A stretch of 64,000 bases of DNA, from the NCBI GenBank assembly GCA_017654855.1, contig CM030335.1, forward strand, positions 2,790,001 through 2,854,000. The letters are read 5' to 3'. The position numbers and the translations under genes were made by a program. Origin of the DNA: Podospora anserina. Its lineage: Eukaryota. The notes beneath the pieces are model-generated. The model did not search any database. It saw only the letters and a program-made list of their open reading frames with translations, and had not been told where the DNA came from. Of the stretch, positions 1-64,000 are shown piece by piece (positions within the stretch are counted from its first letter, which is position 1; the number at the start of each line of letters is the position of its first letter).

Positions 1-455
1 TTTTGGGCTTCAGAGGATTGTGGGGTACTGCCTGGTCGAAGGGCTAGAAGTCATGAGTCCCTTACCTATATCCGGGCATGTAGGTTGAGGTAGGCAGGGG
101 TGTAATGGTCTGATGTACCCTAGCTTGCAACCTTTTGGAACAAAAACGTGTAGTATTTGTGAGTGAAATATCTTTCATGAATATTTATCTTCTGATGCCG
201 TAGACACACTACACACTCATAGCCATCATAATCCCAAAGCTAGCTCTAAAAAGCGCTTCCTGGCTTTCTATGCCCTCATACCCCAGCCCCTATATTAACA
301 AATAAAGAAAATGTATATATCTGAAAAAGAAAAAAGAAAACCAAAACGTGATGGTATCTGGCTGTAGCACAATATAACAACAATTGAAAAGAAATCCCCC
401 CTGCCCATATGTCCAATAACTCCCCACCTTCATCTACCCCACCTCTTTAACCTCT

Positions 456-3400
456 CTAAGAACACCATATCTTCGGCCACCTCCACTCCCCCCCCTGCCA
501 CCACTTCTTCACCTTCTTATTCTCATACCCCTCCTCCCTAACATTATGCCTCCCCACCACCGTCAAGAAAACCTGATCCAGCGTCGTGGGGCTGACACTG
601 TAGTGCTCCACCCCCAACAGATCCCTATTCTCCTCCAGCAACACCACCAGCCTCCCCACGGCCGAGTTCTGACTCAGATCCCCTCCGGTCCTGGGGTCCT
701 TCTCCCCGGACACAACCGCCGAGGCGGGAACCTTGAACCTCATCTGTCCGTGGTACGTCTTCTCTTCCACCTCCGCCCCCTCGCCAAACTGCTCGGCGAC
801 CCATTGTCTAATCTTCAGAATCTGAGACTCAGGCGTGTGAGGCGCCCCCTTGCAGACAAGGTGCACATGGATGAGATCCCCAAACTTGTTCCGGAGATGT
901 TCAATGCTTCCCATGGCGAGCATCCTCTTGGCGAGGATCCCCGCCCTCCCGGCTAGAGCGTCCGCTTCCTCCATCGAGTGGGTCGTCAACAAAATCGAAC
1001 GGCCCGGGACGGTGGCAGCAAGGGTGCGCCACATGATTCTCTTCGCGGCGGCGTCAAGACCGGAGGAGGGCTCATCGAGGAGGATGACAGAGGGGTTACC
1101 CATGAGAGCAATACCAAGAGACAGCTTGCGCTTGTTACCACCTGACAAAGCGTGGGCTTGGCGGTCGCGGAAGAGTTGCAGGCCTACTGCGTCGATGACG
1201 GCAGAGACTTGAGCGTCGATGTCGCTGATGCCACGGACGCGAGCGTAGAAGCGGAGGTGCTCGGCTACCGTCATTTGGTCGATGGCGTCGAATTGAGGGC
1301 AGACGCCGAGGTGGCGGCGGGCGACGGAGAGTTGCTGCGTTACCGAGGCGTCTTCGACAAAGACGTCGCCGCCGGAAGCACCGCCGGAGGGTTTGATGTC
1401 ACCGCGGATGACGGAGATGGTGGTGGATTTACCTGCTCCGTTGGGGCCAAGGAGAGCAAAGACTTCGCCGTGGGGGACACCGAAGGTGACATTGTCGACC
1501 GCAGTGTTGGAGCCGAAGGACTTGGTGAGGTTGATGACGCGGAGGCCGTCGGTGATCTTGGTGTTACCACCGGTGGCCGAGGACTTGACACGGACGAGTT
1601 CGTTGGCGACTTCTTCATCCGACATGGCGGCTGCTTCATCGGGGTTGGCGGCCTTGGGCTTGGAACGGAAGAGGAGTTTGCGGAGGCTGAACCCAGCGCT
1701 GCCACCGTCTGCCCAGACGAGGATGAGGAAGAGGACAATAATCTGGATGACGAGGTAGAGGATAGGACCGCCGTATTGAAGGATACCGCCGGGGTAAGAG
1801 GCCAGGGCATCACCATCGCAGGCTGTAGAGAACAGGTTCATGGCGAGGAACAGCGCACGAGTGAGCGATATGATCGGTGCCAACACTGCCAGAGCAAAGT
1901 GGACAATGATCAACAGCTTGTCGACCTGTTGAACCGGTGCATAAGTGATAACCGACATGTAACCAAACAGGTAGACAATGAACATCACGAGCTGGCCAGC
2001 GGCGGTAAAGGCGTAGGCTGACAGCTGGTTGGCGCTGAAGAGCGAGATATTGTATGCCAACAGAGTCGAAGCCAGACCATACAGAACGAAGATCAGGAAC
2101 ACATAGCCAAGGTGATACCAAAGGCTATTGGCGAGAGCTGCCCACAAGATGATGCTCAGGACGGCGCCAGCGATGACGATGATAAAGTCGAAACCGGTGT
2201 AGGCGAGCCACAAGGGAAGAGGTCTAACACCGTTGGAGTACTGAAGGCCGCGGACGTTTCTTCGTCTCTCAAGATTCGGATAAAGGGCAAAGAAGCCAGG
2301 GTAGGCGCACAAAGCCAAGCCGACATACACCAAGACCTGAAGAGAGTTTCCGGTGCTGGGAGTGAAAGGGCGGTCGAAGACGGTGTAGGAAGAGGCAATG
2401 CTCGAGTTGGTCAGCAGCATGTTCATGACCCATTGGCCAAACCAGGCGTTGATCACCTCAGGACCGTTACCCTTGTACGCGAGAGTTGGAGGAGTGTTGT
2501 CGTCACCAAGCCAGATAGCGGTAGGGGTGATATTCTTGCGGAACTGAAGCACCGCATTGTTGAACTCATCAAGAGTGTCAACCAAGGTAATGTTGTTGAA
2601 AAGATCCATCGGGTTGTTTTGTCTCTTGACAATGATACCATCGCTGCTTCCAGTGCTGCCATTACCTTCCAAGCCCTGTGACGCCATAAAGATTGGGGCC
2701 AACAGATTGATCAACGTAGACTGCGAGAACTTGTCCGAAGGCCCAGCAACCATCCAAAAGTCAAAGTCACTGCCAAAGATATTCACAGCCTCCTGGCGAG
2801 ACGACAGCTCGTCCGCGCTGCACCCAGCAGGCTCTTGACCCTTCACAAACAACATAACCAACCCAGCCGCAGCAACCGGAATGATAAAAGCAGCAATCGA
2901 AGGGAACCAATTCCCTTTGAAAACCGTGCACCTCTTCAAAAACAACACCCAAGTCTGCTTCAAGAACCCAATCGGCTTCCCATCCATCAACTCCAGCCCG
3001 TTACCCTTCACAGGTGTCTTGACATCACCAACCGGCACAGTCTCCGACTTCTCATCCTCCGTCGAGCTCAAGACACCCCTATTCTCAATCGGCACCCCAC
3101 CGCCCTCAGCCTGAACCTCCTCCGCAAGCTGCAAAAACACATCCTCAATCGTGGGCCCAGAAAACCGATAATCCGTAATCCCTGCCGCTTCGAGCTCCTT
3201 GATCGTCTTGGCCGCCAAAGCCGAAGTAGCCGCGACATAAGCCGCCTCTTCCTGGGTGGCCTTCTTGGTAACACCCTCCACCTCCGGAAGCAGCGGGATG
3301 AGCTTGTTGTTGTTGATATGAATCCTGTAGCCGCCACCCTTGCGATCCTTGAGCTCAACCGATGTGCCACTTGCGCGGAGGTTGCCCTTGGACATGACAG

Positions 3401-5432
3401 CAATGTAATCAGCCAGCAAATCAGCTTCATCCAAGAAGTGCGTCGTCAGAATCATGGTGCGCCTTCCACGCTCGGCAAGGAGAATATCCCATATTTTCCT
3501 GCGAGACAGAGGGTCCAAACCGGAAGAGACTTCATCCACGCAGCAGACGGCGCTGCCACCAGTAAGCATCATTCCGAGTTGCAACTTGCGTTTCTGACCA
3601 CCGGACAGAGTTTTTGACTGGGCCTTGATCTTTTGTTCGAGATCGACTCCGATGACAAGCTGGCGAATTTCTTCCTTGGAGGCGTGGTTCTTGGGCGACT
3701 TGAGCCGGTTGAAGATGCGGATGTGTTCCTCGACAGTGAGCTCATCCCAGAGCACGTTCTTCTGAGGAGCGATACCGAGACCGCCGGTGCCGTCAATGGT
3801 GATCTTTCCGCTGGTGGCCTTGTTGATACCAGCGATGGTGTCGAGGGTCGTAGACTTGCCACTGCCGTTGGCGCCGAGAAGGGCGACGATCTGGCCGCGA
3901 CTGACCGAGAGGGAGAGCTTGTTGACTGCGACGACTGGCGGCTTGGGCTTGGAGATGAATGAGAACAGGCGTCGCAGAGGGCCGGGGTTGTAGACCTTGG
4001 TGAACTCTTCCAGCTGAACCGCGCAGTCGGGACCGAGATCGCCCCTGTTCTTGTCTCCAATGACGATGTTCCTCCCACTCGAAGAGGTACCATGAAGCCA
4101 TCTTTCCACCATGGCGCCCAGAAAAGGGTAAACGATGATCTGAACCGCGAGAAAGATAAACAGCACAATGCCGGGAACATTCCAGGGACTATCGGGCGCC
4201 GTCTTCAACAAATCCGTCGAAATCTGCTTCTCCTGAAACCTCGCCATCAGCGTGATGAAGTAAGTAAAGTTGCAAGGCGCAAACAGCAAGCTCAAGGCAA
4301 CCACCGGCCCCGTCCCCGGCCTGGTGATAACCTGAGCAATAACTGCCAGCAAAATCGCCATAATCGTCACCGACACTCCGCTCAACTGCGACTTCTTGAA
4401 GAAACTCGCCCCCAGCACCGAAAACGACGCCAGTGCCAACCCCGACAGGATGAAGAAGAACAACACAACCAAAATGCTCGTGTTGCTAAACACCCCCCTC
4501 CCTAAAATGATACAACTGATGACCCACCCCGGCAAATACAGCAGCGAAAACGCAATATGGTACGAGAAGATCCTCGCCGCCTGCGCCTGCCACCTTCTGG
4601 GGGTAGCCATCATCGCCTCCACAAGCGTACTCATCCCCGTCTCCCTCTCCGTCGCAATAAAACCCGTCATCTGATACACCACCCCGATCAACGCAGCAAT
4701 AAACGTCACCCCCAAAAAGTTGATAATCGCGCTCTGGTAAAACACCCTAATCCTCTCCGCCCTCTCCTCCGTCGTCTGGCTGGTAAACTGATACTCCTCC
4801 ACATCCTCAGGCAGCTCATTCCCCCGACCAGAGTTCCCCCTAGAAATAACCTCATCCACCGCCCGCTGAAGCGGCAGCATGTAAATCTGCCCATCATTCC
4901 TATCACTCTCAGCATTGATCCTAAATTGCCCCAGCGCACTGTCAAGACTGATGGTGTAATTCCACAGCCCGTTCCCATCCCCCTCCTCCGGACTCCCCTT
5001 GAAGCTCACAGCCGCGAAACACTCCGTCACGCCCCTCAAACTGCTCCGGCATATCCCGTCGACATCTTCGTCCCTCTCCAAAATGGTAACATTCTTCCCC
5101 GCTCGTTCAGCAACCCCAGCCAGCTCATCAATCACACGCTCGATTTCTCCCCCCGTGTAGCCGTTATTAACAAAAATAACATTCGGCCTCCCCGTCGAGG
5201 CCTCGAGAGCATTCTGGAAAGATCGGATCGGGCGCGCAGGGGAGATGCCAAAGACTGCGCTGGGGACGAACAAATTCCGTGCGAACGAGAGGAAGGACAC
5301 CAAAATGATGGGGAGAACAAACGCTTGGACGACGGTAGCCAACGGGTGGCGGCCGAGGAGGATGAGCCAGTTTTTGCGGGTGAGGGTCCAGGTTTGGCGG
5401 AGGAGCGCCATTGCGGCGGCGGCGATGGACAC
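456..5432 (-). CDS. ABCA-family full-size ABC transporter (TMD-NBD)x2, apparently intronless
   Basis: 1658-aa ORF. Two Walker A motifs (GANGSGKS, GPNGAGKS), signatures LSGGQKRKL and LSGGNKRKL, Walker B (CCVDE, ILLDEPSSGLD) and TTH(F/S) H-loops. ABCA-typical ERETG motif and two multi-TM blocks. Confidence 0.95.
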   Translation of the reverse strand: MSIAAAAMALLRQTWTLTRKNWLILLGRHPLATVVQAFVLPIILVSFLSFARNLFVPSAVFGISPARPIRSFQNALEASTGRPNVIFVNNGYTGGEIERVIDELAGVAERAGKNVTILERDEDVDGICRSSLRGVTECFAAVSFKGSPEEGDGNGLWNYTISLDSALGQFRINAESDRNDGQIYMLPLQRAVDEVISRGNSGRGNELPEDVEEYQFTSQTTEERAERIRVFYQSAIINFLGVTFIAALIGVVYQMTGFIATERETGMSTLVEAMMATPRRWQAQAARIFSYHIAFSLLYLPGWVISCIILGRGVFSNTSILVVLFFFILSGLALASFSVLGASFFKKSQLSGVSVTIMAILLAVIAQVITRPGTGPVVALSLLFAPCNFTYFITLMARFQEKQISTDLLKTAPDSPWNVPGIVLFIFLAVQIIVYPFLGAMVERWLHGTSSSGRNIVIGDKNRGDLGPDCAVQLEEFTKVYNPGPLRRLFSFISKPKPPVVAVNKLSLSVSRGQIVALLGANGSGKSTTLDTIAGINKATSGKITIDGTGGLGIAPQKNVLWDELTVEEHIRIFNRLKSPKNHASKEEIRQLVIGVDLEQKIKAQSKTLSGGQKRKLQLGMMLTGGSAVCCVDEVSSGLDPLSRRKIWDILLAERGRRTMILTTHFLDEADLLADYIAVMSKGNLRASGTSVELKDRKGGGYRIHINNNKLIPLLPEVEGVTKKATQEEAAYVAATSALAAKTIKELEAAGITDYRFSGPTIEDVFLQLAEEVQAEGGGVPIENRGVLSSTEDEKSETVPVGDVKTPVKGNGLELMDGKPIGFLKQTWVLFLKRCTVFKGNWFPSIAAFIIPVAAAGLVMLFVKGQEPAGCSADELSSRQEAVNIFGSDFDFWMVAGPSDKFSQSTLINLLAPIFMASQGLEGNGSTGSSDGIIVKRQNNPMDLFNNITLVDTLDEFNNAVLQFRKNITPTAIWLGDDNTPPTLAYKGNGPEVINAWFGQWVMNMLLTNSSIASSYTVFDRPFTPSTGNSLQVLVYVGLALCAYPGFFALYPNLERRRNVRGLQYSNGVRPLPLWLAYTGFDFIIVIAGAVLSIILWAALANSLWYHLGYVFLIFVLYGLASTLLAYNISLFSANQLSAYAFTAAGQLVMFIVYLFGYMSVITYAPVQQVDKLLIIVHFALAVLAPIISLTRALFLAMNLFSTACDGDALASYPGGILQYGGPILYLVIQIIVLFLILVWADGGSAGFSLRKLLFRSKPKAANPDEAAAMSDEEVANELVRVKSSATGGNTKITDGLRVINLTKSFGSNTAVDNVTFGVPHGEVFALLGPNGAGKSTTISVIRGDIKPSGGASGGDVFVEDASVTQQLSVARRHLGVCPQFDAIDQMTVAEHLRFYARVRGISDIDAQVSAVIDAVGLQLFRDRQAHALSGGNKRKLSLGIALMGNPSVILLDEPSSGLDAAAKRIMWRTLAATVPGRSILLTTHSMEEADALAGRAGILAKRMLAMGSIEHLRNKFGDLIHVHLVCKGAPHTPESQILKIRQWVAEQFGEGAEVEEKTYHGQMRFKVPASAVVSGEKDPRTGGDLSQNSAVGRLVVLLEENRDLLGVEHYSVSPTTLDQVFLTVVGRHNVREEGYENKKVKKWWQGGEWRWPKIWCS

Positions 5433-6566
5433 GCCCTCTAAAAAGAGAGGAACTTGTGTTCAACGGTCGGCCGGTTCGGTCGGTGATTGTCGTGAACCGT
5501 TTACTACTGTCGAACTGTCTCGGCTTGCGCCGCGCGCTACAGCATGCACACGTCCCGGGAGTCTGGTCGCGCGTTAAACTCAATTGAAGAATTGCGCGCG
5601 CGGGGAAAAGTGAAACGTTGACTTGACAATCCCGCCGGTTCTGTCTATCAAAACTGTCACCTGAAGAAAACAAATAAAAGAACGTCGATCTCGATCAAAT
5701 TAATAGAACGAAAGAGATAAAAATTCCAATAACAAGCCTCGGCGCATCGCCCACCCTTTAACAAAGAAGGGGGGGGGAGGGGGGCGTCATCTCGAATATG
5801 TACGAGCGGAATACGCAAGCAAACACCTTTTGAATCCGAACCCGACTGACGTCCCATTCCCACCCCTGAAAGCTGGAAGCCTTGTGAACCAATTGGGGCT
5901 TAGACTCCTTGGCTGGCACCTTGCGAGCCACGCTTAACAGCCTTGGCTGAACCCCACGTTTTTTAATTCTCTCTCCCGATCGGGATTTGGAAAGATCTCT
6001 CGGTGACATTGATTTAACCATAAAACGGCTTTGTTTTGCGTCATCAATAGATTAGACAGTAGAATGCCAGCAGGAAACACTTCATAAGCTGAAATGCCCT
6101 CGACAGCTTCGAAACAGCTTGCTGGAAATGAGTGTTCCTGAAGGGTTATCTCAACCAAGAACTTTCATCGTTACACGATCTCTGTGCGCGCTAAGCCACA
6201 CACCCCGATCGCATCTCCCTCTTTTGTCATCTCCAAGACCCAAGACTTCGACAAGCCCTTGGCCAACAACAACAAACACCGACAATTCCTCCACGTTCGC
6301 TGAGTCTCTGATTCCACATGCACAGCCCATCATCATCTTGATTGGCAAAACTTCAGTCGTCATCTTCACACCACATAATGTTTATATGATCATTAGGTAA
6401 TCAAACAGTCCTTTTGCAGTGCCTCAGCTCAACATTGCGTTGTCCTGTTCACTACATACCTAGTACACTTCTTCTTTTTTTTCACCGAGAAATATCTAGA
6501 AACTGGTGGCTACACAGCTCCGCCAGGCCTTTTTACGTATCTCTGTTGTTTTTTGGTAGTATACGT

Positions 6567-8725
<2,159 letters not shown>

Positions 8726-9264
8726 TTTGAAAGTGGTGCTGTCTCGTACCAGGGACCACTAGATTCAACAACGTTGAAGAAGGGGGGAGGTTTTCTGGTT
8801 CGGGGGTTCAAGTTGCCCGCTGTCGGCCCAGATGCTGGAAATTATCCACAGCGGGGTAATTTTTTTGAAAGCTTTTGGCGGGGTGACTCAATCGCAACCG
8901 TCAGGGTTGTTATCAGTCGAAGTGACTCAGGGGTGACCCTAACCCTGCCCCCTTTGTGGGTTTCACTCTTCTCACCCTTCATGAGGTACTTGTACTGTGC
9001 ACGCTCAAGCATGGGAACAACTGTTGGTTTCTGGCTCCAAATAAGTGCCAAGAAGAGAAATTCTATACGGGTATTAATATGACTAAAGCTAAGAAACAGT
9101 ATCTATAAGACCTTGTGCTGAGGACTGTCCTTGTTTTCCCTTCCAGTGCAATGCGCCCCCCTTCCCGATGATGGTACAAATAAAGATGTCGCCCGCTGTG
9201 CTCTGACTCGAATAATACGAAGCAATGATAGACTGACGCAATGCAAAAATCCTTCAACCAGCTA

Positions 9265-11181
9265 CTAAGGGTCAGCGTCAGCGTCCATATCGGCATCGGT
9301 ATCGGCATCGGCATCGGCATCGACATCGGCGTCGGCATCCACGTCCCCATCCGCGTCAGCATCCGCGTCAGCATCCGCGTCCGCATCAACATCACCGTCT
9401 TCCTCAGCTGTGTTAGCTTCTGAGATTTCCGGCACGTCCTGCCCGCCCATTTCCTCGTCCGAATCTTGCCCGGCACCAACACTGGCCGGCGCCGTGATGA
9501 TGCTGGGTGTACCGACGGCAGTCGAGGGCGAACCGGCTTTAGTGGTAGATGCCGTCGATGGTGCATAATTCGCAACGTTATTGCTTGCTGCCGGAGAAGG
9601 GTGAAGAGACGCCCGGGCGTCGTTATTCGGCACCGAATGTTGTGATTGGTGCCTCTGAGGCTGCAACTGTCGCATACCCTGCCCAGAGCCAGTAGTTGTT
9701 GGCGACACTCCGGCACTCGCAGCTTCCAAGGTGCGCTGCGCTGAGATACCGGCCGCCGCGGACCTAGACGACACGATCACATCCTTCCAGCGATTAATCG
9801 CCCTTGCCACAACCGTGTCGAGATCCGCATGCCTATCGGCCATGTTGAAGCCTACGCCGCCGCCATCCTTCGCTGCGCTGAAACCGAGCTCCAGCATGTG
9901 GTTGACCAGCTTCTCATCCATGTACACTGTTGTCGGCTGCACAATCTTGAACTCTTTAGGTTGCTGTAGCCGGCTCAAGTGTTCGATCTGAGACTTGAGA
10001 TGATTGTTTTCTTGCCTAAGAAGGCTTTGGGTTTGCTTGAGTTTGGCCCCCTCGTCTTGCTTCCGCCCCAAGCCTCTGGCCAGCTCGAGGGTCCACAGCC
10101 TGGCACGCTCAGGCTCTGGAAGTGAGCACCAAACTGAATACGTCGCTGTTATGTGATCGGATATTTGCTGTTCCATCTTGTCGGCTGCCTTTTCAGCCTT
10201 GCGCACTGCTTCTCGAGCATCTGGCTTGACTGGCACTAGGGAGGGAGGATATGTTAGATCTTCGTTCACCGCCGTTGTCGCCGCGGTGCAAGCCAGCTTC
10301 CATCTCCTGAACTCTTCTCCAAAATAATTTCGCAAGGCTTGCAGCTGAACTGGACCGGGTGGTGTTATCGACCACGAAGTGGACGTCGAGTGCTGGGTAG
10401 AAGCAAATAGCGTGGGTGGTTTCTCGAGACACTGCAACGTCAGTGCCGGAAAGTCCAATGCAAGAGGATCAAAGTCAAAAGGTATCGAGTGCATGTCGAT
10501 TTGTTGTCTGTCAAAGAGCGTCAGTATACAAGTCTGTTTGGCACAACGAGAAAGCCTGGCTTACTTTGCAGCCCTCCAAGAACCCATGATTTCCCGCAAT
10601 GCGAGTTCAGCGGCTCTTTTCGTATCCTCGGCATCTTGCAATACGTGTCTGGCGTCCAGTTGTTGCTTCATACGCTGGCGACTGGCTGATCGCTGATGTT
10701 GCCTGAACCCACCCTCGTATGCCGTGGCATCCCGCCCACCAAGGTCGTTGATGACACCCGTGGCTTCCCATGGTGTATTGAACGGATATTTCCTATCAGC
10801 AGTCCCTTTGCCTTTGGTTTGTGATACTGGTGTGATGGATGCAGAATCAACCTCTACCGAAACAGACCCCTGACTCCTTCTCGACGCAGCCGTTGGCGTT
10901 CCGACTGACACTGACGTGTCTCGTCTTCTAACCCCAGGAGCACCGGGGGTTCCGGTCGAAGCTTTGGGACGACGGCGGGTGATATTGGATCGATTCCGTC
11001 TGATTTCTTCCACATCGTGAATCCCATCGGGGGCCTTGGGGTTGTTCTCCTTAATGAATACATCTAGATGGCGGCCGAGCGAAGACGATGTGAAGGCTTG
11101 GTGGCAATAGGTACAGGTCTTGTCCTTGACCGCCTTGGTTGTACCGGTCTCGGCCGACTGGGCCGGGGCTTCGTCGGACAT
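9265..11181 (-). CDS. Conserved fungal hypothetical protein with a C2H2-like zinc finger, a coiled coil and an acidic Asp-Ala repeat tail; two exons
   Basis: ORF 10561-11265 (KDKTCTYCHQAFTSSSLGRHLD) joins ORF 9265-10494 across a GTAAGC intron near 10562-10510. First ATG is at 11181; the exact start is uncertain. Confidence 0.75.
9270..9385 (-). repeat. Coding hexamer repeat (GAYGCN)n encoding (DA)n
   Basis: Reads gcatccgcgtca/gcatcg repeats on the + strand; translates to DADADADAD at the C-terminus. Confidence 0.85.
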
Positions 11182-12882
11182 GGCGGGCTTTTTGCTGACC
11201 TCGGGCAGTTGTCGGTGAGCCGCAGGGACGGGTGGCTGCTCGTACTCGCTCGGCGGAACGGTCACAGACGGTGGGGAGCAACGGGAGCTCTAGAGCAACC
11301 TGGAGAAGGGCGGGCCGTGGCGATCCAAGGGGGGGGGCCCAGGGGGTAAAAGACCCGGAAGCTTCTTTAGTTGGTCAACGTCTGTTGCTCCTTCGGCCGG
11401 ACTGGTGCAGACACAAGACCATTGACGGGTGACGGGTGACGGGTGTTGGGCGACGGGCGTTTGAAGACGGGGTCGGTGTTTTATAACAGTAAACAAAAGA
11501 GATCAGAAAAGAAGAAGCGGCGGGAAGGATCGCAAACGAGGCTTGGGATGTTCGGGGTTTAAAAATGACAGATGGGGAATATTCCGCCTCTTTTTGAGTG
11601 GTGAATGGATCGCCTCGTCTCGCCAGCGAGGAGGCCCAGACACATTTCTTTTTTGGATCCCCTTTCCCGGGTTATTGTACAGTACAGGTAACGCGGCAGG
11701 GGTTAGGACATCGACACCTCAGCAGGAGCCAGAGACAGTCGGTGTTGGCTTGCAGACAGGGAGATGCAGGTTCCATCCAAGACCTGAAGACGGCGGCGGG
11801 CGGAAAAGATGGGTGCGATGTGAAATTTAAAGTTGCATGTGCATGTCGTATCTGCACCCAACTGACATTATCCAGAGGCAGGAACAGCAGCAGCCTTCCT
11901 TCTCCCGATCAGCCAGTTCCAGTCGAGGTTTGATCCATCAAGGTCAATTCTTTTTTTCTCAGGTTGTGCCGGAGGTCGGTGACATCTGGCAGTTCACCCA
12001 AGGTCATTTCCCTCTCGGGACAAGCGCAACAACCGGCAAACGTTGCTGTTTGTTCCGCCGCTTGCTTGGCGCTGATCATCGGCTGGGACTGCAGGGGTGC
12101 CTAGCCGGGACCGGGGTCGTGCCTGTAGGTTGCGCTGTCACGCCTGGGGCAAGCTTCTGGAATTCCCCTGAGATCAATCAATCAACAGGAAGCTTTCCGG
12201 TGACACTTTTACAACACCACTACCTACCTACCTGATGGATGTCCTGGAACTGTACCCGACTGGCTAGTATCACGACTGATGACTATCTTGGTTCCCAATT
12301 GGCATTGACTACTGCTGTACAAAGCTGGAGGCACTCCTCGCCTCATCTTCCATCACAAATTTGGAGATGCTTGTCCGTCCCTCCAACTCTTAATTTGAGC
12401 GTTGCAGTGACTCCACATGACAGCATGGCACATGGCTCCAGTGGGCATCTCGACTCGAAGCCATCCGAATGTTCGTGTTGGTCCCATGTTCTCCGAGGAA
12501 CCTACGTGCGAAGGGGGGGTTATTATGAAGTTCATCAGGTTTGTCTTCATTTCCGTGGCCACAACCCCAAACAGGCGGTATTGAATAGATGATCTTGGCT
12601 TGCCTGTCATCGCTTCTTCAGCTGGAGACCAAGCTCTCCATAAAGCGATTGGTCAATGCGTTCTTAACATCGCCAGATCACCTGACCTCCTGCCATTTTG
12701 CCGTTGGCAAGCCAGCCCCCATTTTTTCCGCAGAAGCCATCACCAACGCTGCATGTTTGCTAGACGAGACTGGAACCGCTGAAACTGCACACCTGCGCCG
12801 TGCTAACCCCCCTGCTGTGAATAGCTTCACATAATCACCCAAACAAACCACCCCTCGTTTTTCGTCTGATTCCAACGTCACA

Positions 12883-14037
12883 ATGCCACCAGGTATGCTT
12901 CCATCCCAGCTGCAAAGCCCCTCGATGCATTTACGGTTGCGCGACGGGGTGGCGCGTCGCGTCGCGTCGTCGCAATCGACCTGTCGCCGCCCGCTTTCTG
13001 AGCTGCATCTTGTCATGTTCTTTGTCGTGCGACCAGCCATGTCTAACCCTCGAATTTAGCAATGAGCGATAGCGAGCCCTCGGATCGAGAGCTCAGCCCC
13101 CCGCCAAAGCGCAGCGGCAAGAAAGCACAGCGCTACTCCGAACCCGTCGACGAAGAGGAGCCCGAGATTGTAAATGGGGATGTTGCTGAGGACGATGAGG
13201 ATACTGAAGAAGAGGATGGAGACGGGGAAGCCGAAGTGTATGGACCCGCCAGAGACGATGATGCGTGGATTGGACAGTCGTTGACAGGGCGAATAGTTAT
13301 GTTGTTGAGAAGATTCTCTCGCACATGATTGGAAAGGTGGGTTGAGCGCAACATGGGATCGCTACTTGGCTTTCATCTGACTGCTTTTAGGGCGGCGAAT
13401 TACTCTATGAGGTCAAATGGGAGGGATACGAAAAGAAGTCGGACCGCACGTGGGAACCGGAGGAAAATTTGACGTAAGGAACTGTGGTTCTATCTTGGGA
13501 CTGCAACAATAGGGCTAACGGGCTTAAACATAGTGAGAACGCCTCCGAGGCTCTCAACGAATACCTGAAGAGCATTGGTGGCAGAGAAGCGCTCCTTAAC
13601 GAAACCCACACCGCCGTCCAGAGCAAGAAGCGCGGCCGCAAGGATTCGTCAACCCCGCAAGCATCTACCACCAGCAAACGATCCAAGAGAAATGGCAGCC
13701 ATCCTGCAGACTCCGAGCCCCCAGCCAGCGCTAAGCAAGCGGTCTGGAAGCCACCAGCAGGAAGCTGGGAAGATCATATTGCGCACCTTGACGCATGCGA
13801 GGACGAGGAGACCCACAAGCTCATGGTGTACCTAACATGGAAGAACGGGCACAGGACTCAACACGAGACTAGCGTCATCTACTCGAGATGCCCTCAAAAA
13901 GTAGGTTCTAGAGCCCCCCACATGGCCGTATTGAAGTGCTGACGTTTTCCGTCTAGATGCTGCAGTTTTACGAGCGTCATGTACGCATCATCAAGAGGGA
14001 AGAGACACCGGTCGACTCACCCCCTGCCAACTCCTGA
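12883..14037 (+). CDS. HP1: Heterochromatin protein 1 (Swi6/HP1): chromodomain plus chromoshadow domain; 6 exons
   Basis: Spliced model: MPP|AMSDSE...EV|YVVEKILSHMIGK|GGELLYEVKWEGYEKKSDRTWEPEENL|ENASE...PPAGSWEDHI...VYLTWKNG...RCPQK|MLQFYERHVRII. All introns are GT-AG, with branch-like sites. Confidence 0.93.
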
Positions 14038-14721
14038 GTCCTTTGTGTTTTGACTCTTCACTGTAAACCATGTTGTAACAGCACTCTTGTCGAATTTGTT
14101 TTTTTATTCTCCAAGGCTCTGACAGGCCAGGACAGGCGTTCAGGGGGTCTTTTCGAGCAGAGGGATGGCGCAGATGATTGCCAGGGGGACATTTTGTTTA
14201 GCTGACGATTGCGGAATTTGATACTTTGTGTGTTTAGTACTTTTGAGATATTGACATCGGACGGAGCTGCCCTCGCAAATCAACACACATTTTCAGTCAA
14301 TGGCACACAGTTGGAAGTTGGCGCTGCTATCATTCTGGCTACTCGCTCTTCTCTAGGTAGATATTCCGTCATAGAAAACATATTGACTGCACCCAAAGCA
14401 TGCTCGCTGTAATCAAACCCAATTAGAATCGGACTGACTCCTCCATCCTCGGTTTGTGTATATTTTGGTCCAACCCCTGTTCGTCTGTCACGGCACTCTT
14501 AGAGCTCAGGCTTATATAATCAATCATTCAACCGTCCACCGGAGAACCGCCACCAGCAACACCGTCATCCTCAGCTGTCTAGCTCCTGCCCTTTGTCACC
14601 TACGTTGGTGTTATGCGAGATGAACACATTGTATTAGAGCTCCCACATTTGCCAACCTATTAACTCGCCATCGCTGTCTCACCTTACCCAACTTACCCCA
14701 TTTCCCACCCTTTCAATCACC

Positions 14722-15354
14722 ATGCCAACCCGCGGCCCCGTCCCCGTCTCTCTAGTCCCCTCCTCCCAAGCAGAAACCCTCAAAGTCGGCCCCCTGACTG
14801 TTAGAGTTTTTGAAGACGGGTCAAACACCCAGAACAGAGTCTCAGCCGTGACCATCACCCTCCCCCCGGGAACGTCAGGGCCGCCAATGCACTGGCATCG
14901 GTTTCACGACGAGCTCTTCTTCGTCACCAAGGGCACAATCGTCTTTTCTACCCCGGAAGGGGACGTCGTCGCCAAAACGGGCGACTGCATGACTGTGCCC
15001 CCGGGTGCGATCCACACGTTCAGGAATGGGAGTGAGAGCGAGGAAGGGGAGTGCTACATGACGGCTACGCCGGGGCATTATGTTGATTGTAAGCTCACCT
15101 GAACTTCCCACCTGGGTTTTCTTGCCTTGCCTAGAGGGAAAAAGGATGCTAACAGGTGGTGGTGACAGATTTCAGAATGTTGTCCAAGGCTACTGCTGGG
15201 TTGGTGGGGGGGAAGTTGGGCAAGGAGGAGACGGAGCATTTGGTGAGTTCCCTTACTCTTGATGATTACCTCATATGTGATGGGGGTGGTTGGCTGATGA
15301 TGGCAGATGGCACTGTTTGGAACTTTCCCGCCTGGTGTTGAGAGTGAGCCTTGA
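14722..15354 (+). CDS. Cupin (RmlC-like) domain protein; 3 exons
   Basis: Cupin motif 1 GPPMHWHRFHDELFFVTKG and motif 2 GDCMTVPPGAIHTFRN. Introns GTAAGC (~15089) and GTGAGT (~15243); last exon MALFGTFPPGVESEP*. Confidence 0.85.
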
Positions 15355-15877
15355 TTTGGGGAATGAACAGAGGCAGTGATCATGATTTGTATGTGAGCAG
15401 GGAAGGTATGTAAGGTTAGGTAGGTATATAACTTTGGCTGGTTGGGGTGATAGATGATGGATTCACAGCTTTATGATAGCAGCATGGTCAAAAATAATCT
15501 TTTATTTTATTTTTAATTCTGACTTGTACAATACGGGGTATCATACCCGCAATCAATTCTCCCCCCGTTGCGCTCAACCCCCTAATCCATACAAACAACG
15601 CTGACAAGATATCACTAACACGCTATAACAACTCCCATTCCCACTAATAATCAGTCCCCATCCAATCCATAACCCCACAAACCCCCCACCCAACAACAGC
15701 ACTCACCAACCCCTCCACCAAAACAACAGCCATCCAAACCACCGCAAAAGCAACCTCATGCACCCTCCCCAACCCCCTCAACGCCCTCGCCAACCCAACC
15801 GCCATCCCAATCAAAACAACCCCATCATGAACCACCACACCCATATCCTCCTCCTTCTCTTGCTCCTCACCAACGAG

Positions 15878-16354
15878 TCAATGATGCCCCCCCAACCCCG
15901 TCCCACTAGTGCTCAACAACAACTTCCTATTCTTCTTCACCAAACTAACAAAGCTCCTCTCCAGCTTCTCCGCCTCCTTCCTCGCCGCCGAAAGCGCCTG
16001 CTCCGCATCCTCCAAACTCATAAGCGGCACATTCCCAAACGGCCCCGCCGGCCCCCCAGCGCCCGGGGGAACATGTCTCTGCCCTGTTGCTGTCCCTGTC
16101 CCTTCCGCACCACCACCACCACCACCACCACTACCATCCACCCCTCCCTCAAGATAACTCGCAAACACACCCGGACTACTACCCCCAGCTTCAGCAAACG
16201 CCCCGACCGGACCAGGATAATTCAGCTCAGGAGCAACAGCATCAGCCATATCACCCCCCCCATGCCCAACCATCCCCGGTCCCCCAGCTCCATACAACCA
16301 CGGCGCCATCGCCCCCAAATTCGCCGCCGCAGCAGCATTAGCTTGCGCCTGTTG

Positions 16355-16394
<40 letters not shown>

Positions 16395-19300
16395 TGTCCT
16401 ACTCCTTGTCCACTCCCCCCAGTCCAGTTGGAGATCGCCTTAGGAAAACTCATATCCCTAGAGTTGAGGTTCAGTCTCGGGAGGACATACTGATTGATGT
16501 AGTAAATCGCCTCTTCCCTCTGGATTTTGTTCACCGGGTCGCTAGGAAAAGCTCCCTTGCCCTGGGGAAAGTAACTCGGTGGTCCATTGGGAACAGCTCT
16601 CCCTTTAACGAGCGAGAACCCAGAACCCGTGTCGTGACGGGAAGAGATGAATGACGCCGGGGAGGCTGCCTCCTCCGCGATTGCATTTTGGAGCTCCAAA
16701 AATCTGTCTTCCTCGTCGGCGGTGAGGTTGCGGATGCAATCGCCGTTGGGGGTGATGAGGATCCGGACACCGTCGACGACCTTCCTGACGGGCTTGCCAG
16801 ACAGCAAAATGGCCTGGTCCTCTTCGGTAACCATGTTCTTGGTGGGAGTCATGGTGTTCTTGGCTGCCAGCTCCCAGAGACCCGCAGCGTTGATGTCATT
16901 TTTCCACCGGTCGAGGGGGACGGTGGTGGGCTGGAAGAAGGCGAGCTTCTCGAGGTTCTCGGGAACTAGGCCGGCCTCGTGGAGGCTTTGAAGGATCTCG
17001 TGAGGCAAGGGCCCCTCGCGAGGGACGGCGGCGTTCTGCTGGTTGCCACCATCGGGGGTGTTGGAGTCATATCTGTTCTTGTGAGTAGGCTCACCAGTCA
17101 AAGTAGTAGTTTCATTGGCGGTAGAGCGGTAGGTTGAAGACTCTTCCTTCACTTCCTTGACCTCCTTGGACTCCTTGGTCTCCTTGGTCTCCTTTGTTGA
17201 GGGAGCAGGGGAAGCAGCCGGTGGCTCGGAGCTGCTCTTCGCCGTGGTCGGTGTAGCAGCTGGCTTCTCCTTTTCCTTCTTTTGCTTCTTCTTGCGGCCG
17301 ATGATGGGCCCAATCTCGACCTCGGGCTCTGGCTTGATAGGCTGCGCAGCGAGGACGGCCGATTCCTTCTTGGTCAATTCCTTGCGCTGCTTTCGCTGTT
17401 GGCTCTTGGTCGTGGTCCGGGTTGGGGCGGACCCAATCCTGGAAGACGGAGGAGGCGAGTTGGTCCGCGAGGCCGAGATGGAAGCGGAAATAATGGAAGC
17501 GCTGTCGGAGATCAGTTCGCTGGCAGGTGTCTCAGGCCGATGGGCAGATGCCGCGGCAGATGAGCGCGCCGAGGGCGCGGTGAGAGACGGACCCGCACCC
17601 ATGATAGGCGTCGATGGCGTCTCCGTCTTCGGCGTGGCCACCAGTCTTAGAGTTTTAGGTGCAGCCCGTGAAAGTGGTGACGAAACGGAAACCGGTGTCG
17701 GAGTAGGCAGCGCAGGGAACGCCGAGTCCTTCTCTGCGGTAGTCGACTTTGTCGATGCCGAGGGAGCTTCCAGATTCCGAATCTGGGAGACCTTGGTGGC
17801 AGCCGCGATATTGAGAATGCCAGGCACAGGACGCTTGTCGTTCTTCTTATCAGCAGGAGCAGCAGTAGTCTTTTCTGCGGCCTTGGATGTGGCAACAGTT
17901 GAAGGCGCCTCCAAAACCTTGACAGGTGCCGTACTCGCAGCCGCAGCCACAGCAGCAGCCTTTTCTTTCTCCTTCTCCTTCTCTTCGGCCTTCAACCTCT
18001 CCTTTTCCGCCTTCTCGGCCTTCTCTCTCTCAAGCCTTTCTGCTCTCTCGGCCTTCTCCCTTTCCTTCCTCTCCTTCTTCTCCTCCTTCTTGGTCTTCTT
18101 GGCGCTCTTCTCAGGTGCGGCCTCACCTATCAACTTCTTGCTAGAGCTTACCTTACTTGGTGCTGGCTTTGGTGTAGCAACAGGTGTGGCCGCAGCTGAA
18201 GCCTTTGGTGAGTTGAGAGCTGGGAAATCTTCGTCCTGTAAGGTGACTATCTTTGGGGCCTTGGCTTTGGCAATCTCCTTGGATAAACCACTTTCAGCGG
18301 CCAGTGCCTTGATGATATTTTTCGCTTCAGAGGCTGATGGAGTAATTGTGCGTTTGCTTATCAGCGGGCTTGGGGCAGCTGATGGGGCAGATTTAGACGA
18401 AACCTTGGGTGACGCCACTGACGGGGTTTGTCGCCCAAAGTTCATGGTGTGGAGTGACGCATGTGAGATAGCAGGTGAATGTTGGACGCTTGGAATTGGA
18501 AGTCCGGGTGGCGCCGAAGGCGTTCCAGTCCTACCAAAAATCTCAAAGCCCCCAGGGGGGTGTCGAATGTTGACATCGATAGGCTCATCCGCCACAAGCG
18601 CGTCGATGCTGGGTCTAAACTCTTCGAGTGAGAGTAAGTCGTCCTCTATAAACCAAGTTAGCTTCCATATCTTTTGAATGGCTCAAAGTGCAAAGCTTCA
18701 GATGAGAAGATACATCCAGGAGAGAGACCGCTGGGCCTGTGGGGCAGAGAGGATGGAGGAAGGAGGAAGAAGAAGGAGCACAAGCAAGCAGCGCCATTAT
18801 ATACAGGAGAATTAAGTCACATCAAGACTACCATCATCGTCTTCCGGTTGGTAAAGTGTACTATCGGAATGGTGCGAGAAAAAACGCTTTATTTTATCCA
18901 CCGATGCCACCTCAGCCCCAGCTGTGTTTAAAACCTGGGGGCCCAAGTTAACGTACATGAAGGAGAACCCCAAAGGAAGACGATGAGAGCTTGCCTGACG
19001 TGACCACAAAAAATCTGGTGTTGTTTTTTGTCTTTCCATGACCGCCCGCCCCAACCCTTGGGATGTATCCCAAGGCCATTAATCGACCAACAAAATGCAA
19101 GTGACGCCAGTGCTAGGCGGGTCCCTCCCTCGTGGAACCAATGCCTGCGATGCTCGAGAACCGTGATTCAAGCCCGCTCCCCATAAGAAAAGAAAACAAA
19201 AAACAAACAATCCCCTGGCTGAGCCACCCAAACCAACGCTGTCGTGATATATAGTGACATAAAAAGCCAAACAAAACGCATGTGCTCCTCCTTCCCTCCA

Positions 19301-22041
19301 AAAAATGATGGTGATATGTGTGTAATGCAATGCAAAAGCCAATTTTTCGTGAAATCGCGGCCGGCACTTCCGGATCAGAGTCGTCATCACCATTGCCGGT
19401 ATGGCTGGTTATACATCATGCCCTGGTTGGTGTACCCACCTTGCGACTGACCGCCGAACACACCCGGCCCGAGTCCGCCATTGCTCTGTTGCTGCAGGGT
19501 TTGCTGCTGGTGTTGCAAGCTCTGCTGATGCGACTGCATTCGCGCCTGAAGTATGCTCGGGTCTGCAAGATCAACTATGCCACTCCCCCCAGAGGAGGAA
19601 GTGTTAGCGTTTCTGTGCTTCTTCCCCTTCTTCTTCTGCTTTGAACCCATGTCTTGGAATGCTCCAGGCTGCGAGGCAAAGAGCGAACCGAGGTGGTTCG
19701 AGGCAGGAGCCGGGGTCGAGGAGTTGGAAGGTGGGTACTGGTTAGGGTTGAAAGAGAACGTGTACTCACGCTTACCGGAATCATGAGCCTGGGCACCTCC
19801 GCCCCTGTTGCGGTTGATAAGTTGTTGCATAATCTCGTTATCCTTTGACGCCCCGCCGAACGCCGCCGTCAAGCCAAATCCGTGCTGCCCAAACATGCCG
19901 GGAGGTGTGCCAGTCGACTTGAGACCCGGAGGCGGCGGCGGCATGGAGGAACCATAGTACTGGTTGCCAGCCTGGTTGTGGAACGTTGAAGGCATCATGG
20001 ACGACTGCTGAGCCATGATGCGGGGGTTGCCTGTGAGCTTCACCGACGTAGAGGACGCAGCGTCTCTGTTGTCGTTGGCGAAGCTGAAGCGGGAGCCCTG
20101 GCGGTTGTGGCCCTGTCCCTGGAAGAGGGTGTTGGTCTGGGCTGTCAAGTGTTCGACAAACCCAGTTGGGGGGCGCATGAAGCTTCGCTGTTGAGGCGTC
20201 ATTGTCCGACTGGCAGTACCGATAGACCCAAGATTCGATGTCGATTGGGTCATGCCAGAGCCCACAGCTTGACCAAAGAAGCCATCGGCACTGCCTCTTT
20301 GAATGGGTGGTTGAGCGGTGCGCCGTGGGTCAAAGCCGTGGGTGTCACGAACATGATCCCGGTCCTCTGGTTCGCCACCCAGTGCGAGACTGCCACTGCT
20401 TTCAGGCTCGCCCTCTGAGGGCTCACGAACACTCGCAGTAAGCTGGTCACCAGTGGTGCTCGCGGCCTCGGACTCCCTCATCGCCCGGCGACGCTCGCCT
20501 CCACGAGAATCGAAAAGAGGAGGGTACTTGGAAGCATCATCCTGCTCAGCACTCGGTTTCGGCCACGCCAGAGCGCAGCCTTCGAGCGACTTGAGCAGAG
20601 ACTTGAGGGTGTCCTGAGTGGTGCGCTTGGCTCTTTCAGCAGGAGTTTTGGCCGACTTGGTTCGCGTAGCCGGCGATGCCGCTGCGGGGGTTGGGGTTGG
20701 CGCCGAGGGAGATACTGGGGCAGATGCCGGAGCTGCGGTGGAAGGCCCTGGCGTGGGAGCCGGTACATCGGCAACTGGCTCGTCCTCCACAGCAGACTCG
20801 GTCGTAACTGGCAGCGCATTCGAGATGGCAGGGCTTGGTGCGGCACCACTAGTGGCATGGCTGCCCCTTCTGCTACGAACCTGTGGGTTACGTGCCCAGT
20901 TCGCGGTGGCAGGCAGCGCCGGGCCATCGCCGTGGTCCGATCCATCTTTGCTAGAACTGCGAATCATGGGCTGGGCGGCTACCGGTGCAGGCGAAGGATG
21001 GCTCTGCTGTCTTGATGCAGAGCGGGAAGAACCAGCGGCGTGGGGTATCGGTTTCTGGGCATTGATGCCGTTGATGGACGATAGATCCTGCCGCGTGTAG
21101 CTGTCCTCCTCCTCAGCCAGCTCATGCAAGAACATGCACTGGCGGTTGGTACATGTCTCGTGCCGCAACCAAGCAGAACAGTATTTCGTCGTTCCTAATT
21201 GCGCCCTGAGGACTCTGTCCCCATTCATGGACCCATTGACTGCCTGGATGCACTTGGTTGCATCCTCCTGTTTTTCAAAGGTGACGTAAACACCCAGAGA
21301 TTGGTTGTGGCCGTCAGTGCCACGTCGATTACTAATCGATATTTTCTGGATGTTGCCGTACTGGCCAAAGAATTCGGGCTTTCGAAGGGTTTTGAGCAAC
21401 TCGTCTTCACGAACTGTCGGCTGCAACCCGGTCACATAAACCAGGTTCTTTTGGACAACTCGGACGCCGACAAGGTTCTTGCGACTGTGGTTTTCGGCCT
21501 CTCTTTTCTGGGCTTCCTTTTGCCGTTGCTCAGCGGCACGCTTCTTTTGGCTCTTGGCCACATTGGCTCGGAATGCTGCGTATCTGGGCTGCTGTCAATA
21601 TCCAAAGCCAGGCATCATCTTATGAACCCCACTTACTCCTCAGGTGTGACAACTTTGTACTCGATCGTGGCTTCGTTGTAGGGACGACGACACGCAGGAC
21701 ATAGCCCGTTCATATTGTTCCTAATGTTGTTGAAACAGAACTGACATATCTGTAGCGAGTGGGCGGTCAGTAATCTGATGAGCAAATCGCGCAGGGTGTT
21801 GGCGGCAGCATACCTGATAACCACAGGGGCATGGACGGAAGTTTCGGTCTGAGAGATCGAACTCCTCGATGCAGAGGGGGCTAGAAGCATGGTTAGCATG
21901 GAACTTGCGCTGGAGGTGCGAGAAGAGGGGCGCCGAGCTGCGGATGCCGGTACTGCTGGTGGGGACAGAAAGCCCCCTGAGGAGGGAAACCACATACCAA
22001 GTGTCCTCATCATCGTCGATGAATGTGTCTTGGTGCGTCAT
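15878..22041 (-). CDS. NOT4: CCR4-NOT E3 ubiquitin ligase Not4/Mot2 (RING + RRM + C3H). Long isoform includes exon 18645-15878; short isoform ends at 19387.
   Basis: RING: CPLCIEEFDLSDRNFRPCPCGYQ|ICQFCFNNI...CPACRRPY. RRM: RVVQKNLVYVTGL...FFGQYG...LGTTKYCSAWLR. In-frame phase-1 intron 19439-18646 (GTGGGT...GCTAAC...TATAG) links to the 905-aa downstream ORF. Confidence 0.9.
16349..16396 (-). repeat. CAG/CAA trinucleotide tract encoding poly-Q16
   Basis: Run of ctg/ttg on the + strand, inside the NOT4 3' exon. Confidence 0.9.
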
Positions 22042-22835
22042 TGTGAATTATGTGGAGGTGGTGTCGTCGAGATGGGGTTTGTTCCGATACTCGAGATGTG
22101 GTTTCGAGTGGCAAGATCGAAACGACGAGTGGTGGTGTGCTTTTGGGCAATGTGCTGGATGTAAACGGCCAAGGTGAATTAAACTTGGTGCTGGGGTTGC
22201 ACTCGGTTTCTTGAGATTAGAAGAGTCGAGGTAGCAAGTCGAAAAAAAAATACGCGGAACAAGGTTGGAGAGACCACTGGGTGCGCCTGGTACTGTATTT
22301 ATTGATTTAAGCTGGACCAACTCGCTGGTGGAGGTGAATGAAAAGAACAAGAGACGATTGTCCAGCGGCGAGCAGAGCCTTCGAAAGCGTCACGGAGTCG
22401 CTAATCCGCTTTTGGTTAGTCTCGTCTGGCACGTGTCGCGCTGTGCTCGGTTCTCCGCGAAAGCAACGACACCACTTTACAGATGAAGCGTCAACGACTA
22501 TTTGTCTCAGCAAACCTGGGGATAGCTGGTGTCTTTTGATTGGGTGTTTTCTCAGTAAGAGTAGTTGAGATCAGTCAGGTAGGGTAGAGTAAAATCGAAA
22601 GCCACGTTCATAAAATGTATTTGTACAAAAGAAATTGTGGGGTAGCTCGCCTCGAGCAACTTTGTCTGTTGTTTCACTCTTGGCTTCAAGGCACGTGATG
22701 GGTCACCTGACTCAGCCATGGATTCGAGCTCCAAGCTTTCGACGTCAATTGCAAATCGACCTCGTCAAGCACCCATATTCGACTGAGGGCACTGGTTGAT
22801 TCCCAGCAATTGGCTTCAGCCCCCCGACTCCAACC

Positions 22836-23761
22836 ATGGCCAGCAAGCTCTGCAGAAGCAGGGCTTTGGCCTCGGCTTTCCGACCAACAACCTCCTCCAT
22901 TGCGGCGCCCATGGTGCGGTGTTTTGCCAACACTGCCCGTAGCAATGTCGCCGTTCCCAAGGACGCCCCGAACCCCCGTGAGCTTCCCCGCGACCAGATC
23001 GGTACCCTCAAGGCCGCCCCCGTGAACCCTGCCGACAAGTACCAGGCCAAGGCGGATGCTATGCACAAGTATGGCGCCTGGCTTATGGGCTGTCTTCCCA
23101 AATACATCCAGCAGTTCTCTGTGTGGAAGGACGAATTGACCATCTATATCTGCCCCTCTGGCGTCATCCCTGTCTTCTCTTTCCTCAAGTGTAAGCCGGC
23201 AGCCCGTTACGCCCCCTGGGTGATATCCACCCTCTCTAACCTCGATTCATCATAGACAACACCTCTGCCGAGTTTACCATGGTCAGCGACATCACCGCCG
23301 TCGACTTCCCCACCCGTGACCAGCGCTTCGAGATCGTCTACAACCTCCTCAGCATCCGCCACAACTCCCGCATCCGTGTCAAGACCTACGCCGACGAGGC
23401 CTCTCCCGTTCCCAGTCTTACCCCCCTCTATGATGGCGCCAACTGGTATGAGCGCGAGGTGTACGACATGTTTGGTGTGTTCTTCGTCAACCACCCCGAT
23501 CTCCGCCGCATCATGACAGATTATGGCTTCGAGGGTCACCCCCTGCGCAAGGACTTTCCCCTTACCGGCTACACTGAGATTAGGTATGACGAGGAGAAGA
23601 AGCGCATTGTCACAGAGCCCTTGGAGCTCACGCAGGCGTTCCGCAACTTTGAGGGAGGCTCCAGTGCCTGGGAGCAGGTTGGATCTGGCGTGGATGTTAC
23701 GCCCGAGACCTTCAAGCTGCCGACACCAAAGCCAGAGCCACCTAAAGAGGAGAAGAAATAG
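22836..23761 (+). CDS. NDUFS3: NADH:ubiquinone oxidoreductase 30-kDa subunit (NDUFS3/NuoC homolog), mitochondrial; 2 exons
   Basis: Arg/Ser-rich presequence. Motifs [31 protein letters not shown] and [22 protein letters not shown]. Intron 23191-23255. Confidence 0.96.
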
Positions 23762-24574
23762 ATGTAGACGAGGGGGAGGGGGGCTTTGTAAATATTTTGT
23801 GTTACCAAGGCGTTCATACAGCAGTCTTGTTAAGAGTCAGTTGGGTGCCAAATGCAATGTGTGAGGTGTCAATCTGGTGTTGCCCGTCCATGCTGCATGA
23901 TTATATTCGCATGTATCCTTCGTTCAAGGGGCCATATGAGGAGGAGGCGTAAGCCATTTACATGACAAGGAACGCTGAAAACCAGGAAAAAATCACAACG
24001 GTCCCTTATTTGCCTGGCTGCAAGCCAGAAGCCAACATAACCTTCCAGTTGTCTTAAATAGCTGCCTTAACCTCAGCCTACAGCTTTCGGAGCAGCATGT
24101 GGTTGGGATTTAGCTCACTTGTACACCACATTATCAAACGGCCGATGTTAGGTCGGCATTCAAGGTTTTATGATTTAAAATACAGACAAGAACACCAAGC
24201 TCCAGTTCATGTCCAGATATCGAATTTTAAAATCTATAACGCCAGAAAAACTATGAAATATCTCACACTGCACTAAGCTTATTTTTTTCGGTCTTTTCAC
24301 AGTGGACAGGAGGTTTCCTGTGGGTTTTTTTTATGTTTATTTTTCCCATTTTCATAGATTATCTCACACTGCATTGCAGATGACTCGGGAATCAATGTTC
24401 ACCATGGATTGATATCGTCATTGTATTCTCTCATCACCTCTTGCCCTGAATATTCCATAAATGGTCCAATTACTTTCTGAATTGCCCGTGGTATAGCTCA
24501 GTACCAATATCTATGTACTTCGGCATGAGGTATTTGATGATAGTCATGCCCATAAATTGAATAGTCTTGTAAAG

Positions 24575-24760
24575 AGGCTGACCTTGTCATCATCAGACCT
24601 CTCCTTCACTGTCATCTCACTTCCATGTAAACTGGGCTGTCTCCAACCGATATCTCCAAAGCTGGTCTCTCATGAGCTGACCTCTTTAAAACGGACCTCT
24701 TAGAAGTTGACCTCTCTTCAACTGTTCTCTTTTAAACTGACCTCTCTCACACTGCCCTCC
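24575..24760. repeat. Degenerate short-unit array (CTGACCTCT-like)
   Basis: Variants gctgacctt, cagacctct, gctgacctct, cggacctct, gttgacctct and actgacctct, spaced about 15-20 nt apart in the core. Confidence 0.55.
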
Positions 24761-25184
24761 TCCCAACCTTACCCATTACCCTCACATAATGTCACACCAT
24801 GTATTGCACTGAATCACGTTCTATGACCAAATATTGAATATATGGGTCTGTCCATGACCAGTCTTATCCCTGGAATGCTTGTGACTACCCTACCTGACTA
24901 GGTGGCCAGGTCAGCACTGAGATGGTCAAGCGAGCATTAGATGAATTCAGACTGTCTTCAAGGCTCACGATCTCAGCTTCAAACATACACCCGTGACAAA
25001 CAGCACTAAAGAGAGCCAGTTAAATCAAAGTGAAAGAATCCTCATCCATATTTGACTTGATATACACTTGATATACATTTGACTTTTCTATATCCAATCC
25101 TTAAACCTCCAATATACCCAGCGTTTCTACCTAGCGTATATACCGCGACAAATCCAATCAGGCCCCATATCCCAGGCAGCCTGC

Positions 25185-26472
25185 CTAATCATACCAAATA
25201 GCATTCATCCCAAACCCCGGCTCCGGAATCCTCACCCTCGCCACCCTATGCAAATACTCATCCTGCCACCTGTACATCTCCAACCACCCCTCCTGATCAT
25301 CCGTGATGGCAACCCACTCATCGCTAAAATCACACGGGCTCACCGCGTTGGAATGACCGCCGCTCGTCGGCGTGGGGTTCAGCGCAAGCTGCTTCTCAAT
25401 CGAGCCGCAGTCCCTCAGCTTGAACGCAGACCAGTACCCCTGAAGGTCAAACTTGTTTGCCCGAGACGACGCAAACATGTACTTGCCAGAAAAGGTCAGC
25501 GCGACGACGTCGGCGCGGTAGAGGCCCTTGCCGGTTTCCTTGTCCTTTTGGGGGATTCCGGGGGGGATCAAGGGGAAGGAGTGGTGGGTGTAGACGGGGA
25601 GGTGGGTGGCGGGGTCGATGACGTATTCGCAGAGGCGGTTGCCGGCTTCCATGAGGGCGTAGAGGTAGTTGCCTGAGGGGTGCTTTTCACAGTTTCTGTT
25701 AGTTTACCTGTTGGGACAGGGAGGAAAGGGGCTGACATACCATAGCTACCCATCTAGGGTGGTCACCAGCGTCAGGGGCATCGACGCTGCCGACGAGCTC
25801 GACCTCTCCCGAGGGGAGCTTGCGGTGAGTCCACAGCTTGTTGGCAGTCAAGTCGGCCGAGTAGAGGTAGGTCTCGGTTGGGTCAAAGACCATGCCGTGG
25901 ATGCCGGTGTTTTCTTGGTAGGGGTAGTTCTGGACATTGTCCTTGAGGGCACCCGTGTCGGAGACATTGAAGACGTTACCGTAGCCGGCGTGCTTGTAGA
26001 AGGGATTGCAGTAGACGTTGTAAGGGGGCTGCTTGGCGGCCAGGAGGAAGATGGCGCGGGTGTTGGTGTCTGCGTCGTTGGCACGGGCTGGGATAGAGGG
26101 TGTCTGTTAGTGATGGGTTCAGGATGATTTTGAGGATGTCGAACAAGAAAATACGCACGATCACCACCCATGGGGTGGGACGCCTCGTGGACTATCTCGG
26201 TCGGGCTCTTGACGGCGAAGCTGGACCATTTCTTCATGGCAGCGCCGTAGAGGTTCTTCTTGGCATGCTGTTTTTCATGGTGAGCAATTGGTGTAATTGG
26301 AGCTGAGCTTATCGGTCAATCGTACGTCAAAGGCCATCCACGAGATGGGCTCATCGTGAGGAATCTCGGTGCGCTTGATGAGCTTCAGAGTCAAAGCCTC
26401 ATCGTCAAACTCAACGGTGAAGATGGCCCCTGGAGGGGTCCAGGTGCCGCACATCAAGTGGTGGAGGGGCAT
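25185..26472 (-). CDS. 3-carboxy-cis,cis-muconate lactonizing enzyme (beta-propeller, fungal CMLE); multi-exon
   Basis: MPLHHLMCGTWTPPGAIFT...EPISWMAFD, MKKWSSFAVKSPTEIVHEASHP, HGMVFDPTETYLYSADL, DHPRWV, PTPTSGGHSNAVSPC and EPGFGMNAIWYD. These match my recollection of the Neurospora-type CMLE. Confidence 0.9.
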
Positions 26473-27861
26473 GGCTGAAAATGACGTCGGCTACCGATGC
26501 CGGGACTTTTTCTGAGCAAAATGGGAGCTTGGGGAGAAACAAACAGCTCGAGAGTGAAACCTCGACGACGAAAAAAAAAGTTTCAAACCGACGATGCACT
26601 GTTCAATCGTACGATGACGGAATAGTTCGCTCAGGCCGGAATGAAACTCAATCAACTACGGAAAACTAGGCTCATTTTGCGCATCTGGCTTAAAATGTTT
26701 TGACCATGAACTTTTTCCCAGCTCCTCGATTGCTTGCCGGCCCCTCCCACGAGCAAATGGTGTGCAGGACAATTGTTTTACCCCTCATTGCCCTCAAGCT
26801 CGGGATTTAGCGATGTGGGGGGGTGCCAAAACGGCAGGGGTCGGATGCCGCTACCGGGAGATGGATGGACCGGGGGACGGCTGGACGTTTGGCCCAAACA
26901 GCGCCGGGTTTTCAGTTTTGATTCCAGCCAGTGGACGACAGCCGATGGCTGAAGATTGTACTGCGCTCTCACCGCAGAATGCAGTTGGAAATGTGAGGTC
27001 AATGTGTGAGGTTGAACTAAGCACAGACAGACGGCACGCGCCGTGATGGGACTGAGATACGAAGACCCTGATCCGAAACAAGCTTGTCCCCAACTTGTAC
27101 CCCCGAAACCCCCAGATTTCGGGAGCACGATACATCTTGTCAGCCGGAGCACTCGGATGAAGGCTCATCCTGGCCTCTTTCGACGCTTTCGAGACCACAT
27201 GCGCCCAGCTCGCAGCTGCGCTTCCCCATAGCTCACGCCATGTCTTTGTCGAGCTTTGTCTTCGTCAAAGGGTCTCGGGCTGGACAACGGAGCGCGATTC
27301 AGTGTCAGTTCCATGTCGGTTCCATGTCGCCCCAGACCGGCCCCCAGAAGGCCGCGATGCCAAGCTCTCGGCCGTCAGCTTGACTGGCAAGCCGTTGCCA
27401 TGGGCCGGGATGCTCTGGGGTTTTGGTGGGCGGACCGGGGGTGGGTTCGGTGGGTTTTGAGTGGGCGTTCCTGGGCCCCTGGCCCTGCCGTGGCGCTTGT
27501 CGGATCTTCGTGGGAGAAAGCGACTGCGGGACAACCTTAGTCCTCCTTCACCCCACTCCCGAATTGGGGGAACTTGGAGATGCTGAAGCTGCCGCGACGG
27601 CTGTCCGATCAGGAGCGGCGGGGAAAATGACACCACAAGAGGCTTCACATCCTATCACATTGCCTGGATATGCAATATGGCAAAGGATGCTTGACATAGA
27701 GGCGAGATTTCCCAGATCATTTGTATATTAACCTCATCCCGTCTCTCCCTCTCTGCCAGTTCCTCTTCCCCATCCTCATCCTCATCACATCCACACATCT
27801 CATCCCCAGATCTTCATCTAATTCACCAACCACAACCAACCAACCAACCACAACCTTCACA

Positions 27862-28770
27862 ATGGCCTCCGACAAGCCCGCTCACCGTTTCGACCCCAAC
27901 TTCACCAAGAATGTCATTGAGGGCATGGGTCCCGCCACCACCCCCCGCAACCGCGAGGTTCTCGGTGCTCTGATCCGCCACATCCACGACTTTGCTCGTG
28001 AGGTCGAGCTCACCGTCGACGAGTGGATGGAGGGTGTCAAGTTCGTCAACGCCCTTGGCGAGATCTACTACACCTCCAACAAGACCCGCAACGAGACCCA
28101 CCGCATCTGCGACGTTCTCGGCCTCGAGTCCCTCGTCGATGAGATCGCCCACAAGATCATCTCCGAGGGCGAGCTCGACCCTACCTCCTCCTCCATTCTC
28201 GGCCCCTTCTGGTCCCCCAACGCTCCCTTCCGTGAGCTCGGTGGTGAGATCTTCCAGGACGGCGTTCCCCCCAACGGCCGCGTCACCAAGATGCACGGTG
28301 TGATCCGCGACATCATCACCGGCCAGCCCATCCCCGGCGCCGTCTTCGACATCTGGCAAGCCTCCGCCAACGGCAAGTACGACTTCCAGGACCCCGAGAA
28401 CCAGACCCCCAACAACCTCCGTGGCAAGTTCCGCGCCAACGAGAAGGGCGAGTACTGGTTCTACTGCCTCCACCCCACCGCCTACTCCCTCCCCCGCGAC
28501 GGCCCCTCGTGGCAGCTCCTCTCCCTCATGGACCGCCACCCCATGCGCCCCGCCCACATCCACATCATGGTCACCCACCCCGACTACCAGGGCTGCACCA
28601 CCCAGCTCTACCCCAACGACGACCCCTGGGTCAAGTCCGACACCGTCTTCGCCGTCAAGGACGACCTTGTTGTCGACTTCAAGCCCATCAAGGAGAAGGA
28701 CCCCAAGGCCGTCCTCGAGCTCGAGTACAACGTCAACCTTGCTCCCAAGGGCTACAAGGGCAAGATCTAA
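27862..28770 (+). CDS. Intradiol ring-cleavage dioxygenase, likely the fungal protocatechuate 3,4-dioxygenase type
   Basis: [21 protein letters not shown] and RPAHIH iron-ligand motifs; TTQLY and [10 protein letters not shown]. Strong C-ending codon bias. Substrate is inferred from the adjacent CMLE. Confidence 0.9.
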
Positions 28771-29179
28771 ATGGTCGATGCCTTGTTTGGTACTGATGAG
28801 ATGATTATAAGATGAGATGAGAAACACTTTCAACCTGTACATAGTTTTTCCTTTATGTTTTCACCACACACACATGTCACATCGTATATTTATACCCTGT
28901 ATCTTGAGCCTTGCCGGCCAGCTGGTTGAGGCGAGCGGCATAAAAAGGGAGGACATGCATTCGGTTATCGTTATGGTTTGGTAGCCTTTTTTTTTCTTCC
29001 TCTTTCGGTTAAATGAAAAGAAATGAAACAAACAAACTGTGCCTTCCTTGCTGCTGTGAATCAAGTGAATGGTGTGAATGCCTTGCTGATGCGACTATGA
29101 TATCTTGACACAAAACTTCTTTGACATTTAGGTTTGACCATCAAGCCAACCCTTGAGACGGGGAGTGCTCAACCATCAA

Positions 29180-30166
29180 TGCAACCTGACCACTTACACA
29201 GAGTTGAATCGATCACTCAGGGGACCCAAAGTTGAGCTGACCCACTTGCAAATAGTTGAGCTGACCACTTACAAGATGTTGACCCGACCGCTCACCAGGC
29301 AATAGACGACATGACCATGTCACAGTCAAATATTGACACAACCCACAGGAACCTTTGACACACCATCTGGGACCACTGCCTTTAGCGAAAAGTTGTGATG
29401 ATGCCCCTCATGACACGCATGTCGAATCGACCGCTCAGGGATGATGAGCTGAGCTGACCACTTGCAAAGAGTCGAGCTGACCATTCAGGGGGGATGAAGT
29501 TGACTTGGCCACTTACAAGATATCACCACTCAGCAACAAAACCCCATACACAACATCAGACGTCAAATCAAGCTATCATCTATCCATGACCCCCAATGCA
29601 AACCTCCGACCTCAACCTCACCTCCTTCCCCATGCCCGCGACCACTCCCCGGCAGTAAAATCCTGCCATGACACACAATGACAATTCGGGAATGTCAAAG
29701 TTGACCTGACCACCCCCCAAAACCTGACCCAACCGGCCCCCTACTACCAACAGCCATCATGTCAGAGTCCGAGACCGGGAGGCGCAATACAATATCCGTG
29801 ATAATCCTGTTGACCTTCTCAAATACTCTCCTGACCATGTTACTTACCAAATGGGAGCTTTGAGAGTCACCTGGTCGATCCCTTCCAACTGACCTGACCA
29901 CTCCACTCAACATTACCTGACCACTCCCTGGCTGTTAACACAACCACAGTCATATGTCAACATGATCAGCAAAAACTTCCATTTGTGATACTCCAAAATG
30001 GACATCAATGGTGGGAATGATCATTGTCAGGATCGAGTCTGTATGTGCACACGCAGAGTTGGGGGGAGCATCTCGACATAAGTGTGTCAAGAGTTGACCC
30101 GACTACTTCAAGGAAGTTAAAGCTGAACTGAACATTCAGGCGTTTTGAAGCTGACCCGACCACTTT
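29180..30166. repeat. Degenerate repeat array, about 15 copies of GTTGA(G/C)CTGACCACT
   Basis: Copies near 29184, 29203, 29231, 29255, 29278, 29421, 29447, 29470, 29498, 29700, 29888, 29912, 30093, 30122 and 30150. Blocks ~29200-29290 and ~29420-29525 resemble each other. Confidence 0.75.
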
Positions 30167-30455
30167 GATGACAGGAACTCACCCAAAATATTCTCACCCG
30201 GAAGGAGGCTGCACATAACCATTCCATATAACTCTGTATTAATGATCCATCTCCATTCATCATCATGATCGGCTGTCCTCATATCTACGTGAAAAGAAAC
30301 GGACGTGTCCCGTATCCCGGCTTATATCATCAAAGCCCCCAGTCATTGTGTCCCATATCCTCCTTCCTTCGTGAAAATCATCATCCCACCGCGCCAGCGA
30401 TGAGACCCAAAAATAAAAATAGAGATCATGAAACGAATCATGTGCATCATGTACA

Positions 30456-32137
30456 TTAGAGTGAGGATGCCTCCGTTGCTGTGTCCGTGAGGTTTGTCAA
30501 ATCCGTGGAATCCGTGTTGTTGGCGTCGAACTTTGATGCCAACTCTGACGGCATGACATAATCCCCGAAGGCATCAACAGTGATAGAGAACTGTGTTGTC
30601 AAATCGCCATATGAGGACACCAAAAAGCCGATGGCCTCACCAAAAGCCAACAGCCCAAAGTTTCGGAGCATCGAAGGTGGCATTCCGTATGATCCCAGTA
30701 CCAGTGAGGCCGAGGGACAGACAAGAAACGGCCACCAGCTTTTTGTCGTTGCGGTCTTGAACATTGATTCGTTAACGGTCAAGGCGGCAGCGGCGGTTTC
30801 TTCGAGGGCATCCAAGATTTCGTTCGTAATGTTTTTTGCTTGCTTGAGCATGGATGTATGGTCCTCAACCTCGTCGGACAGCTTCTCGGTGGCGGCAAGG
30901 ATGCGATCAACTCCTTGTTCAAGGGCATCCTGACGCTGGGCCAATGCAACGGCTTGTTGATTTTGGAATTGCTATTAAAGTTAGCGATCCAGTCAACGTA
31001 GCACGATGGGGGGTCCCTCACAATTTGCTGGCTCAGTGAGGCGGATGAGGCCATCGCAGTTGAGACGATGTCTATCAAGGCACCCATGCCGTCATTGACC
31101 CTTTTGGTCTGTTGGAGCGAGGTCTCATGAGCATGGGCCGCTCGGGAGCTACCATCGAGAACATTTGCGAAGAGAAGACCCAGTAGCTTCTGAAGACCTT
31201 CCGCATTCTCGAGACTGTCCTGCATAGATTCGGTGGCCTTTCGCATCGCAAAGTCGAGATCACCCGAGAGGTAGCTCTCAAGCCTCGACAGGCCTTCTCC
31301 TAACTCATCTACCTTGGGCGCGAGTCGGTCAAGGTTCTCCATAGATTGCCGGGCACGGTTATCGAGGTCGTCCATCCGTTTCTGCAGCTCGGCTTCGACG
31401 CCGTCGGTAAGTTTGGCAATGACCTGGGTAAGACGCTGGTACAGCAAGATATTTTGGTCTGCCAGAGGTTAGCTGCCAAAACTCTCCAAACTTGCTCCAT
31501 ATCTTCTTACCCTTCTCATTATCCGCCCTTGCCGCCTCGCAGAACCTCAATGCTTTATGACGATAGCTCACCCACGTGCTCCAAGCTGCATCCGAAGCTG
31601 CCAGCGCCGACAAACACAGTCCAATCTCCGAAGGCGTGACATGAAGCTGAGGTTCGCTCCGCATCGCAATTTGAGTCAAGGATGGCTCACGAAACTTGGC
31701 GCATTCGTTTGGTATCTTGAAGCTGCCCCTCTCTAGATCGCAAATCGCCAAGCTAGCCGCGTAAGAGTCGACGAAATCTCGCAGTTGCCGGCCACTGTCA
31801 GTCAGCATTGTAGCTTCATTCTTCCCATCCACCAATTCGCAGTTGTTGACGAGTAGGCGGGCTGCCACGCGATGGCATAGCGGTTCCGATTCCATCTCTT
31901 GGAGCTCGTTCAGCGCCCTTGTGTAAATGTCTGAGTGTCTCGAGTCTTGCTGCGAAAGCGCAGAGCGGCGTTCATTTGTATCAACTGCTGCTGTATCACT
32001 GTTGGCCCTCCGTATGGAGGCGAGTCTCCAAAAGTAAACTTACAAGCATTCGGCCTTCTCTCGGCCCTCCATCCAAATCCATCGACCCACGGTAAGAGCA
32101 CCGTAAGTACGACCAGACCGGTCTTCATTTTTAGCAT
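30456..32137 (-). CDS. KAR5: Nuclear fusion protein Kar5/Tht1/GEX1 family; 4 exons
   Basis: N-terminal signal peptide, then a Cys-rich domain ([16 protein letters not shown]...[13 protein letters not shown]...C...CLSAL...WSTWVSY...FC), coiled coils and C-terminal TM segments. Three GT-AG introns restore a continuous frame. Confidence 0.85.
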
Positions 32138-33392
32138 GGTATCGAAAGCGTTGAGGGATGCGCGAAAGAATATCGGTTGTCAAATTGACGGAACGTGAGA
32201 AATGGCGCAGAGACTGTTACCTGCTGCGGGCTTGACGGGAGAAAGAAAAGAGGATGGTCATCAAGTATTGGAGGTTATGGGTGAAATTCTGAATTTTAGG
32301 AGTGAAGAGTGGAAGGTGCGAGGGAGGCCGGATATAATTTCAGGCAACCTCCTTCCTGCTCCAGTGGCAATGATGTAACGGTTGTAATCAGGTGATTATA
32401 GATAATTCAGATAAGCGGAAAGGTCCCGATTTTCCTGAGAGCAAGTAACATTCCATTGTCTCGTGGGTCAAGAGCAGAGGCTGCTTGGATCTGTCTATGG
32501 CAGTCTTACCCGCATTATCAGCAAGATTCTAGGGTATTCCCCAAATAATAGGGCCGTTCGCCTCACTGGTAGCCAGCTGGGTAAGAATATCAGATTGAAA
32601 TCCTCTTTGTCCTCAAACCATGAAAATATATGCTCTTGTGGAAGGGCCAATGATGGAAAACATGCCTTGCGAACATACTCCGCACTTTCTGGTCAACCCG
32701 CCTCCAGTATTATTCAAGATACCTAACATATATCATGTCAAATGATATTATGACGGGGCCACTGGCAGTGCTCTTGTTTCTCCTGTATGCGGATGCCCAT
32801 GGCGTTCCAGAGGGGGCTGCATCCTCCAACATGCCATTATCTGATAGCAAGCGACCATCCCTAGACATATCATTATTCTTATCTCCCTTCAATTGAGAAC
32901 ATCCCCAAAGGACCCGATGATTTCCCCGGTGCAACATTTGTAAGGGTTGGAGTGCCAGCACGCGATGTGAGTCCTCATCCGAGACGGGGTGAAAAGAACG
33001 CCAAGTTGACACCAAAACAATGAAGTCAAGCCGAGTTTAAAGTTATCATGACCATATGACATTGGGAGAGTTCCAACGAGAAGAAACATCAACAATTTAC
33101 TCGTTCTTCCATAAAAGGCTTACACTTTTGATGCCCCTGATGTTGACCTGTCGTTGTCTTGCTGACTCATCAACCGTACCTGCCAGTCGCCCCACCACAC
33201 CACTCCAAAGCTCCCGCGGTCCGTGCTCCAATCTTTTTATCAAAAGCGATTTCCACCTCCCAGCGCTGGCAGCCAGCCCACTCCCCGACGCCGCCCCCAG
33301 CTTCCGAGCTCCGCGACACTTTGCGCGCGCATTCACTCCCTCCATCCCTCCTCCCCCTGAACCCCCACGGCGAGGTCTCCCAATCGCCCAAA

Positions 33393-34314
33393 ATGCTCGC
33401 CTCCAACACCACCAGACGAGCACTCGCCTCGTGCTCCTCCTCCTCGACAGCCACCGCAGTCCTCCCCAGCTTCCTCGTACCAGCCCTCCAGACCAGTGCG
33501 CCCCGACGAACATTCTCCGCCACAGCGAACCGGCCGTCAAAGTTGGGGAGGAATCCAATCTCTATCCCTCCCGGAGTAGAGCTTCAAGTGGGGGATCTGT
33601 TCGTCAAGAAGGATGTGACCACCTACCTGCAAACCAAGAAGAGGAAGGTGGTCGTGAAGGGGCCATTGGGTGAGATTTACCTGGAAAAAGAATGATTGAG
33701 AGAATTGGGATTTGCAAAGTGGGAGGAGAGGGGCTGACATGTCAATCTGTGGGGGAATCAACAGGCCAACTGGAGCTCGACATCCCCTCCTTCGTCAAAC
33801 TCGACCACGACGCCGAGGGCAGGAAAGCAGTCTTGACCGTGGAAGACAAGGAGCAAAAGAAGCAAATGGAGATGTGGGGTATGCTTTCCCCCCATTACCC
33901 ATGCAAAAGGGAAAAGAAACGCTGACTTGGGACGAAAAATCCACAGGTACAACCTGGTCCTACCTCAACAACTACATCATGGGCGTATCAGAAGGCCACA
34001 CTGCCGTCCTCCGCCTCGTCGGTATCGGTTACAGAGCCACAGTCGAGCCCCGCCCCGCCCTCGAAGAGTACCCGGGCCAGCAGTTCGTCTGCCTCAAGCT
34101 CGGTTTCTCCCACCCCGTCGAGATGGGCCTCCCCCTCGGCATGAAGGCCAGTGCGCCCCAACCAACCCGCGTCCTCCTCGAGGGTATCGACAAGGAGCAA
34201 ATCATGTCCTTTGCCGCCAAAATCAGGAGGTGGAGAGTGCCGGAGCCGTACAAGGGGAAGGGCATTTTCATTAATGATGAAACGATCAAGCTCAAGGCAA
34301 AGAAGATCAAATAA
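33393..34314 (+). CDS. MRPL6: Mitochondrial ribosomal protein uL6m; 3 exons
   Basis: Motifs SKLGRNPISIP, VKGPLG, MWG|TT, GVSEGH, LKLGFSHPV and RVPEPYKGKGI. Confidence 0.93.
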
Positions 34315-34478
34315 ATGATGCGCCATCAGGAGAAGAAAAGGGGCATCTGTGTACATCTAGCAGTAGTATTCACCATTGGATTCTTGGTGAGTTGTATGAT
34401 CGTGTGGCCTGTATCTGTGCCATAAGAACTTGTACATTTACTTCAGACGTTTTTTTCTGCTTTTCCCCTTGCCATGCT

Positions 34479-35705
34479 TTATTTTACACCCAGGACCTCC
34501 TGAACGACGCTCAGGACTTGGCTGTGAACAGCCTTTGGCGCAGCAATGACACCGCTGTTGGTGGCCAACGTCCTCCCCACGCCAAAATTCAGACGGTTAC
34601 CCTTGATATCGGTTACCTCGCCGCCAGCTTCCCTCACAATCAAATCACCAGCAGCGTGATCCCAGATCTTCTCCTGGTATGTCTTGGAAGTCGGCAAACG
34701 CAGGTAGATATCTCCCGCGCCTCTGGCAATAGACCCGTACTTGGCCTGCGAGTCCATTCTCACACTCTGCTTGGTAATCCCCAGCTTCTGCGCAATCTGC
34801 GCCGACTCGCTCTGGTTCGAATGTCCCGCCTCGACGCTCTCGCAAAAGCTTGCGTTGGACATGTCGGTAAGAGGCTTCATAGAGATGCTCCTCCCCTCAG
34901 CCAGGGCACCGGCCTTGAGAGGTCTGCTCGTTGCGCCCTGTCCAATAACAGCAGAAAAAAGCACACCCCTCCCTTCGTCGTCGGTAGCATTAGCCCCGAT
35001 ATCGGCCGTCAAAGGCGCCGCATCGTCAACCGGCAAATTAGGACACCCAATCGCTCCCACTTTGACATCCCCGTCCTGTAGCAGGGCAAGGCAAACGGCG
35101 TATTGCCCCCCTCTCAAAAAACCCTTGGTGCCGTCAATTGGATCAATAGTCCAGACCCTCCCTACTTTTCCACCTTTGCTGTTTCCTTGGTCGATGATAT
35201 CAAGCATTGCATCCGCATCCTTGATCCCGCCTCCCAAAAGCCCCTCAGCAGCGACGTCATCCAAGCTGGTAGTGCGGACAAGCTCCCAGATTTGATCGCG
35301 GAGGGGAGGGTAGGCGCGGAGCTCGGTGGCCTCTTCCTCGGCGACGATTTCGTCGTGGGGGAAGTTGTGCTTGAGGGCGGAGATGATCAGGGCTTGGGCG
35401 CCGAAGTCGCCGATGGTGACGGGGGAGGCGTCGTCTTTGGAGACGGTTCCTTTGGAGGTCTCGTGGAAGACGCGTTTGGTGAGGATGGAGGCGCGTTGGA
35501 CGGCTAGCTGGGCGATTTCGAGCTCGCGGGAGTAGAGGGACGTCATTTTGGCGAGGTTTGGGGTGGTGGATTGGGAGCGGAGGTGGGAGAGGATGAGGGT
35601 GAGGCGGGGGGTTATGGAGGGGATGAAGGCCGCCAGGATGAGGATTAGGAGAGAGGTGAGTAACAAGAGAGGAAGACGGGGTTTATGCGGGGAATCACGA
35701 GGCAT
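34479..35705 (-). CDS. MET22: 3'(2'),5'-bisphosphate nucleotidase (Met22/Hal2); second in-frame ATG at 35546
   Basis: KDDASPVTIGDFGAQA, VAEE, WTIDPIDGTKGFLRGGQYAVCLAL, RMDSQAKY and EKIWDHAAG. Confidence 0.95.
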   Translation of the reverse strand: MPRDSPHKPRLPLLLLTSLLILILAAFIPSITPRLTLILSHLRSQSTTPNLAKMTSLYSRELEIAQLAVQRASILTKRVFHETSKGTVSKDDASPVTIGDFGAQALIISALKHNFPHDEIVAEEEATELRAYPPLRDQIWELVRTTSLDDVAAEGLLGGGIKDADAMLDIIDQGNSKGGKVGRVWTIDPIDGTKGFLRGGQYAVCLALLQDGDVKVGAIGCPNLPVDDAAPLTADIGANATDDEGRGVLFSAVIGQGATSRPLKAGALAEGRSISMKPLTDMSNASFCESVEAGHSNQSESAQIAQKLGITKQSVRMDSQAKYGSIARGAGDIYLRLPTSKTYQEKIWDHAAGDLIVREAGGEVTDIKGNRLNFGVGRTLATNSGVIAAPKAVHSQVLSVVQEVLGVK

Positions 35706-36319
35706 TAAGCAGAGTGAAGGCTCAGAGAGGTTTGCCCACGCTCTTGGTGATCGCGTTAGGTAAGATGGGTGGGTGGTGGGAGCTTGGAGGTGAGCACGCT
35801 TTCAGTGGGTAGGTTGCCCCGCATTATGTTGATATTGACGTCGTTCCTGAGCTGTTACCCCACACTTTGGCTGCAAAGTTGGGATCTAAACCTATGAGAG
35901 AGCCTGAAATAAGTGAAGCTAATGAGTTTCAAGGGGATTGGGATTTTGGACCCCTTTCTTATCGTGAAATTTTTCGACCGCAGGCATCCCAGTGTCTTTT
36001 GGCAGGAGCTCCCCGATGACGGAAGACCCTTGACCCACTCAACTCCCGAGGGCCCAAGCTCCTCAGCCAGCTCTCTTTCAACCTCATCGCATGACCGGAA
36101 GGAGAAGGGGGTTACATTCTGACGCTCTTTTGGACGCCTATATCGACTCAATCACTTTGGAAAATGTATGTATCAGCTTCAAGGGCAGGCATGTGTCTTT
36201 CTGAGGTTTCTCATGTGCTAGGCCAGTGTCATCTAAACCCTAAACCTGATTTCTACTCACCCCCTTTTTACCCGTATTTCGCCCCCGTTATTTTCCTTTT
36301 ATCTTTAATAGTCATCTCC

Positions 36320-37342
36320 CTATTTCCCACCATCGCTACTCCCATTCCTCGAGATTGCTTCTGGTACCTCCATCTCACAACACCCCAAATCCACATCCAT
36401 CTCGACATACCCTCCATCAACATCCATCTCAACCCTCGGGGCAGGCCATCCATCGATTTCCTGCGGTGGCAGACTTATTGACCTGCTGCCCATCTCTGTT
36501 GTGTCATTATGCTGTATCTCTATCTCTTCAATCCTTTTGTGTTGCTGGGAGTTTCTCTGAGACTTTCTATGCGGACGGTGCCGCCGCCGGTAGAAATAGA
36601 GAGCCAGAGCGATAAGAACAAGAAAGAAGAGCGAAGAGAGGATTCCGCCTACGACCAGTGTTGGGGTTGGACCTGGGGTGGCTGGAGGAGGGTCGTCGCT
36701 GGGCGAGGGGGCTTGTGTGGATGTCGTTATCTCAGTGCTGGTGAGCGAGGCAGATGAAGTGTGGCTAGTTGCCGGGAATGTGAGACTGGAGGTCTTTGAG
36801 GGCGTTTGGGAGTCAACATCTATTGTCGACTTTGTGGTGGACTTTGTATCGGTCTCTGGCAATGACGATGATGACAATGATGAAGACGTCTGGGTTTATT
36901 CGAAGAGGTAGAAGCTCTATCTGTGGACAAAGACGTTTGCGTTGGCCGAGGAATGAAGGTGATTGTGCTAGGCTTCGACTCTGTCGAAGCTGGGAGGTTT
37001 TCTTTCTGTGTAGATGTATCAGGCGCTGGAGGAGAGTTGGATGCCGGTGGGGTTCCGTTGCAGTAGGCCAGGTACCTCCCAAACACCGCGTCCAGCTGTT
37101 CATTGGCTCTCTGGTTGTCGTCGGGGACACATTCTTTACAGTCTGAATATGTGGTTTGGAATGCTGACCCTGTCTCACAGAGTTCTTGGGACTGGCCCAC
37201 CCTCAGTGCTTCGATGCGGGCGTTTTCTGCTTTCCTGTCAGCACACTGGAAGCAGTCAAGATGGAATTACCATACCACAGCCTGGGTAACATATATCTGG
37301 GACGCTGGCTAGATTCTGCCTTCTCTCAACGCTAAGCACCAT
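36320..37342 (-). pseudogene. Type-I membrane/cell-surface protein (Cys-rich N-domain, Ser/Thr stalk, TM), interrupted by a -1 frameshift near 36895
   Basis: Exon VPDICYPGC|ENARIEALRVGQSQELC...CKECV...YLAYC. The S/T stalk switches frame at TCG AAT AA ACC CAG. TM segment LVVGGILSSLFFLVLIALALYFY is followed by RRRHR. No clean signal peptide upstream. Confidence 0.6.
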
Positions 37343-39088
37343 TCTATATTTCTTGCCGATCACCAGCTAACAGAAATAGCATTGAGACAAAGTCTTCTAA
37401 ATAAAAGCAGAAGAGCGCTGATAATCACTTTCCAATAGTTTAGGTAACCATATTCTTGTCAAAAAGGGGTGCTCGAGCCGAAAGCTGTCCAAATCTCGTA
37501 GGCTAACTGTTGATGTTAGGTCGGCGCGAGAATGGCCTTGTGTGGCGTCGATCAGGCAATGGGGGCCAAAGTGACCATACCCAGATGACGAATTCACACT
37601 CCAATCTCATTTGACTTACACTGTTGCCTGTTTGCTGCTAGCTTGATATATGTACTTCTCGTCTCGGGATACTTCTTAAGTGCCGTAGTCTTTTCATGGC
37701 ATTTCTGAAGCCAGCCGAAAACAGCACTCATTTGGGTATTGTCAACAATCATACCTACCTCATTAAAGTCCCGCTGCGCCCGTCCAGGAAGGGGGCCAGA
37801 ATATTGGATCGTTACCTAACAGTAACAACTGCGAAGACCTAAGCTGTTCTAAGCAACTCACTTTAGATTCACTATCACTCGGCTTGCCTTTAATAAAAGC
37901 ACAAGGCTGCAGCTTCAGCTACTCAATTGCTGTCAACTAGACCCTCTAAAAACGCCATTCAACACGCAAACATATACTGTCTTTATCCGAAAATTTCTCC
38001 AAGAGCTTAGATACGCTTTTTTGTTCATGTAGTACTATGCAGAGAAAGATTAAAAAACTCCACCAATCATTGCATGCCCAGAAACGTTATGTAATAATTA
38101 CTCTACACGGATAGTAACAGTTTCCTAACGAATCCATTTACTTCAAATATATATCATGCTTCTGTATCTAAGGGCAGGTAATCAGATAGCATCTATTGAG
38201 CCTAGATAAGGTAGTGAAGCGCTTAGTATATCACTGACATTAACGCTCACTCTTTGCTGTCTATTGTAAGCTCAGGACGCTTCATAGGATATCAGAACAA
38301 AGTTCAGCCAAACCGTAGGTTAGTAAGCTATCCATGGAGGAGAAGAAGAAAAAGACACATTATCCCTGATATTCCAAAGAATCCCTAGCGAATATCTGAA
38401 TACAATAGCGTGCGATTGTAGCTGAAGGCGTTTATTGAAATAATCAAGATCCACCGTAAACCGCTGGTCTCCTTTTTGATGATAACCCGAAGGACAGGAA
38501 ATTCCGAAGGCTTCATGAGGAATTCCTTGAAAGCTCTCAAGAAAGCCTGGGGCTGAGTTTTTACCTGAACAGATTTAATCCAATGAGATAAGTAATCATG
38601 GATCTAGTGCACGGGTGGTACAACTGTTTCCAGAATACCTAGGTGTGTTGTTGCTGTTGAAGGTGCCTAGGTAAGGTAGGTAGGTGGTGTCCAGCCCTCC
38701 AAGAAGTAAAATGCTGTCTTATAGCGAATGTAATGAAAAGACAAAGCGAATTTAATGAAGATGAAAAGCGGAAATAACTAGTGTAACCCAATCAAATACT
38801 GAAGGCAAGGCTATTTTCTCCGCCCGACCTTCCCCTACGTAAGAGGTCTGGCAAGAGCCAACAGTCCACTCGGCGTCAATTGTCGAGTACTGTAGGTAAG
38901 GAAATAAGAAAAGTCCAGTTTCATATAGGTGAAAGAGCAATGTGAAACAGAAAGCCAGAGAAACCATAGGAGACCCAATCACAGACAATATTCCAAAAAT
39001 GAAATACCTCCATGTATTCCAAACCATTAACCTTCAAGAAAGCTCCCCCAGAAGTTGGGCCGTGGCATCAAGCCAGCTCTTTAGCCCT

Positions 39089-39798
39089 CTAGTCAAACCA
39101 CTCCGGGCATACTGTTTCTTTGCCAGTTTTCTCATCAATATGGACGAACCTCTGGCGGTCAACGTCCCATTTCCAGTAGTCATCCTTGACTGCGGAAGCA
39201 TCTGCAGTGCCGTTGGTGTCGGTGCAGGTAGAGTCAACGTATTCGGGTTCAGGGTCTACCAGACTCTCGTCATGATGTTGAGTGTCGTTGCTCCTGATCT
39301 GAGGGGGCTGATCGGGAGACTGGGGAGACTGTGAAGACACACAGCTTGTCTTTTCGACATCAAGCTGTGCGTCAATGGGCTCTTTGTGATTACCGGTGGT
39401 TTGGCTGATTACGAAGAGTTGGATCCCGGCGATGCTTGAGAAGCATGCGTCTGGGGTAGCGATGAGGGCGAGAATGACGACTTGGGGTGTCGTAACGTTG
39501 GAGATAGGTAAACCGAGAACAAGAGAAAGGCAGAGCTTCGTGCTGCTCGACACGCACTGTTAGCTTCATTGCGTGGTTTATGCTAAATTATGGTTGAGAA
39601 AACTTACTATGACTTGACCGTGTTCAAACAACTATGTCGAAACTTTGAGTGAAGATGTCCGTTGTCGAAGTATTTGGTGTGTTTGTACAGTTGGCAGTCC
39701 TCGCAGTCGCTGAAATCGCGATGGTCAGGAGATTTTTTACCGCAAGGACCATTGCGACAATACCACAAGTAGGGGCGCGGACGGGAGCGACGAGGCAT
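39089..39798 (-). CDS. Orphan A1: Cys-rich N-terminus and C-terminal WKWD...RFVH...CPEWFD motif; 2 exons
   Basis: Exon 1 39798-39608. Intron 39607-39543 (GTAAGT...GCTAAC...GCAG) removes the TAG and joins ORF 39089-39553 in frame. C-terminus is clearly paralogous to A2. Confidence 0.7.
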
Positions 39799-40866
39799 AG
39801 TTGCCAGATGAGGTCAGGTTTAGGTTAGGTGTGAGTACTGCCAACTTATAGACTCGAAGTAGTAGAGGTTTGAAAGGTTCTAGAAATTGTTGGTAGTGTT
39901 GGTGGCCGTTGGAATCTGTAACGGAGATCAAGTAAAGATCTAGAGGAAAGATACAGCTCTATTATAAAGAGATGCTCGCCCGTACTGAGGATTCTTTCTG
40001 GGCTACTCATGTCATTGGTATGCTCCAAGGCTTCTGAGTCAGGAAGCAGTACACTGCAGAAGCAGTTAATTTGTTAGTGAGCTACCTACCCTGTCGGTCG
40101 TGGCTTGGTTCTCGAACTGCCTGACCACCCGTGCGGCGCTGGCTGGTGGCCTCGTTGACAACAATTTGGGCTTTGGACATAGGTCATGATTGGTTTGCGA
40201 GCCCTGCTGACAACCATAGAGGTGTTGAACTAGCAAGCCATCTAAGACCATCTTTCGAGTAATGTATATTCGCATCGCAATCATGCCCAGTGAAAGGTCA
40301 CTCAAGCACCAATATGTCCATGTCCACCATGGCGCGGAGATACACGAGTGACATAAATGGAATTTAGACGATTTTGGTGCTACAAAATGGAATTTGCAGA
40401 GCCCCATTCGCTGGTGCGATGGTGCATTTGGTGCTGAATGTTTGAAACCCGCTTGGGTTTACGCACTCTCCAGTCTTCAACCCGCTGTTTCTAGAGATTC
40501 TCATAGGTCAATAACATAATGGTAAATGGAAATTCTGGTTTCTTTGGACTTAGTTGACACAATAGGAAATTGTAAATTCTGTCTCGCTGCTTCGTCCTAG
40601 TGCTTGGCACAACTGTTGAAGTTTGTAGGCTTTTTGACCGGGCACCCTCCACTTTCCATGGAGGCTATGCGCAATTCCAGTTACAAGAAAGGTCACTGGA
40701 AGTGTACTCAGGTACTGATTGGTTGCAACTGGACATTCCGAGTTGCAGCAGGTCTCGTCAGAAAGAGGCCTGCACGCCTCACCCAGGCCTTGAAGCAATA
40801 TAAGGTAAGAGAAGAGCAATTCGGCCTTCACTCAGTACCTTGTCTTTTTTCTCATCACTAGCAGCC

Positions 40867-41832
40867 ATGAACCCTTACTCGTGGCCTATGACCTCGGCCT
40901 CGGGCCAGGAAACTTGGCATGGAGCTCATAATGGTATACCTTTACCAGCACATGGTGTCCTCCTCATCATCGCCGGAAATCCCCAGTCTGTCCGCATAAT
41001 TGCGTACATCGACGAGAACATCGAGTTTTCCGTCATCAAAACTAGCGTCGCCCAGCGATTGGGAACGATTGTACACCCAGTTCCTCAGCAATACAGCATC
41101 ATGATTCCGCGAGTTGGTCTTGTTACGCCGGAAGAATGGGTGACCATCACATGCGACATCCCGGAGATCGGGGTTGAAAGGAAGACGGTCAATGTGCAAA
41201 TGGCAGAATGGAATGATCCTTTGGTTCACATGTTCATTGGCCGCCGTTTCCTCAGCCAACTGCTCACTGTGAGCCCAGAAGCCACCAACTACCGCACCCC
41301 GCCATGTTCGCAATCTCATGTGGCTGCTCCATCTGCAGCTGCTGAACAGCCGGCACCACAGCTGTTCCTCAATGGAGCCGCAGCCGTTGAAAGTCCCGGA
41401 TCTGTGATAGTTCAACATGGCAACAACACGCCACCCATGGGATTCGTCACCAGCTTCCTTGGAGCTTCCTCCACTCACCAACTTCAAGTCCCGAATTCGC
41501 ATTCTCCCTTTTCCATTACGCACAGCACTGCCGACTTTAATAGCTCTTCTAGCTGGGCCCCGATTTCAGCTCCAAGCAACATATTCTCACTCAACACGTT
41601 TCCCACCTCATCAGTAACCAGCGGTGAGCCGGCAAACTACAGCCTTGAAGACAACAACACAACTGCTTTAACCCAAAACGGAGGCGATGCGACATCCTTT
41701 CACTTTGATGCTAATTACGACTGCGATGCTGATCACGATTACGATGCTGATTACGACTACGATATGCTCAACGCTCAGGCTCAAGCTGAGGACGAGCTAT
41801 TCGAGGGACAAGGCGATGACTGGACATTCTGA
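40867..41832 (+). CDS. Orphan B1: degenerate retropepsin-like domain, S/P-rich linker and acidic tail
   Basis: Pattern IIAYIDENIEFSVIKTSVAQRLG...GLVTPEEWVTI...MFIGRRFL. ATG in a GCCATG context. Confidence 0.7.
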   Translation: MNPYSWPMTSASGQETWHGAHNGIPLPAHGVLLIIAGNPQSVRIIAYIDENIEFSVIKTSVAQRLGTIVHPVPQQYSIMIPRVGLVTPEEWVTITCDIPEIGVERKTVNVQMAEWNDPLVHMFIGRRFLSQLLTVSPEATNYRTPPCSQSHVAAPSAAAEQPAPQLFLNGAAAVESPGSVIVQHGNNTPPMGFVTSFLGASSTHQLQVPNSHSPFSITHSTADFNSSSSWAPISAPSNIFSLNTFPTSSVTSGEPANYSLEDNNTTALTQNGGDATSFHFDANYDCDADHDYDADYDYDMLNAQAQAEDELFEGQGDDWTF

Positions 41833-43274
41833 GGTCTGGTGCGAGACTCGGCACAATGTAGTAACTGACTACTATGAGCCGAGAAAAGTAGGTAAGTGAC
41901 TAGCGCCGGGATTTTCTGTTTGCCTCTTTCCTTTAAGCAAATCGAGAGAAGAGAGTGGGACTTGTTCGGTATCTCGTTGAGAATCATACAATCTTTTCTG
42001 GGGAAACCATGTTGGCCTAAGGGTAACTATGTGCCATGGAGAAGTGCATATTGATGGAGTTCCCAAACCGGCGGGGACTTTTACAACGATACCTCAGTCA
42101 TGATGTCTATGTAATTATTTTACTCGAGTAATATGTAGACTTTAGATAAGGTACCTATTAGCTGCTGGACCTTGTGAGTCCATCTCATGCTGAATCGAGA
42201 ATTACCTTCAGTCAGAGCAACGTTATACGTCTGTGCGCGGCAAAACATATGACAGTACAGAAGGCACGGCGAATATAGGGCGCATAGCATTCGCTCACAA
42301 ACGCGCCAGGTTTCCAGGTTTGAACCGCAAAAGGACCCCACTGCTTCATAGGTATCTATTGCACTTAGAATGAGCCAGTAAATCTAACACGGTACCCTTT
42401 GCTGCAATAACCCGATAAAAAAGCACCAAACTCTAGGTACCTAGTAGAAATGCTATGACTGTTTCTTGTATATGTTACACTGTCAGAAGCTCGTCAAGAA
42501 TCGGCCCCCCTGTCTTCAAAGCTTGAGCCCCTCTCGACCTGGAAAACTGGCAAGAGGAAAATAATGCACCGCAACGACTGACAGCTCTCTCGTATCAAAA
42601 TGCTTTTTCTTGCAGTATTTAGCCTGATCAAACTATAGACTGTGTGCCTTCTTCCAAAGCATCAACTGTTACTCTAATGAATCATGATTGGATGCTGCCA
42701 GGGGGTGGTGGAACACATGGTCCATGCCTTCGTCGTTTGCGTTGCTCGGACTACCAGCGCAGGGCTCCACTTCTCAGGGGGTTCCTTTTTGAAGATAGAC
42801 GGTCAAAATTCTTGTTATGCAGCGAATCAGGACGACTGAGTGCTTCCATTGAGCAGTGCTGAGCCTATCAGGTAGTCAGTTTAAGAATGCAGTGTAATGA
42901 TTTGTTAGGTGGCTTGCCTGTTGCGTTACAGCGTCTGCCAATTGCTTTGAGGGTGTGTTTACATTAGAGTTTTCGTTGATATACGGTAGTTGTGGTGCAA
43001 TTACTGTATTCTTGTGTTGCTTAAACTTTGATACGTGCACCACGGTGTTGGTGTTAACAGGTATGCGAGAGGTTGAAGGACAGTGAAGTGTTATGCGGTC
43101 AAGAATTGGAGGCTTTGCAAGAGTCGGGATGCTATAGCACTGTAACTTCATTTATCAGTTGTATCTATGTGTCTAAGAACTTGTTGGTACTACCTTGTGT
43201 ACTATTCGCGTAGTTATGATTGTTGTCCTGTGGTGGGTGATGTTCAAGAGCGCCGAGTGTGGTTTCTCAAAGGT

Positions 43275-43988
43275 TTAATCGAACCAAGTCGGGCAGACAA
43301 TTTCTCTTCCATTCTTCTCTTTGTGAACGAACCTCTGGCGCTGCTCATCCCATGTCCAGAACTCATATTCTGTTGGCATATTGGTTGTTAGCTCCTCGCT
43401 AACTGTGTTCCCGGCATCGGTGCGCTGGTCCAAGTGGTCCTCAGGGGCAAAAGTCTGCAAGGTGTCCGCTGTTGTAATATTGCATTGTTTGTCGAGATCC
43501 TTGGCAAGTGATGTAAATGCGGCCTCGGCTGCGGTATGTCCATCTCCATCTCTCAGTGTAGCTGTGATGGTGTTCGTCTGGTCCGTGGCAGATCTTGACC
43601 TGATGCTATCGGTTGATCCGGGGTCCGAAAAAGCCAAAAGCAGTTTCGAAGGGTCAACCAAATCCTCCCATGTTGTTCGGGGGATGGAATGGTTTGTTTG
43701 TTCGCTGGATCCGGCGTTGCAATTACCGCAGCGGTCCCAGGCCAGCAGTTCCTTTAGCGCATTGTTGTGGTCCAACTGTATTCCAGAGCCTGTGAGCAGA
43801 GGTTAGCCAGGAGAAGTGCAATGAGTTACATTGTAGAATGAAATCATCCTACAGCAATTGGGAGCATCATGCCGAAGCTTTGTCGAGTTGTACTGCGATA
43901 AATCACCACCACCATATCCAAAAAGAGTTTCGACATGAAAAGAGCGAGAAGAGCGCTGTAGGTTCATACCTCCTAAGGAACAGAACAT
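43275..43988 (-). CDS. Orphan A2, paralog of A1; 2 exons (start uncertain, 43988 or 43967)
   Basis: Intron 43852-43790 (GTAGGA...GCTAAC...CACAG) joins ORF 43803-43988 to ORF 43275-43775 in frame. Ends EFWTWDEQRQRFVHKEKNGREIVCPTWFD. Confidence 0.65.
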
Positions 43989-45197
43989 CCTAACCTTCTA
44001 GATAGAGGAAAAGGAGCTACCAGGCGTATCTGATAAACGAACGGAAGCTGGTGAGGTAGTTGAAGAGGTTGTATTGTTGACTTGAGACTAGCTTGACCTC
44101 AACGAAATGACTGTCGTGCAAAGAAAAAGAGAGCTAATGCCACGAGTTCTTCGAGGACGTAGCACATTTATACATAGAAATCATGGAATATTTTCAACAA
44201 GCTCGATCGCTTTCTTTGCCCTAAATCAGCATACAAAAGGGGGTGGTGCGTGTTTCGGTGAGGTGAACGCCTATTTCTGAGTAATGTTAAGAATCCAGCT
44301 AGAAATTACAAAGAACAGGTCACTGATGGCATGCAAATAAGTCATAGAATCAGCATAAGCGACCGACTCCGACGCCATTGTTCCGGACAAGAAAACTGTG
44401 TTCTTCTGATTAGCGGGCAGGAACAGACCTGATCGACAACTGCTTCCAACCACCCCCCAAGAGGGTAAGGAGGTCCAGGCTGTGGCTCGAACAGACATCA
44501 GTTGTCTGCCCGTCAAGAAAGCCTTCCTGTATGCCGTGGCATAAAAGGCGGATATGTTCGCCCTACATAGAAATTGGAAAAGCAGAAAGGTTGAATCCAG
44601 GCGGTGGATAGACCTAGGATCCCTATAAACTCCCCAGTCGGCTTATGGCGCAGCGAGACTTCCACTTGATACAGTGATGTTACGTGGCGAAAGCTCATTA
44701 ATCGGTCAATCTTGTGGCTTTCACTTGGCCCTTGAGCTTTGCCAAGCAGGTGAAGGTAAGGGTGCTAGTACGAGAGAGCCTCCGGCTACACTGTGGCTCA
44801 GACGAGAAAAAAGTCTGTCACAAAATCTTCTACCAGGTAGAGGCATCCAAATTCCAAAGTCGGCGGGCCGGGAGTCTTCCGGTGCCCAATCGAAAGCAAG
44901 TTTCTCCACCGTAACTTTTACAGAGAGGCTCCTCGCCAGTCTCCCGACATCTATCCCTGTTGTGTCAGTCAGACAGTCGCACCGAAATGACAAGATGAAA
45001 GACCATTTCGCGTGGAATAATAATGCCATGAACTTGTACAAAAATGAGGTTCACGCACTTCACTCCGAAGTGACGGCTTCACGAACCATCATATATCGAT
45101 CCCACCTCTCTTCCTCTTGTTCTCAGCGAGCAAGACCTCTCAAACTGCGGCAGTACAATCTCACAACATCTCTGCGACAGTGAGCTCGAGAAACAAA

Positions 45198-46148
45198 ATG
45201 GATTACCGACTTTCTGGACAATCAGAACAACATGACCCAGGCGAAGGCCCAAGCAACTGGAACACAACTCGCCCCCGTGCTCCGAGCATGCCTGCTGGAG
45301 CCCATGGCTCATACGTTGGCCAGAGTTTCAACACTGTCAACACACAATCCAGGGGTTTGCCTCAACTCACCCTCACTCCTGCCCCCGCGATTCCTCCCGG
45401 TTACAATATCGGCACTCTCGCACCTGGCACCGACCTCACTATGTATCGGCAGCAAACATGGTGGGCCCCTGGCGGCTTCCCACCTTCTCCGCCGGGAAAG
45501 GGCGCCACAGCGCTTACAGGCCCCAATTCTTCCAGTGTTACCCAACCCGCAGCAAGTGTGCCCAATGAACTCAAGGTTCAAGTCAAGGGGAAGTGGTTCG
45601 TTGCTCTTGTTTCTCCCGGACAGCATTCCATCATGGACTATGACTTCGCAAAATACTTTCTCGAGCTGGAAGGACTGCCACTTCCGCCTAGGAAGCTGAA
45701 GGAGATCTCGACTTTGACGGATGGCTACACCTCAGGCCCGGAGGAATTCGCAGAGTTTACTATACACATACCTGAGTTAAACCTGGAAAGCTGGAAGATG
45801 GCAGTTGCCCTTCTCCCTCGCACCGCAAGGAACAGACCAGCCCCGATACTCTTGGGCCAAAGATTCTTCGAGCGGATCGCCAAAGATCGCAACCAGATCA
45901 GCCACAGACCCGACGATATCCAGTTGCCACGGGAGGTCGCGTCAACCCCAGCGATCGATTCAACAAACCGCACCGCACCGCATGCCATGCATCCTGCAAC
46001 AATAATTGGCGGACATGCTTCCACAGCGCTCAGAAGAAGAGCCTCTTTTGCAGGCTTCAACGACAACACTGTCAATCCGCATGATTTATTTCATCATCCT
46101 CTGGACAGCTATTTTGGTGGTGCGCCTCCCGAAGGTGGCTTTTCTTAG
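45198..46148 (+). CDS. Orphan B2: degenerate retropepsin-like domain
   Basis: VQVKGKWFVALVSPGQHSIMDYDFAK...GPEEFAEFTIHIPELNL...PILLGQRFF. PEEF..IPEL corresponds to PEEW..IPEI in B1. ATG in an AAAATG context. Confidence 0.7.
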   Translation: MDYRLSGQSEQHDPGEGPSNWNTTRPRAPSMPAGAHGSYVGQSFNTVNTQSRGLPQLTLTPAPAIPPGYNIGTLAPGTDLTMYRQQTWWAPGGFPPSPPGKGATALTGPNSSSVTQPAASVPNELKVQVKGKWFVALVSPGQHSIMDYDFAKYFLELEGLPLPPRKLKEISTLTDGYTSGPEEFAEFTIHIPELNLESWKMAVALLPRTARNRPAPILLGQRFFERIAKDRNQISHRPDDIQLPREVASTPAIDSTNRTAPHAMHPATIIGGHASTALRRRASFAGFNDNTVNPHDLFHHPLDSYFGGAPPEGGFS

Positions 46149-46371
46149 CGGTAGGGTCAATGGTGCTGGCGCTAGCTAGGGCGTCAAAGGTCTAAAGCCG
46201 TGGACGGAGCAACGGGGTTTCTTTTTGGCTTCTTTTTTTCCCCCTAGCTTGCTTTTATCTGCTTTTCATGCACTCACCGAGGAGCAAACTTGACAACAGT
46301 CTCGAAACGTCCGACAGGGCCTTGTGGTTTGGTATAGAATCCAAAGCGTACCAGCCTCCTGCTTTCTTTGG

Positions 46372-46444
46372 CTTTGTTGCTTTTGTTGCTTTTGTTGCTT
46401 TTGTTGCTTTTGTTGCTTTTGTTGCTTTTGTTGCTTTTGTTGCT
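46372..46444. repeat. Tandem repeat (TTTTGTTGC)x~8, of which 7 copies are perfect
   Basis: Directly visible 9-bp tandem repeat downstream of B2. Confidence 0.95.
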
Positions 46445-49044
46445 ACCTACCCATATTGGTACTACATTATTATATCTCGGTCATTTATCTGCGAGAACTG
46501 GGGCCAAACGAGATGCTAATGACTGAGTCTTGTCCCGGGCGATGATTATGAACTATTTTTGGAGGGAAGTCCCATATGTATTTTCAGCGTTGATAGTTAC
46601 CCATTTCATACAGCACTACCTCAAGTTCAGACCTACAGCTGATGGATGGGCATGCCCAGACACACAACCGCCCCATCAACCACGAGTTCGACAGGGCCAA
46701 CATATTCAATAAGTCGCATGACCAAGTGACAGCACATCATGGTGGTTGAAGTTTTGTGATCAATGCTGCTTACTAAGAACTTCGCAATCCAGTCCTGATA
46801 TGGACAATCGTCTGACACCCTCACACTGTTGCTTTGGAGTTGAAGGTAATCGAATCTAACAATCTTATCTCTGGGGACAGATCTCGTTCCGTCCTGACTC
46901 AAATGCTCCTACCAGGAATACACTACCAACCACACCTTGGAGATTCACCGAAAACTTCCGTGGATGAAGATCTGCACTATTCCCACCCTACCTACCCTTA
47001 GTGTGGTTGTGCTCTCAGGTGCCGGGTGCAGTACCAGCGTCGGGTCATCCCCTTGACAAGCCTATTTCCTCTCGGGCAAAGCCAACCACGCCAACCTCTC
47101 CAGCTACAACTAAAGGTTCCAAGGTTTCGAGATTCCATGGAAACAGAATCGGGAAATGCGGTGCCGGCATTTTGTTGAGTACGAGCTCATCGGCTTTTGG
47201 GGATGAAAAGGTTGGGGGGACCTTGATAAGTAGGTACATGTACTTACTGTTGACGCCGCCAAGATGTGGGCGACAACTGACGCACAGGAGAGACCCAGCT
47301 AGATTGCTTAGCAGCCTGACAAAATGCGACCCCAATTATCCGCGCGTGTGCCTGTCTCAACCTGGGTGAGCATGAGAGGATACGCCATTCCACTAAACTT
47401 GCTAGATCCAAACTTTTTGCAGAGAGGGGAAGCTGGGAAAGCATCCCAGACTCACTTCTCCGGTTTTACTTCGCATGTCAAAGCCGCTATGACGGCAGTC
47501 AGCCGGTGTCCAGCCATCCAGATCACCGGGCCCAACCGGGCAACTCCCGCGCTGCGGAAGTTTCCTTCTTAGGTACACCTCTGCCACGGTTATTTATGTT
47601 AGCGTGACAGGGGTCTTTTGGTGGAATTTGCCCTGGCCGCACTAACATTTATTTCCCCTGCGGAGATGTACTCTTCCCACTCTGCCATATCCGTGGTTCC
47701 GTGGTGGCTACCGGCTCGAGAGTCCTCGTCAGCTGAGGATCTGACCCGCTGAGACTGAGGGACCGACCGCTCTGATCAGATGCCGCTTCTTAATCAAAAC
47801 AAAGACATTCACCATGTTTCACATCTGGCTATAAACACGAGGTCCTGACAAAGGAACAACTGCAGAACCCGGACTAGACATCTGCGCGCTCAGACCCCAC
47901 GACAGCCACGATCGCCCTGGCGGATCAGCTCCAAGAAACATCACGCTAGCAACGGGACTGCGGGCTATTCAACGGGCGATATAGGGCCAGCTGTGGCTCT
48001 TCAGGAAAAGCAAAGAACGCCCAAGAATTCATCACCGTTAGACGCCTTGTTTGTGGTGGAGAGGGCTCTGTCTCACCTTCTTTTGACCACCAACAGACAT
48101 GTGGTGGGTTGGTCTAGCAGAGAAAGGGGAAGAAACTGTCAGCTGATTCGAGAGAAAAACATCTTTAGTGTCCAACAGGGCTTGCTATGCTGGGCGAGAG
48201 TATGTACTTGCCTCCGAACGGTGGTGGCTTCCAGATTCGCGCAATTACCTGCATGAGATGATATCCGAACAGGGGGTTTGACGCAAGAGCGCCCGATGAC
48301 GAAGTAACTAGATCGGCTTTCCTGCCCCCCAGCCGGACGCACTCAGCTGTCAGACTCTAATCGCATCCCCTTGCCCTGGTGGCTGTCCGTTGACAAGATA
48401 GGTATCTATACCACCCAGAAGCCTCAGGTTTTGACTACCCAAGTGACTTACCGCATCCAGTCCACAAAGACCTTTCTATGAAGTTTCTCAACAATTTTGA
48501 AAGCTCCCCTGCTTCCTGCTCCAGTCGTCCATGGCAACAGGCATACTGGCCAGATAATAAGATACCAACAAACCGTAAATCAGCTAGGTAGGCGTCTTGA
48601 AACTCGCCACTGGGAATTCTTCACCGCCAATCTCTCATTTGAGCCGCATATAATTCCGGGTCATCGAGTTCGCGGCCCACGCACCAGGCGCGCGGACGCC
48701 TCGCTCGTTTCAAACATTCGTATGCATTACCGAGACGCAAGTAACATTATCATTTGGAACTAAAAGAGTCATGGATTTCCGGAACGGTGAGACGAGCGGC
48801 AAGCAAGTGATTGACAACATCGTTTTTAGCCCCCTCTGTTTATTTTGGGACAGGTGAATCCGGAGACGTCTCCGGATCTACAAAATTGAGATGAGACACG
48901 TCCCCGGATGATACGGGGAAGACAGTTGAAGGAAGCAAGAGCCAAGCCAAATAAAAACGGAGCAAAAAGCCAACCCAACAGACACACAGCTTGTCGAATC
49001 CGATATTATTAGAGAGACAACTCCTCTCACAATCAACCCCTTTT

Positions 49045-49695
49045 TCAGATAAACGACTCCTCGACTGGAGCCCAAATCCTTGCACCAGGTTCTCCTGATG
49101 TCTTATCCTCTCTCCAATGGCGCTCCACTTCACGATCCCACTGCCACTCGCCTAGTTTCCTGCGCTTGCCATGTTTTCCGGTGCTGTTGGCGCTGGCGAA
49201 GGGTGCGAGAAAAGAGATGAAGACCTTTGGGTCACCAGTGGCGATATATTCGTCGATAAGTTTGCGCTTTTTTGCTGCTTCCTCTTCGAGAAGGGCTTGC
49301 TTCCTCTGGCGGATCGTGCTTAGGTCCTTGGAATTGGTACCGTTAGCAGCCGGAGTAGATGGTTTCACCGTCTTTGTGACAGGAACCTTTGTGTGTTGAT
49401 GGGCGAGTTTGTTTCGAGCGGTAGTCGATCGTGTTTGGGACCTACTGACTGCTGCTTCAACGGCCCCTTTGCCCCTTTTCGGCACTCTCTTATGGTCCCT
49501 CTGTGGTCTTGTCCGGTAGGAATGCTTGCTTTTGGTGCCCAGTTCCGCTGGTTCCGATTGCGATAGGGCGTCTACATCCGTGGGGGGTTGAGCGCTGACC
49601 GAGTGAGATTCCGCGGTTAGATGGTTGCCTTGTTTTTCGCCACTCGAGTCGCTATCCGGCCGTGCTCCTGGCAGGCGTGAGTTCGCATGTCTCAT
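49045..49695 (-). CDS. Orphan A3: basic low-complexity region, TGD helix motif and WQWD C-terminal motif (5' end uncertain)
   Basis: KKRKLIDEYIATGDPKVFISFL, then GEWQWDREVERHWREDKTSGEPGARIWAP. First ATG at 49695; the frame is open back to 49842. Confidence 0.6.
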   Translation of the reverse strand: MRHANSRLPGARPDSDSSGEKQGNHLTAESHSVSAQPPTDVDALSQSEPAELGTKSKHSYRTRPQRDHKRVPKRGKGAVEAAVSRSQTRSTTARNKLAHQHTKVPVTKTVKPSTPAANGTNSKDLSTIRQRKQALLEEEAAKKRKLIDEYIATGDPKVFISFLAPFASANSTGKHGKRRKLGEWQWDREVERHWREDKTSGEPGARIWAPVEESFI

Positions 49696-52130
49696 GGCGC
49701 CGTGTGCCGGATCTGCTGGAGGTGCGCAAACAATGGGTCCCCCAATGGCAACGATATGAGGCGAATTAAGCAAAGGTTTCTTTTCCTGGGTCAATTTGCC
49801 TCCCTTTTGAAAGAACTGGGAGCGGAACCGGGTGTAGCAACACTACCCGGGACGGCCGACAATATAAGAGCAGGACGACCGCTCCGATATAAGGAAAATT
49901 AGAAAAGATCTGTGCAGTTTTGCGGCCGTCTAGGGAGTTTCAGATATGCCTGGCTTTATGAGATGAACCAATCGAGCGACTTGTAGTAAGAGTGATGCGA
50001 AGATGCAGATTGCGGCTGGGTGGAGCCTCGTCGAGACCCTTTGGTCTTCAAAGAAACACTGAACTGGCCGGACGAGAGAAGTGTTGATGAAGCCCAACTT
50101 AACCGTCTTGATTAGCTTTGTTTACTAGAGCACGACGCAAAACTCACCTTGGTTCACAGCTCTTCAGCCGTAAGTATCCGAATTGGTTGAGCAACGGTTG
50201 TAGGGCAATGAGGAGGGTTTGACCTCTTGATCACCATGATAATCGTTTCTACGCCGAGGCATTGCGAACGACCAAGGTGGGAACTGAGTCGGAAGCGACC
50301 ATGAGCGCGACGCAGTTGTGCCGAAATGCCCTCTTCCCCGCAGTTGAATGTGGCCGGCCCTATACGAAACAATAAATCAGCCCCCATTGCTTGAGATGGT
50401 GGGCAAGCGGGGTATCAGCGGTGGTTTACCTGCCCCCGGTCACTCTTTTGATGATCGTTGCCCAGCGCTGAACTAACTACACGGAGTAGGTAGCAGCCAA
50501 CATCTCAGCTCCAGCAGAGCCGGGCGTAGGTGAGAACAACAAAAAGGAGTGAGGTCGTGCTTGCCACAAAAGGCTGCTCAAGTCAATCCCGCATGGTGAC
50601 CAGGTGCCCCAGCCCGCCTTAGCTGCCCCGTTAATTAACCCTCAAAAGGTGGGTTGTGCCACAATGTTGCGGACGGGAGGGAAGGCGGTGTTTTTGGGGC
50701 AGCAAGCGCTAGCCACCTTACCTCGTAGATGGGGAGCGGGCAAAGAAACTTTCCACCTTCATCCACATGTTCCTCCTCTCTCGCCTCTTTGCGGTATCAA
50801 CAACAAGATGGTCACCAAGGATCCTCCCATAATGGGCCACGTCATCTTACCAATATACATTGAATTGGAATTCCCACCAGACACCGACCGACGGTGAAGA
50901 GATGCTGCCATCGCCTGAGCTGGTTGGGCAACACACCCCATATCGCCCGTCTTGGAGTGGGCATACCCCTCATGCCTGAGTTGCCAACACACACCTCTTG
51001 GTTACACTTCCCGTCAGTCTTCCTGTTCATACCAAAAAGCTTGGTACATAGTGGAGACAATTCCCTCACGGTGACCAATACTATCGCTTGGTCGGTGAGT
51101 ATCAGTGGTGGAAGCATGCCGTCGCTGACCAGAACAGGGGCATACCGATGCCGCCAGCCTCGAATAACCTCAACATAGCCTCGCCCCTGGCAATGGACGA
51201 CCCAGTTTGCCCGTGGGAAAACCTCGCCTGCCACAGTTCCCCCCTGTTCTTCTGATCCACCTTTGAAGAACGGAATCTTAGTATCTTACCCAGCCGAAGC
51301 ACTCAGGTAAATGAGGGTTTGTTATGGGACTCTGTGTCCCCCCCTGGATTTGGTCTGGCTCCTTTGGTCCCCCATTCCCCATCTTTATCATCCCCCGCCT
51401 ATTCAGCTTTCGCCTGAGCCTGTTGCTGTCGCCACTGTGTGAGGCATCGTAGCGGCACCTCCCTTCTTGACGCCCTTCATTCTTCTTCCCGCTCTCCTTC
51501 CCACTCTCTTTATCGACACTCCGCGTGCTCAGCGTTATTGCACCGACTCATTGCTTCTTCGTGCGTCCTTCCACCAGTTTGGGATATCCATAGCTTTCGC
51601 CAACATCCATTCGAAATTCCCCTGGGATCCCCGCAACCACACTGCCCTCTTGTCCACATACTTTCCGCGCTGTGCAGCGGTTGTGTGGCATTGTTTTCCC
51701 ATTGCCACTTTGGGAACTTGGAAGAGAAATTCCCACTCAGCGGTGCTCAACCAAGGTAGGCACCGCAAAGGACGGAAGCTCAAAAAAGGAAGACACTCAC
51801 GAAATCCGAGCTCTGGTTCTCACCTTCTTCTTGGACACCTACCTTACCTTATTAAGAGTGAAGTCCTTCTTGACTCAATCCATCGCCATCACCGGTAAGA
51901 CTTCCCGCGAGCCGTTGTAAGAGCTTTCAGCTGATCAGAATACAGAAACCACATCCAAACAACTCGGCTTGGAGAACCCAATCCCAACTAGGAGTATCAG
52001 CTTCCGTTGTTCTCCCAGTGACGGACTGTCGTCACCTACTTTGATCCCTAGCCAAAAGCACAACCATCAGTTTGCGCAGCCTTCAACATCCCGATCCTCT
52101 CCACCTCGCAACACGTACCGCTCAAGAGCC

Positions 52131-53422
52131 ATGCCCGCTCACCATGTGTCTCGAAACAAAAACGGCCTGGCCATGGTCAGGGAAGCTCAGAACCCACAAA
52201 CGACCACCAGTGTCCCGACAGACTCGAGGTTTCCCATTCCTCCTGGTGCTGCTGAGCGACCGGTAAGAAAACGGCGTCGCTCTTCAGGCTTAAGCGCCGT
52301 GCAGCCAGAGAATGCTTCCAGGGCAATCAACCTCCACGAGGCACCTCCCATCGAAACACGACCGAGAGTTGAGACATTTGTGCCAATTTCGTCAGAAATA
52401 AACTCTGAAAGACGCGTTTCTAGAGGCAGTTGGAGTCGGCGGAGGCTCCTTCAGGAGGTCAGAGAGGCGGTCTCATTTTTGTCAGCATCAGGAGAAAAGT
52501 TCGCAATCGGCGTGATAGTCAGGAGAGATCTTCGGCAATCCTTTGTATCTGAGTCGGCTGTTAGCTTCTTGGGGTTTAGACCAATGAACCTACCTGTACC
52601 ACGGCGTCCCTTGCTCAGCATTTCATCGGGGCAAATCCGACCAGAACGATATGTTCGAGCCGTCGTCGAGCAAGTCGAGATTAGCAATGGCGGTCGGGTG
52701 AGATTACAAACAGGTGATATGCTGGTGGTCGACGACCGACAATTCCCTCCTGGTGTTCATGCTATTCTGTGTGGGAACTTTTTCCATCGAGACGAGGCAG
52801 GGCATTCTTCCTCAATTGCCGCCAACCAGAGTACTTACTCGCAACGACAACCACATCGGACTTCATACCAGAATTCGGCTCAATCGAGCACAGCGAGAAG
52901 CGAGTTCACGAGTGACTCGAGTCTCTTTACGGTGCCAACATTAATAAACAACTTGGTCTTTGATGATGATGCGGGTAAGTGGTTTTTTCTTCTTCTGCCG
53001 AAATGGGTTGGGGTCTGGGTCAGGGGACTTATAAAGGGCAATTGCGGTTCGGTGCTCGGTCCGCACCACTGTGTCCTTTAAGGCCCGGCCCGACGATCTA
53101 CACCCGACAAGTTTCAGATGGCGTAAAGCCTGGTTCTAACATACATCGACCAGGAATCCCACCCAACTATGCACCATACAACGGCCACCACCAGCAAACT
53201 GGGATCCCAACATTGATCCATCCCAACGCAGGCCAAGGTTACATGACAGCTGCAATCCCGCCTCTAAATACTGGTCAATTTATGCAACCACCTTTATGGA
53301 ATCAGAACATGGTCATGGACAACTTTCCGCCATTGGGTAACCAAAATTTCAAGATGCCAGGTCCAGCACCCCCTCCCAACGGGGCATACGGCCCTGATGG
53401 GGGTCAGCATGGCCAGCATTGA
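52131..53422 (+). CDS. Orphan B3: degenerate retropepsin-like domain and P/Q/G/N-rich tail; 2 exons
   Basis: FAIGVIVRRDLRQSFVSESAVSFLG...SGQIRPERYV...VHAILCGNFF. Phase-1 intron 52975-53036 (GTAAGT...AAG) joins ORF 52979-53422. Confidence 0.65.
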
Positions 53423-55901
53423 ATGGGAATACCCAACATTTCCAAGATCAGGATTAACAGTAAAGAGGTGGCTTGCGTCACCCACCTTCATGCAACTGGC
53501 CTGTATTCCAAGGTTTTTGCAATCACTGTAGGCCAGCCAGTCTTTCTGGCTTACATGTCTTGCAACTCACCCCGCACCAGTCCAAAATCCCAACTCGCGG
53601 GACAGTATCTATCCAATCATAACCCGCTTTGAGATGTATGCCCCCTTCCAGCCCTCCGAAGAGTCGCTCGATGATGACTAGGGGAGGGAGGCATACAACA
53701 CCAGCATTCACATCATCCCCTCTCTCACTCACAAAACGACAATTCTTGGAGTCTGCGACTTTGACTTGCGACCAGAATTCAACATCAAGACGATCGAATC
53801 CCATGACAGGCCTCCGAGATGATTTGCTATTGTGGGGAAGATGGCGTGAATGCCCGGTTAACTTGTTAAATGATGCCCACGCACCTTTGTGTTGGAAAAT
53901 ACACGGGGGTTTCTGAATGGCTGTCACGACTTAATAGGTACGTTGGTTTGAAGCCTGGAAAACTAATGGAGCTCGCGGACGACGAAGACGAGCAAAAGGA
54001 GAAACCGACTTGCGCTAAAACTGCCTGGGAGGGTCCGTTATCCAGATGTAAGACCTGCGCAGTTGAAAGAGAGAAGCTGTTAAGGAATGAGTAATGAATG
54101 AGGAGGAAGATAATGACTGGGTAACTACCTATGAAGAGGCTTTGGGGACTTGGGTCAGACTTATATAGATTGGGTTTCTGTCTCCTGTTTCGGTTGGGGA
54201 AGGGGGTCCCCCGTATTCTCCGTTTTCGTCTTTGCATTTCGGTTCGATTCACCACATCACGTTGCATTTTTGGTCGTTTGCCTTGGCATCTATTCTCAGA
54301 CCTGACATCTAGCTTAGTTCCATAGAAGCGAAGCGAAGATGAGCCCTTCGGTCCTCAATTCAGAAGAGAATGTTTCATTGGCTTGTGATGCTCTGACTGC
54401 ATGGGTGAGCGGCGTGATGGTGAGGCACAACGATTTCCAATCGGGGGATCCGCGGCGTGATTTAGGGGTTTGATCGTGTGAGACCTAACGCCGTGGCGTG
54501 TTCAATTTGGGCTTGTCGTACCACGAGACTTTATCGGGCGTTGGGAGGGTTATTTCCAGCTGTTGTTGGGATGGCATCTTGACCGGTGAGAGAGGGGATT
54601 TTGAGTAGGTCTTTTGAGAAGGATCACAGGATTTGACCACTTGAAGGTGGAATAAACTTGCTGTGGTGTGTTCAGCCGTTCTTTGGCTTTGTGCCGTGGA
54701 GCTTGGGCCGCACCGCTGAGGATGCCCTAACTGAACCCTAACCCCTGCTTGCCTAAACCCGAGGAGCTCAGCCTTCTTACGACACACCGAGATTATTCGG
54801 TCTGTTTGGTTGCCCTAAATCGCATTGTCATGCGGCTAGGTATGATAGGATAATCACTTTATTTTGTGAAGCCGAGGTGCGAATGTCTTACAGTGCCGAA
54901 AGTTCCATACTGACAGGAATTTCTCCCGCCACAAAAGGGGGACCGAGGGGGCGGGTTAGGTTAGGTAATTTACTTGAGGCTGAACCTGAGATATTCTTGA
55001 TGTGACTTTCGTGTTCATGAACTCATGCTGTGAGGGATTCGGTTGCATCTGACTGTGCCCGGGAGCTGAGGAGAGAATGTTATCTCGGTGAGGTTTACAG
55101 TCCATCTGGAAGTTTGGCCCATTTGGATGAGTTCAATGGATCGAGGATACAAACGGGATAGAGATACATTGATAGATTCCAGTCTCCATTCCCGTGCCAA
55201 GTTCGGTTTGAACGGATGATCATTCAACGGTCTGGTGGGGTGGATCAGGGGGGGGGCATAATCGGGCGTACGCTAAGATGTTTCGGCCTGTGCCGGATGC
55301 TCTGTGCCATAAGGGCTGCTCCTTCAGCGTGGAATGAAGGGTGGTAATTCGTCAATTCCTCGGTTTCGAGGTGGATATCTCGGTGGTGTGACGTTTATAA
55401 CATGAAAGCTGAGATCTATTGACGAGTGGGCCGCCGGCATGTATGCAGGGCTCGGTTGTACGGGGTGAGATATGGACCTAGGGAGGTGGAATGGGGTTTG
55501 AGAGAGATCATAGCCGTGGTTGTTTTCGTGCGATGGGGACGGAGGGATTGGTGGCTCATGGTGGAGGTTTCTTTGGCTTCGATGCTAGTGATTCTGAGGG
55601 CACTTTGCATGGTTCAAGAGCACCTAATTTGAAGCAAAAGAAAGCAAATAATACATGTATACCGGAAACGAAGCGCAAGACTGGCTACAAACTGAGAAGA
55701 GCAACCAAGGAAACAGTACATAGAGCTGTAGCACCAAAAAAAGCCTATGACCCTGCGACAATATCCCCGTAGTCCAACTGCGTTGAAGCCGCCGAATCAT
55801 AGCATCACCTCACGTGTGCCAAAACGTCAGGGTAAGTTGATGCACTTGTAATGATCTGTATTATTCGGTAAATAGGTCAAGTAACTTCGGAGGGCGTGGT
55901 T

Positions 55902-56858
55902 TTATGGCCCAAAAGCTCCAGTGGATGAACCACTCTGTGAGAACTGGCTCGCTGTCTTGATCACGCCAATGAGGCCACTGACATCTCCGGTGCGCATATA
56001 CAGGTCTTCAGCCTGTTTTCTTTGCTGTTGAAAGGCCTCGCTTTGGAATTGCTGTTGGATCTGGCAGTCCATCCAGGCACCATTGATATCGGCTAGGCTG
56101 GAAGAGTTCTGCCTAGATGGCGCGGGGGTGTAGATGCGGGGGGCTGTAGCCTCAGAGAATGCGCTCCCAGTTGAAGCTGTGTCTGAGCAGTTGGATAGCT
56201 GGTCATCTTCTGGGTCCGGGGATACTGTCCGAGAGGTGTCTGAAAGTTCTGGGGGAGAAAGAGCTCTGGCCCATCGATTTGGCTCTTGCCGGCATGTGTG
56301 TTGCAAGCCGCTGAGGTTTCCAAGTTGGGGTCCAGTATTCAAGGAAGGTTTCCGTGAGGTCAGAGGAGTAATCCATGCTGGATCCCGTAGATCATCCGGA
56401 ATAGGCATTGTCTCCTGTTCACCTCGAAAGACTGACGTTCTGGCAACGTTCTCAAACCATTGTGTCCCGCCAGCGAATGCGATCATGGGAAATGATCCTG
56501 CGATGACAAGGTGCCTCGTTGTGAATTTGGGATTTGGAGTTTCGTATCTCCAGTCAACATGAACAATGTGTCTCTTAATCTTTACCAAGGCGTCTAGTTC
56601 GTCGAGGCCGATTTCGAGGAGTTTGGATGCCAGAGCAGTAGAGATAGTGTGTGGTCCTCCTAGGTCGATAGATACAGGAGACACGAAGTGCTCTAACGAT
56701 CCGGAAGCCAGGCCACCATGTGAATGTTCGTGAAGCCGAGTAATGCAGATTGAGTCCTGTTAAGGTCGCATTGTTAGCATGCCAAAGAGCCTGCGCATAT
56801 CTCAGGAAGAACCACATACAAAAGTATCAGCTTCACCGGTCGAAGACGTTTGCGCCAT
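55902..56858 (-). CDS. Orphan A4 (~297 aa): N-terminal beta domain and TGD helix motif; 2 exons
   Basis: Exon 1 MAQTSSTGEADTF; intron 56819-56757 (GTATGT...GCTAAC...ACAG) is in frame. Motifs SIDLGGPHTISTALASKLL, VDWR...TTRHLV and RKQAEDLYMRTGDVSGLIGVI. Confidence 0.7.
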
Positions 56859-58581
56859 AGTTATTGATGCTTCAGAGATGCTAAACAGAAGGCTGATGAT
56901 CGGGAAACTCCCGGAGAGGGGAACTATGTGATCTTAAGAGAGAGAAAACTGCTGCGTCCAAGAAGAGGAAAAAACTTGTAGTTGCAAACCTCGGCTTTAG
57001 CCCTCAACCAAATTTGGCACGGGGCAAGGCTCCAAGTCCCTCGCCGTGTGTGTACGTAGCATGGCAGCCCAGTTTTCAAGGCCATTATTGCTCCGCGGCA
57101 ATGCGACACCATATGTCTCGTATCAATCAGAACGGCAAGCGCGATACAAGTACCACCTACATCCTAAAAAGGGGAATTGTAAATTGGTGGTGGCTGCATG
57201 AGGGTCAAACAGTCTGCAACCAATCATGGAACACTTCGGATACATCCCTGCCAAACAGGGTGTGGGACTGAAAGGCATCGAACTGCTCACATGGCAAGGT
57301 ACCTAGTTAAATACCCGCCCAGGGCGTCCATTGTGTTTAACCTCATCGATGACAGGAGCAATACATTGCCAGATATCAGTCACTAGAACCGTAGACATGC
57401 TACTTACGCCCAAGATGCTTGTTGAAACAGCTTACGTAGAATACTCTCGCGGTCTCATGCGGCTTGGGTCGGTTTGCAAAGGGACGACTCTCTCTTCTCT
57501 TGGCTGGTGTCGCCCGTCAGTTTTCCAATTACCCAAAACTCCAAAATCAACCCTGGTGGTGGGAGCTGAATGCAGGTCCCACCAACCACCATGAACCTCG
57601 GCCAGAACACCATGTTTGTGGGCTTCCTACTGGTCCCTGAAGCTTTGGAAAATGCTCTCAACGAGCTAGCTTTGTCGTGTCTGGCCGGTGAAATCCGCTT
57701 CTTCGCTCCCATCAGTCTGCCTGATAAAAATTCCCGGTATTGACTGCAAGTGCTCCGCGGCCCATATCATTCTATCAGCATTAAACGCCCGACGCCTCCT
57801 TTTTCATCTCGTCCCATCAAAGTGAGCCAAATGACCCCGCCAAAAACTCTCGGCTTATCAGACCCAGAGCTCTCTCCGCTTGTTTGCTCACCGAGCCTTC
57901 TGGTCACCTCTTGTCGACGACAACTTGCCCTGACGAGACCATCTCCACCTTTGCTTAAGCAAGAAGTGTCTTTGACAGAATCAACACGAGGACTCTTTTG
58001 TCTGCTTTCCAGCTCCGCGTTTGTCAGTTTGGATCTTGCCCTGAAGAATTCCAGAAGCTGCCGTCCAACGCAACGAGCCGCAATCTTGCGTGTGCCCGAA
58101 AGTGCATACCCGGCAAGTCCATCGACGAAAAGCGCAGCTGCTCGATCTCATCTAGCCCACCTGCGCCATTCTATACCAGTTCAAGCATTTCGAGTTGGCT
58201 GGGAGTTTGGTATCGAGAGCGGCGGGGTTAGGCAGAGGAAGTGTCGTGTGCGGGAGCAGCGGGACTGTCTAGAAGGGAAAATCACAAAGTTAGCAACAAC
58301 ATGACATCTCCAAGACTTCTCCGGATACTAATGCATATGCCTTGATAGACACTCCCATCCTAATCAGCGGCCCTGTTAGGCGTCACGGTGCGACTCCACC
58401 GACAACACCTTTCGCACACGGCCCAAATTCAGACCCCAGAGACGCCTCAAGCTGCAGCCACAGCTTGCTAGCTTTTCACCTGGAGAAGGTCATCTACCCT
58501 ACCACAAACCAAATCTGCAGAACCGCTGCTCGGGCTGCTCGACATCCGTAAAACCAAACCTCGGGATAAAGCCCAGCAACA

Positions 58582-59377
58582 ATGCTGCCTCGCGATCCCC
58601 CCTGGGCTCGGCGACGGAGAGTTCGCCACTTTCCAAATAATTTTCTCGTCCCGGGCGAGTTCATGACAGAAATTGGGTTGATCACAGAGACCCCGAATTA
58701 CGACGTCGTCAGACTACCGGGGTGTCTCATCAGCCCCAGGTTCCGAAACTCATATATGCTGGACGACACCGCCCACATTCTGGGCGGTCAGCCAGGCGAG
58801 TATCCGTCGCGCGAGATGACCGCGGACGAAACCCGCATGACTACGTTTACATCCCCGCTAGGGCTCATGTCCAGCAGCCGGAGTGTTGTCGCCGTGTTTG
58901 AGATCCGGCAACTTTCGTTGAGGTTTGAACTCATGAGGTTCCCTGTCGTGAGTAGCAACCTGTGTCGAGAGCTGGGGATCAGTGTGATCCTGGGGCTGCC
59001 GTTTATCCAATGGTACCAGGCTCAGATAGCTATGCTTCCCCAACCGCGGCTCGCGTTAGCTGCTGATACTGATGCACAGTATGCTCAAGGCCAGGGTGAC
59101 CAGGAGCTGCCTAACAGCGGCGGTGGCGGTCAAGAGTGTGGCAATCGCAGTAATGTCGATGAGTGGGTCCAGAGGCAGCAGATCCAGCAGATGCCCGTGG
59201 TCGTCGCCGCTGATGAGAGCGTGGGTACCATGGAAGGCGCCATGAATGACCCAGAACTGAACACATGGTGTGTAGTCAAAACAAGCTTTTGAAGGAGGTT
59301 CATGCAACGCTAACGTCGTGTCGATTGGTAGGGATATCCTTGTGGCCCCGGCAGAGATGGGTGCCCACATCAGCTGA
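58582..59377 (+). CDS. Orphan B4: degenerate retropepsin-like domain; 2 exons
   Basis: CLISPRFRNSYMLDDTAHILG...PLGLMSSSRSV...ISVILGLPFI. Intron 59268-59331 (GTGTGT...GCTAAC...TAG) gives a WDILVAPAEMGAHIS* end. Confidence 0.65.
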
Positions 59378-60505
59378 CCGCTGCTGTGGTTCATAACTTC
59401 ATTTGTGGACGGCGACTCGGCGAGGACAGCCAGTGAGCTTGAAGCAGCCAGGGTAATGGAGTGAAGACATTGGCTACCAGGTCAGACTGATGCAAGAACT
59501 GCACACGAGTAACCGGTGAGATGTCGGTTGGTTATCTGACACCTGGTTGGCCCATCATCGAACCCCGTTTTCATTTGGAAATATTATCTCATGATTCGTG
59601 TCTGACCGGCAGTTACCAGCTGGCTGGGTTCGTGTTTCATCGTGTGTGTGGACCCAGTCCCGGGAGAACTGCGGATAGACGGATGTCAGGGATGGGCTAG
59701 TGTTTGCTTATTTCGACGTCGCAGATCCACATCATGTCGTGTTCGCATTAGCTGGACATGGACACTCGGTGGCTGCTTGAAGAACGTCAGTTTCAGGGTT
59801 GGTCGTGAGGAGAAGGCTTTTTGAGTGGGTGGGGTGTGGATTTGGCATGTTCTGGAAGCTGTGGGAAGGGGCGGGAAGGGGCAGGAGGATTGTGATGATT
59901 TTTATGACCAAATCTCCTTGCAGTTTTTGTGCTAAACTAGCACCCACCCAGGGTTCGCTTGGAAAGCTCTTTGGCTCTCCAATAGGGCCGCTCTGGACAT
60001 ACGTTACGTTGTTCGATTTTATTCAAGTAGCCTAGATCCCAGACTGATAGTCTAGACACTCAATCATACGCTTATGAAGTATCACAATCTTGAAGCTCTG
60101 TGTAAGTAGTCGCCAGAGAGCAGGGGTAGTCAGGGTTAGGGCTTAGCACCTATAATCTACCTGTACACAGAACCACTCAGGGCCGACAACCATGTTAGGT
60201 TCTGTCGGTTACAGTATCGAGGCCCTATTCCCACAATACTAAGTATATGGTATTTTCAGGGGCTTCTAGCTCACACCTTCTAGTACATTGACTGCTGATG
60301 GCGTGTAACGCAATGTGCAGAGGAAGTAAAAATATGCTCGAGATTCGCGATGTTCTAACAGTGACCTATGGCCATCCCCAAGTAAAAGGAAATGTGAGAA
60401 AGACTAAATAAACATCATACATACTCGACAGGAAATGAATCATTTGTCTACCAACCCCCGAAACACCGCATCAGAAACATTATAACTCAAGTGAACCCGG
60501 TGCTA

Positions 60506-61309
60506 TCACTCAGAACAAACACTGTTGTCCGACGGTGAAATAGACCGAGACTCCATATCTCGTTTGTGGCAGGTACTCAAGCTGCTCTTCCCGGACATAA
60601 TGTATTGTTGCACCTGCATAACCCGAAGAAGACAGCTCACCTCACCCGTCGCCTTACTATGCTGCTCAGCACGCCGTCGAAGTTCGCTGAGGAAGGCCGG
60701 GCACGGTTGTTGTGTGTAGTCGAGCTGTCTTCTCCGTCTTCTTTTGCTTATGCCGCAGTATTGATTCGGGGAGATCTTACCTGCTCCTGTCAAGAGAGGC
60801 GGAGAAGGATAGGATGTCTTCAGCTGAGCTCGAGAGTCTTGCTGGGATTTGCGTAACCTTTGGTGGCTACTCGTTATCTTTTGAAGTCTGTCTAACCGTT
60901 CGGCAAAGACGATGGTATAGTTCTGTGCATCGACCGTAGATGTGGTGTCGGTGATCTTATGGCGAGTGGTGATCACGGGATATGAACCCTCAGTGCTGGC
61001 GGTAAGACGCCACTGTAAAATGACGTTGCTAGCTTTTGCAGGAAGGTGATCTGAAAGTATAGAACGTAACAGCGTGATTGGGATCTCGTTCTGTTGATTG
61101 GAGGTTCCACTGGTGTAAGGAAAGCTACAGGGCTTGTCAAATTGTCGACATGCTGCTGGAATTCCCGGAACTGTCACAGAATGAAGATATATCCTCGACA
61201 ACTGCCCCAATGTTAGCTTGAGATCTCTCGTTGTTGCGAATCGGTGGCAACTTGCTCTGTCTTGGGGTTCCTCTACCTTGATTGTCACAGCCTGTTGATC
61301 GGAAGACAT
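60506..61309 (-). CDS. Orphan A5, paralog of A4; probable 54-nt GC-AG intron
   Basis: ATG at 61309 in a CAACAATG context (an upstream in-frame ATG lies at 61390). LQWR...TTRHKI...IVFA and RRRAEQHSKATGEVSCLLRVM align with A4. Confidence 0.7.
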   Translation of the reverse strand: MSSDQQAVTIKVEEPQDRASCHRFATTRDLKLTLGQLSRIYLHSVTVPGIPAACRQFDKPCSFPYTSGTSNQQNEIPITLLRSILSDHLPAKASNVILQWRLTASTEGSYPVITTRHKITDTTSTVDAQNYTIVFAERLDRLQKITSSHQRLRKSQQDSRAQLKTSYPSPPLLTGAGKISPNQYCGISKRRRRRQLDYTQQPCPAFLSELRRRAEQHSKATGEVSCLLRVMQVQQYIMSGKSSLSTCHKRDMESRSISPSDNSVCSE

Positions 61310-63103
61310 TGTTGAAGAATTAGGTGGGAAGGCAAGGGTGTGAGCTGCTGTTGAAAGTCTTGTATGCCGTGAAAGTATCATTCTAGACATCGTTATATAC
61401 GTCTAGGTTTAGCACCAGAAATAGAGTAAAAGCTCACCGAGAAGGATGCATCAACAAGGCGTACACTCATGATCTCACGGGTAAGAGTCGTGGCTAGAAC
61501 TGGTCGACCATTGTCAGGGCCCATTTCTGATCCACATTCCAAGCCAACTGATTCCATCCTCGTAGAGCCTCAATGTGCCTGAGTGGTTCGGTTTAGTAAA
61601 TGTGCTATCAACATGCTTGCAAGAGGCTACAATGAGGTATGTTGGCTCAGATCCTCGCCACAGCACATCCATCGGGCACTGGATGAGAATCATGTTATCA
61701 AACAGTGAAGATGGAAATGCCAAAAGGAAGCTGAACTCATCCCCTATCGATAACAGATTGCTCCAACCGGTAACACATTGATCTTGCCCAAAAGGGGGTT
61801 GCATAAACGCCTATTTATTACATCAGTACTTTTCAGCGCCAGTCGCTGTCCAATCATGAAGGCTGAAATTTGGTGAAATAAGCGCCTGCCATCCTCTCGC
61901 AGGGTCAATTTGGAAGTTCATAACCGCAGCACCTGCCCCGTTCACACCGAAGGTAGGTCGCGCACTTGTCTCTCTCTCTTTGCAGCCCTGCAGGCCTGAA
62001 TCTGTTTTAAGGCACGATTGAGTGACCAGTTCCTTCGAATGTCCGCAGCTCTCGTCCCGAACTAACCCGACACTCACAAACACCGACCTACCATATTCCG
62101 ACAATTCCAATCCCGTCTTTCTGGCCTTGGCAGGTTCGCCTCCCCTCACATCGACTGCGCTTTCGAGTAACCCCGCACATGAGTCCGGTGCCAGCTATCG
62201 TCACGATCATGCTCCTCGATGCGATGCGGTTCATACCACGACTGGAAGTCTCACTCGCGGTCCATCGAAGTGGATGAAATTGACAATACATATTGAGGGG
62301 CTGGCTCATGTACATTTCCATCAAGCGGGCTGTGTCTGGCTTGGTCATGATGGTTGTGGAGATGGAATTCCCTGTTGTAACTTGCTGCGATTTAGGGTAC
62401 AGGTTGCTGATTGGAGACCTGGAGCTTCCTGGGCTGTAAACAGCGCCCATTTTACACAGGGCCTTTGCTCATGAATACACCAAGTGCAGGATTCAGCCTA
62501 CCCTTCATAAATGTTTTTCCATTATTGATTACATCTGAGGTGAAGTCGCCTCGATTTCCCTTTTATATGCTGTGGGGCATGTACTGAAGGGTGTGGGTAG
62601 GTTGGCTTTTGAGTCTGGAAGGTCCCTCGGATTCAACTTTGACATTAGTCCACTAGTTGCCCTGTTCCCCTTGGCAATACCATTTGCTTATTTGGGACTT
62701 AGATTCTCTTTGTAATTACATCCCACTTGAACACTTATCCTACTTTTTGAACGGCCGTTATGATTGGAAGGCTTCTATGATATTGTACATTAGGCCGTTC
62801 GCCTCCCGATATTTCTATCAGACTGCCTCTCCCCCCAGCCACGATCACTCTGTGCCCCCTCAACTAAGACTCCGGAGTTAAAAGAAAGAGACCGACCCAC
62901 AGCAAAGACCTCGGATAAAAGCACACGAACTTGTGCTATTTCTTTCTCTATAGCCAGCACCGTTGCTTTGGGCGGTTCGGCCACAGTCGAAGGGGTTCTG
63001 CTTTGGCACGGGTAATTCTCCCCTCAACAAACATTCAGATATTTACTGATGGATGTCCAGAAAGAACTAAGTCCTGTCATCCTTGAGGAGCATCTACGAC
63101 ATC

Positions 63104-63746
63104 ATGAGCGACGTACAACCTGCATTCAACACCGCCCTCCGCCGGGTCAACGCCACAGTGCTTCGTGTGAATCATCGCCGAGAATGCATCATGGGTGCTA
63201 AAGTTCTTCCTAATCATGTGGGTACAGAGGGCGTCACCTTACAAACGTGGTATTCAGAACACCATCGAGTCAACTACATCTCTAAGGACATGCTAGCGGC
63301 GCTCGGATGGAACTATTGCACTCCGGACCTTGGCAGAACTCTGAACCCACGGGGAGGTGTCTTCAAACCTGTTGGATGGGTCGATCTTTACGTGCAACAG
63401 CCAACTTCCCCGTTCGATTGGAAATTTGTTCAATTCCATGTCCTTGACGAACCCCTTGGGATTGAAGTGTACGACATCCTCGGCCAGCCCCGGAGATTTG
63501 ATCTCATTATCGGCGAGGCCAGCTGCGCTCAGCTCTTGGGTAACGCTTTCGACTACCAGCAGTACAACTTCGACCCCGAGGGTTTTGAACAGCAAAGGCA
63601 ATACGACTATGCTCTTTGGGAGCAGCAGCAGCTTGAGATATTGAACAGGGAGCAACAAGATTACGGTCGCTACGATTGGAACTGGTATGTTTCGCTGGTT
63701 TTGCCCCTCTATCATTCATTCCACACTGACATCAATCTCTTCCAGA
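63104..63746 (+). CDS. Orphan B5: degenerate retropepsin-like domain and Q/Y/D-rich tail; stop codon created by splicing
   Basis: TWYSEHHRVNYISKDMLAALG...GGVFKPVGWVDL...FHVLD...FDLIIGEA. Intron 63685-63745 (GTATGT...CTGAC...CCAG) yields TG|A. Confidence 0.65.
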
Positions 63747-64000
63747 TTTTCTCTCTCTAAATCAGCGGGGGCATCCACACGCGCTCTTTTGGCTTCGGGA
63801 TTTCATCAAATCAGTGCTTTTTACGACGTGGGGGATATTTAAGGAGGTTGATTTTAGGGCGGACTTTTGCGTATTATGATTTACATTTCCTATCGTGCTA
63901 TTACACGCACGTTAACCCCCTCTAACGTTTCTTACACCAACCCTTCTAACACCTGTATCATTCGACCTCCCCAACACGACTACCTCCCGACACTTTATTA

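Follow-up and report, generated by a model that had tools for sequence, protein, structure and literature searches.

The question raised by this locus is what kinds of proteins are encoded by five head-to-head gene pairs, ten genes in total, which occupy the 25-kb stretch 39089..63760 of the window (the whole 64,000-nt stretch of Podospora anserina DNA analyzed here), and why an A gene on the minus strand is each time coupled to a B gene on the plus strand.

Layout of the array

Each of the ten start codons named in an earlier note, made from the sequence alone, opens a genuine gene model (A1–A5 on the minus strand, B1–B5 on the plus strand), and the ATG-to-ATG distances measured in pairs 1–5 (1068, 1209, 2435, 1723 and 1794 nt) agree with the spacers of 1–2.4 kb given there. 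Given random orientation, the strict −+−+−+−+−+ alternation of the ten genes has a chance of 2/1024. The units were described as devoid of nucleotide-level similarity, which is correct overall, with the single exception of 55 nt at 75% in the C-terminal motifs of A1 vs A2; the five A/B spacers have no more k-mers in common than expected by chance. No LTR-like repeats were found in the region, Pfam models matched 0 of the 40 other region ORFs of at least 100 aa, and the repeat comparison together with the Pfam scan of these ORFs revealed no remnants of RT, integrase or LTRs near the array. The G+C content of the region is about 0.45–0.55, and AT-rich RIP-like blocks are absent.

Gene models and transcription

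The comparison with RNA contigs spanned 20 kb, with 8 of the 10 genes wholly or partly inside, and used RNA runs X1, X4 and X7, representing three studies, with DNA run X15 as a control. Canonical intron borders flank all 15 listed RNA joints (7 GT..AG, 7 CT..AC and 1 CT..GC), and 0/15 were present in X15. Introns of the minus type lie without exception within or upstream of A genes, and those of the plus type within B genes or plus-strand intergenic transcripts.

In the first pair, A1 (39089..39798, minus) encodes about 214–215 aa and has one intron, inferred near 39543/39546–39607 from the pattern GTAAGT...CTAAC...AG without an RNA joint; its ortholog P0018 in Podospora bellae-mahoneyi (96% identity, 214 aa) corresponds to the 65-nt splice form. 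B1 (40867..41832, plus) is a single exon for 321 aa. A2 (43275..43988, minus; 216 aa) has an intron at 43789–43851 with the alternatives 43789–43968 and 43878–43969, its spliced joints being seen in X1, X4 and X7 and none in X15, while B2 (45198..46148, plus; 316 aa) is spanned by RNA contig 45017–46282. A3 (49045..49695, minus; 216 aa) has a single coding exon, preceded upstream by a transcribed spacer with two minus-strand introns (50098–50147 and 50359–50428). B3 (52131..53422, plus) carries a coding intron at 52974–53152 and a 5'UTR intron at 51894–51944; B4 (58582..59377, plus) likewise has a coding intron (59267–59330) and one in the 5'UTR (58289–58348), and the coding introns alter the C-termini of both proteins, giving 370 aa for B3 and 243 aa for B4. 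The intron of A4 (55902..56858, minus; 297 aa) at 56756–56818 was joined in 3/3 RNA runs. A5 (60506..61309, minus; 249 aa) has a GC-AG intron at 61202–61255, alternatively 61202–61276, and its start at 61309 agrees with the N-termini of 3/3 orthologs. B5 (63104..63760, plus) reads as an ORF of 218 aa and probably encodes 193 aa after removal of an inferred intron at 63685–63745; the sole B5 intron with RNA support is that in the 5'UTR (63011–63059).

Whether the ORFs are transcribed had been named as a point to check, and the A and B genes in the RNA-compared 20 kb are transcribed and spliced in the three RNA runs. The shared spacer of the earlier description does separate the A and B starts, but in each pair a large part of it is transcribed as 5'UTR. 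Between some units, the RNA contigs revealed additional spliced transcripts, so the array does not consist purely of ten genes.

The B proteins: one family with a dead retropepsin-type core

The B genes had been said to share one domain pattern, which is true, yet the pattern is visible by profiles only. Pairwise BLASTP comparison was near noise: B1–B2 was the best of the 10 pairs (E 0.006), and each of the remaining 9 had an E of at least 0.31. An HMM of the common core, when run against 926 window ORFs, matched exactly five, B1–B5. In a leave-one-clade-out test the core profile recovered B1 at E 9e-19, B2 at 1.2e-9, B3 at 1.6e-13, B4 at 3.7e-8 and B5 at 5.5e-6, the best unrelated ORF having E of at least 0.39; in an earlier leave-one-out test with only 12 sequences, B1 (E 0.0015) and B3 (E 0.11) were found, and B2, B4 and B5 were not recovered. 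The profiles of the two B superclades matched each other at 97.9% (E 4e-13). The HMM thus links all five proteins, and non-homology of the B proteins, by which the pairing idea could have failed, was not observed. When a profile built solely of the 12 B1–B5 orthologs was searched against 1.84 billion representatives, it detected 56 proteins at E ≤ 1e-3, most of the matches being confined to profile positions ~66–162. In the Pfam scan, 62 of 63 family members, including all five B proteins of the window, had no model match; as judged by these profiles, the B family is new to Pfam and is found in several Sordariomycete genera.

The common core of about 95 aa has a fold of the retropepsin/DDI1 type and is flanked by fast-evolving, low-complexity tails, with a long C-terminal helix after the core in the AF2 model of B5. 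B5, the sole B protein folded, was modeled with a mean pLDDT of 82.1 and pTM of 0.72 from an alignment which contained the DTG-type members P0076 and P0055. In the Foldseek search with this model, all 13 matches shown for ranks 1–17 were DDI1 RVP domains (rank 1 E 4.7e-4, target-normalised TM 0.51–0.58, identity to DDI1 10–15%), and in the VIA wide search 11 of the best 12 matches were retropepsin-type chains, the best being a DDI1 RVP domain (Z 9.4, rmsd 2.5 Å, 98 residues aligned). At the sequence level, P0076 has a Pfam Asp_protease_2 domain at residues 373–460 (29.7 bits vs the cut-off of 24.3), and both superclade profiles, built without DTG members, match this domain (95.9%, E 6e-9 and 92.8%, E 4e-7). 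The full family profile had Ty3 protease as its sole PDB sequence match (E 7e-4), and sub-profiles lacking P0076 and P0055 found no retropepsin among PDB sequences. The catalytic D-T/S-G motif, sought at its alignment column, is present in 0/5 of the B proteins, the corresponding residues being D-E-N in B1 (core ~40990–41262), S-P-G in B2 (~45591–45875), R-R-D in B3 (~52509–52790), S-P-R in B4 (~58723–59016) and S-E-H in B5 (~63233–63535); B1 orthologs vary at this column. The hydrophobic strand pattern and a C-terminal h-h-h-G-x-x-F motif are retained in the family. Since the retropepsin/DDI1-RVP fold occurs here without the D-T/S-G active site, the B proteins are pseudo-proteases, and the earlier designation of pseudo-retropepsin is borne out by profile matches, the B5 fold and the missing motif.

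The same features might belong to dominant-negative decoys, in which a dead monomer would pair with a Ty3/gypsy protease monomer and poison the retroelement enzyme, five diverging paralogs mirroring an arms race with retrotransposon families. Retropepsins are known to work only as homodimers. The decoy explanation could draw on the retropepsin fold, on the Ty3 protease as the family profile's only PDB sequence match, on the loss of the catalytic motif with the strand pattern and the C-terminal motif kept, and on the fast divergence of orthologs between genera (57–69% identity). We nevertheless regard it as quite unlikely, as the nearest structures are cellular DDI1 RVP domains and not retroelement proteases, the region is free of retroelement remnants (0/40 other ORFs with a Pfam match, no LTR-like repeats), and the A partner is left unexplained.

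The A proteins: short shared motifs

The A genes were thought to be chained together by shared motifs; the links A1–A2 and A4–A5 are solid, but those of A3 are marginal. A1 and A2 match in their C-terminal 33 aa (E 3e-9). The A5 family placed A4 at rank 1 of 2001 (18.3 bits, best shuffle 7.3), and the C-terminal ~40 aa of A4 matched the A5 family with an hhalign P of 2.6e-4, while similarity of the N-terminal halves of A4 and A5 was not significant (rank 57 of 2001). The A3–A4 comparison also took rank 1 of 2001, but with just 6.2 vs 5.5 bits, and the ranks for A3–A1, A3–A2 and A5–A3 were 26, 114 and 182 of 2001. Short C-terminal motifs were the only conserved A parts detected in the cross-paralog tests, namely a helix motif R/K-x-A-E-x-x-Y-x-x-T-G-D/E in A3, A4 and A5, and W-x-W-D...CP-x-WF in A1, A2 and, weakly, A3. 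The AF2 model of A3 has pLDDT below 50 in 148 of 216 residues and one confident helix (124–153), which bears the shared motif; the A genes probably encode largely disordered proteins. Neither a signal peptide nor a membrane-like stretch was found in the array proteins, basic clusters are present in A3, A5, B3 and B4, and the B products are predicted to be intracellular.

Conservation across genera and probable duplication as a unit

Orthologs of the array genes were found in four genera. B1 is 69% identical to its ortholog in Cercophora samala and 53% in Triangularia setosa; B2 is 96% identical in P. bellae-mahoneyi, 62% in C. samala and 42% in T. setosa and Apiosordaria backusii; B3 has an ortholog in C. 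samala (P0027, 57%), B4 in C. samala (P0028, 68%) and A. backusii (P0034, 49%), and B5 in three genera (61–73%). A further B5-like paralog, P0030, is found in other Podospora species. As for the A genes, A3 has orthologs in four species (53–75% identity) and A5 orthologs are 58–67% identical; A1 orthologs were found only within the P. anserina species complex, and word-limited searches returned none for A2 and A4. In the B tree, each paralog forms a clean cross-genus clade (97–100% bootstrap, four genera), B4 and B5 are sisters (81/67 support), and B1 and B2 fall within one superclade.

It is highly improbable that the genes are functionless, i.e., decaying retroelement relics or annotation noise. 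The retroelement-like domain, the lack of Pfam matches and the very low pairwise similarity would fit such a view, but the ORFs are kept intact and full-length in four genera, three studies show transcripts and splicing for the genes in the RNA-compared stretch, and neither the base composition nor the surroundings of the array bear the marks of RIP or of RT, integrase and LTR remnants.

In C. samala, GenBank accession order runs 83 B1, 85 B2, 86 A3, 88 B3, 90 B4, 91 A5, 92 B5, with unlabelled proteins at 84, 87 and 89, the accession numbers giving order and not orientation. The same relative order by accession is found in T. setosa and A. backusii, A5 and B5 are neighbours in 3/3 genera checked, and the array genes are linked on one contig per species. 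The linkage expected in relatives was thus found in three other genera, as judged by accession numbers, and the array appears to be collinear among Cercophora, Triangularia, Apiosordaria and Podospora. With this shared order the array is old and stable, unlike a het or drive locus.

The earlier analogy with allorecognition (het-like) or poison-antidote meiotic-drive loci is not supported, and we consider it quite unlikely; by this reading A and its B would form an incompatible couple, or a toxin with its antidote, on which diversifying selection acts. The pairs are indeed tightly linked, fast-evolving and lineage-restricted, and in Neurospora lineage-specific genes are reported to lie in clusters together with HET-domain genes (PMC10684091). 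But no HET, NLR, NACHT, HeLo, patatin, Spok-type, lectin-type or other death-type domain was found in A or B, and none of the HET, NACHT, HeLo, patatin or Spok-type in the 40 other region ORFs; the array appears collinear, with one-to-one ortholog clades in four genera, in contrast to loci where presence/absence or trans-species polymorphism is found; and over 20 kb, 6 sites are listed at which four runs depart from the window sequence, the strains possibly not being independent.

Where scoreable, A and B relationships are congruent: A1 and A2 mirror the B1/B2 superclade, and A4 and A5 the B4+B5 sisters. The proposed amplification as a two-gene unit agrees with this tracking, which suggests that A and B duplicated together. 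Taken together, we hold it very probable that a single two-gene cassette was duplicated long ago to give this tandem array, that each copy is divergently transcribed, and that B is a dead retropepsin fold.

There is a minor though substantial chance that the genes are paired through common descent and control alone: after duplication of a two-gene segment, its head-to-head order was kept by a shared compact promoter or chromatin domain, the A proteins make no contact with the B proteins, the ligands of B are other cellular peptides, and the roles of A are unrelated. The A families have just short motifs in common and unrelated N-terminal parts, A turnover seems faster than that of B (no orthologs found for A2 and A4, those of A1 found in one species complex), and other Podospora species have the extra paralog P0030, all of which would suit this explanation. 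It is opposed by the alternation, which survived every duplication, by the adjacency of A5 and B5 in 3/3 genera, and by the congruence of A with B relationships.

Possible role of the pairs

The explanation that we prefer as a whole, with a probability of roughly 0.5, combines the old cassette array and the dead-fold B proteins with A–B binder-ligand couples. B would be unable to cut and would act as a peptide-binding module, probably dimeric, using the former substrate cleft; we regard such a non-catalytic binding role as somewhat more probable than not. The likeliest ligand of B would be a short motif in its partner, the A protein expressed from the same divergent promoter region, though we put forward A as the ligand only tentatively. 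The five A/B pairs would then represent five diverged binder-ligand couples.

Comparison with known systems

The closest structural counterpart of B is the RVP domain of DDI1/Ddi1 (PDB 3s8i, 7d66, 5yq8, 2i1a, 4z2z; Pfam PF09668), which is likewise cellular and intracellular, with a retropepsin half-barrel of about 100 aa flanked by other regions. DDI1, however, has an intact D-S/T-G-A site as well as UBL/UBA domains and works as an active, ubiquitin-directed protease, whereas B lacks the motif, has neither UBL/UBA nor any other Pfam domain, and is only 10–15% identical to it. With the retropepsin-like Pfam clan (PF13650 Asp_protease_2, PF13975 gag-asp_proteas, PF08284 RVP_2) and the Ty3/gypsy protease (PDB 7q5b), B has in common profile matches, the hydrophobic strand pattern and h-h-h-G-x-x-F, but not the catalytic Asp-Thr/Ser-Gly, and 62/63 members match no Pfam model; unlike in Ty3/gypsy, the B genes are stand-alone host genes with introns, gag, RT, integrase and LTRs being absent nearby. 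PEG10 and ASPRV1/SASPase are animal host genes with a retroelement-derived retropepsin domain that are reported to keep an active D-S-G site and to undergo self-processing (PMC7212762, PMC11402058). B resembles these in having a retropepsin domain in a host gene and differs in the lost site, the fivefold multiplication and the head-to-head position of each copy with a gene for a disordered protein.

Among linked fungal gene pairs, Neurospora het-c/pin-c is an allorecognition pair, and het loci are defined by polymorphism. Together with Podospora het-B (PMC10890737), also a linked allorecognition pair, het-c/pin-c shares with the array tight linkage, fast evolution, lineage restriction and occurrence in Sordariales. 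The array departs from het loci in having no HET, NLR or lectin-type domain and in an orthology and gene order that are stable across genera.

Structure and expression of the paired genes

The array at 39089-63760 is an old, stable and expressed series of a duplicated two-gene unit, in which a minus-strand gene (A1-A5) and a plus-strand gene (B1-B5) lie head to head and the B product has a retropepsin fold without the catalytic site. The five plus-strand and five minus-strand open reading frames named in the earlier note exist, and their starts are where it had placed them (A1 39798, B1 40867; A2 about 43988, B2 45198; A3 49695, B3 52131; A4 56858, B4 58582; A5 61309, B5 63104).

The contigs of four public sequencing runs were compared with positions 43250-63249, i.e., A2 through the 5' part of B5. 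Fifteen joints with canonical intron ends were listed for runs X1, X4 and X7, which belong to three studies, and none of the 15 was found in the genomic run X15; the presence of spliced joints in the former and their absence from the latter identify X1, X4 and X7 as RNA. Transcription and splicing were seen for A2, B2, A3, B3, A4, B4, A5 and the 5' part of B5; an intron in A1 and a 3' intron in B5 are predicted. The intron-refined models encode proteins of 216 aa (A2, minus strand), 297 aa (A4, minus strand) and 243 aa (B4, plus strand); B3 (plus strand, 370 aa) acquires a new C-terminus after the intron 52974-53152, and A5 (minus strand, 249 aa) starts at 61309, in agreement with all three of its orthologs. 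Alternative splicing was seen in A2 (three forms, 43789-43969) and in A5 (two forms, 61202-61276), and the main A5 intron is of the GC-AG type and 54 nt long, in frame, so that the unspliced form is open as well. Six sites differing from the window were listed over the 20 kb in the four runs, whose strains are possibly not independent. At 45109, 49330 (within the A3 coding sequence) and 62541, X1, X4 and X7 all read C, A and C, whereas T, G and T stand there in the window and in X15; a strain difference is a simpler explanation than RNA editing.

A single RNA contig extends from A3 through the entire 2.4-kb spacer into B3, and B3, B4 and B5 each have one small intron in a long 5'UTR; therefore, much of each spacer is transcribed leader and not promoter. 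No 8- to 10-mer is common to all five spacers, and three 7-mers are, against a shuffle mean of 2.6. Additional coding genes in the spacers were considered and rejected, as the extra introns have no long open reading frame across them. Several further transcripts were registered. Between B2 and A3, a plus-strand spliced transcript (47676-48385) carries an intron at 48103-48167 in all three RNA runs, again with no long open reading frame across it; in Triangularia setosa one unlabelled accession separates B2 from A3. Two minus-strand introns (50098-50147 and 50359-50428) lie within the A3-B3 spacer, upstream of the A3 start; the transcript they derive from is either A3 mRNA with a long 5'UTR or an independent one. 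The unlabelled accession 87 of Cercophora samala falls between A3 and B3. An RNA contig at 53018-54643 extends past the B3 stop codon and could represent a long 3'UTR or a transcript of its own, and a plus-strand intron at 54875-54935 was present in X4 only.

To the left of the 25-kb array lie genes for an ABC transporter, a class II aminoacyl-tRNA synthetase, an RRM protein, a catechol dioxygenase, a ribosomal L6-type protein and an inositol monophosphatase. These are ordinary genes, in contrast to the array itself, which has no Pfam-recognisable gene: nothing significant was obtained for the five B proteins or for eight A/B exon pieces, and none of the 40 other open reading frames of at least 100 aa at 36.3-63.7 kb had a match at E <= 0.01. 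Neither the Rfam scan nor the tRNA scan of the window gave a hit. Directly downstream of B2, at 46351-46453, a 9-nt unit (TGCTTTTGT-type) is repeated in tandem in about eight copies that keep register, and the contigs of X15 break within this repeat, at 46402-46415.

The B proteins form one family with a dead retropepsin core

Pairwise comparison hardly reveals the B family: by BLASTP among B1-B5 the best pair had E 0.006 and nine of the ten pairs E >= 0.31. Small family profiles linked B1 and B2 (P 3.5e-4), gave 0.22 for B1 and B5 and nothing for B2 and B5, and a first leave-one-out test recovered B1 and, weakly, B3, and not the others. With 12 orthologs of B1-B5 as the query, an HMM search of the full database (1.84 billion representatives) returned 56 proteins at E <= 1e-3, and in almost every case the aligned part was one segment of ~95 residues. 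When the profile of this core was rebuilt minus the whole clade of the protein sought, with columns set on an alignment that still held the left-out sequences, B1 was recovered at 9e-19, B2 at 1.2e-9, B3 at 1.6e-13, B4 at 3.7e-8 and B5 at 5.5e-6, versus E >= 0.39 for the best unrelated open reading frame of 926. The core profile finds the core in exactly five open reading frames of the window, and the profiles of the two superclades of the core tree match each other with 97.9% probability (E 4e-13). The common domain pattern which the earlier note had ascribed to B1-B5 is thus borne out as homology.

No curated family model exceeded its threshold in any of the five B proteins, and among the 63 family members scanned Asp_protease_2 did so in a single one, P0076, at residues 373-460, where an intact I-D-T-G-A-S is kept. 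Both superclade profiles, neither of which includes P0076, align to exactly this domain (95.9%, E 6e-9, and 92.8%, E 4e-7). In sequence, the homology of B to retropepsins is visible only by profile-profile comparison. The whole-family profile matched the Ty3 protease among PDB sequences (E 7e-4), and the sub-profiles alone did not find it there.

The AlphaFold2 model of B5, built on a 63-sequence alignment (mean pLDDT 82.1, pTM 0.72), has the ~100-residue beta-barrel half-domain fold of retropepsin-like aspartic peptidases (MEROPS clan AA); for B1-B4 the fold is assigned via homology. The best Foldseek matches of this model were all DDI1 RVP domains (first match E 4.7e-4, probability 1.00), followed by retroviral and bacterial retropepsins. 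An independent structure search, all versus representatives, also placed DDI1 RVP first (Z 9.4, rmsd 2.5 A over 98 residues), with the proteases of EIAV (Z 8.7), FIV (8.4) and M-PMV (8.0) and those of foamy virus, RSV, HIV and HTLV below it. In the ESM Atlas, a B5 ortholog reached retropepsin-type clusters at a cosine of 0.87-0.89, a lead only, below the tool's bar of 0.9.

The Asp-Thr/Ser-Gly(-Ala) catalytic motif of retropepsins is lacking in all five B proteins. The residues aligned to D-T-G of P0076 are D-E-N in B1 (N-A-N and D-A-T in its orthologs), S-P-G in B2, R-R-D in B3, S-P-R in B4 and S-E-H in B5. Considering the match to the P0076 domain, the fold of B5 and the missing D-T/S-G, the designation "pseudo-retropepsin" given to B in the earlier note was right. 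B1-B5 belong to a family of catalytically dead proteins of the retropepsin/DDI1 fold covered by no Pfam model, which occurs in Podospora, Cercophora, Triangularia and Apiosordaria and, as more distant members, in Cladorrhinum, Thermothielavioides (T. terrestris), Hypoxylon and Colletotrichum. Directly after the core, the B5 model ends in a single long Q/E-rich helix (63573-63684, residues 158-198), which matched generic long helices only and could be a coiled-coil dimerisation element.

The A proteins

A1 and A2 have a common C-terminal motif of 33 aa (E 3e-9), encoded by the sole nucleotide-level repeat of the region (55 nt at 75%). A4 and the A5 family have another C-terminal motif in common, of ~40 aa (hhalign P 2.6e-4), which ranked first of 2001 in a shuffle test (18.3 versus 7.3 bits). 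A3 carries weak versions of both: against A4 it ranked first of 2001, but with 6.2 versus 5.5 bits, and the remaining ranks out of 2001 were 26 (A3-A1), 114 (A3-A2) and 182 (A5 family-A3). In the AF2 model of A3, 148 of 216 residues are disordered, and the one confident helix (124-153) bears the A3/A4/A5 motif. The ESM Atlas gave nothing usable for an A5 ortholog.

Three further likenesses did not hold. The N-terminal resemblance of A4 and A5 seen by eye ('TTRH') was not significant (rank 57 of 2001). A WW-domain-like W-x-W-D...P-x-W was dropped, Pfam giving nothing and AF2 a low-confidence helix only, as was an N-terminal zinc ribbon of A1 (C-x4-C...C-x2-C), two of whose four Cys are lost in the 96%-identical homolog P0018. 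No segment resembling a signal peptide or a membrane span was seen in any of the ten A and B proteins; the basic clusters of A3, A5, B3 and B4 could be nuclear localisation signals.

Conservation and age of the array

In Podospora bellae-mahoneyi, B2 and A1 are 96% identical to their counterparts, and by its orthologs the window belongs to a species of the P. anserina complex. Orthologs of B1-B5, A3 and A5 were found in C. samala (57-75% identity), and for most of these proteins in T. setosa and Apiosordaria backusii, the matches within each relative all lying on one contig. By GenBank protein accession number the order is 83 B1, 85 B2, 86 A3, 88 B3, 90 B4, 91 A5 and 92 B5 in C. samala; 86 B1, 88 B2, 90 A3, 94 A5 and 95 B5 in T. 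setosa; and 56 B1, 62 P0058 (an extra B4-like protein), 64 B2, 65 A3, 69 B4, 70 A5 and 71 B5 in A. backusii. With accession order taken as gene order, the arrangement would be kept in all three species, and Podosporaceae would possess a conserved ten-gene array in which genes for dead retropepsins alternate with genes for disordered proteins. Besides P0058, the array of A. backusii includes several other genes without a label and has therefore grown in this lineage. Set beside this conservation and the spliced transcripts, the view that the A and B genes, the latter with their catalytic residues lost, are non-functional relics appears extremely improbable.

In the core tree each B protein forms a cross-genus clade with 97-100% bootstrap; B4 and B5 are sisters (81/67), and B1 and B2 share a superclade with DTG-bearing members. 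The B4-B5 and B1-B2 groupings mirror the likeness of A4 to A5 and of A1 to A2, as joint duplication of A and B would predict, and the amplification by whole units proposed in the earlier note agrees with this. A further B5-like paralog, P0030 (34% identical to B5), occurs with its cluster in Podospora pseudoanserina, P. comata and P. pseudopauciseta of the P. anserina complex.

Possible function of the pairs

Retropepsins are obligate homodimers, and it is the dimer that builds the substrate cleft. We infer that B is a non-catalytic peptide-binding module, probably dimeric. The partner A protein, expressed from the same divergent promoter region, may supply the ligand in the form of a short motif, a step to which we would assign a probability of about 0.3. 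Pairing of A and B by descent and regulation only is a tentative explanation of its own; the complex prediction for A5 with B5 scored 0.00 without alignments, the partner's fold being uncertain, and is neutral on binding.

Still bolder, and in our opinion unlikely, is the proposal that all five cassettes are cognate couples of reader and ligand. Here the former substrate cleft of the dead retropepsin dimer would have become a specific receptor for a short motif in the disordered product of the head-to-head gene, and duplication with fast divergence would have produced five mutually insulated pairs. If true, the array would amount to a system of combinatorial recognition or regulation made from a domesticated protease fold and conserved in Podosporaceae, perhaps also in other Sordariomycetes.

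Comparison with known systems

Pseudo-proteases of the retropepsin fold are, to our knowledge, rare. Outside supplementary tables, the literature search found no described counterpart of a multiplied and paired one, and nothing on the B family, the locus tags of these genes or a retropepsin-like cluster in Podospora. P. anserina is a genetic model in which deletions, tagging and crosses are routine, so that direct tests of what a dead retroviral-type protease is used for are within reach.

The kinship to the Ty3 protease recalls retroelements, and the B proteins might be decoys whose dead monomers poison retroelement proteases. Of an LTR retrotransposon (Ty3/gypsy) there is no trace around them: the B genes are not bordered by long direct repeats, and no gag, RT, RNase H or integrase remnant was recognised, with no Pfam match in the 40 other open reading frames at 36.3-63.7 kb. 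We consider such decoys improbable. Ranked by odds, pairing by descent and regulation comes first among the alternatives to recognition of A by B, followed by decoys, then by a het or drive locus and finally by relics.

The analogy with het and drive loci drawn in the earlier note is attractive, as tightly linked pairs invite it, but unsupported, and the present results speak against it; we regard such a locus as quite improbable. Pfam detected no HET, NACHT/NLR, HeLo, patatin or similar death-effector domain in the A/B pieces or the 40 other open reading frames, and the A and B proteins have no Pfam domain of any kind that would tie them to known driver families (Spok, wtf type). Fungal het pairs show high within-species and often trans-species polymorphism. 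The analogy is further contradicted by the clean ortholog clades of the B proteins and by the collinearity that the accession order suggests.
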